The notes: a model not told the origin generated them from the sequence alone. A DNA stretch of 64,000 nt from an uncultured delta proteobacterium (GCA_963804165.1 CAWDPO010000046.1:355720-419719), one strand, 5' to 3'; shown: positions 1 to 64,000, numbered from the stretch's first letter. Numbers and translations: made by a program.

Positions 1-905
1 TTCCACAGCGCGGGGTGGTAGCGCTGCTCGATAATCTCCAGCGCTTTATTGTATCCCGAAGAAATAAACGTGCCGCCCGATTCGCCCTTGTGAAAAAATT
101 CTTCCTCCGTCACTTCATGGGCCTCGGTATGATGCGCAATAAAGACGATCTCGACATTTTGATAACGCGTGCAGAGGAACTGGTACAGCAGAAAGAAGAA
201 ACTGCGCGCGAGGTATTTTTTCATCGTGTCCATGGATCCGGACGTGTCCATGATGCAGAGAACGACAGCGTTGGATTCATTGCGCGTGTCGGTGATCGTG
301 TGGTGGTAGCGTAGATCGTCTTCGTGAAATGGAAAGCGTTGCGGCTGCGCGGCGCCGGGATGATGTTTGATCGAGGCCTTCTTGCGCTTGACGCGCGAAC
401 GAGCGGTGCGTTTTTTATCCAAACGCACGCGGATTCCTTTGCGGCGAAATCCTTTCTGGCGGAACTGACGTTCGATCTCGATCTGGCGCAGCCGTTTTCG
501 TTCGATGTCGGGCAATTCCAAATCTTCGAACATCAAATCGATCAGCTCATCGAGGCTGACGTCGGTTTCGTAGTAGTCGACGCCGGGACGGTCGCCGGCT
601 TGATGACCGGATTTGCCGTCTTTGCCCTGTCCGACGACGTCCCCGGGCCTGGGCTCGCCGTCACCGCCTTGACCGACTCCGGGGGCGTTCTCGCCGTAGA
701 TGAAGCGGTATTCCTTAACGCCGCGGATGGGGACCTTAATAATCCGGTTCTTGTCTTTGCCGATGATGGATTCTTCGGCGATGATATCGGCGATGTTATT
801 GCGGATCGCTTCGCGAACCTTCTGCCGGTGGCGCAGGCGATCGCTGGCGCTGCGATCGCTGCGCTGGCCGGATGATGAATTGTACGGGCGAAAGATCGTG
901 GACAA
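1..905 (-). CDS. yeaH: YeaH/YhbH (DUF444) family protein, runs off the window start
   Basis: Hand translation from TTG at 905 gives LSTIFRPYNSSSGQRSDRSASDRLRHRQKVREAIRNNIADIIAEESII...IKVPIRGVKEYRFIYG, a typical DUF444 N-terminus; lies directly downstream of prkA. Not in the ORF track because there is no stop inside the window. Confidence 0.88.
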   Translation of the reverse strand, partial: MSTIFRPYNSSSGQRSDRSASDRLRHRQKVREAIRNNIADIIAEESIIGKDKNRIIKVPIRGVKEYRFIYGENAPGVGQGGDGEPRPGDVVGQGKDGKSGHQAGDRPGVDYYETDVSLDELIDLMFEDLELPDIERKRLRQIEIERQFRQKGFRRKGIRVRLDKKRTARSRVKRKKASIKHHPGAAQPQRFPFHEDDLRYHHTITDTRNESNAVVLCIMDTSGSMDTMKKYLARSFFFLLYQFLCTRYQNVEIVFIAHHTEAHEVTEEEFFHKGESGGTFISSGYNKALEIIEQRYHPALW

Positions 906-952
906 CGGGTTACCCGAAAAGCGTTTGGCCGTGGGTCAACTAGAACGCTCCG

Positions 953-2887
953 CTAGTCCTTCCACAAGTTATTGGCCGCGTACTTGAGCACGACGTCGAC
1001 GCAACTGGGGCAGTACCCATGCTCGAGCAGAGTCTTGACCATGGCGTCGTATTTCTCCGACTGTTCTTCGTCGCGCATGCGCGCTTTGGTGATCACGCGG
1101 CTCAAATCGCGCACCGAGGTGATGAGCTTCTTTTCGATGGCTTCTTTCAAAGGCTCGTAGCTTCGATAGTCGATCTTTTCGCCACGCCGGTTAGCGGCCC
1201 ACAGGTAGGCGATCACTTCCTGTCGGAACCCATCCGCGGCCGAGCCGATGATGGCAATCTGCTCCTCGATCGACTTCATGAAACCTTCGTCGGGCGCCAG
1301 CTCTTCCTTGGTATTACGATCTTTGACTTTGCTCTTGTTGACGTAGGCTTCCGCGTGATCGAGATAGTTTTGGAACAACGCCTCGGCCTGTTCTTGATAC
1401 GAATACACAAAGGCGCGGGTGATCTCCTTTTCGAGGATTTCCAGGTATTCCTTATGGAGCGTATCCTGCAGGAACTCCAGATATTGCTTTCGAGTGTCGT
1501 CCGGCATGTCCGCTTCTTTGACCATGTTGATGAATGCTTCGCGCACGTTGATCGGATTGATGCAGTTGCCCGCATGGTTATCCGAGAGGGCATTGTCCAG
1601 AGCTTTCATGATAAAGCGCGTGGAAATCCCCGACATGCCTTCCCGCTTACTGCTGTCGCGCAGCTCTTGAACGTCGACTTTTTTGGTCCGGCCTTTTTCG
1701 ATGACTTCTTCGCCGTTGTAGAGCTTGAGTTTCGTCATCAAGTCGCATTTGTTGGTCGGCTCGAGGCGCGAAAGGATGGCGAACATGGAAGCGACTTCCA
1801 GGGTGTGCGGCGCGACGTGGGCGCGAAAATCGGAGTTGCGGATGATCTTTTGATAGATTTTAACTTCCTCGGAAAGTCTCAAGTTGTACGGCACCCGGAC
1901 CACGACGATGCGATCAAGGATCGCTTCGTTGGTGTGATCCGCTTTAAACTTTTGCCATTCCGCTTCGTTCGAGTGCGCCACGATCACGGTGTCAACGTAC
2001 ACCAGGCCGTGACGACCCGGCGCCGGCACCACTTTTTCCTGGGTCGCGGTGATCATGCAATGGAGGTATTCGATCTCGTTCTTGAAGACTTCGATAAACT
2101 CGACGAGACCACGGTTGCCGATATTGAGCGCGCCGTTCAACTCCAGCACCCGGGGGTCGCCTTCAGAATAAAGATCCAGCTTCGAAATGTCTTCACTGCC
2201 GATCAACACCGAAGTGTCCTGGTTGTTCGGGTCGACGGGCGGCACTACGCCGATGCCGACTCGCGAACGCTTGGAAAATTCCGCCGTGCAGACCGGAAAC
2301 TCCTCATATTTGCCGCCGTACTCGTGAACGAGTTTGTAACGGCAGACCGGACAAAGATCGCCCTCGACGTGGACGCCGAGCATTTTTTCAAATTCCTTGC
2401 GCAAGTGGCGCGGAATCAAATGCAAGGGCTCTTCGAACATCGGACAACCTTCGATGGCATAGAAGGGATCGCTCTCCTCGAGACCGCGATGCAGCTTCTC
2501 CACCAGCGAACTCTTGCCCGAGCCCACCGGGCCCATCAAATAGAGCACCTGACGGCTCTCTTCGCCCTTGAGCGATGCGGCGTGAAAATAACGGACGATT
2601 TGCGAAAGTGTTTTTTCGATTCCGAAGAATTCATCGTTGAAAAAATCAAACAGCTTGATGGACTCGTCTTTGTACAACCTTTTGACGTGGGGATCGCTAT
2701 TTTCATGAATGTCACGAACGCCGGATTTCATGATCGTGTCGTACGTCCGAGCATGGGAGAGCTTGGCGATCGTCGGGTCGGCCTTGACCTTCTCGAGATA
2801 GCCGAGCAAATTTCCGCGCCAGGAACGAGACTGATGTAGGTCGCGATCTTTCTTAATGAGCGCTTCGAATTCCTTATTGTGATCCAT
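953..2887 (-). CDS. prkA: PrkA/YeaG family AAA+ serine protein kinase
   Basis: 644 aa; Walker A GPVGSGKS, GCPMFEEPLHLIP, DPNNQDTSVLIG, NRGLVEFIEVFK and EGMSGISTRF motifs. Confidence 0.95.
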   Translation of the reverse strand: MDHNKEFEALIKKDRDLHQSRSWRGNLLGYLEKVKADPTIAKLSHARTYDTIMKSGVRDIHENSDPHVKRLYKDESIKLFDFFNDEFFGIEKTLSQIVRYFHAASLKGEESRQVLYLMGPVGSGKSSLVEKLHRGLEESDPFYAIEGCPMFEEPLHLIPRHLRKEFEKMLGVHVEGDLCPVCRYKLVHEYGGKYEEFPVCTAEFSKRSRVGIGVVPPVDPNNQDTSVLIGSEDISKLDLYSEGDPRVLELNGALNIGNRGLVEFIEVFKNEIEYLHCMITATQEKVVPAPGRHGLVYVDTVIVAHSNEAEWQKFKADHTNEAILDRIVVVRVPYNLRLSEEVKIYQKIIRNSDFRAHVAPHTLEVASMFAILSRLEPTNKCDLMTKLKLYNGEEVIEKGRTKKVDVQELRDSSKREGMSGISTRFIMKALDNALSDNHAGNCINPINVREAFINMVKEADMPDDTRKQYLEFLQDTLHKEYLEILEKEITRAFVYSYQEQAEALFQNYLDHAEAYVNKSKVKDRNTKEELAPDEGFMKSIEEQIAIIGSAADGFRQEVIAYLWAANRRGEKIDYRSYEPLKEAIEKKLITSVRDLSRVITKARMRDEEQSEKYDAMVKTLLEHGYCPSCVDVVLKYAANNLWKD

Positions 2888-3367
2888 TCCAGCAGCCTCC
2901 GTTTTCCGTATTGCTATGGGCAGTTATGGGTTCGCACATGCTCCCGCCAGGGAGCGCAAGGACGATGAAAATCGCCGTGAGGAGTGGATGCGGTCTATGA
3001 GATGCGATACGAGCGCGGGCGAAATTTTTGATCTCGTGCATCACCTTGCGCAAGGAAGTTGACAAACGATAAACGCGGAAGCGGGGTTAGACGGGGTCGA
3101 ACACCGGATGTCTCTTAAGGCTTGCATGCGACCTCCTTCAAGCCGTCTGTCGTCCGTCATGAATCATAAAACAATAACCTATTCTTCCATACATGGCGTC
3201 TATAGCTCTATTGCACCCCAAATTCCCGCTGAAGTCAAGAAAATTCACCTGCGGCTTCAAAACGCAGTTCCCGGTGAAACATGACATGATTTCTCATGCG
3301 CATGATTGTCTGATAAACTCCATGGTTGCTTGATCCAAGCAACGCTGCAGTCACAATAATAATTCCG

Positions 3368-3892
3368 ATGCGACAAGAATCTTTGCAAATCGAGCCCGGC
3401 CTAAAATGGTATGCAATCCAGACTAAGGTGAACCGGGAGAAGGATGTGGGGAAACGGCTTACCGATTTTCATTTGGAAGTTTTCTTGCCGTGGCTGCGCA
3501 CGCGGCGGCGGATCGGCAGCCGGTTTCACTGGGTGCTGGCGCCGCTGTTCCCGGGTTACGTGTTTTGCCGACTCGATATGGTCCTCTCGGGTAAGGCGGC
3601 GCGCTACTCCCCCGGCGTGAAGGATTTTCTAAAGTTCGGCAGCCGCGTCGCGGAAGTGGATGAAAGTATCATCGAAGTCTTGCGCCAACGATGTCCGGGA
3701 GGCGTCGCGCAGTTCGAGCCGATCAATGTCCAGCCTGGCGATACCGTGCGCATCAACGAGGGACCGTTCTCCGGGCTCGAGGCGATCTTCGAACAAAAAC
3801 TCAAAGGCAGCGAACGCGTTGCGGTCTTGCTGGAAATTCTCGGTCGCCAGACTCGTATCGTTCTTCCGAGCGAGACCATTGCGAAGATTTAG
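3368..3892 (+). CDS. NusG paralog antiterminator (RfaH/UpxY-like)
   Basis: WYAIQTK..., PLFPGYVF NGN motif and C-terminal KOW (GDTVRINEGPFSGLEAIF...ERVAVLLEILGR); ATG at 3368 preferred. Confidence 0.9.
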   Translation: MRQESLQIEPGLKWYAIQTKVNREKDVGKRLTDFHLEVFLPWLRTRRRIGSRFHWVLAPLFPGYVFCRLDMVLSGKAARYSPGVKDFLKFGSRVAEVDESIIEVLRQRCPGGVAQFEPINVQPGDTVRINEGPFSGLEAIFEQKLKGSERVAVLLEILGRQTRIVLPSETIAKI

Positions 3893-4097
3893 CGTTCACG
3901 TGATCTTTCCTTAGTAGCCGGGCATGATCCACCTCTATTCGCCCGCGCGGCCGCAACAGCGAGTTTGAAATTCGCTCTTACGACTCGAGCGCGCCTGGTT
4001 CGGATGCCGCTGCTTGCGCGGGTCGTTATCTTGACAGCGTTCGACTTCGCTTGATAAAGCCCCAGAGAATGACATCGATCTTGCGAGGAGGAGTCCC

Positions 4098-6584
4098 ATG
4101 GGTCATCAGACCTGGCAACGATACTTGCTCCTGACACTCACGGGGCTCTTCGGACTCTTGCTCATCGGCGAAACGTTTCTTTCGTCCAGTCGATGGATCA
4201 ATCAACCCTTTCCCGGATTCTTCATCCATGAAAATTTGACGGTTGGTCCTTACTTCGTGCCCGGCTGGACGGGCACCACCGCCGGGTTGCAATCGCTGGA
4301 TCGAGTCGTAACCGCCGCGGGCCGTCCCGTGCGGAATCGCATGGAAATGTATGACCTAGTCCGTCGCACTCCCATCGGCACGGCCATTCAATATCAGGTG
4401 ATGCGCGATTCGCAGCTGCGCGAATACGCGGTTGCGACGATGAATTTTACCTTCCGCGACTGGTTGCTCAGCTTCGGTATTTACATTGCCATCGGTCTGG
4501 CGTTTCTGGTCATCGGCGTAGCGCCGTATTTTTACCGCGCGTCTTCCCCTGTGGCCCTGCCGTTATGCTTCATGGTCCTGGCGGTTTTTGTTTGGTTCCA
4601 GACCACCTTCGATTTCATGACGGAGGCGCTGCTGCCGAAGGAGTTGCGCATCTTCGCGCTGTCGCTGACCCCGAGCGCGGCGATCCATTTGGCATTGCTG
4701 CTGCGCGCCGGCAGCGCGCGGCCGGCGCCGCGTCCGCGCTTGATCGCGGTGGTCTATGGAATCGGGCTGGCGCTGGGAGCAGTGCACAGCATGACTTATT
4801 TCGGTCCACTCGAAACCTGGATCAGTAATTTTCAAGCCGGTTATATTTACGTCTGCATCGGCGCCTCGAGTTTTCTGTTGATTACCGCAAACGCCCTGCG
4901 CCGCAGCGACTCCGACCTCGAACGGTCGCGATTGCGCGTCATGTTCGTCGGCGCGCTCTTGGGATTTTTGCTTCCCGCGCTAGCGACGGTGCTGACGAGC
5001 TCGTATCAAATTCAGATCCCCTACAATCTCGCTCTGATACCGACGATCTTCTTTCCCATTTCCGTGGCTTACGCTCTGCTCAAGTATAGTCTCTTCGATC
5101 TCGGCAACGCTTTGCGGGTGGGTTTGAGCCGCATTGCGCTGTTGGCGTTGTTGGTCGCGATCTACGCGGTCATCGCGTTCCTGGTGGCGCCGTGGATCGG
5201 CGATTACGCCAAAGATCCGCTGGTGCCGATCTTTTTCTCAGTTCTCGTGATTGCCTTGTTCAATCCCTTGCTGCGCTGGCTCGAGGGAGTGGTCGACCGT
5301 TATATTTTTCGTCAGGACTATGATCCCGCCCGAGTGCAAGAGGAGATTAGTCTTTATCTTCGCACCCTCGATTCGGCGGGATCGTTGGCCAAGGGTTTCA
5401 TCGATCGAGTCACCCAAGCTCTCGGAATCGGCAGCGCCATCGTTATTTATCGGGCGAAAGAATCTCTCGAATATTTGGCCGTGGCGACCGAGTCGATGTC
5501 GCCGGGCATCGACTCGGTGCTCGTCGAGGCCAATGCCATTTGCGATATCTGGTCTTCTCCGGACTACCGGGGCGTGGCCCGCGCCGAAGTGACGACCCAT
5601 CCACGCTACCGGGAGAGACGGGACCAGGTGCTGGCGATTTTTGCCCGCTGCAACGCCGAGCTGCTGATCCCGCTGGTGTACGAGCGGCAAGTGCGTGGCG
5701 CCGTGGCATTCAGCGCCAAACGCACGCGCCAGGAGTATAGCGCGGAAGATTTCCGCCTGTTGGGAACGCTCACCGACCAATTGGCTTTGTCGCTCGAAAA
5801 TGGCCGGCTCTATGAAGAGTCGATCCAGGCCTATCATCGGGTCGAAGCCAGCAATCGGAAACTGATCGAAATGGACCGTATCAAGAAGGATTTTGTCGCC
5901 AACATTTGCCACGAGCTGCGCACGCCGGTCAGTACCATCATCGGTTATGGCGAGGTTTTGCGTGATCCGAATTTCACGGGCGACGCGCGCAACATGCTCA
6001 ATCAGCTCGTTAACAACGGGCAAGAGTTGTCGAGTCTCATGGACAACCTGATGAATTTTTCGCGCATGGAGGCTGACGGCCCGTCGGCGCAATTCGAAAT
6101 CGTCAAACTCAGGGAAGTCTTTGCCGGCCTGGAAGTGATGACCCGGCGGCTGATTCGCGAGCGCCCGATCGAGTTTGGCATTCATCTGGAGTCCGCGGTC
6201 GATACCATTGAAAGCGACGGCCAAAAGCTGCAGCAGATCTTAGTCCAGCTCGTGACGAATGCGCTTAAGTTTACCGAGAAGGGGCGCATTGAACTGTCGA
6301 TCCGCAAGCACCAGGAGGCGGGTCAGGAGCTCGTGGAAATCGCCGTCACCGATACCGGCATCGGCATCAAGCGCGAAGACCAAGAACTTATTTTCGAGGA
6401 TTTTCGCCAGCTCGACGGCTCCTCGACCCGGCAATACGGCGGTACGGGGTTGGGGCTGGGACTTTGTAAGAGACTCGCGGCCGCGCTCGGTGGAAATCTC
6501 AGCGTCGCTAGCGAAATCGGCGTCGGCAGTGTGTTCAGTCTATTCCTGCCGATCCGATTTTCCGAGCCGGCGGCTGGGCAATAG
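4098..6584 (+). CDS. Membrane sensor histidine kinase (PDZ-like, multi-TM, GAF, HisKA, HATPase)
   Basis: AGGAGG RBS; H-box HELRTP, N-box NALKFT, DTGIGI, GGTGLGL; PDZ-like segment GLQSLDRVVTAAGRPV. Confidence 0.9.
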   Translation: MGHQTWQRYLLLTLTGLFGLLLIGETFLSSSRWINQPFPGFFIHENLTVGPYFVPGWTGTTAGLQSLDRVVTAAGRPVRNRMEMYDLVRRTPIGTAIQYQVMRDSQLREYAVATMNFTFRDWLLSFGIYIAIGLAFLVIGVAPYFYRASSPVALPLCFMVLAVFVWFQTTFDFMTEALLPKELRIFALSLTPSAAIHLALLLRAGSARPAPRPRLIAVVYGIGLALGAVHSMTYFGPLETWISNFQAGYIYVCIGASSFLLITANALRRSDSDLERSRLRVMFVGALLGFLLPALATVLTSSYQIQIPYNLALIPTIFFPISVAYALLKYSLFDLGNALRVGLSRIALLALLVAIYAVIAFLVAPWIGDYAKDPLVPIFFSVLVIALFNPLLRWLEGVVDRYIFRQDYDPARVQEEISLYLRTLDSAGSLAKGFIDRVTQALGIGSAIVIYRAKESLEYLAVATESMSPGIDSVLVEANAICDIWSSPDYRGVARAEVTTHPRYRERRDQVLAIFARCNAELLIPLVYERQVRGAVAFSAKRTRQEYSAEDFRLLGTLTDQLALSLENGRLYEESIQAYHRVEASNRKLIEMDRIKKDFVANICHELRTPVSTIIGYGEVLRDPNFTGDARNMLNQLVNNGQELSSLMDNLMNFSRMEADGPSAQFEIVKLREVFAGLEVMTRRLIRERPIEFGIHLESAVDTIESDGQKLQQILVQLVTNALKFTEKGRIELSIRKHQEAGQELVEIAVTDTGIGIKREDQELIFEDFRQLDGSSTRQYGGTGLGLGLCKRLAAALGGNLSVASEIGVGSVFSLFLPIRFSEPAAGQ

Positions 6585-6676
6585 CCGAGAAACCGGGGCA
6601 ACCGATTGCTCCTGTAATTAGGCGCTACACGTGTGCTAGATTATCGCTAGTCTATCCGAAGGAGGACTCGCAGCTT

Positions 6677-7390
6677 ATGCCGCAATTGCGCCAACTGGTC
6701 ATCGCCGCCGAAAATCCCGGCCATCTATCGGCGTTTTACCAAGATGTATTCGAACTGGAGAAAATCGACGAAACGAAGGGTGCGGTTTTTTTATCCGACG
6801 GTGTTTTCAACCTGGCGTTGGTGAGCGAGCCCGATGCACAGAAACAGGGATTGAGACATCTCAGCTTCGACACGGTGCGCGTCGAGTCGATGGGCAAGAA
6901 ACTCGCCAATGCCGGCGTTGCGGAATCGAGCTTGATGCAAGTGGACACGGTGACCGGGATGGAATTCGAGCTCCGCGATCCCGACGGCAACACGGTCGGC
7001 GTTTGCCGGCGAGCTTTCGACGTCGCCTACGAGCAGCGTCCGGTGCCGATTCGCCATATCGCGCTCTACACGCCGAATCCGCAGCGCATGGCGGACTTTT
7101 ACTGCAAGGCTCTCGACATGAAGGAGGTCGAAAAGACCGACCGCTCGTCGATCTTCGTGTCCGACGGATATTTCAATCTGGCGCTTTTGTATCAGCGCAA
7201 AGAAGAGCCGATGGGTCTCAATCATTTTGGTTTTCACGTCAAGAGCAACGAAGAGATGCAAGCTCGCGCGGAGAAGGCGGGCGTGCGGCGCGGCGCGGCA
7301 CGGCCGGAGCGAATTCCCTTCGCCGAATATCGCGTTCACGATCCGGAGGGCAACGGCATCGATATTTCACAGAAAGGTTGGCGGGTTTAA
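6677..7390 (+). CDS. Tandem VOC/glyoxalase family protein
   Basis: Two repeats with SDG(V/Y)FNLAL, H(L/F)(S/G)F and DPxGN motifs. Confidence 0.88.
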   Translation: MPQLRQLVIAAENPGHLSAFYQDVFELEKIDETKGAVFLSDGVFNLALVSEPDAQKQGLRHLSFDTVRVESMGKKLANAGVAESSLMQVDTVTGMEFELRDPDGNTVGVCRRAFDVAYEQRPVPIRHIALYTPNPQRMADFYCKALDMKEVEKTDRSSIFVSDGYFNLALLYQRKEEPMGLNHFGFHVKSNEEMQARAEKAGVRRGAARPERIPFAEYRVHDPEGNGIDISQKGWRV

Positions 7391-7400
7391 ATTAAGAAAA

Positions 7401-7486
7401 TCGTTCCAATCGTTTCAATCGTTCCAGATGTTCCATTTGTTCCGACATAATTGGAACGATTGGAACTTATGGAACGGTTGGAACTA
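7401..7486. repeat. 9-bp-periodic imperfect palindrome (GTTCCAAtc units, then TTGGAACga units)
   Basis: Five forward units at 7401-7445, a CATAA loop, four reverse units at 7451-7486; intergenic. Confidence 0.85.
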
Positions 7487-7497
7487 TCTTTTGCCCT

Positions 7498-8145
7498 ATG
7501 AACAGCGAAGACTTTCTCAACGAGATCCTCGCGCCGGTGCATGAATTTTGCCGATCGCTCGACGGTCATCCACCCGCCTATAGCTACATTCCGTTGCGCT
7601 CGGATAAGGAACGCATTCGCGTGATGCAAAGCCGGTTGTTTAACGAACTGCGCGCCGCGGATCTGTTTGGCACGTGGCTGAAGACCACGCCCGAGTTGGA
7701 TGTCAAAGCGACGATGGCGGAGTCGGCGCACGAAGAAATGGTTCATGCGCAAATTTTATCCAAGCGCATCCGCGATCTCGGCGCGGAGCCTTTCGACTAT
7801 AAGCCGCTGCCGGCGCAGATCGCTATGTTCAATGCGATGGAAGGGCTCAACGACACCTGCGAGCGCATCGCGGGCCTCTCCCTCGCCGGCGAGACCGTGG
7901 CGAATTATTTGATCCAGATGTGTCTCAAGTCGCCTGATGTTCCCGAGTGGATCAAGCAACCATATCGGCGTATCACCGAGGACGAAGAAGGGCACGGCAG
8001 CGTGCCGCAACAATTTCTCAAGCGCTACGCAACGACCGAGGATCGGCAAGACCGCGTGCGCCGCGCCGTGGCGATGCGCATGGTGCTGTTCCGCGAATAT
8101 CTCGCCAGTTTGGACCGCTGGGCGATGGGCAAGGATCGCTGGTAG
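7498..8145 (+). CDS. Ferritin-like diiron domain protein
   Basis: Two ExxH motifs (EEMVH, EEGH) in a 215-aa helical protein. Confidence 0.75.
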   Translation: MNSEDFLNEILAPVHEFCRSLDGHPPAYSYIPLRSDKERIRVMQSRLFNELRAADLFGTWLKTTPELDVKATMAESAHEEMVHAQILSKRIRDLGAEPFDYKPLPAQIAMFNAMEGLNDTCERIAGLSLAGETVANYLIQMCLKSPDVPEWIKQPYRRITEDEEGHGSVPQQFLKRYATTEDRQDRVRRAVAMRMVLFREYLASLDRWAMGKDRW

Positions 8146-8312
8146 TTTTTCCATTCATAACTCGTGTCCCTTGAGTTCTTGAATCTAGGAGCCAAGATGA
8201 GCCGCGTCCGACGTAAAACGGATTGCGCGTTCGGAATTCCGCCCGACAATTTTTTCCTTGAAGAAACGCTGTCATCCTCGTACTATCCGAATCAATTTTT
8301 GAGGAGGAGCAT

Positions 8313-9248
8313 ATGAAGCTACTTTTTTTTGATGATTTTAAGTTGGGCGTGCTGAAAGGCGACGCCGTGGTGGATGTGTCGGAGTTGGTCCGCGCCATCC
8401 CGCACACCGGACCGCATAATTTGATCAGCGGGCTGATCGAGCATTTCGGCGACTACCGAAGCGCGCTGGAGAAGGCGGCCTCGTCGGGCAAGGGCGTGCC
8501 CCTTGCCAGCGTACGCATCCGGCCACCGTTGCCAAAGCCGGTGAACATTGACTGTATGGCGGTGAATTACATGGAGGACGGCACGCGCAAGGAAGCGGCG
8601 CCGATCAACGCGTTTCACAAGTCGCCGAACTGTGTGATCGGCGACGGCGACACCATGGTGTTGCCCGACGTGCCCGCGACCATCTTCGAGGGCGAAGCCG
8701 AGATGGCTCTGGTGATCGGCAAGCACGCCGCCAATGTGCCCGCGGCCGAGGCGATGGAATATGTTTTTGGTTACGTTAATTTTATCGACGGTTCGGCGCG
8801 TGGCTTGCCGCCGTCGGGCAATACGTTCTACCAGATGAAGTCGCGCGACACCTTCGGTCCGATGGGTCCGTACCTCGTCACCGCTGACGAGATAAAAGAC
8901 CCGCTCAATCTTCAGGTGCGTCTGTGGGTCAATGGCACGCTGATGCAGAACTACAACACCAGCGACATGGCGCACAAAATCCCGCGCTGCATCGAATGGG
9001 TGAGCTCGATCCATCCGCTCGAGCCGGGCGATGTACTCGCCTGCGGCACGAATCACCGCGGTCTCAACCCTTTTCAAGACGGCGACCTGGTCGAGCTCGA
9101 AAACGAACCGCTCGGTCGCCTGCACGTGAAGATCCGCGACGATCTCAAGCGCACGTGGGCGCGAGAGACACGGCTGCAGCGACAGGAGAAAGGGCTTGAA
9201 GGTTTCACGCCGCAGCTGACCGGCAAGCATGCCAAGGGAAACGCATGA
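8313..9248 (+). CDS. Fumarylacetoacetate hydrolase family protein
   Basis: FEGEAEMALVIGK, KSRDTFGPMGP and LEPGDVLACGT motifs; GAGGAGG RBS. Confidence 0.92.
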   Translation: MKLLFFDDFKLGVLKGDAVVDVSELVRAIPHTGPHNLISGLIEHFGDYRSALEKAASSGKGVPLASVRIRPPLPKPVNIDCMAVNYMEDGTRKEAAPINAFHKSPNCVIGDGDTMVLPDVPATIFEGEAEMALVIGKHAANVPAAEAMEYVFGYVNFIDGSARGLPPSGNTFYQMKSRDTFGPMGPYLVTADEIKDPLNLQVRLWVNGTLMQNYNTSDMAHKIPRCIEWVSSIHPLEPGDVLACGTNHRGLNPFQDGDLVELENEPLGRLHVKIRDDLKRTWARETRLQRQEKGLEGFTPQLTGKHAKGNA

Positions 9249-9358
9249 AAACGCGCGGCGCGTGAGTTCCGAGAATCGTGCTTGTGGTTCGCGTTCGTAG
9301 CAAAGGCGATTGGAGCCAACGCCGGGACGGAGCGCGACAAAATTACGGGAGGGATCGA

Positions 9359-11230
9359 GTGAAAGCGGAAATCGTCAAGAAAGCGACGCCGATGAAAAAT
9401 CGGCAAACCAAAAAGACCGAGATCGACCGGCCGGCAAATCTGGGAAAGCCGCAAATGAAATGGGGCAGCGACGTCGTCGCCGAAGTGACCCGACGGCTCA
9501 ACCTCAAATACATCGCGCTGGTGCCGGGGGCCAGCTATCGCGGCTTTCACGACAGCATCGTCAACTATCTCGGCAACAGCAATCCGCAGATGGTCATTTG
9601 CCTGCACGAAGAGCACGCGGTCTCGATCGCCGACGGTTACGGCAAGGTGACCGAGGAACCCATGGCCGTGGCCTTGCACTCCAACGTCGGGCTGATGCAT
9701 GCGACCATGCCGATCTTCAATGCCTGGTGCGACCGCACGCCGATGATCATCTTCGGCGCGACGGGTCCCGTGGATGCACATCGGCGCCGGCCGTGGATCG
9801 ACTGGATCCACACGTCGAAGGACCAAGCATCGATGATTCGCAATTACACCAAGTGGGATGATCAGCCGGCTTCGCCGCAAGCGGCCGTTGAATCGGTGCT
9901 GCGCGCGAACCAAATTACCCGCAGCGCGCCCTATGGGCCGGTCTATATTTGCCTCGACGCCGGTCTACAGGAGTCGGCGCTCGCAGAAGAAGTGTCAATT
10001 CCCGATCCGGCGCGTTTCGCGCCGGCGCCTTCTCCTGCGGCACCGTACGCGTCCGTGCTGCAAGCTCTGACAGCGATCGACAAAGCCAGTTTTCCCCTGA
10101 TCTTGATGGGGCGCGTTTCGCGCAAGCAGGCAGACTGGGATCGCCGCGTGCGCTTTGCCGAAGCGATCGGCGCCGCCGTCTTGACCAGCAGCAATGATGC
10201 GGCATCGTTTCCGACGACGCATCCGCTCCATCTGGCCGCGCCGTGTCTGCGTCCAAACAAAGCTGCGGCCGCGTTGATCAAGAAAGCCGATCTCATTATC
10301 AGCCTCGATTGGCTGGATCTGGCCGGTGTATTTCGCCTCGCACTCGGTACCGCGCAAACGCAGGAGCCCGCGGACAAGACCATCATCCATTGCTCCGTTG
10401 ACAGCTATCGCACCAATGGATGGAGCATGGACCATCAAGCCTTGCCTGCGGTGGATATTCCGATTCATGCCGAGCCCGATTCATTCATCGCGCAGCTGCT
10501 CTATGAGCTTGACGCTAAGAAAACGCCAAAAGCCAAAACTCGACCGGAGATGAAAGGCCTCGCCCATTGGAATAGTGCGAGCTTGAGCAAATCGTCCGCT
10601 GGTCGCGGCGAGTCGATGACGTTGTGGGACATGGCGATGACGGTGCGGGAGTTTGCCAAAAAACGTCCGATCACGTTCGCTCGGCTGCCGCTCGGCTGGC
10701 CGGGGGAAGCCTATGAGTTCGACGGTCCCATGTCTTTCATGGGCAACGACGGCGGCGGAGCCGTCGGCACCGGGCCGGGGCATACCATCGGCACCGCGCT
10801 AGCTCTCAAGGACAGTGATCGGCTGACCGTCGGCGTCATCGGCGACGGCGATTATCTTATGGGCGTCAATGCGCTTTGGACGGCCGCCCACTTCGGGATT
10901 CCCGTGATGATCGTGGTCGCCGACAATCGCTCGTACTTCAACGACGAAATGCACCAGGAGCGCGTCGCGCAGATGCGCAGCCGGCCGGCGCAAAATCGTT
11001 GGATCGGCCAGCGCATCGACGATCCGCGGATCGACTTGGTGGCGATGGCGCGTGCGCAGGGTTTTGACAGTGAGGCTCCGGTTTCGACCGCCGATGCGTT
11101 GGCCAAAGCGCTCAAGCGCGGCGCCGAGGTTGTTGCGAGAGGCGGACGCTATTTTCTCGATTCAGTCGTAGAGCCCGGCTATGCCGACAGCGGCCCGGAT
11201 CAGCGTGCGGGCGATGGGAAAAAAGGCTAA
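9359..11230 (+). CDS. Thiamine pyrophosphate-dependent enzyme (acetolactate synthase/benzoylformate decarboxylase-like)
   Basis: PGASYRG, HEEHAVSIADGY and the TPP motif GDGDYLMG...DN; GTG start after GGAGGG. Confidence 0.9.
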   Translation: MKAEIVKKATPMKNRQTKKTEIDRPANLGKPQMKWGSDVVAEVTRRLNLKYIALVPGASYRGFHDSIVNYLGNSNPQMVICLHEEHAVSIADGYGKVTEEPMAVALHSNVGLMHATMPIFNAWCDRTPMIIFGATGPVDAHRRRPWIDWIHTSKDQASMIRNYTKWDDQPASPQAAVESVLRANQITRSAPYGPVYICLDAGLQESALAEEVSIPDPARFAPAPSPAAPYASVLQALTAIDKASFPLILMGRVSRKQADWDRRVRFAEAIGAAVLTSSNDAASFPTTHPLHLAAPCLRPNKAAAALIKKADLIISLDWLDLAGVFRLALGTAQTQEPADKTIIHCSVDSYRTNGWSMDHQALPAVDIPIHAEPDSFIAQLLYELDAKKTPKAKTRPEMKGLAHWNSASLSKSSAGRGESMTLWDMAMTVREFAKKRPITFARLPLGWPGEAYEFDGPMSFMGNDGGGAVGTGPGHTIGTALALKDSDRLTVGVIGDGDYLMGVNALWTAAHFGIPVMIVVADNRSYFNDEMHQERVAQMRSRPAQNRWIGQRIDDPRIDLVAMARAQGFDSEAPVSTADALAKALKRGAEVVARGGRYFLDSVVEPGYADSGPDQRAGDGKKG

Positions 11231-11326
11231 ACGAGATAACGCGTCGGCGATGGTGAAGTCGGCATTCGATCAGCAGAGGCAAGCGCGTTGAAATCAACCG
11301 AGTCGTAATACTGGACTCGAGTTGCC

Positions 11327-13439
11327 ATGCGATTTCAGAGCATCGAAAGGCTGCGTAGCCGATGCGCAACCTATAAGTTACCCGCGCTCGTGCTGTTGTT
11401 GATGCTGATCACTGTGATCGGCGCATTTCTAGCCGTCAGCACAGCGCGAAATGTACTGTTTCGGACACGCGCGGCGGTGCCGGCTATTGTGCCGCGTGCG
11501 TCATGGCTAGCAGCCTCATATCTGGACCGTGCGGCCATTACGGAGCAGAGTGTTGATTCGCCCCAGCTCGTGCGAGCGTTGTTGTGGCCCACGCTCGGTT
11601 CGCCGGCGCTGTTAGATTCCACGGTGCCGCTTGATGTCGTTCTTGCTCATCCGTACCCCGGTTCCCGTTTTGTACTGATTTCGCGCGAAGCCCTCGCTGA
11701 GCTCGACGAACACCTCTATAGCCTTCCACCCACGCCGAATGGCGACGCACTCATCGGTGCACGGATCGCCGCCGCGCACGCGGATGGTCAGAGGAGCTCG
11801 CTCGACATGGTGCTGATTCCCGAAGAACGCAAGGCGATGATCGGTGCGATCGCCGACGTGAATTACCAAGCGGCTCGCCTCGCGCTGCTTGCGCGTGTGA
11901 AAAACGATACGGATCAAGACGCGCGCGCCGCAGTGACACGTTTTCGCGCCGGCGTGGCGCGGATCGTCGAGCGCGATCGCAAAAAGCTCCTGCCCTTGGA
12001 GACGGCAGGGGACTGCGTTCAACTGGGAGTGGGCACAACCTGTGTGGTGAGCGCGCGCGTGCCGGTCGAAACCGCAGCCGGCCTTTACACGCTTGTGCTC
12101 CTTGGCCCCGACGAAAAACTGCTCGATTTTCAAATGAACGCCGCGTACAGGCCGATGGATCGGGACACCGCACCGTCCTTTGTCCTTGCCAGCGATATGC
12201 AGTGGGGCGACGCGCCGGCGGTTGCAGGCGCTGCGCTGTCATTCGTGAGCTTGATGAATGCGCTCCAGCACGCCGCGCGCGCGCCGGATTTTATCTTAAT
12301 GGCGGGCGACGTCGTCGACGGCCAATTCGGCAGCGCAGGCAATCTCTGGTCGAGACTTTTCGGCGGCGCGGAGAACTATACTCGCGATTTTCCCCAGGCG
12401 TGGCTCGCGCTCGCGGCTCTTCGTGTGCCGATCTATCTGGTGCCCGGCAACCATGACGGCTACCGCTTTGAGGACGCTGTCGGTGGACTGCGCTCGGACG
12501 GTTTTCTCTTGTTCCAGAGTACCTTCGGGCCGCTTTACCATCGATCGACCGCCCTGGCGGTTTGTCCTGCTGAATAGCTATGACCTTCCCAATGGCAGCC
12601 GTACGATCGGGCAAGGCGAAGCTTCCAATATGGTCGAACGTTTTTCTGATCGGCTAAACGTGCTCAATTGGGGCGGTGGCATGGGCTTGGCGCAGCACGA
12701 ATGGCTGCGCTATCAACTGGGTTTGGACGGCGCGCCCGCGACAAAACTGTCCATGGCTCTGGTGATGCATCATGACCCGCGCGGCGGCTATCCTGCTTTG
12801 CGCCGCGAGTTTCAGCAAAGGCAAAAGCAATGGTCGACGGAACGCCACGTACCCATCGGTGCGGACTTAGCCGAGTCGACCGCCATGTTGGTTCAGCACA
12901 CGCCGCGCTCTGCGGACACCGAAGAGGTTCATTTGGGCTATTACACGCCGCTCCGTGATCAGCGGACTTCTGTCCGCGGCAGCGAGTGGTTTGATCTCGG
13001 TGTGAAAGTTTCACTTCCGGATAGTCTCGGTTGGCCGGGGTGGTCCAAGTACCAGCAGGAGTGGCACTCCCCGATGCTGTACGGGCGCGGGTTCCCGGAT
13101 CTACGGGTCTATGCGTCCAAAGACCTGATCGCGCCGGCCACGCTCCTGCGCACCGTCATCGACGGTCGGGTTCGGGCACTCTTCAAGGGGCACGACAATC
13201 GATTTGCGCGCGCTCATATGAAACCCGGGGAGAGTATTTTTACCCGTACCGCCGAAGCGGCGCTGCTGCAAATGAGCGAGCCGGCACGGAAGAAAGAACT
13301 TCAGGAACTCCGCCTACACAATGCCCTGGACGTCTATCACGTCGCCGATCTGTCGGACTTCAATACCGACGGACATGGATTTTTTTGGGTGAACGTCAAC
13401 AAAAACAACCTCGCGGTGCTGGAGATTGACCACAGATGA
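11327..13439 (+). CDS. Membrane-anchored calcineurin-like metallophosphoesterase (frameshift near 12540)
   Basis: Motifs SDMQ, GDVVDG and PGNHDG in ORF 11327-12577 continue as MHHDP and KGHDN in ORF 12423-13439; N-terminal hydrophobic anchor. Confidence 0.75.
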
Positions 13440-14844
13440 GCATGGATTTCGGAATTTTTGTCGGCGTGGTCACGGTCATTTACATCGCGACCCGCCTGCT
13501 CCTGGCCATGCTCGTGCGTGATCTGCGCGCTAGGCTCCATGACAACTACCGTTTCATAGGCCCGCTGATCACGCCGCTTCATTGGGTGTTGCTGCTGGCG
13601 TCGGTTCTCATCGGCATGTCGCTGATCGGGCGCGAAATTGGACGCTTCGTCTTACTTTTCTACTTCGCCATCGCATGGTTCGCTTTTCGCGCCTTCACGA
13701 TGATTCTCTTTGAGGGGTGGGTGGTTTGCCACGGTCAAAGGCATCCAGGTGCCGGGCGTGGCGCGGCGCCTCATTTCGGTGTTGCGGTGGTCGGCGTGAT
13801 CATCGCCTTGTTCTTCCAGAGTTTCCTGCGAGACCTTTTTCTCGGAACCTCCATGGCTTTGGAAAAGCCGATCCGGGTGGGCGATTGGGTGTCCGTCGAC
13901 GGCCATGAAGGGCAGGTGACGGCCGTGGACTGGAAGACCACGACGCTGCGGAGTCGTCAGTACGAGCGCATCGTGGTGCCGAATCGGCGCATCGCCGAAG
14001 GCACGGTGGTTCATCTCGCCGATGAAGACGGCGCCACCACCGAGTGGAGATTTCGGTACCGGCGGACACACCGCCTTCGGCGGTGCTAGCCGAGCTTGGC
14101 TCTGCCGTGGCGGAAGCGCCACACGTCTTGAGCGAGCCGTCGCCCAGGGTTTATTACCGTGGTGAGCAGGCGGACGAAGGGCGATTTGAAGCGTCATTTT
14201 GACTACCCGCCACAACGGACGGTGAAATCGTGAGCTCGGATTTACGCACTGCGATCTGGTATCGCTTGCGCCGCCAAGGCCTGATCCTTCAGCGCACCAC
14301 CTTGGAACTCGCAGCGGAGCAATTGCGTCATGCGCTCGCGGGTTTGCCCTTCCTTGCGTCGGCCACGCCGGCGCAGATCGACAGCCTCGCGCAGGGCGCT
14401 CGCACCGCTCACTATGGCAGGGGCGAGATCCTCTTTCGTCAGAACGATCCGGGGGAGGAACTGTTCCTTATTTTTTCCGGCACATTGGATATCTCCGTGC
14501 TAGACGGCCGCCGTGTTGAAGAGAAGATCGCATCGGTGGGGGCGGGGAGTTTCGTCGGCGAACGCTCTTTGCTCACGGGCGAGCCGCGCAGCGCCACGGC
14601 GCGCGCTGCCGAGGCATCCACGGTATTTGTGATCGGCAAGCCGGCCATGGGAGAGCTTTTGCGGGAACACCCGGCGCTCGCCGGAGAGATCGCTCGGATC
14701 ATGCGGAGCGCGACGAACAGCGGCAGCAGAGAACGCGGGATCTCCAGACCGGCGTTCTCAGTGAAGCCGCCAACTCGATACTCCAGCGTATTCGAGCTTT
14801 TTCGCCATCGAATAGATGAATTTCTTATGGGGCTCCCTGATTGA
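13436..14844 (+). CDS. MscS-family channel with C-terminal cNMP-binding domain (bCNG-like), broken by frameshifts
   Basis: MscS core EKPIRVGDWVSVDGHEGQVTAVDWKTT...VPN; downstream ORF 14230-14844 has cNMP motifs GEILFRQNDPGEELFLI and FVGERSLLTGEPRSAT. Confidence 0.75.
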
Positions 14845-15360
14845 GATGTCCGCGCAATTCGGTTGGCCAGACGTTGGCGCAAGATCTCCAGTCAGCTCCT
14901 TGAGATTGAGCTAATGTGTGGGTCGTCGATTCCGTGATCAAGTCTGGCTCGGCTGGTAACGAATCGGAACGGCGCACCAGCGAGTTAGGGAGTTGCAGCG
15001 TCGACATCTTCGCGCTAAGAAAAGGGAAGGCTGGCATACCTTGCCGCCGTTGAACGAAGAGGCGTGTCGGAGTCGAGAAATTTTCATAGAGGCGCAATGA
15101 CTGTGATGATGCGCGCGATTTTGTAGGCGATCGTCGGAACGATGTTCGGTGTGACGTCGAGCTACGCGGCGGACCGCGATCGAGCGGGTGGATCAAGTCC
15201 GCGAATAAATGGATCGGAACGGGCGGAATGCTTGAAGGCACACGACCGCGGCGCCAATAAAAACAATTGCACACGCGCCGGCGCGCTGATGGGGTCATCG
15301 ACGCAATTTAGAGGACGCTCGACAAGAAGCAGCGAAGCTGCATCCGAGGGAGGGGAGCAC

Positions 15361-16612
15361 ATGAGGAAACCAAGCACTTTTATTATTCTAGTGGCGGCAC
15401 TGCTGTTCGCGGCAAGCGCGGCGGCGCAAGTCACCGTTCTCACTCGTGCTACCGTCATCGACGGCACCGGCGCGCCGCCACAGAGGGATATCACCCTCGT
15501 GATGGAGAAAGGCCGCATCCGCGACATGGGGCCATCGTCGAAAATTCCAACCCCGGCCGGCGCCACCGTACTCGATCTCACCGGGAAGTTCATCGTGCCG
15601 GGCATCATCAACGCTCACGGCCACGTCGGGGCGAAAACCGAGCCGCAGTTACGTCAGTACGCGCTTTACGGCGTGACCACCGCGACCAGCATGCAGACCG
15701 ATCCGGACGAAGTCGTCCAAGTGCGGGAAGCGCAGAAGCGCGGTGAGCTGCGCGGCGCGAGAGTCTCCACGATAAAGTACCGCTTTGCGCCCGACCCAGA
15801 GGTGGTGACGCCGCAGCAGGCGCGCGCCAAGGTCGACCAGACCGTTGCCGCGGGCGCCGATTACATCAAGGTGTGGGTGGACGGCGGGTTCGGCACGCGG
15901 GCCAAGCTCACGCCCGAGTTCTGCGCCGCCGTCCTCGAGCAGGCGAGAAAGCACGGTAAGCTCACCTTCGGCCACGCCTATGAACTCGCCGACGCAAAAA
16001 TGCTGGTCGAGCGGGGCTTGAATGTCCTTGGCCACAATGTCCGCGACCGGGAGGTGGATTCCGATTTTATCGCCATGCTCAAGCAGCGCAACGTGACGCT
16101 GATTCCGACGTTGATACGCGACGAATTTCTGTTCGCCTACGGCGACGCGCCTTCCTGGATTGACGATCCTTTCTTCCTCAAGGTTGTGCCGCCGGAGCGC
16201 CTCACGGTGCTGAAAACGAAGATCCGTGACGAGCAGGCTAAACACCCGCAGCGCGATCTGTTCAAGGCGGGTTTCGAGATGAACAAGATCAATCTGAAGA
16301 AGCTGTCCGACAGCGGGGTCCGGATCGCCTTTGGCACCGATAGCGGCGGCGCCGCCGACCGCTTCTTCATCCAGGGTTATTCCGAGCACCGGGAGATGGA
16401 GCTGATGGTGCAGGCTGGCCTGACGCCGATGCAGGTAATCCAATCCTTCTCCAAGGGCGCCTCGGAATCTTTGGGCGATCGACAAGGAATTCGGCACCCT
16501 GGCCAAGGGCAAGACCGCCGATTTGCTCGTGCTGGAGAAAAATCCGCTGGAAAACATCACGAACATGCGGACTATTCAGACGATCTATCTGGGCGGCAAG
16601 AAATTCGAGTAG
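15361..16612 (+). CDS. Secreted amidohydrolase family protein (frameshift near 16470)
   Basis: Signal peptide, PGIINAHGH, FGTDSG; the C-terminal GKTADLLVLEKNPL...GGKKFE* is in a shifted frame. Confidence 0.85.
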
Positions 16613-16692
16613 ACGCCGTCTCTCGCTCAGCGGCCCAGAAAGTATCCCATGCCCGAAAGGCCGCATGTTGACCAGCTTGATGCGCACGTAAA

Positions 16693-17133
16693 ATGACACC
16701 TGAGGAATATATCGAGGGCCGCGTCGACGAACAGATCCATTGGTATAGCGCGAAAAGCCGATCGAATCAGATTTGGTTTAGAGTGCTTCGCCTCTTTGAG
16801 ATTGCGTTTGCGAGCGCGAGCCCATTTCTGGTCAGTCAGATCACGGCAGATACACCTGCACTGAAGATCATCGTCGGTTCCATGGGCGTATGCGTTGCCG
16901 TTATCGCCGGAATTGTCTCGTTATACAGATTCCAAGAGAACTGGATCGAGTATCGAGCTACGGCGGAGAGTCTCAAACACGAAAAGTTCCTGTTCTTGAC
17001 GAAGAGCCCGCCATACGACGGCGAGAACTCTTTTCACGCTTTCGTCAGCAACGTTGAATCGCGAATTTCCAAGGAGAATACCAACTGGTCCGGTTCCGTG
17101 CGTGAGAAATCCAACACGGGAAGTCGAGAATAA
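16693..17133 (+). CDS. DUF4231 / SLATT-domain two-TM protein
   Basis: YIEGRVDEQIHWYSAKS...two TM segments...FQENWIEYRATAESLKHEKFLFLTKSPPY signature. Confidence 0.85.
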   Translation: MTPEEYIEGRVDEQIHWYSAKSRSNQIWFRVLRLFEIAFASASPFLVSQITADTPALKIIVGSMGVCVAVIAGIVSLYRFQENWIEYRATAESLKHEKFLFLTKSPPYDGENSFHAFVSNVESRISKENTNWSGSVREKSNTGSRE

Positions 17134-17258
17134 GAAGCAGTGGACATGACACCAAATTGTTTTGCGCGGCGGGCGTCCACAAGTCTCAAAATCGGAGTGA
17201 TCCTGGCTGGCGTTCGCATCAGAGCTGAAATCACGCTCTCGCGGAGTGTTCCGTTCTT

Positions 17259-18236
17259 TTGTTTATTGCTTCACTTGGCGACGCCGTTCTCGTCGAAGGC
17301 GCTGAGTCTCCGGCGCTCGAGCGCATGAACTTTGGGTACAGCGCCGCGGGTACCGTTGCCACGGCGCCGCTGTGGATTACCCAGGACAGCGGCGTGTTCA
17401 AGAAACACGGATTCGACGTGAAACCGATCTATATGGCGGGCGGATTGGCGCCGGTGGCGATCATGGCCGGCGAAGTGCAATTTGCGATCATGTCCGGCGG
17501 AGTAATGATCCCGCCCGTGCTCAAGGGCGCGGATCTGGTCATGATCGTCGGCTTGAGTAATTACATCAATCAATCTTTGGTCGTAGCGCCGGAGATCACG
17601 GATGCGAAGCAGCTAAAAGGCAAGCGCATCGCGATTCAGCGCCTCGGCGATCTCACCCACATCGCCGCCCGGGAGGCCGTCAAGCATTTGGGCCTGGCCG
17701 AATCGGACTTGCAATACCAGCAGATCGGCGGCGTGCCGACACGATTCGCGGCGATGCAGAGCGCCAACACGCAAGGCGCCGTCTTGTCTCCGCCCTACGT
17801 CGGGCGCGCGCGGCGACTGGGTTACCGCATCATGGTCAATCTCCATGAGCTCAGAATTCCTTTCGCGGGTTCCAGCGTGGTGACGACGCGGCAGCTGATT
17901 GCCAGCCGTCGCCCGATGGTGCTGAATCTGCTCAAGGGATTCGTCGAAGGCGTTCATTTCTATAAACGCGAGCGCGAAGCTTCGATCCGGATCATCGAGC
18001 GCTATATTCCGGGCGCCGCGAAGGATGAGTTGAGCGAAGCGATCGATCACTATCAGCGCGACCTGGAAGATCGTCCCTATCCGCGGCCCGAAGGGATCAA
18101 GACCGCGCTCGACCTTTACGCGCAGCAGAATCCAGCTGCAAAAGGCGTCGATCCCGAGCGTTTCATCGATCAGTCTCTTCTGCGCGAGTTGGAGCGCAGC
18201 GGATTTTTCGCCACGCTTGCAAGCGGCGCAAAGTGA
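17259..18236 (+). CDS. ABC transporter substrate-binding protein (NMT1/SsuA-like); signal peptide probably in a shifted frame
   Basis: PLWITQDSGVFKKHGFDV, LKGKRIAI and RFIDQSLLRELERSGF motifs. Confidence 0.85.
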   Translation: MFIASLGDAVLVEGAESPALERMNFGYSAAGTVATAPLWITQDSGVFKKHGFDVKPIYMAGGLAPVAIMAGEVQFAIMSGGVMIPPVLKGADLVMIVGLSNYINQSLVVAPEITDAKQLKGKRIAIQRLGDLTHIAAREAVKHLGLAESDLQYQQIGGVPTRFAAMQSANTQGAVLSPPYVGRARRLGYRIMVNLHELRIPFAGSSVVTTRQLIASRRPMVLNLLKGFVEGVHFYKREREASIRIIERYIPGAAKDELSEAIDHYQRDLEDRPYPRPEGIKTALDLYAQQNPAAKGVDPERFIDQSLLRELERSGFFATLASGAK

Positions 18237-18277
18237 TTCGCCACAAAGACCGGGCGACGAGGTCTCGGGAAAATTTT

Positions 18278-18304
18278 CACCACAGAGACGCGGAGTTCAC
18301 AGAG
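18278..18304. repeat. Short 9-bp-periodic CACAGAG-type intergenic repeat
   Basis: CACCACAGAGACGCGGAGTTCACAGAG; related units (CACGAAG/CTTCGTG) occur at 40762-40957. Confidence 0.5.
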
Positions 18305-18319
18305 GGTTAGGAATCACAT

Positions 18320-19315
18320 ATGACCTTACGAACAGTTAAGCCGCTCTTCGTTCTTGTTGCGCTGCTTGTGTCCGATCGCGGGGTCGTTCATGCGGCGACG
18401 GCGCTCGCCAAAGTTCTCGTCACGACGGGTTCCTCGAGTGAGCGGGAAGGGGCGCTGTACGTTGCGCAAGATCAGGGGTACTTCCGCAAGTACGGCCTCG
18501 ACGTCACTTTAGTGCAGGTGCGCAACGGTCCCGTCGGCATGGCGGCGCTCAGCTCCGGGGAGTCGCTACTTCATTGGGGCTCGGTTTCGGCGGCCAACCT
18601 CGGTGCGATCGCCGAGGGGGCCGATTTAGTCTTTGTCGCCGGCTTTATCAATAAACTGACCGGCACGTTTGCGGCTAACCCGAAGATCAAAGCCCCGATG
18701 GAGTTGAAGGGCAAGAGTTTGGGCGTCAACAGCCTGAGTGGCGGCACCTGGATTTTCACCATGCTTGCGCTCGATCACTGGGGTCTCTCGCCCGAGCGCG
18801 ACAAGATACAAATCAGGGCGCTGGGAGACAATTCGGTGGTCTCGCAGGCCCTGTTGGCCGGCAACGTCGACGGCGCCTATCTGAGTTACACCTATGCCAA
18901 GATCGTGCAGAACAAAGGCTTCCGCGTGCTCGCCGATTTAGAGAAGTTACCGATCGCGTATCAGGGTACGGGAATCATAACCCGGCGCAGCACCATCGCA
19001 TCGTCGCCGGCGCCGGTCGAAAGTGTCATCAAAGGATTGCTCGACGGCGTGACGTTCATTCGTATTCCGGAAAACAAGGCGCAGGTTATAAAAAGTCTGG
19101 CCAAGGGACTCCGTCTAAAGCGCATCGAAGACGCGGAGGAAGGATATCAAAGCATGCTCGGCCTCTACGAGAAAAAAATCTCCCCCAGCGTCGACGGTGT
19201 GCGCAACGTCATCCGCCTCCTCGGCGCCGGCAACGAAAGGATACGACGCCTCAAAGCGGAGGATTTGGTGGACGATAGCGTTGTGCGAAGATTAGAACGA
19301 GAGGGGCGGTTTTAA
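18320..19315 (+). CDS. ABC transporter substrate-binding protein (NMT1/SsuA-like)
   Basis: Signal peptide, LYVAQDQGYFRKYGLDV, LKGKSLGV. Confidence 0.88.
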   Translation: MTLRTVKPLFVLVALLVSDRGVVHAATALAKVLVTTGSSSEREGALYVAQDQGYFRKYGLDVTLVQVRNGPVGMAALSSGESLLHWGSVSAANLGAIAEGADLVFVAGFINKLTGTFAANPKIKAPMELKGKSLGVNSLSGGTWIFTMLALDHWGLSPERDKIQIRALGDNSVVSQALLAGNVDGAYLSYTYAKIVQNKGFRVLADLEKLPIAYQGTGIITRRSTIASSPAPVESVIKGLLDGVTFIRIPENKAQVIKSLAKGLRLKRIEDAEEGYQSMLGLYEKKISPSVDGVRNVIRLLGAGNERIRRLKAEDLVDDSVVRRLEREGRF

Positions 19316-19484
19316 CTCTTGCTCGAAATAATGATCCTGTCACTTCATGAACCACGTTGGTTACATCGCGCTGATGGATAACGAGCAGGGCGGTCAACAT
19401 CGACAGTTAGCCCAATAGGTCAATACGAATACCTGACGATGACCCGCATGCCGCAAGGCATGCCGGAGAAACCGGGAGGAAACG

Positions 19485-20966
19485 ATGAAGAGAACAATTA
19501 GGTTTGTCGTAGCGGTAATCTTCGCACTATGTTCCCAGGCTTTGGCGTCTTCGGCGGAACTTTCCAGCGAGAATCAAGCGAAGCTGATCAAGGGTATCGA
19601 TTCCTATGCGTCACGAATGTCGGACGTCGCGCTCAAGATTTGGTCCACTCCCGAGCTCGGCTATCAAGAGAGCAAAACCTCCGCGCTTCTCCAAGACGAA
19701 CTCAAGAAGGCGGGCTTCAAGGTCGAGGCAGGAGTCGCCGGCATCCCCACCGCCTTTATCGCCCGCGCCGGCACGGGCGACGGTCCGGTGATCGCGATTC
19801 TCGCAGAAATCGACGCGTTGCCCGGCATGTCGCAAGCCGCCACACCGGAACGTAAGCCGATCCCGGATCAACTGGCCGGTCACGCCTGCGGTCACCATTT
19901 ATTCGGTTCGGGCTCAGTGGCCGCGGCGATCGCTATCAAGAACTGGCTCGCCGAGAGCGGCACCAAGGGACAGATTCGCCTTTATGGCACGCCGGCGGAG
20001 GAAGGCGGCGGAGGCAAGGTCTACATGGCGCGTGCGGGACTTTTCAAGGATGTCGACGTGACGCTTTACTGGCATCCGGGGGACGCGAACAATGCCTCTC
20101 AGGATCGTAATCTGGCGAACACCAGCGCAAAGTTCCGTTTCCATGGTGTAGCCTCGCACGCGGCGGTTGCTCCCGATCGCGGCCGTTCCGCGCTCGATGC
20201 GGTCGAGGCGATGAACTTCATGGTCAACTCCATGCGTGAGCATGTTCCTCAAGACGCGCGCATTCATTACGTGATCACCAATGGCGGCGCGGCGCCGAAC
20301 ATCGTGCCTGAATTCGCCGAGTCCTACTATTATGTGCGCCACCCCGATCCGCGCGTCGTCGCGGAAGTGTTCGAGCGCGTCAGGAAGGCTGCCGAAGGTG
20401 CAGCGCTCGGCACCGGGACGACTTTTGATTATGAGCTGATCAACGGGGTCTACAGCATCTTGCCCAACGACGTGCTGGGTCGAGTCATGGACTCCAGCCT
20501 TCGTCGGATCGGCGCGCCCACCTGGACGGCTGAAGAGATCGCTTTCGCCGAGAAGCTTCAGAAGACGCTTCCAGGGAAAAATCTGCCGCCGCTGACGAGC
20601 GCAAAGGAAATCCGTAAATACCAATTCAATGCACAGAAGTATTCGTCCACCGATTCCGGCGACGTGAGCTGGGTCACGCCCTTGGCGACACTCAATACCG
20701 CCACCTGGGTTCCCGGAACATCGGCGCATACTTGGCAAGCGACGGCCGCGGGCGGGATGAGCATCGGACTGAAGGGGATGGTAGTCGCAGCCAAAACCCT
20801 CGCACTTGCGGTGGCGCAGCTGTACACCAGCCCTGATCTGATCGCGGCTGCCAAGGCCGAGTTCGATAAGAGCCGCGGTCCGGGCTTCGTCTACAAGTCG
20901 CTTGTTGGCGATCGGTCGCCACCGTTGGGTTATCGAAACGCATCAAGCGGCGCAGACCCGGGATGA
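19485..20966 (+). CDS. M20 family amidohydrolase (AbgB-like), secreted
   Basis: PELGYQE, EIDALPG, GHACGHH, GTPAEEGG and STDSGDVS motifs. Confidence 0.9.
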   Translation: MKRTIRFVVAVIFALCSQALASSAELSSENQAKLIKGIDSYASRMSDVALKIWSTPELGYQESKTSALLQDELKKAGFKVEAGVAGIPTAFIARAGTGDGPVIAILAEIDALPGMSQAATPERKPIPDQLAGHACGHHLFGSGSVAAAIAIKNWLAESGTKGQIRLYGTPAEEGGGGKVYMARAGLFKDVDVTLYWHPGDANNASQDRNLANTSAKFRFHGVASHAAVAPDRGRSALDAVEAMNFMVNSMREHVPQDARIHYVITNGGAAPNIVPEFAESYYYVRHPDPRVVAEVFERVRKAAEGAALGTGTTFDYELINGVYSILPNDVLGRVMDSSLRRIGAPTWTAEEIAFAEKLQKTLPGKNLPPLTSAKEIRKYQFNAQKYSSTDSGDVSWVTPLATLNTATWVPGTSAHTWQATAAGGMSIGLKGMVVAAKTLALAVAQLYTSPDLIAAAKAEFDKSRGPGFVYKSLVGDRSPPLGYRNASSGADPG

Positions 20967-21242
20967 GCGAAGCAAAGACTGGCGCATCTTCGGCGCGGAA
21001 ATGGATGCCGCGCAAAAAGCATTGCCAGACGCCCCGGCGAAGCCCGCGCCATAACGAAGATGCGCGATGTTGGAGATGTTGGAATAGATGAAGCGAAAGT
21101 GAAAAACTGGAGTCCGACGTGCGAAACTCGCTCGAACCCCTTTTCTCCGTATGGTTTAGTAGAGTTAGGTAAGTCAGACACCGATTGATGGTTCTCCGCG
21201 ACATAGGCGCGCGGGCGATTCTCGTACACTAGCAGGAAGAAA

Positions 21243-21665
21243 ATGGTTCGCCTAAAGCCGAACACGATTCGCCTGCTTGGACGACTTCACGTATGTTTAT
21301 GGAAGCTATGCGGGGGAAAACTAGAGAACGCGTTTGGAAGACTACCGTTCATGATGCTCACCACGACGGGTCGGAAGACAGGCCAGCGCAGAACAACACC
21401 GGTTCTCTATCTCCAAGATGAAACGGGCCTCATTGTTATCGCCTCTTTCGGGGGAAATGACATGCATCCGGCATGGTACCTCAATCTTGAGCAATGTCCG
21501 CGAGCCGAAGTCATCGTAAGGGGTGAGCACCGGAGGGTTTTGGCACGCAGGCTCTCGCCCGAGGAGAAAAAGTTGATCTGGCCTCGGTTGGTGCAGTTAT
21601 ACCCTCAGTTCAAAACCTATCAACAACGAACCCGTCGAGAGATTCCGTTGATGAGGCTAATGTAA
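21243..21665 (+). CDS. Deazaflavin (F420H2)-dependent nitroreductase family protein (Ddn-like)
   Basis: LTTTGRKTGQRRTTP, IASFGG..HPAWYLNL and YQQRTRREIP motifs. Confidence 0.9.
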   Translation: MVRLKPNTIRLLGRLHVCLWKLCGGKLENAFGRLPFMMLTTTGRKTGQRRTTPVLYLQDETGLIVIASFGGNDMHPAWYLNLEQCPRAEVIVRGEHRRVLARRLSPEEKKLIWPRLVQLYPQFKTYQQRTRREIPLMRLM

Positions 21666-21920
21666 TTCGTGATGGATAGGCGCACCTCCACTGGTCGATT
21701 TTCATATTTTTCTCCGAGCTCGGTTTATCCTTTGGGCGAACCCAATTTAGGCGAGTTAGGCAGGTCAGGGACCGGTAGTACGCGCGCACTTGACGCGCGT
21801 TTAACTGGCGAGGCTGTTTCCAACAAGCATCGTTACGTGTTTGGAAGTCTTGGACTTGTCTTTTTTTACGATCTGGGTAAGGACATTTTAATCTGCACTC
21901 TCGTTTACGCAAAAATCAAC

Positions 21921-21944
21921 TACCCCGCAGCAAGCTGCGGGGTA
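21921..21944. repeat. Perfect hairpin between convergent genes (terminator or IS200/IS605-end-like hairpin)
   Basis: TACCCCGCAGC-AA-GCTGCGGGGTA, an 11-bp stem. Confidence 0.65.
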
Positions 21945-21981
21945 TCGACAGATTATTACGAATAACACATATCCCTGCCGC

Positions 21982-23070
21982 TCAACGGGAACCTTGAACG
22001 CTGAATGGCTTTTGCGCAAACGGTAAAAAAGCAGTGCTACCGCTGAGGTCACAGACTTCGTCCGCGGGGTCGGCGCCGCCGCCGGTGGCGGCGCCCCAAA
22101 AGTTGTTGGTTGCCGTGATAGAGTTACCGGATGAGTTGAGCAGCCCGCAGTTGGTCGGTCCACTTTGTACAGGCAGAACGCCATTACCAAAGATGTTGCT
22201 TCCTCCAATGCTTGCCGTCGCGCCCTGACCAATGAGAATGCCGACGTCCGCATTTCCGACTGCGGAGTTGGACTTCAGGTTGGCGCCGCCGCTAAAGACA
22301 TGAAAGCCTACCCCGTTTGCCGTCGAGACGTTGTTTTCGATTGTGTGGCTCTGCCCCCCAAGAACAAGGAAACCTTCGCCGTTGTTCCCTATGGCCGCAT
22401 TAGCCCGGAAGATGTGCGATTGACCGAACATTTCGAAGCCGTGCCCGTTATTAGCGACGGCGACGTTACGACTAAGAACGTTTTGACTGCCGAAAATGGA
22501 AAAGCCCCCGGCGTTGCCACTGGATCGGTTGCCCGTAATGATGACACGGGTCGCGGCCGTGACAAGCCCGTTGTTGCGAGGCGCGCCCGTCAATGTGAAG
22601 CCGTGGTCAACACGGCCAAAGACCGCGCCGTTGGCGGTGATTCGAACCACTGCCGCAGACTGTTCTGAGGTAAAAAAGTTTCTGGCGTCCACCACAGTCG
22701 CTGCCGCGCCATGAGTGGATTGAATCGCGACCGCCTTGTCGACTTTGAGTACGCACCCACAACCGAAATTGATTTCGCCGGTCTCTTCCCCGGTTTCACC
22801 CAGGATGCCGTCGCCGTCGAGATCGCCATAGCGTCCAGGGCCGACGAGAATCTCATCGCCGGCGCTGGCGTTGAAAATCGCCTGGCTTATGGAGCGACAC
22901 GGAGCGCTCGGGCTCCCGCAGAAGACGCTGTCCACGCCATTATTTTGGACATGCAACGCCTTCTTGGCGCTAGCCGTATGTGCAGTTCCCACCGTGAGCA
23001 CTACAACTGCCAGCATCATTAGGGAAATAGGCAATCCTTGCGATTTGACTCCTCTGAGGTGTGTCATCAT
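21982..23070 (-). CDS. Secreted right-handed parallel beta-helix protein
   Basis: Signal peptide, PCRSISQAI...GDEILVGPGRY, repeated N-x-A-x-G-N turns, NNFWG. Confidence 0.82.
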   Translation of the reverse strand: MMTHLRGVKSQGLPISLMMLAVVVLTVGTAHTASAKKALHVQNNGVDSVFCGSPSAPCRSISQAIFNASAGDEILVGPGRYGDLDGDGILGETGEETGEINFGCGCVLKVDKAVAIQSTHGAAATVVDARNFFTSEQSAAVVRITANGAVFGRVDHGFTLTGAPRNNGLVTAATRVIITGNRSSGNAGGFSIFGSQNVLSRNVAVANNGHGFEMFGQSHIFRANAAIGNNGEGFLVLGGQSHTIENNVSTANGVGFHVFSGGANLKSNSAVGNADVGILIGQGATASIGGSNIFGNGVLPVQSGPTNCGLLNSSGNSITATNNFWGAATGGGADPADEVCDLSGSTAFLPFAQKPFSVQGSR

Positions 23071-23477
23071 GACTCCTTGAGATTGAGTTGTTCATTCTTC
23101 CATCGTGAAACTTCTATCCGTTCCTTCGAAGCAAAATTGACCGATGGAAATTTTCGTGGTTATCCGCATCGGCCGCATCATTGTCGATCCTGAAATTTGT
23201 ATCCAACTTGTCGGAGGAGGCTTGGCTTTCTAGCCCGGAGGAGATGATGCGCCTTTGATTACCGCGTTAAGACGCATGCTCGGCGGTAGGGCTAACGATC
23301 ACTGTGCCGGAACCTGGCTTCGATCAACTGGAACATCCTTTTCCCAATTTCGCGAGTGGCCGCATCCGCTCCAGCGGATGGACGAACTCGCGACTTTGCT
23401 CACGTACGTAATACGGATCGCTACGTGGGGTTCGCCGACGACACTTGGCAAACGCAACCGCGTAACCGTCCGACGAA

Positions 23478-24293
23478 TCATTTTTCCGCCACGTCGATCA
23501 ACACACCGTCGGGATCGGCGATGAAGTGCTGGCCTAAGCAGCAGCGGCGAAAGTCTTCTTCGTTCTTCTTGCCGTTGCCGCCCACCCCGAGTTTGCCTCC
23601 CGCCGATTCTGGCGCTGACCCGGCGAGCGCAGCTAAATCCTCTTTTACGCACTCAACGCTTTCTACTTTGAAGCCGATATGGTCGAGCCCTTCGCGTAGG
23701 CCGCGATAGAGGCTGTTGTCTCGCGGACGGAGTAAGAGCTTCACTTTCCCGTCGGTCATGCAGATCGAACCGTCGTCGCGATAGGTTTCCGCTTCCTTGA
23801 GCTCAAAGATCTTTTCGTAGAACTCGGCCACTTGCGACGGATCGTTGGCACGGATCGAGATATGATTGATCCAACGCGGCTGATCCCAACCGGTCTCGTT
23901 ATAGCCTTCGCGGACGTTGGCGACATGCGCTTGGGCGATATCGAACTGGGCGCCGGCGGGGTCGTAGCTGCGCAGCCCAGCGAAGGGAACATAGTCAAGC
24001 CCTTTGGCGATCATGGTTTTGGGATAATGCTGCTCCATGCGCCGGACGAATTCTTCGATGTCACTCACCTCATAACCATAGTGATCCATGCCCGATTGCA
24101 TGCCGGCGTAGCGCGATAGGATCGCCAGCCCGATGACGCCGTCGCTGATGTGGCCGCGATTGGTATTCTGTTTACCGGTTTCGTCAAGCGTTCCGCTGGT
24201 CATCCGTCGCATGCCGAAAACAGTCTGGTAGAAATTATCGACTGCGGCGTGATTGTGCGTGTACATGGCGACGTGGCGAATTTTCGCGATCAT
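23478..24293 (-). CDS. Tandem VOC/glyoxalase family protein
   Basis: IRHVA, SDGVIGLAI, GMDHYG, GLDHIGFKV, DPDG; paralog of 6677-7390. Confidence 0.85.
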   Translation of the reverse strand: MIAKIRHVAMYTHNHAAVDNFYQTVFGMRRMTSGTLDETGKQNTNRGHISDGVIGLAILSRYAGMQSGMDHYGYEVSDIEEFVRRMEQHYPKTMIAKGLDYVPFAGLRSYDPAGAQFDIAQAHVANVREGYNETGWDQPRWINHISIRANDPSQVAEFYEKIFELKEAETYRDDGSICMTDGKVKLLLRPRDNSLYRGLREGLDHIGFKVESVECVKEDLAALAGSAPESAGGKLGVGGNGKKNEEDFRRCCLGQHFIADPDGVLIDVAEK

Positions 24294-24416
24294 CGTCGGC
24301 CCTCCTTGAGTTAGCTCTGATCGGTTCTATGGGAGCGAGGTTGATGTTGTCAAGCGGCGAAGCTAACGAGAATCGGTATTCGGTCGGTGATGTCGTGCGT
24401 GACTGTCGTGAGGTAT

Positions 24417-25231
24417 TTAACCGCCGCGTGTTAGAAACTCTCTAATAGTTCGATGTGCCTCATACGGATTGGTCATGAAATAGTTATGTGCCTCGTTCGG
24501 CATCACGGCGAAAGTTCCATTGGATAACTCATTCGCGAGCACCTCAGCCGCGGCTCGATGCGACGAGCCGGTTGCCGAGCCGTGATCATGCTCGCCGACC
24601 AGCACCAGGGTCGGCTGTCGGATATCCTTAAGGCGCGCGCTCAAATCGCAGGCTTGGCGCGCGACGACATGGCGCAGGTAGTCTTCCAAGGCCGGCAGGT
24701 TGTTCATGCGAATTCGCAGAAAAATTTCCACTCGATCGGGATGCTGTTTGATGTATTCGGCTATCCAGCCGACTTCGAGGGTATGCTCGCGGACATATTT
24801 CTCGTAGCCCCATTCAACCATTTCCTTGCACATTTTGAACGGGATCGGCGGTGCACCGGCGATCGCCAGGGCCAACCGAAGCGACGATAAGCTTCTTTAC
24901 TTTCTCCGGATACTTGAGCGCCATCAGCATGGCTACGCGGCCGCCCATCGAGTGGCCCAGCACGATCGCCGGCGCCGGCGTTCAAGTGATCCAAGATTGC
25001 GATAGCGTCGTCGGCAAAGTCTTCGCACGAGTATTGTGTCGTCGGCCTGCTCGATTTGCCGGTGCCACGATAGTCATGTGTGATGACCATGTGATCGCGA
25101 GAAAACTCCGGAACTTGGTAAGTGTTCCAGATATCGCCGGCGCAGGCGGTCTCGCTGAAAAAAAGGATTGGTGTGCCGCTGCCGTAAACCTCGAAATGGA
25201 TTTCAGTATCGTTCCGCGTTATGGAAGGCAT
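24417..25231 (-). CDS. Alpha/beta hydrolase (frameshifted)
   Basis: DYRGTGKS in the first ORF, GHSMGG in a shifted frame near 24950, PTLVLVGEHD and catalytic His in the last ORF. Confidence 0.82.
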
Positions 25232-25556
25232 TGCTGATCCCTCAACGGTCCTCTATCCGTAGTGCAACGGACAACTAATGTGTGTTCCATTCGCGCCGGT
25301 GACATTGTGCAAGGATGTCGACGCGGGTCGCGGGTTGAGCAGCCGCGCGAAGCGCAGATTACGTGACACCTTTCTCTTTGGGCATGCTATAAGAGTAATT
25401 CGGCGACGATCGATTCTTTGGATAGCAGAGCGGCTTGTTAACGACAAGCACAAAGCAGCACGTGAGGCGTTTGCGAATCCACGGGCGAAAGTTGACAATC
25501 TCAACGACAAAATAGATGTTGGCGTGAAGCAGAGAATCTAACCGAGGTCGAGGTCA

Positions 25557-26198
25557 ATGCAGCGCACTCAATTCATCATTGTCCGTCATGGCGAGACCGA
25601 GTGGAACATCAAGAGAATTCGTCAAGGTAATCTCGATAGCCGGCTGACGGAAAAAGGCGTGGCTCAAGCAAAGGCCTTGGCGCAGCGGCTGGCGCGGGAA
25701 AAATTTTCCGCGCTCTACAGTAGCGATCTCGGCCGGGCCGTGCAGACCGCAAAGGAGATCGCCGCGCTCACGGGTCATGAGATCGTGACCGACGCTCGAT
25801 TACGTGAACGTCACTTGGGAATCTTTCAGGGACTCAATGGCGATGAAATTGTCGCGAAGTATCCTGAAGAGCGGCGTCAGTTTCGCACGATGGGACCGGA
25901 TTACGTGATCCCCGGCGGCGAAAGCATGCGCCAGCAAGTTTCGCGTAACGTCGCCTATCTAAATGAACTGGCGGCGAAGCATCACGGCGAGCAGGTCGTC
26001 GTCGTCACTCATGGCGGCGTGGTCAGCGGTTTTTTTCGTCATACGTTGGAGATTCCGCTGGAGGCACCGCGCCGCTTTGAATTCGTCAACGCCGGCATCA
26101 ACGTTTTTGCGCGTGAGGAAGAAAATTGGATGCTGCTGACCTGGGGCGATGTGAGTCACTTGGCGCCGGGCGCGGCGAGCGAAGGGGATGACCCCTGA
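25557..26198 (+). CDS. Histidine phosphatase / phosphoglycerate mutase family protein
   Basis: RHGETEWN, SSDLGRA and VTHGG motifs. Confidence 0.92.
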   Translation: MQRTQFIIVRHGETEWNIKRIRQGNLDSRLTEKGVAQAKALAQRLAREKFSALYSSDLGRAVQTAKEIAALTGHEIVTDARLRERHLGIFQGLNGDEIVAKYPEERRQFRTMGPDYVIPGGESMRQQVSRNVAYLNELAAKHHGEQVVVVTHGGVVSGFFRHTLEIPLEAPRRFEFVNAGINVFAREEENWMLLTWGDVSHLAPGAASEGDDP

Positions 26199-26216
26199 CG
26201 CCGCCTTGCGGCGGCG

Positions 26217-26350
26217 GTTCCAAACGTTCCAGTTGCCGCTGCGCGGCCGTTCCAATAGTTCCAGTCGTTCAAGCTGTTCGGTTTAGAGTCGACAATCTCG
26301 CGTCCGGTGCAAACGACTGGAACCACTGAAACGATTGGAACGATTGAAAC
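26217..26350. repeat. 9-bp-periodic GTTCCA/TGGAAC palindromic element
   Basis: Forward GTTCCA units at 26217-26280, reverse TGGAAC/TGAAAC units at 26311-26350; between convergent genes. Confidence 0.8.
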
Positions 26351-26352
26351 CC

Positions 26353-27822
26353 TCACGCCGCGCTTGATCGTTTCTCCATCCTGATCGTGAAACCGGGCTG
26401 TTTGATATAAACCTGGTTCGATTCCTTGCGTTTCGACAATTGCTCGATGATTTTCACTAACGGCTGAGTCGCGTCCAGGTATTCGCGCGGTTTGCCGTGA
26501 TCGGGCAGGGCCTTTACGTAATCCTCGCCGGCGAAGTAGTGTAAAATTAGATCTTCGTCGGAAAGGTGCGCGCCGTATTTCTGGCGAATCTCATGCAGCG
26601 TCGGCTCCGGTTGTTCCCAGTGCGTCCACTCTTTGGCGCGCGGGCGACTCAGAATCTTGTCTCTCACTTCCGGGTCCATGAATTCGACCGCTTCTTTGCC
26701 CCAGATCCCAGGGCGTACTGAATATTTTGGTCGGGGACTTCTTTATAACGTTCCCCGACGATGACGTTGATCGCTGCTTGCGTGCCGACGAACTGCGACA
26801 ACGGCGTGACCATGATCGGATAACCGAATTCGGCGCGCACGCGGCCGGCTTCTTCCAGCGCCGCTTCCATCTTGTGTTCCATGCCGACGATCTTGAGCTG
26901 ATGGCGCATGTTGGAAATCATGCCGCCGGGCACTTGGTGCCCGTAAAGCGCTTGATCGTACTCCACCGGCTTTCCGATCGGCAAGCCGTCCCGTATTGCG
27001 ACTGCGGTAAAATGCTTAACTACGGGTTCCAGCGGTTTCAGGTCGACCTGCGGCGCGTAGCCGAGCGCTCTCAAATTGCTCGCGATGTTGAATACCGACG
27101 GCTGTGAGGTGCCGTTGGCAAGGGGTGGGATGGCGGTGTGCAGAATGCGCATGCCGAGCTTGACGCCTTCAAGGTAATTCAGCGGCGCTTGGCCGCTGTT
27201 GCAGTGGGCGTGAAACTCGACGGGAATTTTGCCGGCCGCTTTGAGTACCACCGGGATCAAAGTGCGCGCCCGTTCCGGCGACAGCAAGCCGCCGACGTCT
27301 TTAAAACAAATGCGCCACGGTTTCGCCGCAGCGGCTTCCTTGGCTTTCCGCGCGTAGTATTCGTCGGTGTGGCGCGGCGAGACCGAGTAGATCAGGTTCG
27401 CCACCGTATCCATGCCGTGTTTCTTGAGATCCTCGATTTCTTCTTTGAACGCGCTGTAATCGTTCCAGCAGTTCGACGTGCGGGTCAGCGTTAGACCGTA
27501 GGAAACCAGCCGTTCGACCAGGAGCTTCAAGAATGCAGTGCGGCGTTTTTTCGAAGGCGCTGTGCATGCCGCCGTGGTAGCGCAGGCGGGTTTTCTTAAT
27601 CCGCTTGGTCCCTTCCTTGAGCCAGTACCAGGGATTTTCTTTGTGCTCGCGGACGTATTTTTTGAAGATCACGCTCAAAAAAAACTCCATCGATTCGAAG
27701 CCGGCTTCGTCCATGTGCGGCAGCGCCGGCAGCATGGAACCGATTTTCATATTGAGCGCCCAGAGGCTCTGGTTGCCGTCGCGCACGGTGGTGTCGATAA
27801 ATCGGACTTCGTTGGTCATCAT
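26353..27822 (-). CDS. Pyruvate carboxylase subunit B / oxaloacetate decarboxylase alpha-like carboxyltransferase (two frameshifts)
   Basis: DTTVRDGNQSLW, FKDVGGLL, FHAHCNSG, HQVPGGMISN and GYPIMVTPLSQFVGTQA motifs; no biotinyl domain. Confidence 0.85.
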
Positions 27823-27837
27823 GCCTCCGGAAAAAAG

Positions 27838-27890
27838 CGTTCCAATCGTTCCAGCCGTTCCAAGTAGTTCCAGATCAATGTTCCAGACGG
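27838..27890. repeat. Half copy of the 9-bp-periodic GTTCCA repeat
   Basis: cGTTCCAAtcGTTCCAGccGTTCCAAgtaGTTCCAG...GTTCCAG. Confidence 0.75.
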
Positions 27891-27985
27891 TGAAAGCCGT
27901 TGCTGAACTAGCGCTGCCCTGACTTTAGCGTTACTTATCTGTATAAATAATTTTGCACGACTTCAAATAGCGAGGATTCCGTATC

Positions 27986-28457
27986 ATGAAGAGTTACCGC
28001 AAAGAACTTTGGTTCAATACGCCGACCCGGGTGGCGTTCATCAATATTACCGGCCAAGTGCAGGAGTGCATTCGCGGACAGCGGCATCAAAGAAGGGCTG
28101 GCACTGGTCAATGCCATGCACATTACCGCGTCGGTCTTTATCAACGACGATGAATCGGGTTTGCATCATGATTATGCGGTCTGGCTGGAGAAGCTCGCGC
28201 CGCATGAGCCGATCAAGCAGTATCGCCATAACGATACCGGCGAGGACAACGCCGACGCCCATATTAAGCGACAAGTGATGGGACGTGAGGTGGTCGTCGC
28301 GATCACCGACGGCAAACTCGACTTCGGCCCGTGGGAGCAGATTTTCTACGGCGAGTTCGACGGCCGGCGGCGCAAACGGGTGTTGGTAAAAATTATCGGG
28401 ATCACGGAAGTTGCTGATCGAATATCCGGCACGATGGCCGACTTTCAGGTCTCATAA
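27986..28457 (+). CDS. yjbQ: YjbQ family (secondary thiamine-phosphate synthase) protein, frameshift near 28075
   Basis: [22 protein letters not shown]..., then [22 protein letters not shown] and [13 protein letters not shown]. Confidence 0.88.
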
Positions 28458-28535
28458 GACAATCGCGTCGCAGGAACTTCGCATCGGTTCGAAGCCCTGT
28501 AAATGGATTTGCTTCAGAAAAAGCGGAAACTCCTT

Positions 28536-29692
28536 ATGAAGCCTTATTGCCCGCACTATCCGCATTGCGTCGGCTGTCCGTTTATCGATGTTCCGTATCC
28601 GGAGCAGCTCAAGCGAAAACGCGCGATCGTGAGCGAAGCGCTGGCTCAATTTCCTTCCTTGGCCGGAACTGATTGTGCCGCCGGTCGCGCCGTCGCCCCG
28701 GCGTTTGGGCTATCGCGCGCGCGTAAAACTGGTGGCGCGGCGCAACCGCGATCAAGTCGCCATGGGTCTTTACGTGCCGCAAAGTCATCGGGTCATCGAT
28801 ATCTCATCTTGCCCGGTTCACCCACGGCAGGTGAACCAGGTGGTTCATTATCTCAAGGGAAAATATTGGAGCTCGGCATCGTGCCCTATGACGAGCGCGA
28901 CGATAGCGGCGAGCTGCGCTACGTCGATTTTCGTTTTGGCGTGGCCCGCCAGGAGCTGAGCCTGACCCTGGTCACGCGCCACGGCTCGTTTCCTCACGGC
29001 GCGGTCGTTGGCGAGATCGTTGCTGCAGCGCTTCCCGTTCATGACCGGCGTAATCCAAAACGTCAACGAAGAGCGCGGCAACGTGATCTGGGGAACGAGC
29101 TATCGGACTCTCGGCGGGCGCGATACGATTATGGAGCGAGTCGGCGATTTAAAGCTGGTGTTTCCGCGCCGGCGTGTTTTCCCAGGCCAATCCTTTCACC
29201 GCGCGCAAGCTTTACGAGAAAGTGCGCGAGATCGCCGGCTTGAAGGGCAACGAAACGGTGCTCGATCTCTACTGCGGCGTCGGTCCGATTTCGCTCTATC
29301 TCGCCGGCGCAGCGCGCCAGCTGTGGGCGGTCGACGAAAGCGAACTATCGATCAACACCGCCAAGCAGAACGCGCGCCGCAACGGGCGCGGCAATTGCCG
29401 ATTTATTACCGGCGACGTGGCCGCCACCGCGACACAACTAAAGAAAACTATATCTCCGGTCGATCTGATTGTTCTCAATCCGCCGCGCAAAGGCGTACAA
29501 CCACAGGCGCTGGCCGCGGTCGTCGAATTGAACGCGCCGAAATTGATCTATGTCTCGTGCGATCCAAATAGTCTGGCGCGTGATTTCGATCGGCTTGTCC
29601 ACGGCGGTTATCGGATTGCGCAGCTGAGCCCGTTCGACATGTTTCCGCAAACGGAGCAGGTGGAGACCGTCGCGTTGCTGGTCAGGCCCTGA
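28536..29692 (+). CDS. rlmD: 23S rRNA (uracil-C5)-methyltransferase RlmD, several frameshifts
   Basis: CPHYPHCVGC Fe-S motif, FSQAN, LDLYCGVG, NPPRKG, YVSCDP and FDMFPQT. Confidence 0.88.
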
Positions 29693-29766
29693 ACGCGATC
29701 CGATGGCGAAGAGGAAGGGAATCGGTGATGCGGAGGCGCTTGCCGGCTGCTGATGCGCGGCTCTTG

Positions 29767-29904
29767 GTAGGCTGCTGAAAAACACTCCAGGAGTCCTTCG
29801 ACACGGCTCAGCACGAGCGGAGGTATTTTTGAAATCGTTAAAGTTTTTCCGTTCATGCTGAGCTTTGTCGAAGCATTCCGAACCGAACCTTCGGCAACCT
29901 GCTA
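29767..29904. mobile_element. MITE-like element with AGGCTGCTGAA-type ends and an internal REP-like inverted pair
   Basis: Left end GTAGGCTGCTGAAAAAC, right end TTCGGCAACCTGCTA; internal arms CTTCGACACGGCTCAGCACGAGCGG and CCGTTCATGCTGAGCTTTGTCGAAG. Confidence 0.6.
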
Positions 29905-31164
29905 GTCCGAGCGATAACTCCACAGCTGGGGGATCAGCCAGCAGGTACCGATAATCGTCAGGGTGCAGAGCACGCAACCGACCAGCGCGGCGTTGGGTGC
30001 GCCGAGCAATGCCGCGCCAGCGCCGGCGATGACCGCGCCGGTCGCATTGGTAGTTTGCGCGAAAACCGTCAAAAAACTCGTCGCCCGACCGCGCATGTCG
30101 TCCGGCGCGAGGATTTGCACGACGGTGCGGCGGATCGAGACGCTGATGGCGTCGCAAAAACCAAGGGCGCCAACCGCCAACAATCCCATCAAAAAACACT
30201 GGGATAGCCCGAAAAAACCCAAACTCAGCGCAAACATCAGCGTCCCGATAATCGAAACCGCGCCTTTACGTTTGATATCGCCGGCGGCGAGCAAGAGGCT
30301 CGAACCGATCAAGGCGCCGATGGCGGGCGCGGCGTAGAGCATGCCCAAGCCGCGCGCGCCGACTTTGTAATACAACGTCGGCAAAAATCGGCAGGATGGG
30401 CCTGAAGAAACCGAACAGCACGGCAAAAAAATCGAGCAAAAATAACGACAGGATGATCCGCGTGTGCCAGAGAAATTCGAAGCCTTCGATCAGGCTGCGC
30501 CAGCTGATTTGCCGGCGTAGGCCTTGAGGTTGGCCCGAAGCGCGAATGAGCAGCAGCGGAAATCACCGAAGGCACAAGCAACGCGGCATCGGCGAAGTAA
30601 GAGGCCTGCACGCCAAAAAAATCGATCAGAAACCCGGCGATCACCGGCGCGGTCAGTTGGGTGCCCTGCATCATGAGCGTCGCCATGGTGACGGCGTTGA
30701 GAAGATGGGACTGGGGCACGAGGCTGGGAATGATCGCCTGGCGCGCCGGTCCGCCGAGAACCTGGAGCGACGACGCCACGATATTGAGCGCGTTGACGTG
30801 CCAGACCTGCGCATGCCCCGGCGAGGGTGAGAATCGCGAGCGCCAGACCCGGCAGCACGTTGAGTGAATGTGTGATCGCGATCAACTTTTTGCGATTGAG
30901 CGTGTCGGCCAGAACGCCGCCAAAAAGACCGAAGAAGATAAACGGCAGCGCCTGAAAAAATCCGGCCAAACCGAGCTGCACCGATGATCCCGAGAGTTGA
31001 TACACCTGATAGAGGCTCGCCACGTTGCGCATGTGGTTCGCCGTACTGCTGCAAAGAATCGTGATGAAGATCAGACGATAGTCGCGGATCAGGAGCGAAG
31101 ACCAGGGACGGATGGCCCGCGCCGGCTGCGGCTCGGCTGGAGGATAGTCTTGCGGTGATGACAC
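29902..31164 (-). CDS. MFS transporter (EntS/H+ antiporter-like), frameshifted
   Basis: GLFGGVLADTLNRKKL, PARQAIIPSLV and PDDMRGRA across three ORF pieces. Confidence 0.82.
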
Positions 31165-31299
31165 TCGGTGGCGGAGTCCTTGTGATGATCGGACGCAGTG
31201 CGAGCAATTTAGCGGTTCGACTCGACGGCGTCAAACATCGTTGACCTTGCGCAGGTCGCGGCATAATATCGCCGATATTATTTCACCGCGAGGGTTTTC

Positions 31300-32397
31300 A
31301 TGTATATCGACGGCGACACTCATTACTGGCCCGTGCGTTTTCTCGACCGCGTGAAACATTCCGGCCGCGGCCATCTCGAGTTTCAAAAAGGCGCCGGCGC
31401 GATGGTTCGCTACGGCGAAACTTTTCCCGGCGACGCCGCGACTTATTATCGAGACGGCAAAAAGATTCATTCCTTCAGCGAGACCCGCTGGAATCTCGAC
31501 ATGCACCACGAAATCATGGAGCGGGAAGGTTTCGACTATCAGGTCGTCATCGCCGACAACCGGCCGTTGATTTACGAAGTCGATCCCGATCTCGGCATCG
31601 CGATGGCACGCGCCTATAACGACACGGTGGCGGAGGAAATAGCCGGCAAGGATTATTTTATCGGGACCGCCTGGGTCTATTTGCCGGACGTCGATGAAGC
31701 GATTCGCGAGCTACGCCGGGCGGTCAAAGATCTCGGCTTCAAAGGCGTCAAGTTGATGGGCGGCCACGCCAACTGCGACCTGGATGCCGAAGTGCTCTGG
31801 CCGTTCTACGAAGAAGTTTGCAAGCTCGACGTGCCGATCCTGGTGCATCCGGGCACGCGCGTGTTCGAGGCGCAGGATTGTCATCCGTGGTTGGTCGGCA
31901 GCGACCGCTACGACGGCTTCAAGATGCTCGCGACGGCGCTGGGCTTTCCGCTGACCTATATGGTCAGCGCGGCGCGGTTGATCATGAGCGGGGTTTTCGA
32001 TCGCTTTCCTACCTTGCGGATTGCCGTCTTCGAAGGCGGCGTCGGCTGGGTGCCGTGGCTGATGCGCACGCTCAATCATCACACCCTCGGCGCATCGCCG
32101 GGGACGACTTCGGTCAACGACTTTTTCCGCAAGCGCGACCGGCTGAAGAAGGAGCCGAGCGCTTACTTCGATCAAATTTATGTTGCGGCCATCGCCTGGG
32201 AAGATTATCTGCCGCACATCGTCGAGATGTGGCCCAATCACAACATCATCATCGGCAGCGATTTCGATCATGGCGACGCGATCTCGACCTGGCCCAACAC
32301 CGTGGCGCCGATCAAGGCGATGAAGGGGATTTCAGACGCGGACAAAGAAAAAATTCTCGGCGGCAACGCAGCCCGCCTGTTCGGGATGAAAGTTTAA
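31300..32397 (+). CDS. Amidohydrolase-2 family protein (ACMSD/LigW-like decarboxylase or hydratase)
   Basis: IDGDTH, LDVPILVHP, GVFDRFPTLR, GSDFDH and KILGGNAARLF. Confidence 0.88.
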   Translation: MYIDGDTHYWPVRFLDRVKHSGRGHLEFQKGAGAMVRYGETFPGDAATYYRDGKKIHSFSETRWNLDMHHEIMEREGFDYQVVIADNRPLIYEVDPDLGIAMARAYNDTVAEEIAGKDYFIGTAWVYLPDVDEAIRELRRAVKDLGFKGVKLMGGHANCDLDAEVLWPFYEEVCKLDVPILVHPGTRVFEAQDCHPWLVGSDRYDGFKMLATALGFPLTYMVSAARLIMSGVFDRFPTLRIAVFEGGVGWVPWLMRTLNHHTLGASPGTTSVNDFFRKRDRLKKEPSAYFDQIYVAAIAWEDYLPHIVEMWPNHNIIIGSDFDHGDAISTWPNTVAPIKAMKGISDADKEKILGGNAARLFGMKV

Positions 32398-32436
32398 AAG
32401 CGCGATATCGGATCATGCAAACCATGAGGAGGAATC

Positions 32437-33573
32437 ATGTATCGGAGACCTGAAACCAAAGCGGCGGAAGAAAAGGTCTACAAACAAAAACAGATCGGCG
32501 AGTTCATGACCACCTGGAAGGATTTTCCCAGGCCCGGTTTGGCGGCTTGGGCGGAGCGCCGGAAGGCCGGTTTGATGGGCACGGCGAAAAGCACCCGTTA
32601 CACGCCGCGCTTTCGCCCCTTCGACATGCTCAGCATCCCCAATCAATCGTTGGTGATCCTCGAGAACGAATATCACCGCATCGGCGTCGAAAGCGTGGTG
32701 GGCGTGCAGGACAGTTTCCACCGCTACATCGATTCGGACATGGTCTATTTCCAATTTTGCGGCAACAGCACCGTGGAAACCGAGTTCGGCGTCTACGAGA
32801 TGGAGCCCGGCGAAGTGATGCTGGTTCCCGGCGGCATCGCCCATCGCTCGATCGGACGCAACGACAGTCTGCGCTACTTCTGCCAAAGCCACGAGGCGGT
32901 GGACTACGTGATGAAAGAGGACCAGTACACGAGCCAAACCAGCTTCGAGGTCAAACGCATCGGCGGTCCCAATTGGACCGCGCCGCAGGGCGCGAATGCG
33001 CCGACGAAGGGGCCGGTCGTGGAGAAGATGCATTTCTGGGACGATGGGCCGGACGACCAGACGGTGGTGGAGCGCGATTACGAATCGCTCGTCGGCGTCG
33101 CCGGACTGCGGCGCGGCGAGCCGGGAAGTCTCGTGCGCAAGCTGCGCGCCTTCGATCACTTCACGGCGATCGTCGGCAAGGGCCGCGAAGACGCCGGCAC
33201 CCAGCCGCTGATGGAATCGGCCAATATGCGGATACGCACCTACAACATGCAGGACGAGCAGTTCGCCTTTCATCGCGCGCTGCGCAGCGAGGAAGTGCGG
33301 ATTCAGTTCCGCGGCGACGCGCTCGATCTTTCCGAGTTCGAAAACGTCGAAGTTTCTCCCGGCGAGATCACCATCATCCCGCTGGGCATTTCCCACAGCG
33401 TGATCAGCATCCCGCCGGAAGACGAGAATTTCCTGCGGCTCAACTTCTACAGCAAAGTCCGCTGGCGCGTCCCCATCGATCCGACGAAGCACTATTTCGA
33501 CAGCAAGTTCGAGATCAAAACGACCGTGCACAAGCAGGCCGAGTGGAGGGAGAAACTCGCGGCGGCGCGGTGA
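32437..33573 (+). CDS. Bicupin protein resembling homogentisate 1,2-dioxygenase-type enzymes
   Basis: Two repeats: FHRYIDSDMVYFQFCG..PGEVMLVPGGIAH and FHRALRSEEVRIQFRG..PGEITIIPLGISH. Confidence 0.65.
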   Translation: MYRRPETKAAEEKVYKQKQIGEFMTTWKDFPRPGLAAWAERRKAGLMGTAKSTRYTPRFRPFDMLSIPNQSLVILENEYHRIGVESVVGVQDSFHRYIDSDMVYFQFCGNSTVETEFGVYEMEPGEVMLVPGGIAHRSIGRNDSLRYFCQSHEAVDYVMKEDQYTSQTSFEVKRIGGPNWTAPQGANAPTKGPVVEKMHFWDDGPDDQTVVERDYESLVGVAGLRRGEPGSLVRKLRAFDHFTAIVGKGREDAGTQPLMESANMRIRTYNMQDEQFAFHRALRSEEVRIQFRGDALDLSEFENVEVSPGEITIIPLGISHSVISIPPEDENFLRLNFYSKVRWRVPIDPTKHYFDSKFEIKTTVHKQAEWREKLAAAR

Positions 33574-33648
33574 GTCCAGAAAGTCATGAAGTGAAAGTCT
33601 GACGCCCGGTGACCGGATGGAAAAGTAGCCTGTCACTTTAATAGTCCC

Positions 33649-34657
33649 ATGCCGATTCAGATTGACCGGAACAGAGCAGAGAACCTCGCACCTCAATTCG
33701 ACGAAGCGCTCGAACTCGTGCGCAACGAATTTGAGGGGCTCGACCCACACCGCCAGTACCGCAACGCCTTCGCCCGGCTGCTGAAGCCGGATCCACTTGG
33801 GCGGGTGCTGATGATGGGCACCGACCAGCGCGACATGTTCGTGCCCGAGCTCCGCCGCGCCATAGAAACGTCGGTGCCGAGCGACGGTCACATCTTCGAC
33901 TTTGGAGCCGGTGACGGTCAAACCTTCGCCCTGGTCGCCGATTCAGTGCCGCAGGGCACCCGCGTCTCGATCGAGGAGCCCAATCCCGAATACCTCGCAA
34001 ACTATCGTGCTTTTCTAAAAACAATGGCGCATTTGCGGCCGCGGTATGGCGCTGGCTGCAGAATTTGATGAGATCGACGCAGCAGCCGAGCGCTCGGGGG
34101 AAAAGCTACCGTCCGATGGCAGTATCGACCTCGGTCTTGCACTGCACATGATCTACTTCGTAAAAGACCTTTCCGCCAGCGTCACAAGGATGGTGCGCTT
34201 CTTGAAGCCCGGCGGTGTGCTGTTCGTCGTCGTGACCGACGAAACCGTCGGCTATACCGGCCTCGCGCTGAAAAGTTTTATCGAACACGGCGGCGACACC
34301 GGCGACAACGCGCGGCATCTCTCAGTCATCGCCGAGCGCCGCCGCTTGCTAGGATTACCCGCGGAGGGCGGCGGCGCGATTGCCGAAGTGCTCCGTGCCG
34401 CGGGAACTCCGGTGGAAATCAACGTGCGCCGCCAGCCGAGCCGACTCTACGGACACAATCTCGCCGACCTGATCGCGCTCTCCTCGATTGCACTCCTCGC
34501 CAGCGTCGAAGGCCTCGAAAAGTTCGAGGCCGCCGCCGCACTGCTGCGTCACAACCCCGAAGCCGTGGACCTGCGCATCGAAGACGACGGCCCCCGTAAA
34601 GGCATGTGGAGCGTCACCCAACCGCAATGGGTCGCCGCCTTCAGTCGAACTCGCTAG
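33649..34657 (+). CDS. Class I SAM-dependent methyltransferase (frameshift near 34045)
   Basis: FDFGAGDG, EEPNP, then HMIYFVKDL...LKPGG. Confidence 0.8.
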
Positions 34658-34833
34658 CAACCTTTCTCCTCTTTCGGTGAGGACGGGAAGATTGTAGTAA
34701 GTGAAGTGTTATGTCTGATCGCGCGTTCCCATCGATCCGAACCCGGCAATATTTCGCAGTGAGGTTATGTGCACAACCAGGCCGAGTCGGGGGTTATGCT
34801 TTTCATCCAGAGCCCGCTGAGATATTATTTGAT

Positions 34834-35010
34834 ATGGCAAAACGTTCCCGGCCCGTATCAGGTTCGCGCATTTATCCGATCATCAGCGGCAAGGAGCGGC
34901 TAGCGATCTGGGAGAAGGCCCGTGGTATGTGGAAGAAGCGGGGAGCCGATCCCCTTCAGGAGCTGAAAGAAATGCGCGTCTTGGGTGAAAAACGCTCACC
35001 TCTCAACTAA
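34834..35010 (+). CDS. Probable antitoxin upstream of the PIN toxin
   Basis: Small protein with GMWKKR, directly abutting the PIN gene. Confidence 0.5.
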   Translation: MAKRSRPVSGSRIYPIISGKERLAIWEKARGMWKKRGADPLQELKEMRVLGEKRSPLN

Positions 35011-35156
35011 GTGTACACCCTCGACACCAATGCGATTCTCTACTACCTAAAAGATGATAATAATGCCGTGACCATCTTGCGCGGCGTCTTCGCGCAAAGT
35101 TCGCTAGTCTACGTCTCCGCCGTTACCGAACTAGAGCTCTTGGCATTCAACTGTCT
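35011..35156 (+). pseudogene. Truncated VapC/PIN toxin
   Basis: YTLDTNAILYYL...VYVSAVTELEL; PIN similarity stops where the higBA operator begins. Confidence 0.75.
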
Positions 35157-35175
35157 TGTTCCCAAAATGGGAACA
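35157..35175. promoter_or_regulatory. Palindromic operator upstream of higBA
   Basis: TGTTCCCAAAATGGGAACA; second copy TGTTCCCAAATCGGGAACA at 43749. Confidence 0.65.
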
Positions 35176-35189
35176 CGGTATCCTAGATT

Positions 35190-35483
35190 GTGCGAGTTAT
35201 CTCGGTGAGGACACTGAAGTCCTTTTGGGAGAAGCATCCGGATGCCGAGGGTCCCTTAAGAGCATGGTATACCGAGGCCAAGAGAGCCAGATGGAGAAGC
35301 CCGCAGGATATCAAGACCGCGTACCGCACGGCGAGTATTCTTCGCAACAACCGTGTCGTATTCAACGTCAAGGGGAATACGTATCGGCTGGTCGTAGCTG
35401 TGAAGTACGAATTTCTGGTTGTTTATATCCGGTTCGTTGGTACCCATGCGGCGTACGACAACATCAAAGCAGAAGAGGTCTGA
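35190..35483 (+). CDS. higB: HigB family toxin
   Basis: MRVIS..LKSFWEKHPDA, RVVFNVKGNTYRLVV and YIRFVGTHAAYD. Confidence 0.92.
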   Translation: MRVISVRTLKSFWEKHPDAEGPLRAWYTEAKRARWRSPQDIKTAYRTASILRNNRVVFNVKGNTYRLVVAVKYEFLVVYIRFVGTHAAYDNIKAEEV

Positions 35484-35484
35484 C

Positions 35485-35835
35485 ATGACGATCAAACCCG
35501 TCAAAACTGAACGTGACTACCAGAAAGCTCTTAAAGAAATTGAAAAGCTTTGGGACGCCAAGCCGAACACCGCAAAGGGCGACCGGTTGGACGTGCTGGT
35601 CACGCTGGTCGAGGCCTATGAGCAGAAACACCACAGGATCGACCCTCCTGATCCGATCGAAGCCATCAGGTTCCGCATGGAACAGCTTGAGCTCAAGCCA
35701 TCGGACCTGGCGGACATTCTCGGGGGCCGGAGCCGAGTGTCGGAAATTCTCAACAAAAAGAGGAAACTGACAGTTGAGATGATGCGGTCTTTGCGCAAAC
35801 GCCTCGCTATCCCCGCCGAATCGCTACTTGCATGA
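35485..35835 (+). CDS. higA: HigA family HTH antitoxin
   Basis: IKPVKTERDYQKAL, PDPIEAIRFRMEQ and RVSEILNKKRKLT. Confidence 0.92.
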   Translation: MTIKPVKTERDYQKALKEIEKLWDAKPNTAKGDRLDVLVTLVEAYEQKHHRIDPPDPIEAIRFRMEQLELKPSDLADILGGRSRVSEILNKKRKLTVEMMRSLRKRLAIPAESLLA

Positions 35836-35983
35836 GCGGTTGTCTACCTTCTGGCTCGCAATCCAAGAATCAGTAGGTAAGATTGTATAGATTGAATGGT
35901 TCCACGTCCCTGCCAGCATCATCGCAGCCACCGCGATGTTTACTGGCAGCACATTGCTTACCCGTAACACACGCAACTTCCGA

Positions 35984-37168
35984 ATGATCTCGACGCCGTT
36001 CCGGCCGCGCTGGCATTTCTTCATCGCGCTCGTCTCCATCACCTTCATCGGGCCGCTGTCGATCCATTTGTTCATCCCGGCCATGCCGGCGGTGAAGGAG
36101 GCCTTCGGGGTCTCGACCGGTATGGCGCAGCTCACGCTGTCGCTCGAGATGCTGTCGATGGCCTGCTTCACGGTCGCCTATGGCGGCTTGTCCGACCGCT
36201 TCGGGCGCAGACGCGTGCTTCTGGGCGGCCTGGTGCTGTTCACCTGCGGCGCAGCCACCTGCATGGTCGCCGCTAACATGCCGATGCTGCTGGCCGGGCG
36301 AATACTGCAGGGAGCGGGAGCGGGATGCGGCGTCGTGCTGGCGCGCGCCATCGCCCGCGACGTCTACGGCCAGGACCGCGTTGCCCAGGTGATCGCCTAT
36401 CTCACCGCCGCCTACGTGCTGGGGCCGATGCTTGCGCCGCCGATCGGCGGCCATCTGACCGTGCTGTTCGGCTGGCGCGCGCTGTTCGTGCTCGCGTCGG
36501 CTGTCGGGCTTGTGGTGATCCTCGCGGTGGCTTTCGCGGTGCCGGAAACCCGCGCGCGTAACGTCGCCGCACCGCGTGGCGTATTCGCCGGCTACAAGTC
36601 ACTGTTGCGGCGCCCGCGCTTTGTCGGCTTTATGCTCGAGCCCGGACTGATGTCGGGAGCTTTCTTCACCCAAGCGACCGCGGCATCATTCCTCGCCGCC
36701 GAACATCTCGGCGCCGATGCATCCAAGATCGGCCTGTGGTTCTTCACCTTCCCGATCGGCTTCATGGCCGGGAGTTTCATCTCGGGCCGCATCGGCGCCA
36801 ACCGTTCGATCGAATTCATGACCATCCTCGGCGGCGTGATAGGGGTCGCCAACGGCGCGCTGCTCGCCGGCTGGCTATATTTCGGCGGCGTCTCGATGGC
36901 TGCGCTCTACATTCCGGGAATCTTCGTCGGCCTCGCCCAGGGCCTCGCCATGCCCTACGCTCAAGCCGGCGCTATGGCCGTCGACACCGAACTTGCCGGC
37001 TCGGCCTCGGGCGCGGTGGTGTTCTCGCAGTTCTTCTGGCCGGCCGCGCTGCAGCAGCTCACCGGGCTACTCGCGGACGGTACCTGGGTACCGATGGCGA
37101 CGGTGCACTTTGCCGCAATGACCGGAGCACTACTCGCCGGCTGGATGGCGGTGCGGGCTAAGGGCTAG
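35984..37168 (+). CDS. Bcr/CflA family MFS efflux transporter
   Basis: PAMPAV, GGLSDRFGRRRVL, GRILQG and RAIARD motifs. Confidence 0.9.
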   Translation: MISTPFRPRWHFFIALVSITFIGPLSIHLFIPAMPAVKEAFGVSTGMAQLTLSLEMLSMACFTVAYGGLSDRFGRRRVLLGGLVLFTCGAATCMVAANMPMLLAGRILQGAGAGCGVVLARAIARDVYGQDRVAQVIAYLTAAYVLGPMLAPPIGGHLTVLFGWRALFVLASAVGLVVILAVAFAVPETRARNVAAPRGVFAGYKSLLRRPRFVGFMLEPGLMSGAFFTQATAASFLAAEHLGADASKIGLWFFTFPIGFMAGSFISGRIGANRSIEFMTILGGVIGVANGALLAGWLYFGGVSMAALYIPGIFVGLAQGLAMPYAQAGAMAVDTELAGSASGAVVFSQFFWPAALQQLTGLLADGTWVPMATVHFAAMTGALLAGWMAVRAKG

Positions 37169-37436
37169 TGCTTTTAAATCGAGTCAAGGTGACCGATCCC
37201 TCGTAACTCGTCAGGCTTTCTGCGGGTCTCAGTGGGTTATCCCGAATAATTCGCTTAAAGTGAAACAACTGGACTGCGCGCTAACGTTGAAAACGTAGTG
37301 TGACCGACGAAAATCCGAAATGTCAAAACACAGACGTGACCCTAAGGCTGCTCCGTTATGAGAAAGCGGAGTAACTGTTTCACCTTCATCAATTTGACAC
37401 GGCTACGCCAAATATCTTAAGACAGGAGCCTATCGC

Positions 37437-37832
37437 ATGAAGCTCAAGGTAGTGCTAACGGTCTCAGCGCTTTACCTGGCCGTCCTTGGCGTCGGGTTCA
37501 TGTTTGCCCCACGGGAGATAGGTATCGATGCCGTTCCAGCGGATGCCTCCCCCGCACTGATCGCCTATCTGCGGATTTTCGGCGGTCCTATTCTTGGAAT
37601 TGCAGTGTTGAACTGGATGGCTCGGAATGCGGAGCCCTCTGCGGCGCGTAACGCCATTGTCCTTGGCAATATCGTTGGCTTTGGTTGCGTGACTTTAATG
37701 GACGTATGGGGAGTGTTCAGTGGTGGCGCACGCCCGGTCGCGAAACTGTTCCTTGTGATTCATCTGCTTATGACTGTCGCCTTCGTCGTGGCAGGGCGCG
37801 CCAGCATGCGTGCCCAAGGGAACAGATCATGA
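37437..37832 (+). CDS. Small four-TM hypothetical membrane protein
   Basis: AGGAG RBS, hydrophobic segments, ATGA overlap with the next gene. Confidence 0.75.
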   Translation: MKLKVVLTVSALYLAVLGVGFMFAPREIGIDAVPADASPALIAYLRIFGGPILGIAVLNWMARNAEPSAARNAIVLGNIVGFGCVTLMDVWGVFSGGARPVAKLFLVIHLLMTVAFVVAGRASMRAQGNRS

Positions 37833-38293
37833 GCAGCGAGTTTTCTCCGTTAGAAGGTGGATGTCGGTGCGGACAGGTACGGTTCCGAATCGCTGCGCTG
37901 CCAGTAATCACTATGGCTTGCCATTGCACCGGATGCCAACGAATGAGTGCTAGCGCTTTCTCTCTGAGTGCAGCGATTCCGAGCGTAGCGTTTCTAGTTA
38001 TTCAAGGAGAGCCGGTGATCGGAGGCCTTCACGGTCCGACTCGTCACTTTTTCTGTCCGCACTGCATGAGCTGGATGTTTACTCGACCGGACGGCTTTGA
38101 TGCGATCGTAAATGTCCGAGTTACAATGCTCGACGATCCAAGACCGTTCCCGCCATTCATCGAAACGTACACCAGCGAGAAGCTACCGTGGGCAAGCACG
38201 CCTGCAGTTCGTAGCTTCGAGAAGTTTCCGGCACTGGAGGAGTATGAGAGCCTCGCCAGAGACTATGCAGCGCACGCAAGCGCGCAGGCGTAG
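37829..38293 (+). CDS. GFA (glutathione-dependent formaldehyde-activating) family protein
   Basis: GGCRCG, CHCTGCQ and FCPHC zinc motifs. Confidence 0.9.
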   Translation: MSSEFSPLEGGCRCGQVRFRIAALPVITMACHCTGCQRMSASAFSLSAAIPSVAFLVIQGEPVIGGLHGPTRHFFCPHCMSWMFTRPDGFDAIVNVRVTMLDDPRPFPPFIETYTSEKLPWASTPAVRSFEKFPALEEYESLARDYAAHASAQA

Positions 38294-38341
38294 GCTTGTC
38301 GTAGCTATGTCAGGTCTTGGCCGAACGCACATAAATTAATA

Positions 38342-38390
38342 GGGTCGCGTCTCGCATTGCGACAAATGTGTGATTGCAAGACCTGGCCCC
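38342..38390. mobile_element. Miniature inverted-repeat element with GGGTC...GACCTGGCCCC ends
   Basis: GGGTCGCGTCTCGCATT...ATTGCAAGACCTGGCCCC; arms match 12/17 by hand count and resemble the ends of the Y1 transposase at 50061-51094. Confidence 0.55.
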
Positions 38391-38399
38391 AAGCGGGCT

Positions 38400-38512
38400 G
38401 TGTCCCGAACTGGTAAGACTTTTCCACGCGCTCCCACGGCATCGCCATGCGGCGGCGCGTCAGCGCATCGCGTTGGCGCGTGAATTCCTTCTCGGCGGCG
38501 AGCAGGTTTAAG
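38400..38512 (-). pseudogene. DUF899 N-terminal fragment
   Basis: LLAAEKEFTRQRDALTRRRMAMPWERVEKSYQF, cut off just before the mini element. Confidence 0.75.
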
Positions 38513-38549
38513 GCGCGTAGGTGCCAGTCGCTGTGGTGCAGGAACGAAG

Positions 38550-39296
38550 TCAGCGGCTGCCAGTGCCTAGGTCGTCGGAATACCCGGCCTTCAGGCGAGA
38601 CCATTGGGAGGTGGGACGTCCATCGGTACGCATACGCTGCTTGCCTTCCCACCGTTGTGGCCAGCCGGTGGGCGAGTCCTCCCACGTCTCCTGCCGCCCG
38701 TAGACGGTCAAGTCGAGCAGCCGGTAGCTGTTGTCCATCGCCTCGACGCCGCGCATCGTCGTCCAGTAAGTCTCGAAGACATTGGATCCCTGTCGCAGGT
38801 AGCAAACGATGTGCATCATGCCCACCCGGCGTCCAACCAAGAGAGTGTCGAGCGAGTCCTGGGCCGAGTACCAAGGCATCTCCCAGCCCATGAAGTCGCG
38901 GTACCGGACGCTCTCTTCGTACGGGCCTTGGCAGAACGTGGCGTAGGTGACGTCGCGAGCATGAATATAGGACAGCTCGCGCACCTGCGATGTAACCCAG
39001 GTGCACCCCTCGCACTGCTCCGCCGCCGGGTGGCCGGTGTGCCACATGAAGTAGTAGGCGATGAGCATCCGGCGTCCCTCAAACACATCCAATAGTGTCA
39101 CCGCCCCACGTTCGCCAATGAGCGGTGTGGCACCGTCCACCTCGACCATGGGGAGCCGTCGGCGGGCGGCTGCAATGGCGTCGCCTTCTCTTGTGTGAGC
39201 CTTCTCTCGAACCCGCAATGCGTCCAGCTCGGCCTGGAAAGTACCCCGATCAACCACCGCAGGTGCTGAAGGTTCATCTCTCATGAAGTCTGTCAT
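38550..39296 (-). CDS. DUF899 thioredoxin-like protein
   Basis: EKAHTREGDAIAAARRRLPMV, LLDVFEGRRML, CEGC and YGRQETWEDSP. Confidence 0.9.
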   Translation of the reverse strand: MTDFMRDEPSAPAVVDRGTFQAELDALRVREKAHTREGDAIAAARRRLPMVEVDGATPLIGERGAVTLLDVFEGRRMLIAYYFMWHTGHPAAEQCEGCTWVTSQVRELSYIHARDVTYATFCQGPYEESVRYRDFMGWEMPWYSAQDSLDTLLVGRRVGMMHIVCYLRQGSNVFETYWTTMRGVEAMDNSYRLLDLTVYGRQETWEDSPTGWPQRWEGKQRMRTDGRPTSQWSRLKAGYSDDLGTGSR

Positions 39297-39528
39297 CGTT
39301 CTCTCCGTTAGCGCCTGGGGCGCTGTTTTCATTTTCCCTGAGGTCGCGCTCGACCTCACTGTCTCCAGTCCTATGCTTCGTCATCGTCTTTCCTTTCCGC
39401 GCGGTGGTGAGATCACAGTCCGCCAAGATCTCCTCCTGGCTATGCTCCGCGCACCCTGCGGAAGCACTCGCGCAGCTCCTGTGTGAAAAGAGCCGGCTGC
39501 TCGAAGGCGGCGAAGTGGTCGCCCTTCT

Positions 39529-40332
39529 TTAGCTCGCTTTCGCCTCTGCGTCGCGCTTTCGGAAGGCGGCTTCTCCAGCGTCGGACACCTCGACCCACTT
39601 CGGGTCAGGCGAGGCCTCGGCGTCGTAGTTGTCGTGCCAGTTCCACCACTTGTACGGCGGGGTCTGGGGGTAACCCTCTGGCGAGTCCTCCCACTCCTCC
39701 TGGCGCCCGAGCGCAGTGATGTCGAGATAGTTCCAGGTGCTCCCCATCTGCTCGTCGCCGCGGTTGTTGATGAAGTAGGTGCGGAACACCTTGTCGCCAT
39801 CGCGGATGAACGCGTTCGTGCCGTGCCACTCGTCCACGCCGAAGTCGGTGTCGAAGCTGTCCCTGATGGTGTACCACGGCATCGTCCAGCCCATTCGTGC
39901 CTTCAGGCGCTCGATGTCCGTCTGCGCCGCGCGCGAGGCGAACGCGAGCGTGGTGTCGCGGGCGTTCAGATGGGCGACGTGGGCGACCTGATCGGCCACG
40001 AAGGAGCAGCCGCGGCAGGCATGCTCGGGCCAGCCGAACACCCCGGGCTCGAAGAAGGCGCGATAGACGATCAACTGCCTGCGGCCCTCGAACAGGTCGA
40101 GCAGGCTCGCCTTGCCCTTGGGCCCGTCGAACTCGTACTTCTTCTCCACCGCCATCCACGGCATCCGTCGACGCTCGGCGGCCAGCGCATCACGGGAGCG
40201 GGTCAAGGCCTTCTCCTTCACGAGGAGCTGCTGGCGCGCAGCCTCCCACTCCTGCTGCGACACGATCGGGGGTGTCTTCATCGCGAGATGCTCTTTCGGG
40301 TGCTCCTTGTCTCTCTCTTTGCTTGTTGCCAT
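39529..40332 (-). CDS. DUF899 thioredoxin-like protein
   Basis: EKALTRSRDALAAERRRMPW, LFEGRRQL, CRGCS and LGRQEEWEDSPEGYPQ. Confidence 0.92.
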   Translation of the reverse strand: MATSKERDKEHPKEHLAMKTPPIVSQQEWEAARQQLLVKEKALTRSRDALAAERRRMPWMAVEKKYEFDGPKGKASLLDLFEGRRQLIVYRAFFEPGVFGWPEHACRGCSFVADQVAHVAHLNARDTTLAFASRAAQTDIERLKARMGWTMPWYTIRDSFDTDFGVDEWHGTNAFIRDGDKVFRTYFINNRGDEQMGSTWNYLDITALGRQEEWEDSPEGYPQTPPYKWWNWHDNYDAEASPDPKWVEVSDAGEAAFRKRDAEAKAS

Positions 40333-40454
40333 CTTATTTCTCCTTTGTTTTCTGAAACAGACCGAGACGATTCGCTCTGAAAAATCTTCTGAACTTGCCG
40401 ATGCACACCGCCAGAATTCCTCCCGTGGATCCGGCTCCGGCGACCATTACTGCT

Positions 40455-40659
40455 GTGGATCGCCCTCGGAAGAGGTCCGTCAACGAGGCTCTCCCCTCAT
40501 CAGTCTCGAATCGATACTCCTTTTCGATGCGAACCCATGGCAGCTCCTGGCGCTGCCGCGCCAGCTCGTCGTTGCGCCGCGTTAGCTCCTTCTCCTCCTT
40601 GAGCAGCCCGAGCCGCGCTGCAAGCCACTCTTCACGTGTTCCGGTGATGTGCTCGTCAT
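40455..40659 (-). pseudogene. DUF899 N-terminal fragment
   Basis: Hand translation HITGTREEWLAARLGLLKEEKELTRRNDELARQRQELPWVRIEKEYRFETDEGRASLTDLFRGRS, after which similarity ends. Confidence 0.78.
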
Positions 40660-40761
40660 CGTTCTTCTTTCCTTGGTGTTGTTATGCATAAAAATTTGAG
40701 CGGCGTGCGCAAATGTGCCGGCACGTTGATCCTATCGAAACCATAACAAAGTATTATCTCC

Positions 40762-40957
40762 CTACGAAGACGAAGGACACGAAGAATTCGTAAATTAACA
40801 TTCCTAACTTCGTGCTCTTCGTACTACTGTCGTTCACAATTTGCGTAGTCTGCGCAAAAGTTCCAAAACCCAGAACGCACTGTGCCGTATCCGGGCTACA
40901 AAGGGTGCGCGCAGCGCACCCTACTAACCTTCGTGTCCTTCGCGCCTTCGTGGTGAA
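40762..40957. repeat. Mosaic intergenic repeat cluster (CACGAAG/CTTCGTG units plus a GTAG-type REP hairpin)
   Basis: ACGAAGACGAAGGACACGAAG, CTTCGTGCTCTTCG, AGGGTGCGCGCAGCGCACCCTAC (40902-40924) and CTTCGTGTCCTTCGCGCCTTCGTG. Confidence 0.7.
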
Positions 40958-41028
40958 GTTTCCGTTCCTTTTTGGTTGGAGCTCTGCCGCGCTACGTTGT
41001 TATGTCGGCGGCGTCGGCCCGCCGCGCC

Positions 41029-41601
41029 TCACGAGTAGCTGAATTTGGGGGTCCAATCGCCCGCTCCGCCCGGCAGCAGATCGAGGATGTGCCAAAGCGT
41101 GCAGAAGTCATCGCCGGGTTCGAAGCTCGTATCTGACACGCGCAGAATCCGCTTGCCCTCGAGCTTGAATACGGAGATGCCAGGCAGCCAACCGCCCTCC
41201 TTCGAGCGATAGCCCATGTCCTCGGCGAAGGTCGTGCCTTGATGGCTGACCATCGGAAACTTCCAGCCGCGGCTCGCGGCGAAGCGTTGCTGCACTTCCG
41301 GGGGATCGGGGCTCGAAACGACCACCGCCGCACGGTCGGTCAGATGGTGATAGATGCCGTTCAACCCATCTGCCCACAGCGTGCAGTTGGGGCAGCCGGT
41401 GCCCATATTATGGATGAGGATCAGGTCGGCCTTACCGCCGAACAGCTCCGACAGCCGCACCGTTCCTTGCGAAGTTGCCAATTGGTAGTCGGCCACCTCT
41501 TCGGGCTCGCTGTCCGCCTGCGCCTCGCGCATCTTCTTGCGAATGGCGGCGATCTGTCTGCGGAATTCGGCGAGCTTAGCCGACGTGCTCTTGTAGTCCA
41601 T
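41029..41601 (-). CDS. Short-type DUF899 protein
   Basis: MDYKSTSAKL..., LSELFGGKADLILIHNMG, CPNCTLWADG and PGDDFC. Confidence 0.85.
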   Translation of the reverse strand: MDYKSTSAKLAEFRRQIAAIRKKMREAQADSEPEEVADYQLATSQGTVRLSELFGGKADLILIHNMGTGCPNCTLWADGLNGIYHHLTDRAAVVVSSPDPPEVQQRFAASRGWKFPMVSHQGTTFAEDMGYRSKEGGWLPGISVFKLEGKRILRVSDTSFEPGDDFCTLWHILDLLPGGAGDWTPKFSYS

Positions 41602-41683
41602 CGCTTCCCTCCTTTGTGTCCGATGATCAGGTGCCGTGAGCGTCGCAATAGTGTGCAGCTGCTGATCCGCCTCGTCGCGGCCA

Positions 41684-42139
41684 TCACCGCGAAGCCTTTG
41701 TGCGGCGCCGTGCCGGGGCACGCCGCCGCCGTTTGCGCCGAGATGCAGGTCGCGGTTTCTGCTCCTCGATCTCCTCCAGCGCGGCAGCGAGGATGCCGAA
41801 CTGCTCCTGCCAGTACTTGCTGTAGCGATTGATCCAGATCGCTGCCGAATAGATTGGCCCCACCTCAAGCCGACACCTGCTGATCCGCCCCGTGCGTTCC
41901 TGCTGCACGAGGCCGGCGCGGACGAGCACTTGGATGTGTCGGGACACCGACTGCAATGATATGGCGAAGGGCTCCGCCAGCTGCGAGACGAGCAGCGCTT
42001 CCTCTCCAAGTCGCGCCAGAATCGCCCGGCGCACTGGATCGGACAGCGCAAAGAACACCGCATCGAGAAGCTCATCCTCCGAGCGCGCGCTTGCGCGAGC
42101 GCCGAATTCGTCCAGGCGCACAACAGCGGGATTAGTCAT
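41684..42139 (-). CDS. ArsR/SmtB family transcriptional regulator
   Basis: LDAVFFALSDPVRRAIL...SLQSVSRHIQVLVRAGLV. Confidence 0.9.
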   Translation of the reverse strand: MTNPAVVRLDEFGARASARSEDELLDAVFFALSDPVRRAILARLGEEALLVSQLAEPFAISLQSVSRHIQVLVRAGLVQQERTGRISRCRLEVGPIYSAAIWINRYSKYWQEQFGILAAALEEIEEQKPRPASRRKRRRRAPARRRTKASR

Positions 42140-42329
42140 AGTATGAGCTGACTATCAACGAATCGGCTGATTGTCAACATATCGGTTGAGTATCAACCAA
42201 TCTGCTGATCGTCAAGGCATCATTGTTATTAGCTGGCGCAGTACCGGTGCGATCCACGTTTGCAGGCGCGGGCGAGCTGCTGGTGCGGCGATCAAGCCAC
42301 GTCAATCGGGAGACGCTCTCGATTGACCT

Positions 42330-42482
42330 TTGAAACGTCTGGAACGATTGGAACGGCCGGAACCGACTCGGTGAGTCAACGATTTGAACGGAGCGCATCC
42401 TTCGATGAACTCAGGATGAGCGGAAATCCGAACCGCTCGTGGTGAGCGTGTCGAACCATTGAACGGTTAGAACGGTTTGAAA
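42330..42482. repeat. TGGAAC 9-bp repeats interleaved with a CTTCGA..CTCAGGATGAGCGG REP-like hairpin
   Basis: TGAAACgtcTGGAACgatTGGAACggcCGGAAC; the hairpin at 42399-42455 is related to the one at 29795-29873. Confidence 0.7.
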
Positions 42483-42543
42483 AGCGTTTTACTCGCAGGT
42501 GCCTGGCTCCCTGATTTTAAACACGCCACGTATCGGATCTCCA

Positions 42544-43575
42544 CTAGAGGAGGCCGATCATCTTGCCGTACTTCCTGGCAAGCGATTCCACTTTGTCCGC
42601 CTGATCCTTGCGCATATAGATCATCTGCCTGCCCTGGGCCTTCTGATAATAGGCCGTTCCCGGAATCAGCGCGGAACTCACCGCGACGGTTTTTTCCCAC
42701 ACCTGCTGCGACTCCGGCAGCGTCATAAACACCGCGAAGAGGTGCGCCGCGTTGGGATGCGGTGCGCCCTTGAGCACGCCGACGTGATAGGAAGGCGCGA
42801 CCACCGGTTGCACCTCGACGGCCTCGGTGATTGGCGCCCCCGATTGTTTGGCAACGTTGATATAGCTGTCGGTCAAACTCAACGCGACGAGGATCTCGCC
42901 CAGTTGGAGTCGGGTATACGTCGGTCCCAACTCGCCCAGGACAGGGTTCTGCTGCGCCAACGCTTTTACATAGGCGGTCGTCTTTTCTTCGCCCCAGGGT
43001 CCGAAGGCCAGCCGCCCTAAGTGGTGGGTCGCCGTGGTCACGCCCACTTTGCCTTTCCATTTTGGTTGGAGGAGGTCTTCCCAGCTCTTCGGCGCATCCT
43101 TGGGGGCAACCATGCTGCTGTTGTACGCCGGCACGATGTACTGATGGGCAAAGGAAATCGCGCCGCCATCGTGATCGATCAACTTCTCGTCCACGCCTAC
43201 GGTTTTGTAGTCGAACGGTTTTTGCAGCTTGCGCAGCCAGAGGCTTGCATGGTGCGCATCGGTGGCGACCATGACATCCCATTCGGGCGGCGCGCCCGTG
43301 GCCGCCTGAGTCGCAACCTTGCCCACGTCCCGGGTCATCGATCCCGAAGGAACGAATTTGACGGTGATGTTGGTCCCGTATTTTTTGTTGAAGGCTTGAG
43401 CGAGGACTTGGGCGCCCTCGGCCTTCAAAGTGGACGGCCCGTAAAAGTCCAGGGTGCCTTCCTTTTTGGCGGCGGCGATCAAATCATCCAGCGGCGCGGC
43501 GGAAGCAACGGAAAGCCCCTGGAGCAAAAACAAGCCGGCGGTTAGGCCCGAGTAAAGGAGACGCAGCGACCGCAT
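42544..43575 (-). CDS. Extracellular solute-binding protein (Fe3+/thiamine-type ABC)
   Basis: Signal peptide, AAAKKEG, PKSWEDLLQPKWKGK and APHPNAAHLF. Confidence 0.88.
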   Translation of the reverse strand: MRSLRLLYSGLTAGLFLLQGLSVASAAPLDDLIAAAKKEGTLDFYGPSTLKAEGAQVLAQAFNKKYGTNITVKFVPSGSMTRDVGKVATQAATGAPPEWDVMVATDAHHASLWLRKLQKPFDYKTVGVDEKLIDHDGGAISFAHQYIVPAYNSSMVAPKDAPKSWEDLLQPKWKGKVGVTTATHHLGRLAFGPWGEEKTTAYVKALAQQNPVLGELGPTYTRLQLGEILVALSLTDSYINVAKQSGAPITEAVEVQPVVAPSYHVGVLKGAPHPNAAHLFAVFMTLPESQQVWEKTVAVSSALIPGTAYYQKAQGRQMIYMRKDQADKVESLARKYGKMIGLL

Positions 43576-43747
43576 CTTTCACCTCCTGTTACCTGTCGTG
43601 GACTCGTCGCGCGCCGAGCCATACAGCGTCCATGCGCCCGAGCTCTTCCCTGGACGGCGTCTATCGCTCGCCCGGAAAATTGTCAAGCCGGTATTTCACA
43701 ATCCACCTTCAGCCTCGACTCCACTTGGTGCCGACGCTTTAGGTGCC

Positions 43748-43930
43748 TTGTTCCCAAATCGGGAACACGCTATTCTGGATCGTGCGGTCATCGCAGTGAA
43801 GACACTGAAGTCCTTTTGGGGGAAGATCCGGATGCCGAGAGTCCGTTGAGAGCATGGAAACGGAGGTGAAAGAGGGGCCCGCAGGCCATCAAAACTGCAT
43901 ACCGTCGGCAAGCATTCTTCGCAACACCGG
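43748..43930 (+). pseudogene. Degenerate copy of the higB promoter and 5' half
   Basis: Nucleotide similarity to 35156-35352 (GACACTGAAGTCCTTTTGGG, ATCCGGATGCCGAG, ATTCTTCGCAACA) with indels. Confidence 0.85.
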
Positions 43931-43968
43931 AGACGTTTCTACGATCGGGTGGTTACATCAAGAAAGAA

Positions 43969-43996
43969 AGATTTCTCGCATTCGCTCGAAATGACA
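43969..43996. repeat. REP-like hairpin half
   Basis: AGATTTCTCGCATTCGCTCGAAATGACA. Confidence 0.45.
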
Positions 43997-44120
43997 AACA
44001 AACTAACGGTCGTGTCGGATTTATTGACACCCCCTCGCCATGTGCTATCTCTACGCAGACAAGTAGGTCGCTGGCGTCACATCGTGGGCTTTCCGATTTC
44101 TCCTCATACCGGTCGCGCCG

Positions 44121-45098
44121 ATGTCTAAACTCAAACTTACCCTCGCGTGCTGGGACTACGACCGCACCCGTCCGCTTATCGACGGCCGTGTCCAAGCCGA
44201 AGGCATCGATCTGGAGATCAAGGTCATGCGTCCGCGCGAGATCTTTCCCAGGATGCTGGAGGACGGAGAGTTCGAGGTTTCCGAGCTGTCGCTTGGCTCT
44301 TACGTAAGCCTCAAAGGGCGCGGTGCCTGCCCGTTCGTCGCGGTGCCCGTCGCGCTGTCGAAGATCTTCCGTCATTCCTGTATTTACATACGGACCGATG
44401 CGGGCATCCGGACGCCTCAGGATCTGCGGGGGAAACGGGTGGGGACTACTCAACTCGGTTCGACCGCCACGATCTTCATGAACGGCATGCTGCAGCACGA
44501 GTACGGCGTGAAGCTCGAGGATATGCAGTGGTTCATCGGCGGGATGACGACTCCGACGCAGCGGCCGCTGATTCCGTTGAAGTTGTCGGAGAAAATCAAA
44601 ATTGAGTTTTTGCCGCCGGACGAGACACTGGAGCGAATGCTGGAGCGCGGGGAGCTCGACGCCTTGCTTGCGATATTCATTCCGTCAATCTTCCAGCGGG
44701 GCTCGTCGCGCATTGCGCGGCTGTTTCCGAACTACTACGAGGTAGAGCAGGATTATTACCGCCGCACCGGCATTTTCCCGATCATGCATACCGTGGCGGT
44801 GCGCGACGATATCTATCGAGATCACCCGTGGGTGGCCCGGAGCATGTACAGGGCCTTTTGCGAGGCGCGGGATATAGCGGTAGACGGGCTCTACGACACG
44901 GACGCGCTGCGCGTCTCGCTTCCCTGGCTCATCCATCATATCGAGGAGACGCGGCGGGTCTTAGGAAAGAATTTCTGGGCCTATGGCTTGGAGCCTAACC
45001 GGCCGACGTTAGAGGCCATGGGTCAGTATGTCTACGAACAAGGTTTGTCGCCGCGCGTCGTGGCAGCCGACGAGCTGTTCGCATCGGACATAGAATGA
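44121..45098 (+). CDS. 4,5-dihydroxyphthalate decarboxylase-like protein (periplasmic-binding-protein fold)
   Basis: LTLACWDYDRTRPLIDG, FRHSCIY, TGIFPIMH and WAYGLEPNR. Confidence 0.82.
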   Translation: MSKLKLTLACWDYDRTRPLIDGRVQAEGIDLEIKVMRPREIFPRMLEDGEFEVSELSLGSYVSLKGRGACPFVAVPVALSKIFRHSCIYIRTDAGIRTPQDLRGKRVGTTQLGSTATIFMNGMLQHEYGVKLEDMQWFIGGMTTPTQRPLIPLKLSEKIKIEFLPPDETLERMLERGELDALLAIFIPSIFQRGSSRIARLFPNYYEVEQDYYRRTGIFPIMHTVAVRDDIYRDHPWVARSMYRAFCEARDIAVDGLYDTDALRVSLPWLIHHIEETRRVLGKNFWAYGLEPNRPTLEAMGQYVYEQGLSPRVVAADELFASDIE

Positions 45099-45111
45099 TT
45101 ATTGGGCTTCG

Positions 45112-45180
45112 CCGTTCCAGTCGTTTCAAAGGTTCCAACCGTTCCAACCGTTTTGAACGGCTTGAACGTTTTGAAACGAA
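45112..45180. repeat. 9-bp-periodic GTTCCA/TGAAC palindromic element
   Basis: GTTCCAGtcGTTTCAAagGTTCCAAccGTTCCAAcc...TTGAACggcTTGAACgttTTGAAAC. Confidence 0.8.
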
Positions 45181-45237
45181 CTCACATAATCTAGGTTCAG
45201 GTTGTTCGGGGTCGATGTAACGCACGAGGGACACGCC

Positions 45238-46545
45238 ATGTTGGACATTGATCGTATGATCATAGATAAGCCGGCGGACGGTATATTCCGCATCCATCGG
45301 TCCGCCATGACCTCACCCGAGATTCTTCAGATGGAGCAGGAACGGATATTCAACAAGTCCTGGCTCTATGTGTGCCACGAGTCTGAAGTAGAGAACCCGG
45401 GCGACTACCGACGGCGAAACGTGGCCGGGAGGCCGCTTTTTTTCATGCGCGGCAACGATGGCAAGGTGCGGGTCTTCTTGAACACATGCACGCATAGAGG
45501 AGCGCTGATTTGCCGCCATGATCACGGCCATGCCGATATTCTGCAATGCTTCTACCATGCCTGGAGCTTCAACAATCACGGCGATCTCGTCGGCGTGCCG
45601 GATGAGGCAGGGTACGGCCATAGCTTCAACAAGGCGGAGATGGGACTCAAGTCGCCGCCGCGTGTAGAAAATTACCGCGGCTTTATTTTCGTCAGCTTCA
45701 ATCCCGACGTTGAAGACCTGGTGAGCTATCTGGCGGGCGCGCGCGAGTACCTCGATCTTGTCGTCGATCAGGCCGAACATGGTATGAGGATCATTGCCGG
45801 ATCGAATCGATATTCCATAAAGGCCAACTGGAAGCTGCTGGTCGAGAATAGCCTCGACGGCTACCACGTCAAACCGACTCACAAGAGCTACTTCGACTAT
45901 GTCACCGGCCTCGGCGTAAAGAGCGGCGCGGTGCAGACCGCGTTCAGCCGCCCGGCCCGCGTCCTCGGCAACGGTCATGCCGTCGAGGAACATGACGGTG
46001 TGCGCGGCCGGCCCATTGCCCGCTGGAGCCCGCTCTTCGGCGAAGAGAACAAAGAGGAAATCGCCGCGATCCGCGCAAGACTGGTGCGGAAATTCGGCGA
46101 GCAGCGGGCTCATTTGATGACTGACATAAGCCGTAATCTGCTCGTCTATCCCAATCTCCTGATCATCGACTCCATCGACATCACCGTGCGCATATTTTGG
46201 CCGATAGCGCCCGATCTTATGGACGTGACGGCGTGGCAGCTCGCTCCCAGGGAAGAAAAACCCGAGCTGCTGGCGCGCCGGCTGGACAATTTTCTTACGT
46301 TCCATGGTCCGGGAGGATTTGCGACGCCGGACGATGTCGAAGCGATCGAATCCTGTCAAGCCGGGTACAAAGCGGAAGGCGTGGAATGGTCCGAACTCTC
46401 CAGGGGCATGCATCGCGAGGCGATCGCGGAGGATGAGCTTCAGCTGCGCGCGTTTTGGCGTCAGTGGTACGGCCACATGTCAGGACTCGGGAAAGTCGAG
46501 ACCAACGACCCCGTTATCAGGCAGACGGTGGCGCTGGCGCGCTAG
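45238..46545 (+). CDS. Rieske aromatic ring-hydroxylating dioxygenase alpha subunit (benzoate/p-cumate-like)
   Basis: CTHRG...CFYH Rieske motif, NWKLLVENSLDGYH..TH and GFATPDDVE. Confidence 0.92.
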   Translation: MLDIDRMIIDKPADGIFRIHRSAMTSPEILQMEQERIFNKSWLYVCHESEVENPGDYRRRNVAGRPLFFMRGNDGKVRVFLNTCTHRGALICRHDHGHADILQCFYHAWSFNNHGDLVGVPDEAGYGHSFNKAEMGLKSPPRVENYRGFIFVSFNPDVEDLVSYLAGAREYLDLVVDQAEHGMRIIAGSNRYSIKANWKLLVENSLDGYHVKPTHKSYFDYVTGLGVKSGAVQTAFSRPARVLGNGHAVEEHDGVRGRPIARWSPLFGEENKEEIAAIRARLVRKFGEQRAHLMTDISRNLLVYPNLLIIDSIDITVRIFWPIAPDLMDVTAWQLAPREEKPELLARRLDNFLTFHGPGGFATPDDVEAIESCQAGYKAEGVEWSELSRGMHREAIAEDELQLRAFWRQWYGHMSGLGKVETNDPVIRQTVALAR

Positions 46546-46561
46546 CAGGGGAGAGTGCTTC

Positions 46562-47065
46562 ATGCCCGAAGCGCAGCGCGAGCAAAATGATCGAACCGTG
46601 CGCGAATTGGTGGAAGACTTTCTTTATCAAGAAGCGGCGCTCTTGGATCAATGGCGGTTGGATGATTGGTTGGCCCTTTTCACTTCCGATGGCAGATATT
46701 TTGTCCCTACCACGGACCTGCCGGACGGAGACCCCAGGACAGACCTGGTGTTTATCGACGATGACATGGTACGGCTGCGTGCTCGGGTGGAAAGACTCAA
46801 GAGCCGCCATGGCCACAGAGAATATCCTTCGTCCCGCACAAGACGCTTCATCACCAATATCATCATCAAAGTAACGGAAGACGGCATGGTCGTGACTTCG
46901 TCGTTCCTCATTTACCGCTTCCGTCTGGGGGAATCGAGTCCCTACGTCGGTTGGTACGAGCACCAACTAAAGCAAGTGGACGGGCAGTTGAAGATCCATC
47001 GTAGAAAAGCCGTGCTCGACATGGAAGCGCTGAGCGAGCACGGAGCCGTCAGCATCATTCTATAA
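46562..47065 (+). CDS. Aromatic ring-hydroxylating dioxygenase beta subunit
   Basis: VEDFLYQEAALLDQWRLDDWL, RVERL, PSSRTRRFITN and SIIL. Confidence 0.92.
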   Translation: MPEAQREQNDRTVRELVEDFLYQEAALLDQWRLDDWLALFTSDGRYFVPTTDLPDGDPRTDLVFIDDDMVRLRARVERLKSRHGHREYPSSRTRRFITNIIIKVTEDGMVVTSSFLIYRFRLGESSPYVGWYEHQLKQVDGQLKIHRRKAVLDMEALSEHGAVSIIL

Positions 47066-47214
47066 CGTCGTGCGCTGGATGTTTGTCGTGATCCTGCCGC
47101 AATCGTCAACCGCTCGGCGTCGTTGAAAAAATCTTCTGGCGGGCTTTCTCGACGGTTAAACGAGATTCCGATTCGCCTGCGATAGCATGACACCAGCAAT
47201 TTAGGAGAATTTTC

Positions 47215-47427
47215 ATGCGAAGATTTCTTTCTGCCTGCCTGCTCCTGCTGCTCGTGGGCTGCGGCGATAAAGCGAAGGATTTATACGATACCGCGCAGTT
47301 GGAAGAGAAGCAGTTCAACAAAACGCACGCGACGAAACTTTATCGGCAGATCGTATAAAAGTATTCCGAGTCGCCTTACGCGAATCAGGCGAAGACTCGT
47401 TTGGCTGAGCTGGAGAAAGCGCGTTAG
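47215..47427 (+). pseudogene. Small TPR-like lipoprotein with an internal TAA at 47356
   Basis: AGGAG RBS; MRRFLSACLLLLVGCGDKAKDLYDTAQLEEKQFNKTHATKLYRQIV*KYSESPYANQAKTRLAELEK; lipobox LVGC. Confidence 0.65.
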
Positions 47428-47608
47428 TCAATCATCAAGGACCCTACCGACTGCTCTCCCTCTGACGGTTGGCCCTCGGCTTCGTTTTCTTAGAGCTTTT
47501 TGGCCCCAAACATTCGCGTTCGAAACGCTTGAAAGACGCCCTTTTATGCCACGTTAGATTGCTAAATCATGAAGTTGTCCCGACGCGACCCGTAACTGCG
47601 GTAGTCCC

Positions 47609-49315
47609 TCACGAAAACAGCTCGCGATCCCGAATCTTTCGCGGGTCCGTGTAGTCTTTCGCAAACCACGGCTTTTCGCCAGCTTTGCGCGGCGGCCTCG
47701 CGAGCTGGAGCTTCTTCCTCGCCGTCTTGGCTTCCTTCTGCACGACGCGGAAGTGATAGTGATCGAAGATGCGCAACGCTTCAACGGCGTAAGATACCGC
47801 GATGCGCCGGTCGCGGATCATCAGCAGGTTCTCGCCGTTCTTCTTGTCCGCGGGAATCGAGAAATTGTACGAGCCGAGGTAAACTCGCGCGGTGGGCTTG
47901 TCGAAATCGATCACGACAAACTTGTGGTGCATGCGATTGCCGCCGCCACCGGCCGGCTCCTTGTTGAAAGGCGCCGGGATATTCTTGTCGAGCGCCGAGG
48001 CGAAGACCGGTGCGATATTCCCATTTGGCATCTGAAGGTCGATGCCGCCGACTTTCTTATCAGAGATGCCGTAGACGAAGATACCGGCCTTCTTGGAGAT
48101 CTTCTTGAGCGCTTCCTTGATGATGCCGGGCGTTATCGAGAGGAACGCTAGGGAATAGAACAGACACGACGTGGTCTTGCCGATGTCCTCGCCGATCCCG
48201 TCGAGTAGCGCGTTCGATGATGAGTGCGGTGAGAATGCCACCTTCGCATCAATGTTATCGAGGCCAAGATTCGTTAATTCGGCCGAGTCGGTGTCGTCGA
48301 ACTCGTGTTCCTTGTCGAAGTAGTTATCGAAGGCGGCAAGTGCCAGGTCGACGGCCTTTTTCCCCTCCACGACGAAGGCGTTGTTGGCCTGCACGTACAG
48401 CCCGCGCCAACTGAGATTGGTTGAGCCGAAGACGACCTTCTTCGTCTTTGAACCGTTTACGATTATCATCTTGTTGTGCTGCAGGCTCTTCATGTGCTGG
48501 CGCTTTACGTTGGCTTCGCCAGCCGTCTTCTTGAGACGCGTTGCGGATTGCGTTTCGCCGGAGTCGGATTCGCCGTGCTCCTTGCTGTCGTCGATGATGA
48601 TTCTCAGTTTCTTCTTAAGCTTTTCAAACCGACCGACGACCTCAGGCTCGCTAAGATCGTAGGCGACGACCCGAACGTCGGCTTTCTCCTTGATGGCTTG
48701 ATCCAGTAGATCGAGGATCGTCTCTCGTGCCTCGAAGCCCATCCACGCAAGTGCTTCATCCTTTTTAGGATGCGTCCCCTTGAATTTCAGGCCGTCCTTC
48801 GCCTTAGCAGGGATCAGGGTGTTGATCTTGCCGAACTTCTCGTAGCGGTCCACGAACGCCTGCGAGGAGACGAAGCCGCGGGTGAACGTGATGTTCACCT
48901 GGCCCGGGTACGTCTCGCGCCGCAGTTCGATGCCGGCTTCCTGCGGCTCGCCTTGGCTGAGCCGATCTTCCTCGTCCATGAAGATCGGCGTTACGCGGTA
49001 GGTAAACTCACCGTCGAGGTTGGCATTGCGCGGAAAATGCACCCACCGGAATTTTTGAATCGGCGAAACGAGCGTCGAGAGCTGAATCGAATTGATCTGG
49101 CCGTCGGCACCCGCAAACGTGAGGCGGTTGTTAAGAGGAAAGAAGGTATTGCCACCGGGTGGCTTGGACTCAATCGCGAAGCCGACGAAATTATTCGGTG
49201 GCTTTCCGTTTTTCCAGTTCATCGCGACGAGACACATCCCGTCGCCGCGATGGAGCTTGAGTGTGAATAGCGCCTTCGTGTTCTTGCCGATCACCTGGAA
49301 ATCGCTGGCCGCCAT
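47609..49315 (-). CDS. Phospholipase D superfamily protein with two HxK motifs
   Basis: HNKMIIVN...GSTN and HHKFVVID...GSYN; no obvious signal peptide. Confidence 0.88.
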   Translation of the reverse strand: MAASDFQVIGKNTKALFTLKLHRGDGMCLVAMNWKNGKPPNNFVGFAIESKPPGGNTFFPLNNRLTFAGADGQINSIQLSTLVSPIQKFRWVHFPRNANLDGEFTYRVTPIFMDEEDRLSQGEPQEAGIELRRETYPGQVNITFTRGFVSSQAFVDRYEKFGKINTLIPAKAKDGLKFKGTHPKKDEALAWMGFEARETILDLLDQAIKEKADVRVVAYDLSEPEVVGRFEKLKKKLRIIIDDSKEHGESDSGETQSATRLKKTAGEANVKRQHMKSLQHNKMIIVNGSKTKKVVFGSTNLSWRGLYVQANNAFVVEGKKAVDLALAAFDNYFDKEHEFDDTDSAELTNLGLDNIDAKVAFSPHSSSNALLDGIGEDIGKTTSCLFYSLAFLSITPGIIKEALKKISKKAGIFVYGISDKKVGGIDLQMPNGNIAPVFASALDKNIPAPFNKEPAGGGGNRMHHKFVVIDFDKPTARVYLGSYNFSIPADKKNGENLLMIRDRRIAVSYAVEALRIFDHYHFRVVQKEAKTARKKLQLARPPRKAGEKPWFAKDYTDPRKIRDRELFS

Positions 49316-49619
49316 GTTTGCCTCTCCCCTTTATCGCTGTACCTTAACGAGGATAGCTTTTAACATAGACAGGCACCCCAGCGGTAGGGCGCAAAGGACG
49401 AGCTGCCATCTCAGCCGCCGTTTAGTTTGCAAATGAGAGCCTACACGTATGGATTTAAATTGCTTGCGCGGGATGATTGTACCAGGAATGGCATTTGATC
49501 AATGGTGTAACCACTCGTTGTTATCCTGCAATTACTCTACTAGAACTGGGAGCGCAATCAAGCTATACAGCAAGCGTTAACCCTTCGTGTCGGCGACAGG
49601 CAGCAGCGAGGAGAGGCGT

Positions 49620-49760
49620 GCGGTAGGAAAGCAGAAGCAATTTAGCGCTGAGTTTAAACGCTTAGCCGTGCGACGAATAGAAAGTTTATCGGTTGGGCTG
49701 AGATCGGAGGGGCGAAAATGGAAGAGGGTGTCACGATTGCCAAGGTGCCGCCTTGGATGA
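49620..49760 (+). pseudogene. Possible IS3-type OrfA (HTH) remnant
   Basis: Translation KQKQFSAEFKRLAVRRIE resembles transposase OrfA N-termini; short and decayed. Confidence 0.4.
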
Positions 49761-50083
49761 AACTCAAACCCGAGAAGAAGAGATAGTCACGTTGCTGCGC
49801 AGCTTGGGATTCGAAATCAGTGAGGAATGAAAGAGACTTAGGCAAGTCTGACACCGATGCGGGACCGGCCCGCCGTTTTGGACCCAGAGGCAAGCTCGAT
49901 ATCTCGCGCAATGCTGGCAATGAGCGCGGTTTTGTTTGCGAGGTAGAGTTCTCGGCAAAAAAAGTTTTTCTGTCGCGCGCAGCGGCCTTGCCCGGCAACA
50001 GGGCCAAGCCGAAGGTTGTATGATTGACGCACCCACGCTGAGGGTCAAGGGTCACAAAAAGGGGTCAAGTCCGCTTTTAGCTA

Positions 50084-50112
50084 TTGACGCGAGATTTAAG
50101 ATGAAATAGAAG
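50084..50112 (+). promoter_or_regulatory. Candidate sigma70 promoter of the transposase (near-leaderless transcript)
   Basis: TTGACG-17 bp-TAGAAG, ATG 6 bp later, no RBS. Confidence 0.45.
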
Positions 50113-50118
50113 CTCGAC

Positions 50119-51090
50119 ATGGCCAGACCCCTACGGATCGAATACCCCGGCGCGTACTACCACGTCATGAACCGAGGCCAATCCCGCCGTAGTCTCTTCA
50201 TCGAAGACCAAGGACGCCAGACTTTTCTCGACCTGCTCGCCGACATGGCCCGGGTCTGGAAGGTCGAGATCTACGGCTATTGCTTGATGGATAACCACTA
50301 CCATCTCCTGATGTCGACCCCCACGGGAGTTTTGTCTCGCCCCATGCGCCATCTGGACGGAATCTATACGCAGAAGTTTAACCGGGTCCATCATCGTGAC
50401 GGGCCCCTGTTTCGCGGCCGGTATAAAGCGATCCTCATTGATGCCGAAGAGTATTTTCTATCGGTGCTCCGCTATATTCATAAAAACCCCCTGGGCGCCG
50501 GCGTGGTCTCGAATATAGACCGCTACCGTTGGAGCAGCCATTGGGCGTATTTGAACAAGAAGCAATGCCCCGACTGGCTTGATACGCGCTCGGTCATGTC
50601 ACGGTTCGGTGGATTTAAAGAATATCAGAGATTCATGCATGAAGAGATCGAAGAAGAGATTGAAGAGTTTTACCAGGGGCCGTACCAGAAGCCGGTACTG
50701 GGGAGCCCGGAATTCATCGGAAGGGTCAAACAAAGGCTCGGGAAAAAGGCCCGTGTGGAAGAAGAGAAGCCCCAATCGAGGCGGCTTTTTAGCCCCTCTC
50801 TCGACGAGATCGTGCAGGCAACGGCACGAGGGTATGGGAAGAGGGTCGAGGAGTTGAAGCGACGCAAGAGAGGCGGGGAGAACGAGGCGCGGATGGTAGC
50901 GATCTATCTTGGCCGGCAATTGGGCGGGCACAAGCACGAAGAGATCGGGAAAACGGTGGGACTGGTGAAAGCATCATCGGTGAGTTCGGCCTATTTGCTG
51001 ATGAAGGTGCGGGTAGCGAAAGAGAAAGAGCTTCACCGGAGAGTTCGACGGATTGAAGAAGCATTACTAAAAAGCAAACAGCGGACTTGA
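50119..51090 (+). CDS. RAYT-like Y1 HUH transposase with C-terminal DnaA-like HTH
   Basis: MARPLRIEYPGAYYHVMNRG, YCLMDNHYHLL (HUH), GPLFRGRYKA, YIHKNP, YRWSS; C-terminal EARMVAIYL..EIG. Confidence 0.92.
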   Translation: MARPLRIEYPGAYYHVMNRGQSRRSLFIEDQGRQTFLDLLADMARVWKVEIYGYCLMDNHYHLLMSTPTGVLSRPMRHLDGIYTQKFNRVHHRDGPLFRGRYKAILIDAEEYFLSVLRYIHKNPLGAGVVSNIDRYRWSSHWAYLNKKQCPDWLDTRSVMSRFGGFKEYQRFMHEEIEEEIEEFYQGPYQKPVLGSPEFIGRVKQRLGKKARVEEEKPQSRRLFSPSLDEIVQATARGYGKRVEELKRRKRGGENEARMVAIYLGRQLGGHKHEEIGKTVGLVKASSVSSAYLLMKVRVAKEKELHRRVRRIEEALLKSKQRT

Positions 51091-51185
51091 CCCCCTTTGG
51101 TCTCCCCTTTGGTTCTCCTGAGTTGCTTCCGCCGATGAAATTACAAACGCAAAGGGTAGTATCGAAAACGGAATGCGGCAGCCTG

Positions 51186-52505
51186 TTAATCGCGGTTGGC
51201 GGGTTGCTGCGGGATCGGTCGGCTCGACGGGGTAGCTGATCCAGGGTAGGGAAACTGGATAACTGTTGCGGGATTTGCTTGGACCAAGGACTTCAGCGTG
51301 ATCCCTTCCAAGGTCTTTTGGACGACTTGATCACGGCGTAGCAAAAGGTCCCCAATCGCTCCCGCGTTCTTCACTTCTGGCATAGTTGAGCCGCCCACGA
51401 TGTCGAGAATCTCCTTTACGAGAACGTTTTCGGCGGGTCGCGCCAATGCAACTCCCTCAGGCTCTGCGGACCTAAGCAAAATTCCGCGCCTGACAAACTC
51501 GTCAATGAGATTCCCTAAGCTCGATACCCCGAAACGGGCGGCTAGCTCCGTTTGCTCGCAGGGAGGTTCATCCGAGGAATGACGCCGCGCAATCTCGACC
51601 AGCGCCGAAAGAGCCAACCACTCCTGAAATCGATAACCTCTCCCGCCAGTCAGCGCTTCATATACGAACGCGGACGGATGTTGATGAAAGTAGGTGACCT
51701 CCGCACCGATTAAGAAGATCAACCATCCGGTATACAACCAGATGAGAAAAACAATCACGATGGCAAAGGTCGAATACACTGCGGCATAGCGGGCCGAGTT
51801 GGCCACGAAAGCGGCAAATGCTGTGCCGACGAGCTGCCATAATATGCCGGCAGTGGCGCCGCCGACCAGCGCGGAGCTGAGCCGTACCTTCGTGTAAGGA
51901 ATGAACTTGTAAAGAAATGTGAAAGTTGCACAAAGCAGAGCAAACGGCATGACGCTGGTGGTTAATGTAAAAATATAACTCACAAATCCTATCTCAAAGA
52001 GGCGCTCCACCAACCAGTAACTTTGCGCTGAGGCGGTGAGGGTCAGGGCGGTAAAAACCATAACCGGCCCGACCAAGATCACGCTCAAATAGGCCGTAAC
52101 TCTCTGGCTCCAAGTACGGGAATGGGGCAAGCGCCAGATCTGATTCAACGCGTCTTCAATCTTGGCGACGAGGGTAACGACCGTATAAAACAACATGGCC
52201 ACTCCGGCTCCGCCCAGTATGCCGACCCGAATGTTTTCGACAAATTTTATGATGCTGCTTGTCACCTCTGATGCGGCGTTCCCGAGTGGCTGAAGCAACT
52301 GCGCCAGAAAAGGTTCGAGACCATTCTGCACTCCAAACGCTTTCAGCACGGAAAACATTACGGCAAGAAACGGTACCAGCGAAAGCAACGTCGAATACGT
52401 CAAGCCCATGGCCTGGAGACTCAGCACGTCGCCGCGGTATCTCGCATTGGCGACAACAGTCGCCTGGTAAATAGCAGTTCCAATCTTGTTGAGAAGCGAG
52501 TTCAT
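51186..52505 (-). CDS. YihY/BrkB family membrane protein with C-terminal winged helix
   Basis: LTYSTLLSLVP, IEDALNQIW and LIWLY..WLIFLIGAE. Confidence 0.9.
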   Translation of the reverse strand: MNSLLNKIGTAIYQATVVANARYRGDVLSLQAMGLTYSTLLSLVPFLAVMFSVLKAFGVQNGLEPFLAQLLQPLGNAASEVTSSIIKFVENIRVGILGGAGVAMLFYTVVTLVAKIEDALNQIWRLPHSRTWSQRVTAYLSVILVGPVMVFTALTLTASAQSYWLVERLFEIGFVSYIFTLTTSVMPFALLCATFTFLYKFIPYTKVRLSSALVGGATAGILWQLVGTAFAAFVANSARYAAVYSTFAIVIVFLIWLYTGWLIFLIGAEVTYFHQHPSAFVYEALTGGRGYRFQEWLALSALVEIARRHSSDEPPCEQTELAARFGVSSLGNLIDEFVRRGILLRSAEPEGVALARPAENVLVKEILDIVGGSTMPEVKNAGAIGDLLLRRDQVVQKTLEGITLKSLVQANPATVIQFPYPGSATPSSRPIPQQPANRD

Positions 52506-52915
52506 CTAGTGCCGATGTGCGCAAGAAAAATGCCAAAACATTTCACAATTGTTCAAGGCGTCTTTTTACCCCACATAAAAATCGAGCTGAAGCCAGATTT
52601 GTTCCCAAAGTGAAACACGTGCCCGAGTCGAGGATAGCAAAACAACACCAAAGTAAAGTTCGTAAGGCCAAATTCCATCAACACGGATCGTTTAGACGCC
52701 GCTGGAATTCGTCAAATCCGTGCCATGTCTAATCTTTTTTGCAGGAAATTGCCGAACGATCGATAGGATTTTCCTTGCATCCCGCCGCCTTCGTTTGATC
52801 ATCAGATTAGGTTAGATATGCACAGATTAAGTAAGCTGCAAGTCAGTACAAGTGCTTGAATCGTAAATCGGCGTGTGCTTAAAATTTCATTAGAAGAAAA
52901 GGAGGTGAATTAACG

Positions 52916-53134
52916 ATGAAAAAAATCGTATCCCTGTCGGCAGTCACCCTCTTTGCTTTTGCTGTAACGTTCGCTGGCTGCGAAAAGAAGGAAGAACCAG
53001 CTCCGCCGTCACCACCACCAGCTCCATCGCCGGAACCCACACCGTCACCACCTGGAGGTGCGGTCAAACCAGGTGAAACAACACCGGCTCCGGATAAAGC
53101 ACCTGACAAAAAAGACGAGTCGAAAACTAAGTAA
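52916..53134 (+). CDS. Small Pro-rich lipoprotein
   Basis: AGGAGGT RBS, lipobox FAGC, Pro-rich tail. Confidence 0.8.
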   Translation: MKKIVSLSAVTLFAFAVTFAGCEKKEEPAPPSPPPAPSPEPTPSPPGGAVKPGETTPAPDKAPDKKDESKTK

Positions 53135-53156
53135 AGCTAGTTTTCCCCAGAAATGC

Positions 53157-53192
53157 GAAGACCGACGGTTGCGTTACGCGCCGTCGGTCTTC
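53157..53192 (+). terminator. Hairpin between convergent small genes
   Basis: 12-bp stem GAAGACCGACGG/CCGTCGGTCTTC; weak U-tract. Confidence 0.6.
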
Positions 53193-53340
53193 TATCATAA
53201 TGCCAGATTCCTAAATGCTTTAAATTAGGGCTGAGTTACCCCACAAAAATAGCAAGGAAACGTAACCCGAAGTAGAAGATAGATTCACGACCAACACACA
53301 TAGAGGCGAAGCGAATCTGGCGTTCGCGGGCACCTTGTTG

Positions 53341-53541
53341 TTATTGGCTGTGGTGATCGACAATCCTCTTAGCTTCTTCTAAAACAGTCTGCTCTGCTAG
53401 TTCAAGGCTGGCGAATTTACCCAACATGGTAAAAGTCGCTATATATCCGGTGACAGGCTTAAACTTAGCACTTGCCTCGATAAATTCGCCGTTGTCCTTC
53501 GCAGACACTTCAATTTCGTGAGTCTTATGAGTGTGCTTCAT
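53341..53541 (-). CDS. Small hypothetical protein (family B)
   Basis: HKTHEIEVSA...FASLELAEQ..LEEAKRIVD; similar pattern to 55306-55533. Confidence 0.6.
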   Translation of the reverse strand: MKHTHKTHEIEVSAKDNGEFIEASAKFKPVTGYIATFTMLGKFASLELAEQTVLEEAKRIVDHHSQ

Positions 53542-53649
53542 GAGTCCCCCGGTCCGCGGTTAATCTTAACCACTCGTGAACCCGATCTGTCAACGCACCC
53601 CCCGGATCCTGAGTTTGCAATCGCCTCACGTTGGCGATAGAGCCGTGGC

Positions 53650-53949
53650 GTGAAACTTCGCGATTGTCCATGGTGGCCGAGAACCTGGAAAACGGCAGAC
53701 CATAAAGACATCACACCCGACCAGGTTCGCAACGACGGCTTTCTGAGCACGTCCTACATTATTTCCGGGGATTTAATGATTGAAGTCGACTACTATGGGA
53801 AAACTGTTTTGGCGCGCGTCGGCAAATCTTTGAACGCTCCGGCCAATTTGGGGAGAGTGGGAGATTTTCTTCTTGATCACTTCGGCGAGTCAATGGCGAC
53901 TGTTGAAGACCTGGAAGTTACTCCGGACCAGTTCAGCACCCGGCAATAA
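53650..53949 (+). CDS. Small hypothetical protein (family A)
   Basis: MKLRDCPWWPRTW...LLDHFGESMATVEDLEV. Confidence 0.65.
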   Translation: MKLRDCPWWPRTWKTADHKDITPDQVRNDGFLSTSYIISGDLMIEVDYYGKTVLARVGKSLNAPANLGRVGDFLLDHFGESMATVEDLEVTPDQFSTRQ

Positions 53950-54291
53950 AGCCTCGGCGTCTTGCCCTAAGCTCTTCGATTTTACCTGTACCTCTTCGTC
54001 GCCAACGTCGTGGTGTTCCTCGCTGCTAGATGGCTTTCTCCGTACGGGCTCGGCTTCAATCTGGTTTTCTCGTTTGTCGTTGCTTACGTCGTAATTCTCA
54101 TTGGTCGCCGGCTGTTCGGGGTCAAGAACCTTTAGCCGCCGGCCGCCAGTGTGTCGCCGTCGCACCAGATTCTGATTCCATAGTTCAAGCGTGTTGCTAG
54201 CGAAAATCAGCCGCGTGGAAAATTTGTCGCCTTTCTGACAAGGGCCGGCCTTGTTGACAAGGGCATTCTAAGCAAATAGTTTCGCGCCGCT

Positions 54292-54627
54292 ATGAAGCTC
54301 CGCTATCACCCTGGAATAAGCACCTGGCCGCCGAGCTGGCTTGCAATGTCGGGGGGACACGAGAAAACATCGCCCGGTGAAACCGCCGTCCTCACGAACG
54401 TTGCTCTCTCCAATATTGACCCGATAACGATTTGTTATCTAACGGTGCAATTTGAGGATGAACAATACCTGGGGACCCTCCTGTGCAGAGACCCCGAAGT
54501 TTGCCGCACTGCGTACCAAATCCTGCAAGAACATATCGGCAAACCGATCAATGAGATTGGCGATCTTGATTTACCAGACGTGATTAGCAACACGACAGTG
54601 CGCGCGAACACGCACCCGCGGGCGTAG
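54292..54627 (+). CDS. Small hypothetical protein (family A)
   Basis: MKLRYHPGISTWPPSW...LQEHIGKPINEIGDLDL. Confidence 0.7.
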   Translation: MKLRYHPGISTWPPSWLAMSGGHEKTSPGETAVLTNVALSNIDPITICYLTVQFEDEQYLGTLLCRDPEVCRTAYQILQEHIGKPINEIGDLDLPDVISNTTVRANTHPRA

Positions 54628-54687
54628 GGCGCCGGTAAACGTGGGGATGCCGGAAATCAGGGCGCTGCCGGGTCCCGAGGAAGCTTG

Positions 54688-54960
54688 CTAAATGTCTACC
54701 TCGCCTACCTCTCGCAGCGTGAGAGGCAAATGGCTGGCAATAAAAACGCTGGCCTTATCCAGAAGATCCGCTGGCAGGATTAACGATACGCCGTACTCGG
54801 TTCCGTCTACTTTGCGCAATCTGAGGTCGATGTAGTCTACCCCGCTGATGTATTTTCGCACACTAACGATCACATCCTCTTCATCGGCTTCGGAGAAGGT
54901 GTCACCGAATCCGCCCGTGATGCTTGGTGGCCACAATCGGCTGTGTTCCCTGATTTTCAT
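54688..54960 (-). CDS. Small hypothetical protein (family A)
   Basis: MKIREHSRLWPPS...IASHLPLTLREVGEVDI; GGAGG RBS. Confidence 0.65.
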   Translation of the reverse strand: MKIREHSRLWPPSITGGFGDTFSEADEEDVIVSVRKYISGVDYIDLRLRKVDGTEYGVSLILPADLLDKASVFIASHLPLTLREVGEVDI

Positions 54961-55305
54961 TACATTACGCCTCCGTCACGGTTCAGGCGCGACCTCGCCC
55001 TGGGGCCTGATGCGCCCGATGCTTGCGGCTTAACATGACATCATACGATCGGGCACGACCAAACCGGATTTGTCGAGGGAGAAAAGGCTAAATCCTACGT
55101 CGGATTGAACTGAACAACGCTTCAGTTCTATCCCATCACTCCTTAATCGCTCTCACAATCGTTACTGCGCTCTTAAAAAATGGCGCATCCCACTTCATCT
55201 CAGCATGGTGGCCAGCGCGGGCCGTCGTTCACTTTTGCAGGCTGGTCTAATATTGAACATTTTTCTCTTACGTAGAAGCGTATCCTAATATCCGGAGAGA
55301 AAAAG

Positions 55306-55533
55306 ATGGAAGAACATTACAAAGACACCATCATCCTGATCACTGCGGGACCGGTTGATAGAAAGGCGAGATGGAAAGTGACCTGCACAATAAAGTTCAT
55401 AAAGGATACGCGAGAAGTGTCACAGGATCTAAAACTAGATATTGATTACGAGACAGCTGAGCAAGCCGTGCGGGCCGGATTGATGTTCTCCAAAAAATGG
55501 GTGGATGCCGGTAAACCTAATGCCTCAGGTTAA
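55306..55533 (+). CDS. Small hypothetical protein (family B)
   Basis: HYKDTIILITA...YETAEQAVRAGLMFSKKWVD; GGAG RBS. Confidence 0.65.
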   Translation: MEEHYKDTIILITAGPVDRKARWKVTCTIKFIKDTREVSQDLKLDIDYETAEQAVRAGLMFSKKWVDAGKPNASG

Positions 55534-55535
55534 AG

Positions 55536-55754
55536 ATGGATGACAAAGAGGTAGGGGTAGTTTGGGCGAAAAATTATCCGAGGTCGGGAGAAGATAGAGA
55601 TGCTCTTCAGATCTGCAGGATGATCTGTCGGCTGGTGCGACAAAAGACCAAACTCGTTTTTTCTATCAGTAGCTCCAGTACCCTACAGCACGTTCTAGAT
55701 GGCTGTGGAATTTCCCAAGCGGAGTTTGACGAGATGGAAAAGGGGTTCCTTTAA
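55536..55754 (+). CDS. Small hypothetical protein
   Basis: 72-aa ORF starting 2 bp after the preceding stop. Confidence 0.5.
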   Translation: MDDKEVGVVWAKNYPRSGEDRDALQICRMICRLVRQKTKLVFSISSSSTLQHVLDGCGISQAEFDEMEKGFL

Positions 55755-56055
55755 GGCGTAAAAGCGGGGCTTTCATCCGTCGTCATCGACCGGTGACCGC
55801 CGCATATTCGGCGCCCTTTCCGGTCGAACCGAAACTCTCAAGACCAAAACCGGTCTATCTATTGTCTCTGTAGTAGGGCGGTGTTTCGCTATTGTGTGAC
55901 AAGCTATCGGATTGCGTCGGCGAGCGTTGGAATCGATGCGCCGGTTGGATGCGAGTTAGCGGTTTTTCGAAAGTGAATATGAGTTGTTGGAGAATACGGT
56001 TCAATCTTACCGTTAACGTTTTGCGTCAGCGGTGTTTGGGCCCTGACAGTGGAAC

Positions 56056-56856
56056 CTAGCGCGTGCCACGAGCGGCCCACGCACGTGCGATCAGCGGAAT
56101 GGAGCCGTCCGCCGCGATCGGCAGACGGGAACGGATACGCTCTCGGAGCGCGGTTCGTGCCTCTTCATTTAGTGACATCGCATAATCGGGCGCGGGAAAT
56201 TGCCCTCCGAGGAATGGAGTCCAGTAGTCGTCGAAATCGCGGAAGGGGGTTGAGACATCGATGTTGCGCACCTCCACATGCTGGAGCCCGACGCCCTCAA
56301 AAAGGTCTTTCAGCGGACCGGGCTTGCAGATCGGAAATCGTCGGCCTTCGTCGCGCTCCAGGTCCTCGGGCTTAAGTGCAACCGCGGCATCCCAGAAGTA
56401 ACGCATGAGTTCCATCTTTCCCGCGTAATCCCAGACGTATCCCGCGACGATACCACCCGGGCGGACGACGCGCGTCATTTCCGCTACTCCCGTGGGAATG
56501 TCCGGAATGAAGTTAAGCACCAGTGCGGACACGACAGCATCGTATCGTGCCGATTCGCCTGAGAGATGGCGGGCGTCGCCGACGTCGAACCGGGCTCGGG
56601 GATCTCGGACCTGCTCTCGCGCGAGAGCAAGGTAGCCCCCTGAAGGGTCGATCCCGTGGACTTGGGAGGGACTCGCGTGACGGAGGATCGTTTCGGTCAG
56701 CGCTCCCGTACCGCATCCGACATCGAGCCAGCAAGCAGCAGGCGGAATCGCGAGCCACTCAACAAACTCGCGAGCAACCAGTCGGCTCCACCGGCCTACG
56801 TAGGGCTCATACGCTGCGCCACTCGCCCAGACGCTTTTCTCCGTCGAGGTACTCAT
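56056..56856 (-). CDS. Class I SAM-dependent methyltransferase
   Basis: YEPYVGRWSR, LDVGCGTGAL and RPGGIVAGYVWDY. Confidence 0.92.
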   Translation of the reverse strand: MSTSTEKSVWASGAAYEPYVGRWSRLVAREFVEWLAIPPAACWLDVGCGTGALTETILRHASPSQVHGIDPSGGYLALAREQVRDPRARFDVGDARHLSGESARYDAVVSALVLNFIPDIPTGVAEMTRVVRPGGIVAGYVWDYAGKMELMRYFWDAAVALKPEDLERDEGRRFPICKPGPLKDLFEGVGLQHVEVRNIDVSTPFRDFDDYWTPFLGGQFPAPDYAMSLNEEARTALRERIRSRLPIAADGSIPLIARAWAARGTR

Positions 56857-57198
56857 CGCTCACCTCCGCTAGCGTGACTCCGACGCCCAAACTATTGAGT
56901 ATTCCCCGAGCCCCGGGTCGGACCAAGGCAACTTCTTGATTTGGCAAGACACGATAACATAAATCGCATTGTTTCAGAGCTTAGAGGTGGCTTTTTGAAC
57001 CGAAAAAGCGATCTCTAAGAAAAACGATGCGGGGGTCGGAGCAGGGGTCTGGTGACAACAATCGATTCTGCTGAAGAACCCCTCATTTTGATTTGTGATC
57101 GACGTTAAGAATGGTGCTACGACGAGGGTAATGTTGCCGAGCGAGAAATTTTGACCTGCTACGGCGCCACAAGCAAGAGAAGTGGCTCGCTCTTAGCC

Positions 57199-58815
57199 TT
57201 AGGCAGGGCTCAGAGCCGATGTTCTCATCTGGAAGGCGAGCAGATTTAGATATCGTTTCACATTGCAAGCGGCTCCCATCAAATAATGCGATAGCCCGAC
57301 TCGGCTCAGCCCCCGATATTTCGTCCGTCTCAGCCCGTGCCCGCGCACCAACTCGCTGTGGGTCCCCTCTATCCCGTTTCGCGGATGCATGCTCTTTGAG
57401 AACCCGCTCTGTTTCATTTCTCTGCGCCGCTGCTCGACCAGATCATGGCGCAGTCCCACGACCAAAGTTCTCCGTCCACTCTTGGAACGTGTACACTGAT
57501 TTTGTACAGGACAACTATCACATTGATTACCCCACTCGATGCGATAGTACTCGGTTCCCATGTAGCTATCTTTGATGCGGCTGCACTGCGTGCTGAGTTT
57601 GCCCTGGGGACAAACCGCCTGGCGTTTGTCGATATCAACATGGAACGCATCGCTATTGTACGCTCCCTTGTGCGGGTCGGGACGCGTCGGGCCTAATAAC
57701 TCGATGCCGTTTTGTTCAGCTTGCGTTAAGGTGTTCTCGGTGACGTAACCGGCATCGGTATACATCGCCTGGGGTGTGATCTCATGGTGCTGCTGTTCTC
57801 TTTTGAGCGTCTCGGTTAAACCCGCCATCTCGTCCTGGGCCGCCTCGGTGGTCAGTATCTCGGTAATAAAATGCTCGGCGGGCTCGCCTTTTTTCTTGAT
57901 GGGTTGTTGTGGATCGACGCTCTCCGCCACATGCACCTTGTAGCCGGTCCACTGCTTGGTCCTCTTATCGGCATAATGCGCATCGGGATCATGCGGGTTC
58001 TGTACCGCGCGGGGCGGCCGCTTGGTGGCGGGCTCAAGCTTTCCCTCGACCACCTCAAAGTGCTCCTCAAAGACCCGGCGCAAAAGTTTCACCGCCTCCC
58101 GTTCCCTGAGCTTAGAATCATTTCTGTCTAGCCACTCCAAAAGCTCTCTCATGTGTTGCCCACACTGCCGATAGCGCCTATCGTGCTCGGTCTTGCTTAA
58201 TCGCCAATCGAGTTTGCTCTGCACGTACAACTCCCATAGTCTGTCCCAAAACTCGGGCCGCTTTTTCTTCCCAACTTCATGTTCCAAATCCTCCACCGCC
58301 AAGCGCAGCGTCTCCATCGCGCACTCCAAGTAGCTCATCGCTTTCACGTATCCCACGATATGGGTGCTATCGAGCCGCTGCTTGCCCTTTTTCTTCACCA
58401 ATCCCAACTCCACCAGGAGCTTTAAGATCCCGTCAAAAATCATCCGCTCGGCTTTTTTCTTTTCCAGCCGGTCGCGAAAATAAACCAACACCGTGGAATG
58501 AAACCCGTCGTAGTCCAGTTCCAAATCCAGGGCGTACTTCCAACCCAAGTGATACACCACCTGCTCGGTGGCCGAGCGGTCGGCCGCTTTCTCCATGAAC
58601 TGCAGCAGCGTCACCCCGCATAACAGCACCGGATCGATAGCCGGTCGCCCGTTATCCTCGCAGTAAAGCGCATGAAGCTTAGCTGAAAGCTCTAAAAGCT
58701 TGGGCCAGATCTTTTCCCTAAACAGCCGGTAGCGGTTGGCCGGACCGAAAAGATTTCCAGCAAGATAGTCGGTATGATAAAAGCTTCTCTGGGCATCGGC
58801 GGCTCTTACGCTCAT
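57199..58815 (-). CDS. IS1182-family DDE transposase
   Basis: GRPAIDP, WKYAL, QRLDSTHI, GYKVHVAE, DAGY, CPQG and RNGIEGTHSELVR. Confidence 0.9.
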   Translation of the reverse strand: MSVRAADAQRSFYHTDYLAGNLFGPANRYRLFREKIWPKLLELSAKLHALYCEDNGRPAIDPVLLCGVTLLQFMEKAADRSATEQVVYHLGWKYALDLELDYDGFHSTVLVYFRDRLEKKKAERMIFDGILKLLVELGLVKKKGKQRLDSTHIVGYVKAMSYLECAMETLRLAVEDLEHEVGKKKRPEFWDRLWELYVQSKLDWRLSKTEHDRRYRQCGQHMRELLEWLDRNDSKLREREAVKLLRRVFEEHFEVVEGKLEPATKRPPRAVQNPHDPDAHYADKRTKQWTGYKVHVAESVDPQQPIKKKGEPAEHFITEILTTEAAQDEMAGLTETLKREQQHHEITPQAMYTDAGYVTENTLTQAEQNGIELLGPTRPDPHKGAYNSDAFHVDIDKRQAVCPQGKLSTQCSRIKDSYMGTEYYRIEWGNQCDSCPVQNQCTRSKSGRRTLVVGLRHDLVEQRRREMKQSGFSKSMHPRNGIEGTHSELVRGHGLRRTKYRGLSRVGLSHYLMGAACNVKRYLNLLAFQMRTSALSPA

Positions 58816-58878
58816 GGAAAAATCATGAAGGCAACATCTTCGCTTGTCAACGTCTATTTAATTAACTAGAGTCGCCAA

Positions 58879-59061
58879 ATGAACTATCCCACTAAAGTCC
58901 AGGCCATCCGCCGCAAAAAGGCCGTCTCTCAGTGTTATGTTAACTTGCCGCTGCCTCTAGCTGCGGCCATTGATATCGAACCAGGGGAGATGGTGCAGTG
59001 GAAAGTCGACACCCGTTACAAACTCTTCCTCATCCGCCAACGACCTAAGAAAAGAAAATAA
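58879..59061 (+). CDS. Small AbrB/MazE-like protein inside the IS, divergent from the transposase
   Basis: YPTKVQ...YVNLPLPLAAAIDIEPGEMVQW swapped-hairpin-like pattern. Confidence 0.65.
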   Translation: MNYPTKVQAIRRKKAVSQCYVNLPLPLAAAIDIEPGEMVQWKVDTRYKLFLIRQRPKKRK

Positions 59062-59093
59062 CCATGAGGGGTTTTTCAGCAGAATCACAATCC

Positions 59094-60010
59094 GATTCTG
59101 CTGAAAAACCCGTCAATTTAATTTGCCAGCGGTTCTCACAAACGCTACGGATAGCAAAATAGTTTTGCGGCAGGTAAATTTTCACCCACCATGCTGCCAT
59201 AGCCAGTAAAATGAACGGCCCTGAGCTCTTAAGCCGGGCTGAGCGCCGGTGTTCGCATCTGCAATGCGAGCAGATTTAGGTATCGTTTCACATTGCAAGC
59301 AGCGCCGATGAAGTAGTGCGATAGACCGACTCGGCTTAAGCCCCGATATTTTGTCCGTCTCATCGCGTGCCCGCGCACCAACTCGCTATGAGTCCCTTCG
59401 ATGCCGTTTCTTGGATGCATGCTCTTTGAGAACCCAGCCTGTGTCATTTGTTTACGCCGCTGCTGCACCAGATCGTGGCGCAGTCCAACCACTAAGTTCT
59501 CCGTCCACCCTTGGAACGCGTACATTGTTTTTGTACAGGACAGCTATCACATTGATTGCCCCACTCGATGCGATAGTACTCGGTTCCCATATAGCTATCT
59601 TTAATGCGGCTGCATTGCGTGCTGAGTTTGCCCTGGGGACAAATCGCTTGACGCTTATCGACGTCAACTTGAAACGCATCGGTATTGTACGGCCCCTTGT
59701 GTGGATTGGGACGCGTCGGCCCTAATAACTCGATGCCGTTTTGTTCCGCCTGCGTTAAGGTATGCTCGGTGACGTAACCGGCATCGGTGTACATCGCCTG
59801 GGGTGTGATTTCATGGTGCTGCTGTTCTCTTCTGAGCACCTCGGTTAAACCGGCCATCTCGTCCTGAGCTGCTTCGGGTGGTGAACATCTCGGTAATGAA
59901 ATGTTCAGCGGGTTCGCCCTTTTCCTTGATCGGCACTTCTGGATCGACCGTCTCGGCCGTCGATTCAATTGATAATGACAAAAACCGTGAGGGGGTTTTT
60001 CAGCAGAATC
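59094..60010 (-). mobile_element. Internally deleted relative of the adjacent IS1182-like element
   Basis: Same terminal repeats (GATTCTGCTGAAAAACCC / GGGTTTTTCAGCAGAATC); retains only the frameshifted 3' part of the transposase (about 59229-59960). Confidence 0.88.
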
Positions 60011-60197
60011 GGAGTGTTATATCTGACCGTTGAGGCGACGCCTGTCTGACCCTTCTGGTGACCCCTCGCCGAGCGTTGCGCTTTGCGGGACGGTCGTTAG
60101 GATATCGCGTTGGGGTTGTACGCCACTAAACCGCCTTGAGGTTTGCCAGCGATCCAACGGCTCCCCGGTGATCGCCAGCAGGCGCTTTGGGCAGGCC

Positions 60198-60569
60198 TTA
60201 CGGCGACTCTTTCGACAGCAGCGCCCGGACTTTCGATAAAAGCCGCGACATTTCCACCGGCTTCGTGTCGAAATCGTCGCATCCCGCCGCGAGCGCTTTT
60301 TCCCGGTCGCCCGTCATGGCGTGCGCGGAGAGCGCGATGACCGGAATGTGCCGGGTCTCAGGCTGGGACTTGATCCGTTTCGTCGCCTCCCAGCCGTCCA
60401 GCCCTGGCAGTCCCAAGTCCATCAGGATCAGGTCCGGTCGCTCGGTCGCGGCCATCGCCACTCCCTGCTCGCCGTCGGTCGCAACTAGAACGGTGAAGCC
60501 GACTCGCGCGAACCGGTTCTTGATGACGTATACGTTGTCGTCGTTGTCCTCGACGTAGAGAATCCTCAC
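60198..60569 (-). CDS. Single-domain response regulator (DivK-like)
   Basis: ILYVEDNDDN, DLILMDLGLP, SAHAM and TKP; GTG after GGAGGGG. Confidence 0.9.
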   Translation of the reverse strand: MRILYVEDNDDNVYVIKNRFARVGFTVLVATDGEQGVAMAATERPDLILMDLGLPGLDGWEATKRIKSQPETRHIPVIALSAHAMTGDREKALAAGCDDFDTKPVEMSRLLSKVRALLSKESP

Positions 60570-60641
60570 GATGCCCCTCCGACGTCGGCGCACTGCAACA
60601 GCCGACAGGAGTCGATAGCGAATGGTCGACCGGCGAACCCG

Positions 60642-61019
60642 TCACGGCTTCTCGGCCGCTCCGACGAGCGACCGGATTTTCTCGACCAGCCCCCCAAAAT
60701 CAATGGGCTTCTGCAGAAATACGTCGCAGCCCGCGGCGATCGCATCGTCGCGGCTTTTCCTCGACGTTTCGACGGTAAGCACGATGATCGGGATGTGCTT
60801 CGTTTCCGGCTGACCCTTCAGACGGCGCGTCGCTTCCCAGCCGTTGAGCCCCGGAAGATTCAGATCCATCACGATGAGGTCGGGCTGCGATCTCTTTGCC
60901 CATTCGACCCCCTCGCCCCCGTTCCTGGCGACCTGGACGTCGAATCCGGCGCGGCTCAATCGGCGGTGCAGCATGTACAGGTTGTCGTCGCTGTCCTCGA
61001 CGCAGAGAATTTTGGTCAT
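60642..61019 (-). CDS. Receiver domain (separate gene or C-terminus of the kinase)
   Basis: [20 protein letters not shown] and QKP; in frame with the HATPase piece upstream. Confidence 0.8.
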
Positions 61020-63925
61020 GTCGGCTGCTTCTTTCTTCCTCATTGCCCCCGCGTGATCAGGGATGTTTAAACCACCCAAAACGTTGCTCAGCTGCGCGCT
61101 CCCGGCCGCCTGTGGAGCCTGTGCGCGCCGGGCGAGCGGGACGGGACGGGCGGCCAGCACTTCGACGGGAAGGCGGATCGTGAACGTCGATCCCCGGCCG
61201 ACCTCGCTCTCGACGGTGATATCCCCTCCCATCATCTGGCATAAGCGGCGACTGATGACGAGCCCGAGCCCGGTACCGCCGTACTTGATGTGGGTGGTGG
61301 CGTCAGCCTGCACGAACTCCTGGAATAGCCGGGCCATCAGTTCGGGCGTCATGCCGATCCCGGTGTCCATTACCGCCAGCGTGATCCATGCGCCGCCGTC
61401 CTCAGCCACGCGCCGCGCGCTGATCGTGACCTTGCCGTGCTCGGTGAACTTGTTGGCGTTGCTTACGAGGTTGAGCAACGCCTGCTGAACCCGCGTCTGG
61501 TCGGACGTGCATCGTGCCGGTATCGGCGGAACAATTGACGACCAGCTGATTGCCGTTCTTCTGCGCCAGGGGCTGGATCGTCTCGACGACGTCCTCAATC
61601 AACGGCGCGACGGGGAAGGAATCGAGATACAGCTCCATCTTGCCCGCCTCGATCTTGGAGAGGTCGAGGATGTCGTTGATCAGGGCGAGAAGGTGACGGC
61701 CCGCACGCAGCACGCGCTCCAGCGGCTCGATCTCTTCTTTCGTCCCGTTCAAGGTCGCGAGCATCCTCGATCAGCATCTCGGTGATCCCGATGATGGCGT
61801 TCAACGGCGTGCGCAGCTCGTGGCTGACGGCTGCGATGAAGCTATTCTTTAGCCGCTCGATCTCCTTGCGCTCGGTGATGTCCACGTTGGTTCCCGCGAC
61901 GCGCGTGGCGCGCCCGGCTGCGTCGCGTTCGACCACCTTGGCCTGGCTGGAGATCCAGCCCCAGCCGCCATTCGCGGTCCGCACGCGGTGCTCGACGTGA
62001 TAGAAGGGGCGCTGGCCGCGGACCAAATCGGCGCCCTGCTGGCGGGTTTGCGGCAGATCGTCGGGGTGCACCAGCGACTGGAAATCTTCGATGGTCGTAA
62101 CGAGGGTGCCGTCGCCGCCACCGATGAGGCGCGACCATTGCTCGCCCAGAACGACCTTGCCGGTGACGACGTCCCAGTCGAACAGGGCCTGGTTCGAGCC
62201 TTCGATCGCGAGCGCCAGGCGCTCGCGGCTGTCGCGCAGCTCCCGGGTACGCTCCTCTACCAACCGCGCCACGTGTGCGGCGCGGCCGGTGACGAACAGC
62301 AGGAATGCCTCGAGCAGCGCGCAGAACACAAGGCTCGCGGCCAGCACTGACCACGCCACCAACGCCGGGTTCGCCGCAAGATAGACCGGCGTGGGCAGGG
62401 CGACGATACGATAGCTTCGCCCGGCAGCTTCGAAAACGTGGTCGAAACGAATCGCCTCGGCCGCGGGTGTGGCAATGCCGGCGTTGATCTCGTAGAGCGT
62501 GCGTTCGGAGTGCCGGCGCCGATTCATCCAGAAATCGCAGCGACATGTTGTCGCGGTCGGCGACGGCATGGCGGCCTGCACGATTGACGACATTCGAACC
62601 ACACCGGCCGCGAATCCCTGAAACGCCCGACGGCGTGATTCGGCATCGGCGAAGGCCTCGCCGTCCCCGTATACTGGGTGGAGCAGAAGTATTCCCCACC
62701 GTTCTTCGGGCTCCTGTACCAGTCGGATCCGTCCCGTAGCGACCGTCGCTCCACTATCGCGCGCTCGCTCGATCGCCTCCCCACGCCTGGCATCCGAGCC
62801 GATGTCATACCCCAACACGGCCTCGTTCCCGGCATACGGCTCGATATACATCACGACGATGTACTCGTCCCGGCGCGCAGCCGGTCGCAACTGGCCTTGC
62901 TCATCGCGCTCCATGATCCAGAAAGCTGCATATCCTTCGCGCCGAACCGCCGCCTCGAACGACTCACGCGCGGCATCGCGCACGCAGCGGGTTCCAGCTG
63001 AGTGCGTCAAGCCCGGGGAAATCCCGCAACGCGGTCTGCACGAACTGGTGAAACTGGTGCCGCTCCACCGGGCTGGAGGTCACGAAGAAACGCTCGATGG
63101 CGTGGAGGAATTGCAGGTAGCCATTGACACCGGTTGACCAGGCTCGTCGCCACGGTCTCGGCGCGCAGAGTGAAAGGCAGCGCGGAGGCGGTCCTGCTCC
63201 CAACGGCTCGCCAGCAGGAACAACACAACGCTGGCGGCGACCAGTGCGATCGGCGGCAAGACGAGTGCGGTGCGCCTTGGCCGCCAGGCCGGGCGCGGCT
63301 TGCCAAGCATCGCGAACAGCAGCGGCGTAGTGACGACCACGCCGATCGCATCCCCCACCCACCAAACCACCCAGTTTTGAGGAACTGATCGGTCGCGACC
63401 ACACCGTAGCGGTGAAGGCTCGTCACGCCCGTCGTGGCGCTGATCAGGCAGCTCAAAGGCCCCCCGAGCAGCAGGAACAATCCGATGTCTTTCTCGCGAT
63501 CCAGTGCATTGGGGAAGCCGATCGCGCGCCTTATCAGCCAGACTCCCGCCAGGGCTTGGGCGGTGGACCCCATGGCTATGGTCGCCGCCACCGACGCGTT
63601 GGTGGTCGTGACGTGCCCACTTCCCTGGTAGCCGATGGCGAGATTCATTGCGAACGAGCCGAGCCAGACCCCGGGAGTCAATGGCGCGCCATACAGCAAC
63701 AAGCGCCGCGAGCGCAACACCAGCCGCGGGAAAAACGGCGGTGGCATAACCTGGGGGAACAGCCAGCAGGGACCCGAGCCAGCCCGAGAACACATAGGCG
63801 GCCGCGAGGAACAGCACCTGGAGGACGTGGCGTCCGGTTTGACCGGAACCTCCGTCGGTCAGCCTGAACGGTCGAGTAATTTCCTTGGCCAATACCCGCA
63901 GTTTACGCATGATGTTCTCGTTCAT
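61020..63925 (-). CDS. MASE1-CHASE-PAS sensor histidine kinase, multiple frameshifts
   Basis: MASE1 [64 protein letters not shown] and YGGTGLGL. Confidence 0.82.
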
Positions 63926-64000
63926 CAGGAATGCTATGGACCCTGGTGCGATCTCGCGGTGCGTCGCATCTCGCCCCAGTGGCCCTTGGCGCCCGCGAGC

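Follow-up and report, generated by a model that had tools for sequence, protein, structure and literature searches.

In the RAYT/REP-REPIN system, a Y1 transposase is located between inverted short repeats that are also dispersed as singlets and hairpin-forming doublets; these repeats, called REPs, are palindromic and bear a GTAG tag, and the transposase is single-copy. The ISCR/IS91 elements, which offer a functional analogy, use a Y2 Rep-like HUH transposase and have distinct ori and ter ends. TIRtrons and TIRYTs were defined by Di Nocera, De Gregorio and Rocco (2013; PMC3733652), who describe repeats with a common GGGGWSAS sequence that may overlap the 3' end of the gene and that occur as singles, dimers or groups. 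Proteins bearing Bac_DnaA_C were assigned to subclass 2.1.2 by Quentin et al. (2018; PMC6006769), and subclass 2.1 probably equals TIRYT according to these authors.

The stretch of DNA analysed here (the window) comprises 64,000 nucleotides from an uncultured delta proteobacterium (GCA_963804165.1, CAWDPO010000046.1:355720-419719). With a probability of about 0.77, it contains a TIRtron, that is, an intact TIRYT element of approximately 1.05 kb, in a genome with some ten repeat families and their solo and doublet derivatives, and the gene mosaic around the element would mainly not derive from gene capture. The whole mobile unit extends over 50047-51098 on the plus strand, and homology to further copies ends at both tips. 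Its left terminal inverted repeat belongs to family A (50049-50085, plus strand, tip leftward, 39.7 bits with the family model), as does the right one (51070-51106, minus strand, tip rightward at approximately 51094-51098, 35.8 bits). These 37-nt arms, which are 81% complementary, extend an inverted pair formed by the 19-mer at 51076-51094 (the index 19-mer) and its inverted copy at 50061-50079, with two mismatches; at up to three mismatches, the index 19-mer has 2 matches in the window versus 0.01 expected from shuffles. The left repeat core, GGGGTCAAGTCCGCTTTTAGCT, begins at 50061, with two additional GGGTCA heptamers immediately outside. The right repeat overlaps the end of the transposase gene, as the index 19-mer runs over its final four codons and its stop (TGA, 51088-51090) and is thus not intergenic, contrary to the first-pass annotation, which had described all of its eight motif sites as such. 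That annotation had also noted a 15/19 match to the index site at 17135-17153 and overlooked the real partner, the inverted copy at 50061-50079.

The transposase unit seems to move alone, as indicated by homology that ends at the tips (approximately 50047-50059 and 51094-51098) both in relatives and in metagenome contigs. A second genomic copy (G000:C30:60462-61514), which is a pseudogene in three protein segments, shows 71% identity over window 50047-51098, and homology to it stops at 51098. Further copies with 70-74% identity are found at other loci in G004 and in G008 (two copies), and only window 50047-51098 is common to the C30 copy and to these. Moreover, four metagenome contigs (3 runs) begin matching at 50057-50059 and two stop at 51094, the sequence outside being unrelated; these contigs carry related elements. 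The strain itself was found in none of the runs (best share of words, 0.12).

The TIRYT-type Y1 (HUH) tyrosine transposase gene (50119-51090, plus strand) encodes a protein of 323 amino acids, in which profile searches identified a Y1_Tnp domain at residues 12-123 (Pfam, 49.2 bits, cut-off 23) and a DnaA_C-like helix-turn-helix at residues 229-292 (Bac_DnaA_C, 28.4 bits, E 1.7e-6, under the gathering cut-off of 31.5). The C-terminus also matches region 346-436, the DnaA C-terminal region, of TIGR00362 (NCBIfam, E 4.4e-7). The translation contains H60-Y61-H62 and, within RYIHKNP, Y119, which would be, as in the family, the HUH and Tyr residues. The NCBIfam model REP_Tyr_transpos gives 71.7 bits over model positions 4-146 of 146, under its cut-off of 80, and the IS200 model gives 17.3 bits (cut-off 55), scores that suggest a protein nearer to REP-associated than to IS200 transposases. 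Thus, although the Y1 HUH catalytic domain (Pfam Y1_Tnp) is shared with IS200/IS605, membership of that group was rejected because of the IS200 score and the inverted repeats, which stand in place of subterminal hairpins; the C-terminal DNA-binding domain is also extra. The protein resembles the TnpAREP-like subclass 2.1.2, which is characterised by a C-terminal Bac_DnaA_C-, HTH_23- or HTH_28-like domain: it is a long Y1 protein, its C-terminus has the Bac_DnaA_C-like helix-turn-helix, and its gene has no adjacent REP hairpins. The placement there, made by domain architecture alone, appears appropriate. The gene is flanked by terminal inverted repeats and not by REP hairpins, the ends showing no significant fold. 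Altogether, the element appears to belong to the published kind known as TIRtrons, with a GGGGTCA tip and a TnpAREP-like transposase of subclass 2.1.2 with a DnaA_C-like helix-turn-helix.

Across the genome, approximately 62 repeat tips were found in roughly ten families, of which 22 adjoin a Y1 gene, 6 are in doublets and 34 are solo. Copy numbers are low, from 4 to 19 per family. Family A, which includes two 150-nt doublets plus solos, has 19 copies scoring at least 21.7 bits (best match in the reversed genome, 10.1 bits), and family B has 18 at 17.3 bits or more (13.6 bits in the reversed genome; nhmmer). Y1_Tnp matches number 20 in the genome; of the 14 Y1 paralogs of at least 180 amino acids, 9 have a flanking inverted repeat scoring at least 15, most of them beginning with GG(G/T)GTCA. 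The link to an HUH-Y1 enzyme that the first-pass annotation had drawn is well founded, as the tips of the families found at the secondary sites match the inverted repeats found beside Y1 genes elsewhere in the same genome or in the window. Solos and short inverted doublets seem to accompany the families much as REP and REPIN accompany RAYT. A fold of -31.7 kcal/mol (z -5.9; equalled by 0 of 200 shuffles) is obtained for a family-A doublet on C17, whereas single repeats show no significant fold compared with shuffles (z -1.66 and +0.35). In 23 of 33 cases, a solo repeat has its inner side toward the 3' end of a gene, a count based on crude ORF calls and including some mutually adjacent copies.

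The window contains the element of family A in intact form, two solos of family B, a single end of family C and a doublet of family D. All eight strings listed by the first-pass annotation are present at their positions, each once in the window, and six of these sites are explained by repeats, one being uncertain and one a chance match. The 21171 site lies in a family-B solo repeat (21153-21183, minus strand, tip rightward; nhmmer 29.4 bits, E 3.6e-6), and an 84-nt version of 21098-21181 is present in G025 among different genes. The fold of 21100-21186 is not better than that of shuffles (z +0.79); a possible weak inverted partner of the repeat can be seen at approximately 21110-21137. The second family-B solo (49834-49858, minus strand, tip rightward; nhmmer 18.5 bits) contains the 49844 site and lies directly at the 3' end of a small disrupted ORF. 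With 13.5 bits, it gives the best window match to a generic tip model derived solely from repeat ends outside the window. The 37332 site is located in a family-C repeat (37209-37346, minus strand, tip rightward at 37344) with 5 blast matches in the genome including itself; matches of 83-85% lie at C28, and C17 gives 76%. The 38340 and 38377 sites lie in the 85-nt family-D doublet (38306-38391), the former at its centre and the latter in its right arm. This doublet consists of two inverted repeat arms (left, starting with GTCAGGTCTTGGCC; right, the reverse complement of a sequence starting with GGGGCCAGGTCTTGCA), has three other partial copies in the genome, matches G000:C17:2572-2633 and C11:194453-194498 at 94%, and forms a hairpin of -15 kcal/mol (z -1.64; 10 of 200 shuffles are as good). 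The five genuine secondary sites are in intergenic spacers beside unrelated genes, as had been claimed.

The tip-like motif of the 33595 site (33589-33606, minus strand, 16-33 nt past the cupin stop codon) ranks third among the window matches of the generic tip model; its score of 6.9 bits falls in a range (6.9-8 bits) with 24 genome matches versus 20 in the reversed genome. It has no second copy in this genome, and its status as a repeat tip is only suggestive; in G004 and G036 a similar motif stands ahead of a different downstream gene, and G035, G029 and G031 lack it. The 15/19 match at 17135-17153 (plus strand), after the DUF4231/SLATT gene, is a chance match outside the repeat system. The genome has 11 sites with exactly four mismatches to the index 19-mer (28 at up to four minus 17 at up to three), and under uniform base composition a random 19-mer would have approximately 17 such sites over 2 x 7.5 Mb; none of the repeat-family models matches the site, and relative G021 is syntenic at 85% straight across the region and has no motif there. 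For these three reasons, 17135 was rejected as an element end. The proposed relationship between the scattered motifs and Y1 ends is therefore sustained for five of the seven secondary sites, which belong to Y1-type repeat families, and lost for 17135, with 33595 uncertain.

The first-pass annotation had proposed that the Y1 enzyme captures or moves single genes through tips at their edges, as dispersed integron-like cassettes, to which a one-ended mobilisation of the ISCR/IS91 type can be added; this is unlikely, and no good evidence for the capture of neighbouring genes seems to exist, most scattered motifs being probably leftover or miniature copies of repeat ends. Several observations do favour it. 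Several cupin matches stop at window 33603, the gene downstream being a methyltransferase in the window and in G003 and a polysaccharide deacetylase in G004 and G036. More than 10 matches in relatives stop at window 37340-37345, and the number of genes inserted between the amidohydrolase and MFS genes varies within the genus from 0 to 3 or more. At C28, an alpha/beta-hydrolase gene forms a 1.47-kb module with a family-B repeat and some 10 transposase codons; three other species carry this module at 92-95% identity, and its left flank in G000 diverges from the tip outward, so that one side has an exact tip boundary and the other no repeat. G025 shows the order gene, B repeat, gene, B repeat in a single orientation. 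The exact breakpoints at tips, the C28 module and the 3'-end bias of the solos would suit simple repeat insertion less than some tip-associated rearrangement, of which a small chance remains, as a few breakpoints coincide exactly with tips. However, the intact element and its relatives carry the transposase alone, and no outward-tipped family-A pair in the genome surrounds a complete non-transposase gene; in family B such pairs do so in three spans (C8, C11 and C28), which are at most candidate two-ended units. Module boundaries fall at almost every gene junction of the mosaic region at 32-40.5 kb, and four of these junctions (32398-32436, 34660-35080, 35872-35995 and 37817-37829) lack a repeat-tip match, and at the cupin-MFS locus no repeat is found at the right edge of the cargo, the spacer preceding the MFS gene in G004 being 28 nt. 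Moreover, G031 carries the methyltransferase without the motif, and in G003 a 147-nt stretch of the cupin 3' end is present in duplicate, suggesting recombination driven by homology. The matches that stop at the family-C tip largely represent further copies of that repeat. When a weight matrix was derived from the eight sites, no enrichment was seen beyond its training sites: of 11 window matches, 8 are the training sites and the other 3 compare with 3.2 expected, and the whole genome gives 350 matches versus 291 when reversed. Breakpoints in relatives coincide with tips at 33603, at 37340-37345 and at C28, and not at the four junctions; at 17135, G021 is syntenic.

It is quite improbable that the solo repeats are domesticated REP-like elements retained for a host role at the 3' ends of genes (for example, in stabilising or terminating transcripts), placed by selection and not by transposition. 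Their intergenic position with an orientation toward 3' ends and the family-C element behind the MFS gene in several species, where matches in G036, G004, G033, G030 and G006 pass the stop codon (window 37168) and end between 37255 and 37343, are in line with such a function, which is opposed by the lack of a significant hairpin in single repeats, by the low copy numbers and by the differing gene contexts in which one repeat is found between genomes. That every secondary motif is a chance match picked by eye is hardly credible. The core TGAC(C/A)CC is barely enriched and uninformative by itself (1078 genome matches versus 791 in the reversed genome), a 12-mer pattern gives 12 versus 10, 17135 is random and the score of 33595 is within the noise range; nevertheless, family-level repeat matches refute this for five of the seven secondary sites, as the family models put 21171, 49844, 37332, 38340 and 38377 in repeats well over the reversed-genome null. 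In addition, the window-free tip model ranks the sites of the first-pass annotation 1st, 3rd, 4th, 5th and 7th in the window, with 5 matches at 5.6 bits or more versus 0.81 expected.

In the preferred reading, that of a TIRtron with its derivatives, the transposase would recognise and cut the conserved tip and then move the unit, and could also move or copy short derivatives in trans. These derivatives would build up in tolerated intergenic spacers, mainly just 3' of genes, and the gene-by-gene mosaic around the element would be due chiefly to related species exchanging DNA horizontally and recombining at homologous sequences, not to capture by the transposase.

Other systems share single features with this locus. 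As in RAYT/REPIN, a Y1 gene is flanked by inverted short repeats that are also scattered as singlets and doublets, but here single repeats are non-palindromic, copies are in tens and not in hundreds, and the transposase is multi-copy with paralogous families; since single repeats fold like shuffles and the Y1 gene is multi-copy, membership was rejected. No GTAG tag was noticed on inspection of the aligned family-A copies. The C28 module, with one exact and one variable end, resembles one-ended ISCR/IS91 capture by analogy; however, the enzyme here is Y1 and not Y2 Rep-like, and that assignment was discarded, as the protein matches Y1_Tnp only and both ends are inverted copies of one sequence. 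The order of genes and repeats in G025 is likewise analogous to an integron cassette array, and membership of that class, with an integrase nearby, was rejected, as no integrase family was detected among 63 window ORFs scanned with Pfam, which comprised all but approximately a dozen short ones. No attC-like core was noticed on visual reading of the junctions inspected, where one spacer is just 28 nt.

The resemblance to TIRtrons includes a RAYT-like Y1 gene between terminal inverted repeats, a GGGG(T)(C)A tip, a right repeat that overlaps the 3' end of the gene, small repeat families occurring as singles, dimers and groups, and several TIRYT genes with different repeats per genome. This genome differs from the published examples consulted by far more families (roughly ten) and Y1 matches (20), by hybrid doublets built of two families and by short tandem repeats of flank and tip outside the element ends. 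The tip also differs: of the 8 positions in the published GGGGWSAS, GGGGTCAA agrees with 7, and the adjacent GGGTCAC heptamer agrees with it except for the first G. Related loci in other phyla show an inverted repeat pair in 53 of the 62 with enough flank, and nearly all of these begin with GGGGTCA(A/G); therefore, the final position of the consensus as published may be defined too strictly.

The Y1 transposase gene occupies positions 50119–51090 and encodes a protein of 323 aa, in which a Y1_Tnp domain spans residues 12–123 (49.2 bits); Bac_DnaA_C matches residues 229–292 more weakly (28.4 bits, under the cut-off of 31.5). Among NCBIfam models, a DnaA model also matches this C-terminal region, and the REP-associated tyrosine transposases score far higher (71.7 bits, with a cut-off of 80) than IS200 (17.3 bits). 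The translation contains H60-Y61-H62 and Y119, which, from knowledge of the family, we take to be the putative catalytic residues; a PDB sequence search with the transposase as query gave nothing at E up to 0.01 and, therefore, these residues are not anchorable on a solved structure. The first-pass annotation had proposed that this enzyme captures or moves single genes through intergenic end motifs, including a 19-mer at 51076–51094 with a partner at 17135–17153. The 19-mer is not intergenic, since it overlaps the transposase ORF and its stop codon, which is the TGA within the 19-mer. Moreover, the site at 17135 is a chance-level match (15/19); sites with exactly four mismatches number 11 in the genome versus approximately 17 expected, by arithmetic, for a random 19-mer. 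The real partner, overlooked in that annotation, is an inverted copy at 50061–50079, the second of two window matches with at most three mismatches (0.01 expected from shuffles), and the inverted pair extends to 37-nt arms on either side of the gene (50049–50085 and 51070–51106; 81% complementary).

In the study of Di Nocera et al. (PMC3733652), RAYT-like genes with terminal inverted repeats are named TIRtrons and their enzymes TIRYTs; the motif GGGGWSAS is common to their repeats, which can overlap the 3′ end of the gene and whose families occur as singles, dimers, and groups. The study of Quentin et al. (PMC6006769) describes subclass 2.1.2 as proteins with a Bac_DnaA_C-like C-terminus and indicates that TIRYTs probably correspond to subclass 2.1. 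The window element is a TIRtron and, thus, belongs to an already described kind. A second, decayed copy of the unit lies on contig C30 of the source genome, with 71% identity to positions 50047–51098, none beyond, and a protein match in three segments, and further copies occur at other loci in the related genomes G004 and G008 (70–74%). In contigs from three soil metagenome runs, which hold related elements only and not the window's own copy, the match begins at 50057–50059 and stops at 51094, with unrelated sequence outside; two joints with short sides or low depth were set aside. The transposase unit seems, judging from these alignments, to move without passenger genes. The strain itself was absent from the sequencing runs searched (best share of sampled words, 0.12), and no empty site for the window element was found, its locus being non-syntenic in 20 of the 20 relatives searched. 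None of the claims draws on G005, which is marked as unpublished. To our knowledge, TIRYT elements are known from sequence comparison alone.

The source genome (7.5 Mb in 46 contigs, 81% complete) is unusually rich in such elements, with about ten families, 20 Y1_Tnp matches, and about 62 tips, the tip being the conserved outer end of a repeat and conserved across many phyla. A flanking inverted repeat with a score of at least 15 accompanies 9 of the 14 paralogs of 180 aa or longer; each repeat has its own sequence, and most start with GG(G/T)GTCA. In other phyla, an inverted repeat pair flanks the gene in 53 of the 62 related loci that have enough flank, and since nearly all of these pairs begin with GGGGTCA(A/G), the tip is a conserved feature of the whole family. 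Among named records, the nearest to these come from MAGs with the titles Candidatus Binatia or Deltaproteobacteria. In the window, the tip heptamer plus a few flanking bases also occurs in tandem outside the repeat ends (50029–50067 and 51095–51120), with GGGTCA three times at the left end. Tandem tip repeats of two to four units lie outside the ends of elements on C1, C6, C17, C34, C39, and C46 (at 78112) as well, including four copies of GGGGTCA at the C6 element's right end and, on C1, two copies of an 18-nt unit of flank plus tip. Repeated strand transfer at the tip could have left these tandem repeats as footprints; alternatively, they could be arrays of binding sites.

Each of the eight strings named in the first-pass annotation is present at its coordinates and single in the window. 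The profile of family A, the repeat of the window element, finds 19 copies of at least 21.7 bits (top match in the reversed genome, 10.1 bits), among them both window ends, the pair on C30, one deletion derivative (C23), two 150-nt doublets of inverted arms (C17), and solos; a C17 doublet folds with −31.7 kcal/mol (z −5.9), and no significant folding was found for single repeats. The AAGTC(A/T)GACACC sites led to family B (tip-inward sequence GTGTCAGACTTGCCTAACTCTACTAA), which has 18 copies of at least 17.3 bits (13.6 for the top reversed-genome match), its own transposase element on C8, and two copies in the window, at 21153–21183 (29.4 bits) and 49834–49858 (18.5 bits). A family C repeat, which has 5 blast hits in the genome, has its tip at the 37332 site, and more than 10 matches in relatives stop at 37340–37345. 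The 38340 and 38377 sites lie within an 85-nt family D doublet (38306–38391) with a moderate hairpin (z −1.64) and partial copies on C17, C11, and C26. A tip model trained on 21 repeat ends, all outside the window, gives five window matches of at least 5.6 bits versus 0.81 expected from the reversed genome and ranks the proposed sites 1st, 3rd, 4th, 5th, and 7th in the window, with no match at 17135. The 33595 site (6.9 bits) is uncertain as a repeat tip, because its score range holds 24 genome and 20 null matches. For short motifs of a generic kind (GGKGTCA and GGKGTCAGRCYT, among others), the excess over the reversed genome is too small for calling single sites, and enrichment of the bare core is weak (1078 versus 791). 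On C11, at approximately 187809–187906, locus L001 is a hybrid miniature element, a doublet of about 95 nt with family B on one side, family A on the other, and tips outward. Intact, decayed, miniature, and hybrid forms are found together in this genome, which makes it a good source of substrates for a first biochemical test.

The observation made in the first-pass annotation holds in part. The motifs were rightly taken as ends of Y1 elements, and their reading as an integron-like system for the capture of single genes is wrong on present evidence. A weight matrix built from the eight sites finds 11 window matches, which are the 8 training sites plus 3 others (3.2 expected), and 350 matches genome-wide versus 291 in the reversed genome. 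At 17135, relative G021 carries the DUF4231 and NMT1 genes with 85% identity, and homology passes through the site, where the motif is not kept. Moreover, no family A pair encloses a complete non-transposase gene, and no integrase family was found among the 63 window ORFs scanned. The literature searched, which covers few subscription journals, yielded no report of TIRYT or TnpAREP-like enzymes capturing genes. Searches for RNA genes gave no Rfam family at gathering scores in the whole window, none at E up to 1 in 49300–50060, and no tRNA or tmRNA with ARAGORN; a structured RNA suspected at 49610–49825 is actually a small ORF.

The 32–40.5 kb region is a mosaic of gene-sized modules, 82–97% identical to differing places in relatives, with a boundary at almost every gene junction and four junctions without a tip match (32398–32436, 34660–35080, 35872–35995, and 37817–37829). 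Within it, 32398–35995 and the corresponding loci of seven relatives form a hot spot of gene gain and loss, bordered by a conserved amidohydrolase gene (31300–32397) and an MFS gene and holding from 0 to at least 3 unrelated genes across the genus, including a cupin, a methyltransferase, a polysaccharide deacetylase, and an HTH_3-containing ORF. No gene lies between the borders in G038, the cupin alone in G035 and G029, cupin and deacetylase in G004 and G036, cupin and methyltransferase in G031, all three in G003, and cupin, methyltransferase, and further ORFs in the window. Several cupin matches stop at 33603, within the 33595 motif, and a similar motif, but with a different gene downstream, occurs in G004 and G036; G031 has the methyltransferase and lacks the motif. 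No repeat was found at the right edge of this cargo, where the spacer of G004 measures 28 nt. In G003, 147 nt of the cupin 3′ end are present a second time after the methyltransferase, an arrangement more in line with homology-driven recombination than with a site-specific enzyme. The insert of about 1 kb between cupin and MFS in G004, considered as a TIRtron, was rejected, as it codes for a polysaccharide-deacetylase-like protein.

Some boundaries do coincide with tips, and it could be that GGGGTCA tips are active recombination points besides being transposon ends, where one-ended or abortive Y1 strand transfer would leave footprints and occasionally carry or replace neighbouring genes, helping to build the mosaic of the genus; we give this reading a probability of about 0.12. 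Three features could be such footprints, namely solo right-end repeats immediately 3′ of unrelated genes, modules bounded precisely by a tip on one side and variably on the other, and flank-plus-tip units repeated in tandem outside the ends. In a 1.47-kb module of the source genome (L002/L057; G000:C28:16482–17950), about ten transposase codons follow a family B repeat and precede an alpha/beta-hydrolase gene on the opposite strand; this module is 92–95% identical in G003, G004, and G036. At its outer flank, the source genome departs from G003 and G004 exactly at the tip; the other boundary has no repeat, and inspection revealed none hidden there. In addition, G025 carries two family B repeats in the same orientation, each after successive genes. 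The 62 tips of the genome include 22 adjoining a Y1 gene, 6 in doublets, and 34 solo, and the inner side faces a gene 3′ end in 23 of 33 solos (one-sided probability of approximately 0.02 by arithmetic, from crude ORF calls and with some copies adjacent to each other). These observations are compatible with repeats that insert in tolerated spacers and at times serve as rearrangement points, and one-ended mobilisation of genes is, in our estimate, improbable. If tip-driven recombination were true, a Y1 enzyme would stand alongside ISCR elements and integrons among the means of moving single genes, a conclusion for which the present evidence falls short.

A small ORF at 49718–49825 (55 aa, no Pfam family) is conserved and aligns in G003, G004, G006, G008, and G011; for G003 and G006, the identity of blast segments is 84–96%. 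A 52-nt deletion breaks the window copy, which stops after 22 codons and whose last codons are replaced at the start of the family B solo repeat. The M20 peptidase stop is directly followed by a fragment of about 105 nt (20962–21073) that shares homology with the 3′ end of the coding sequence of a G025 gene (459 aa) and is 78–81% identical in four further relatives; it resembles the remnant of a gene at a junction formed by rearrangement. The F420H2-dependent quinone reductase gene at 21208–21673 is 93% identical to that of G009 and 89% to that of G033, far above its neighbours, and both of its flanks in these genomes are unlike those of the window. The DDE transposase gene at 57199–58815 (DUF772 and DDE_Tnp_1_6), with a same-type fragment at 59492–59968, is an unrelated insertion sequence. 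Four other short sequences are repeated elsewhere in the genome, with about 20 copies for 29756–29906, 8 for 7398–7493, 6 for 55061–55136, and 6 for 56913–57030; on C2 and C26, copies of the last lie beside Y1-like genes or fragments. Finally, the spacers of relatives, as at L146 (G038:C50) and L147 (G006:C68), repeatedly contain short perfect palindromes (GGGCGTAT...ATACGCCC type), which may represent a separate REP-like repeat family of the genus.
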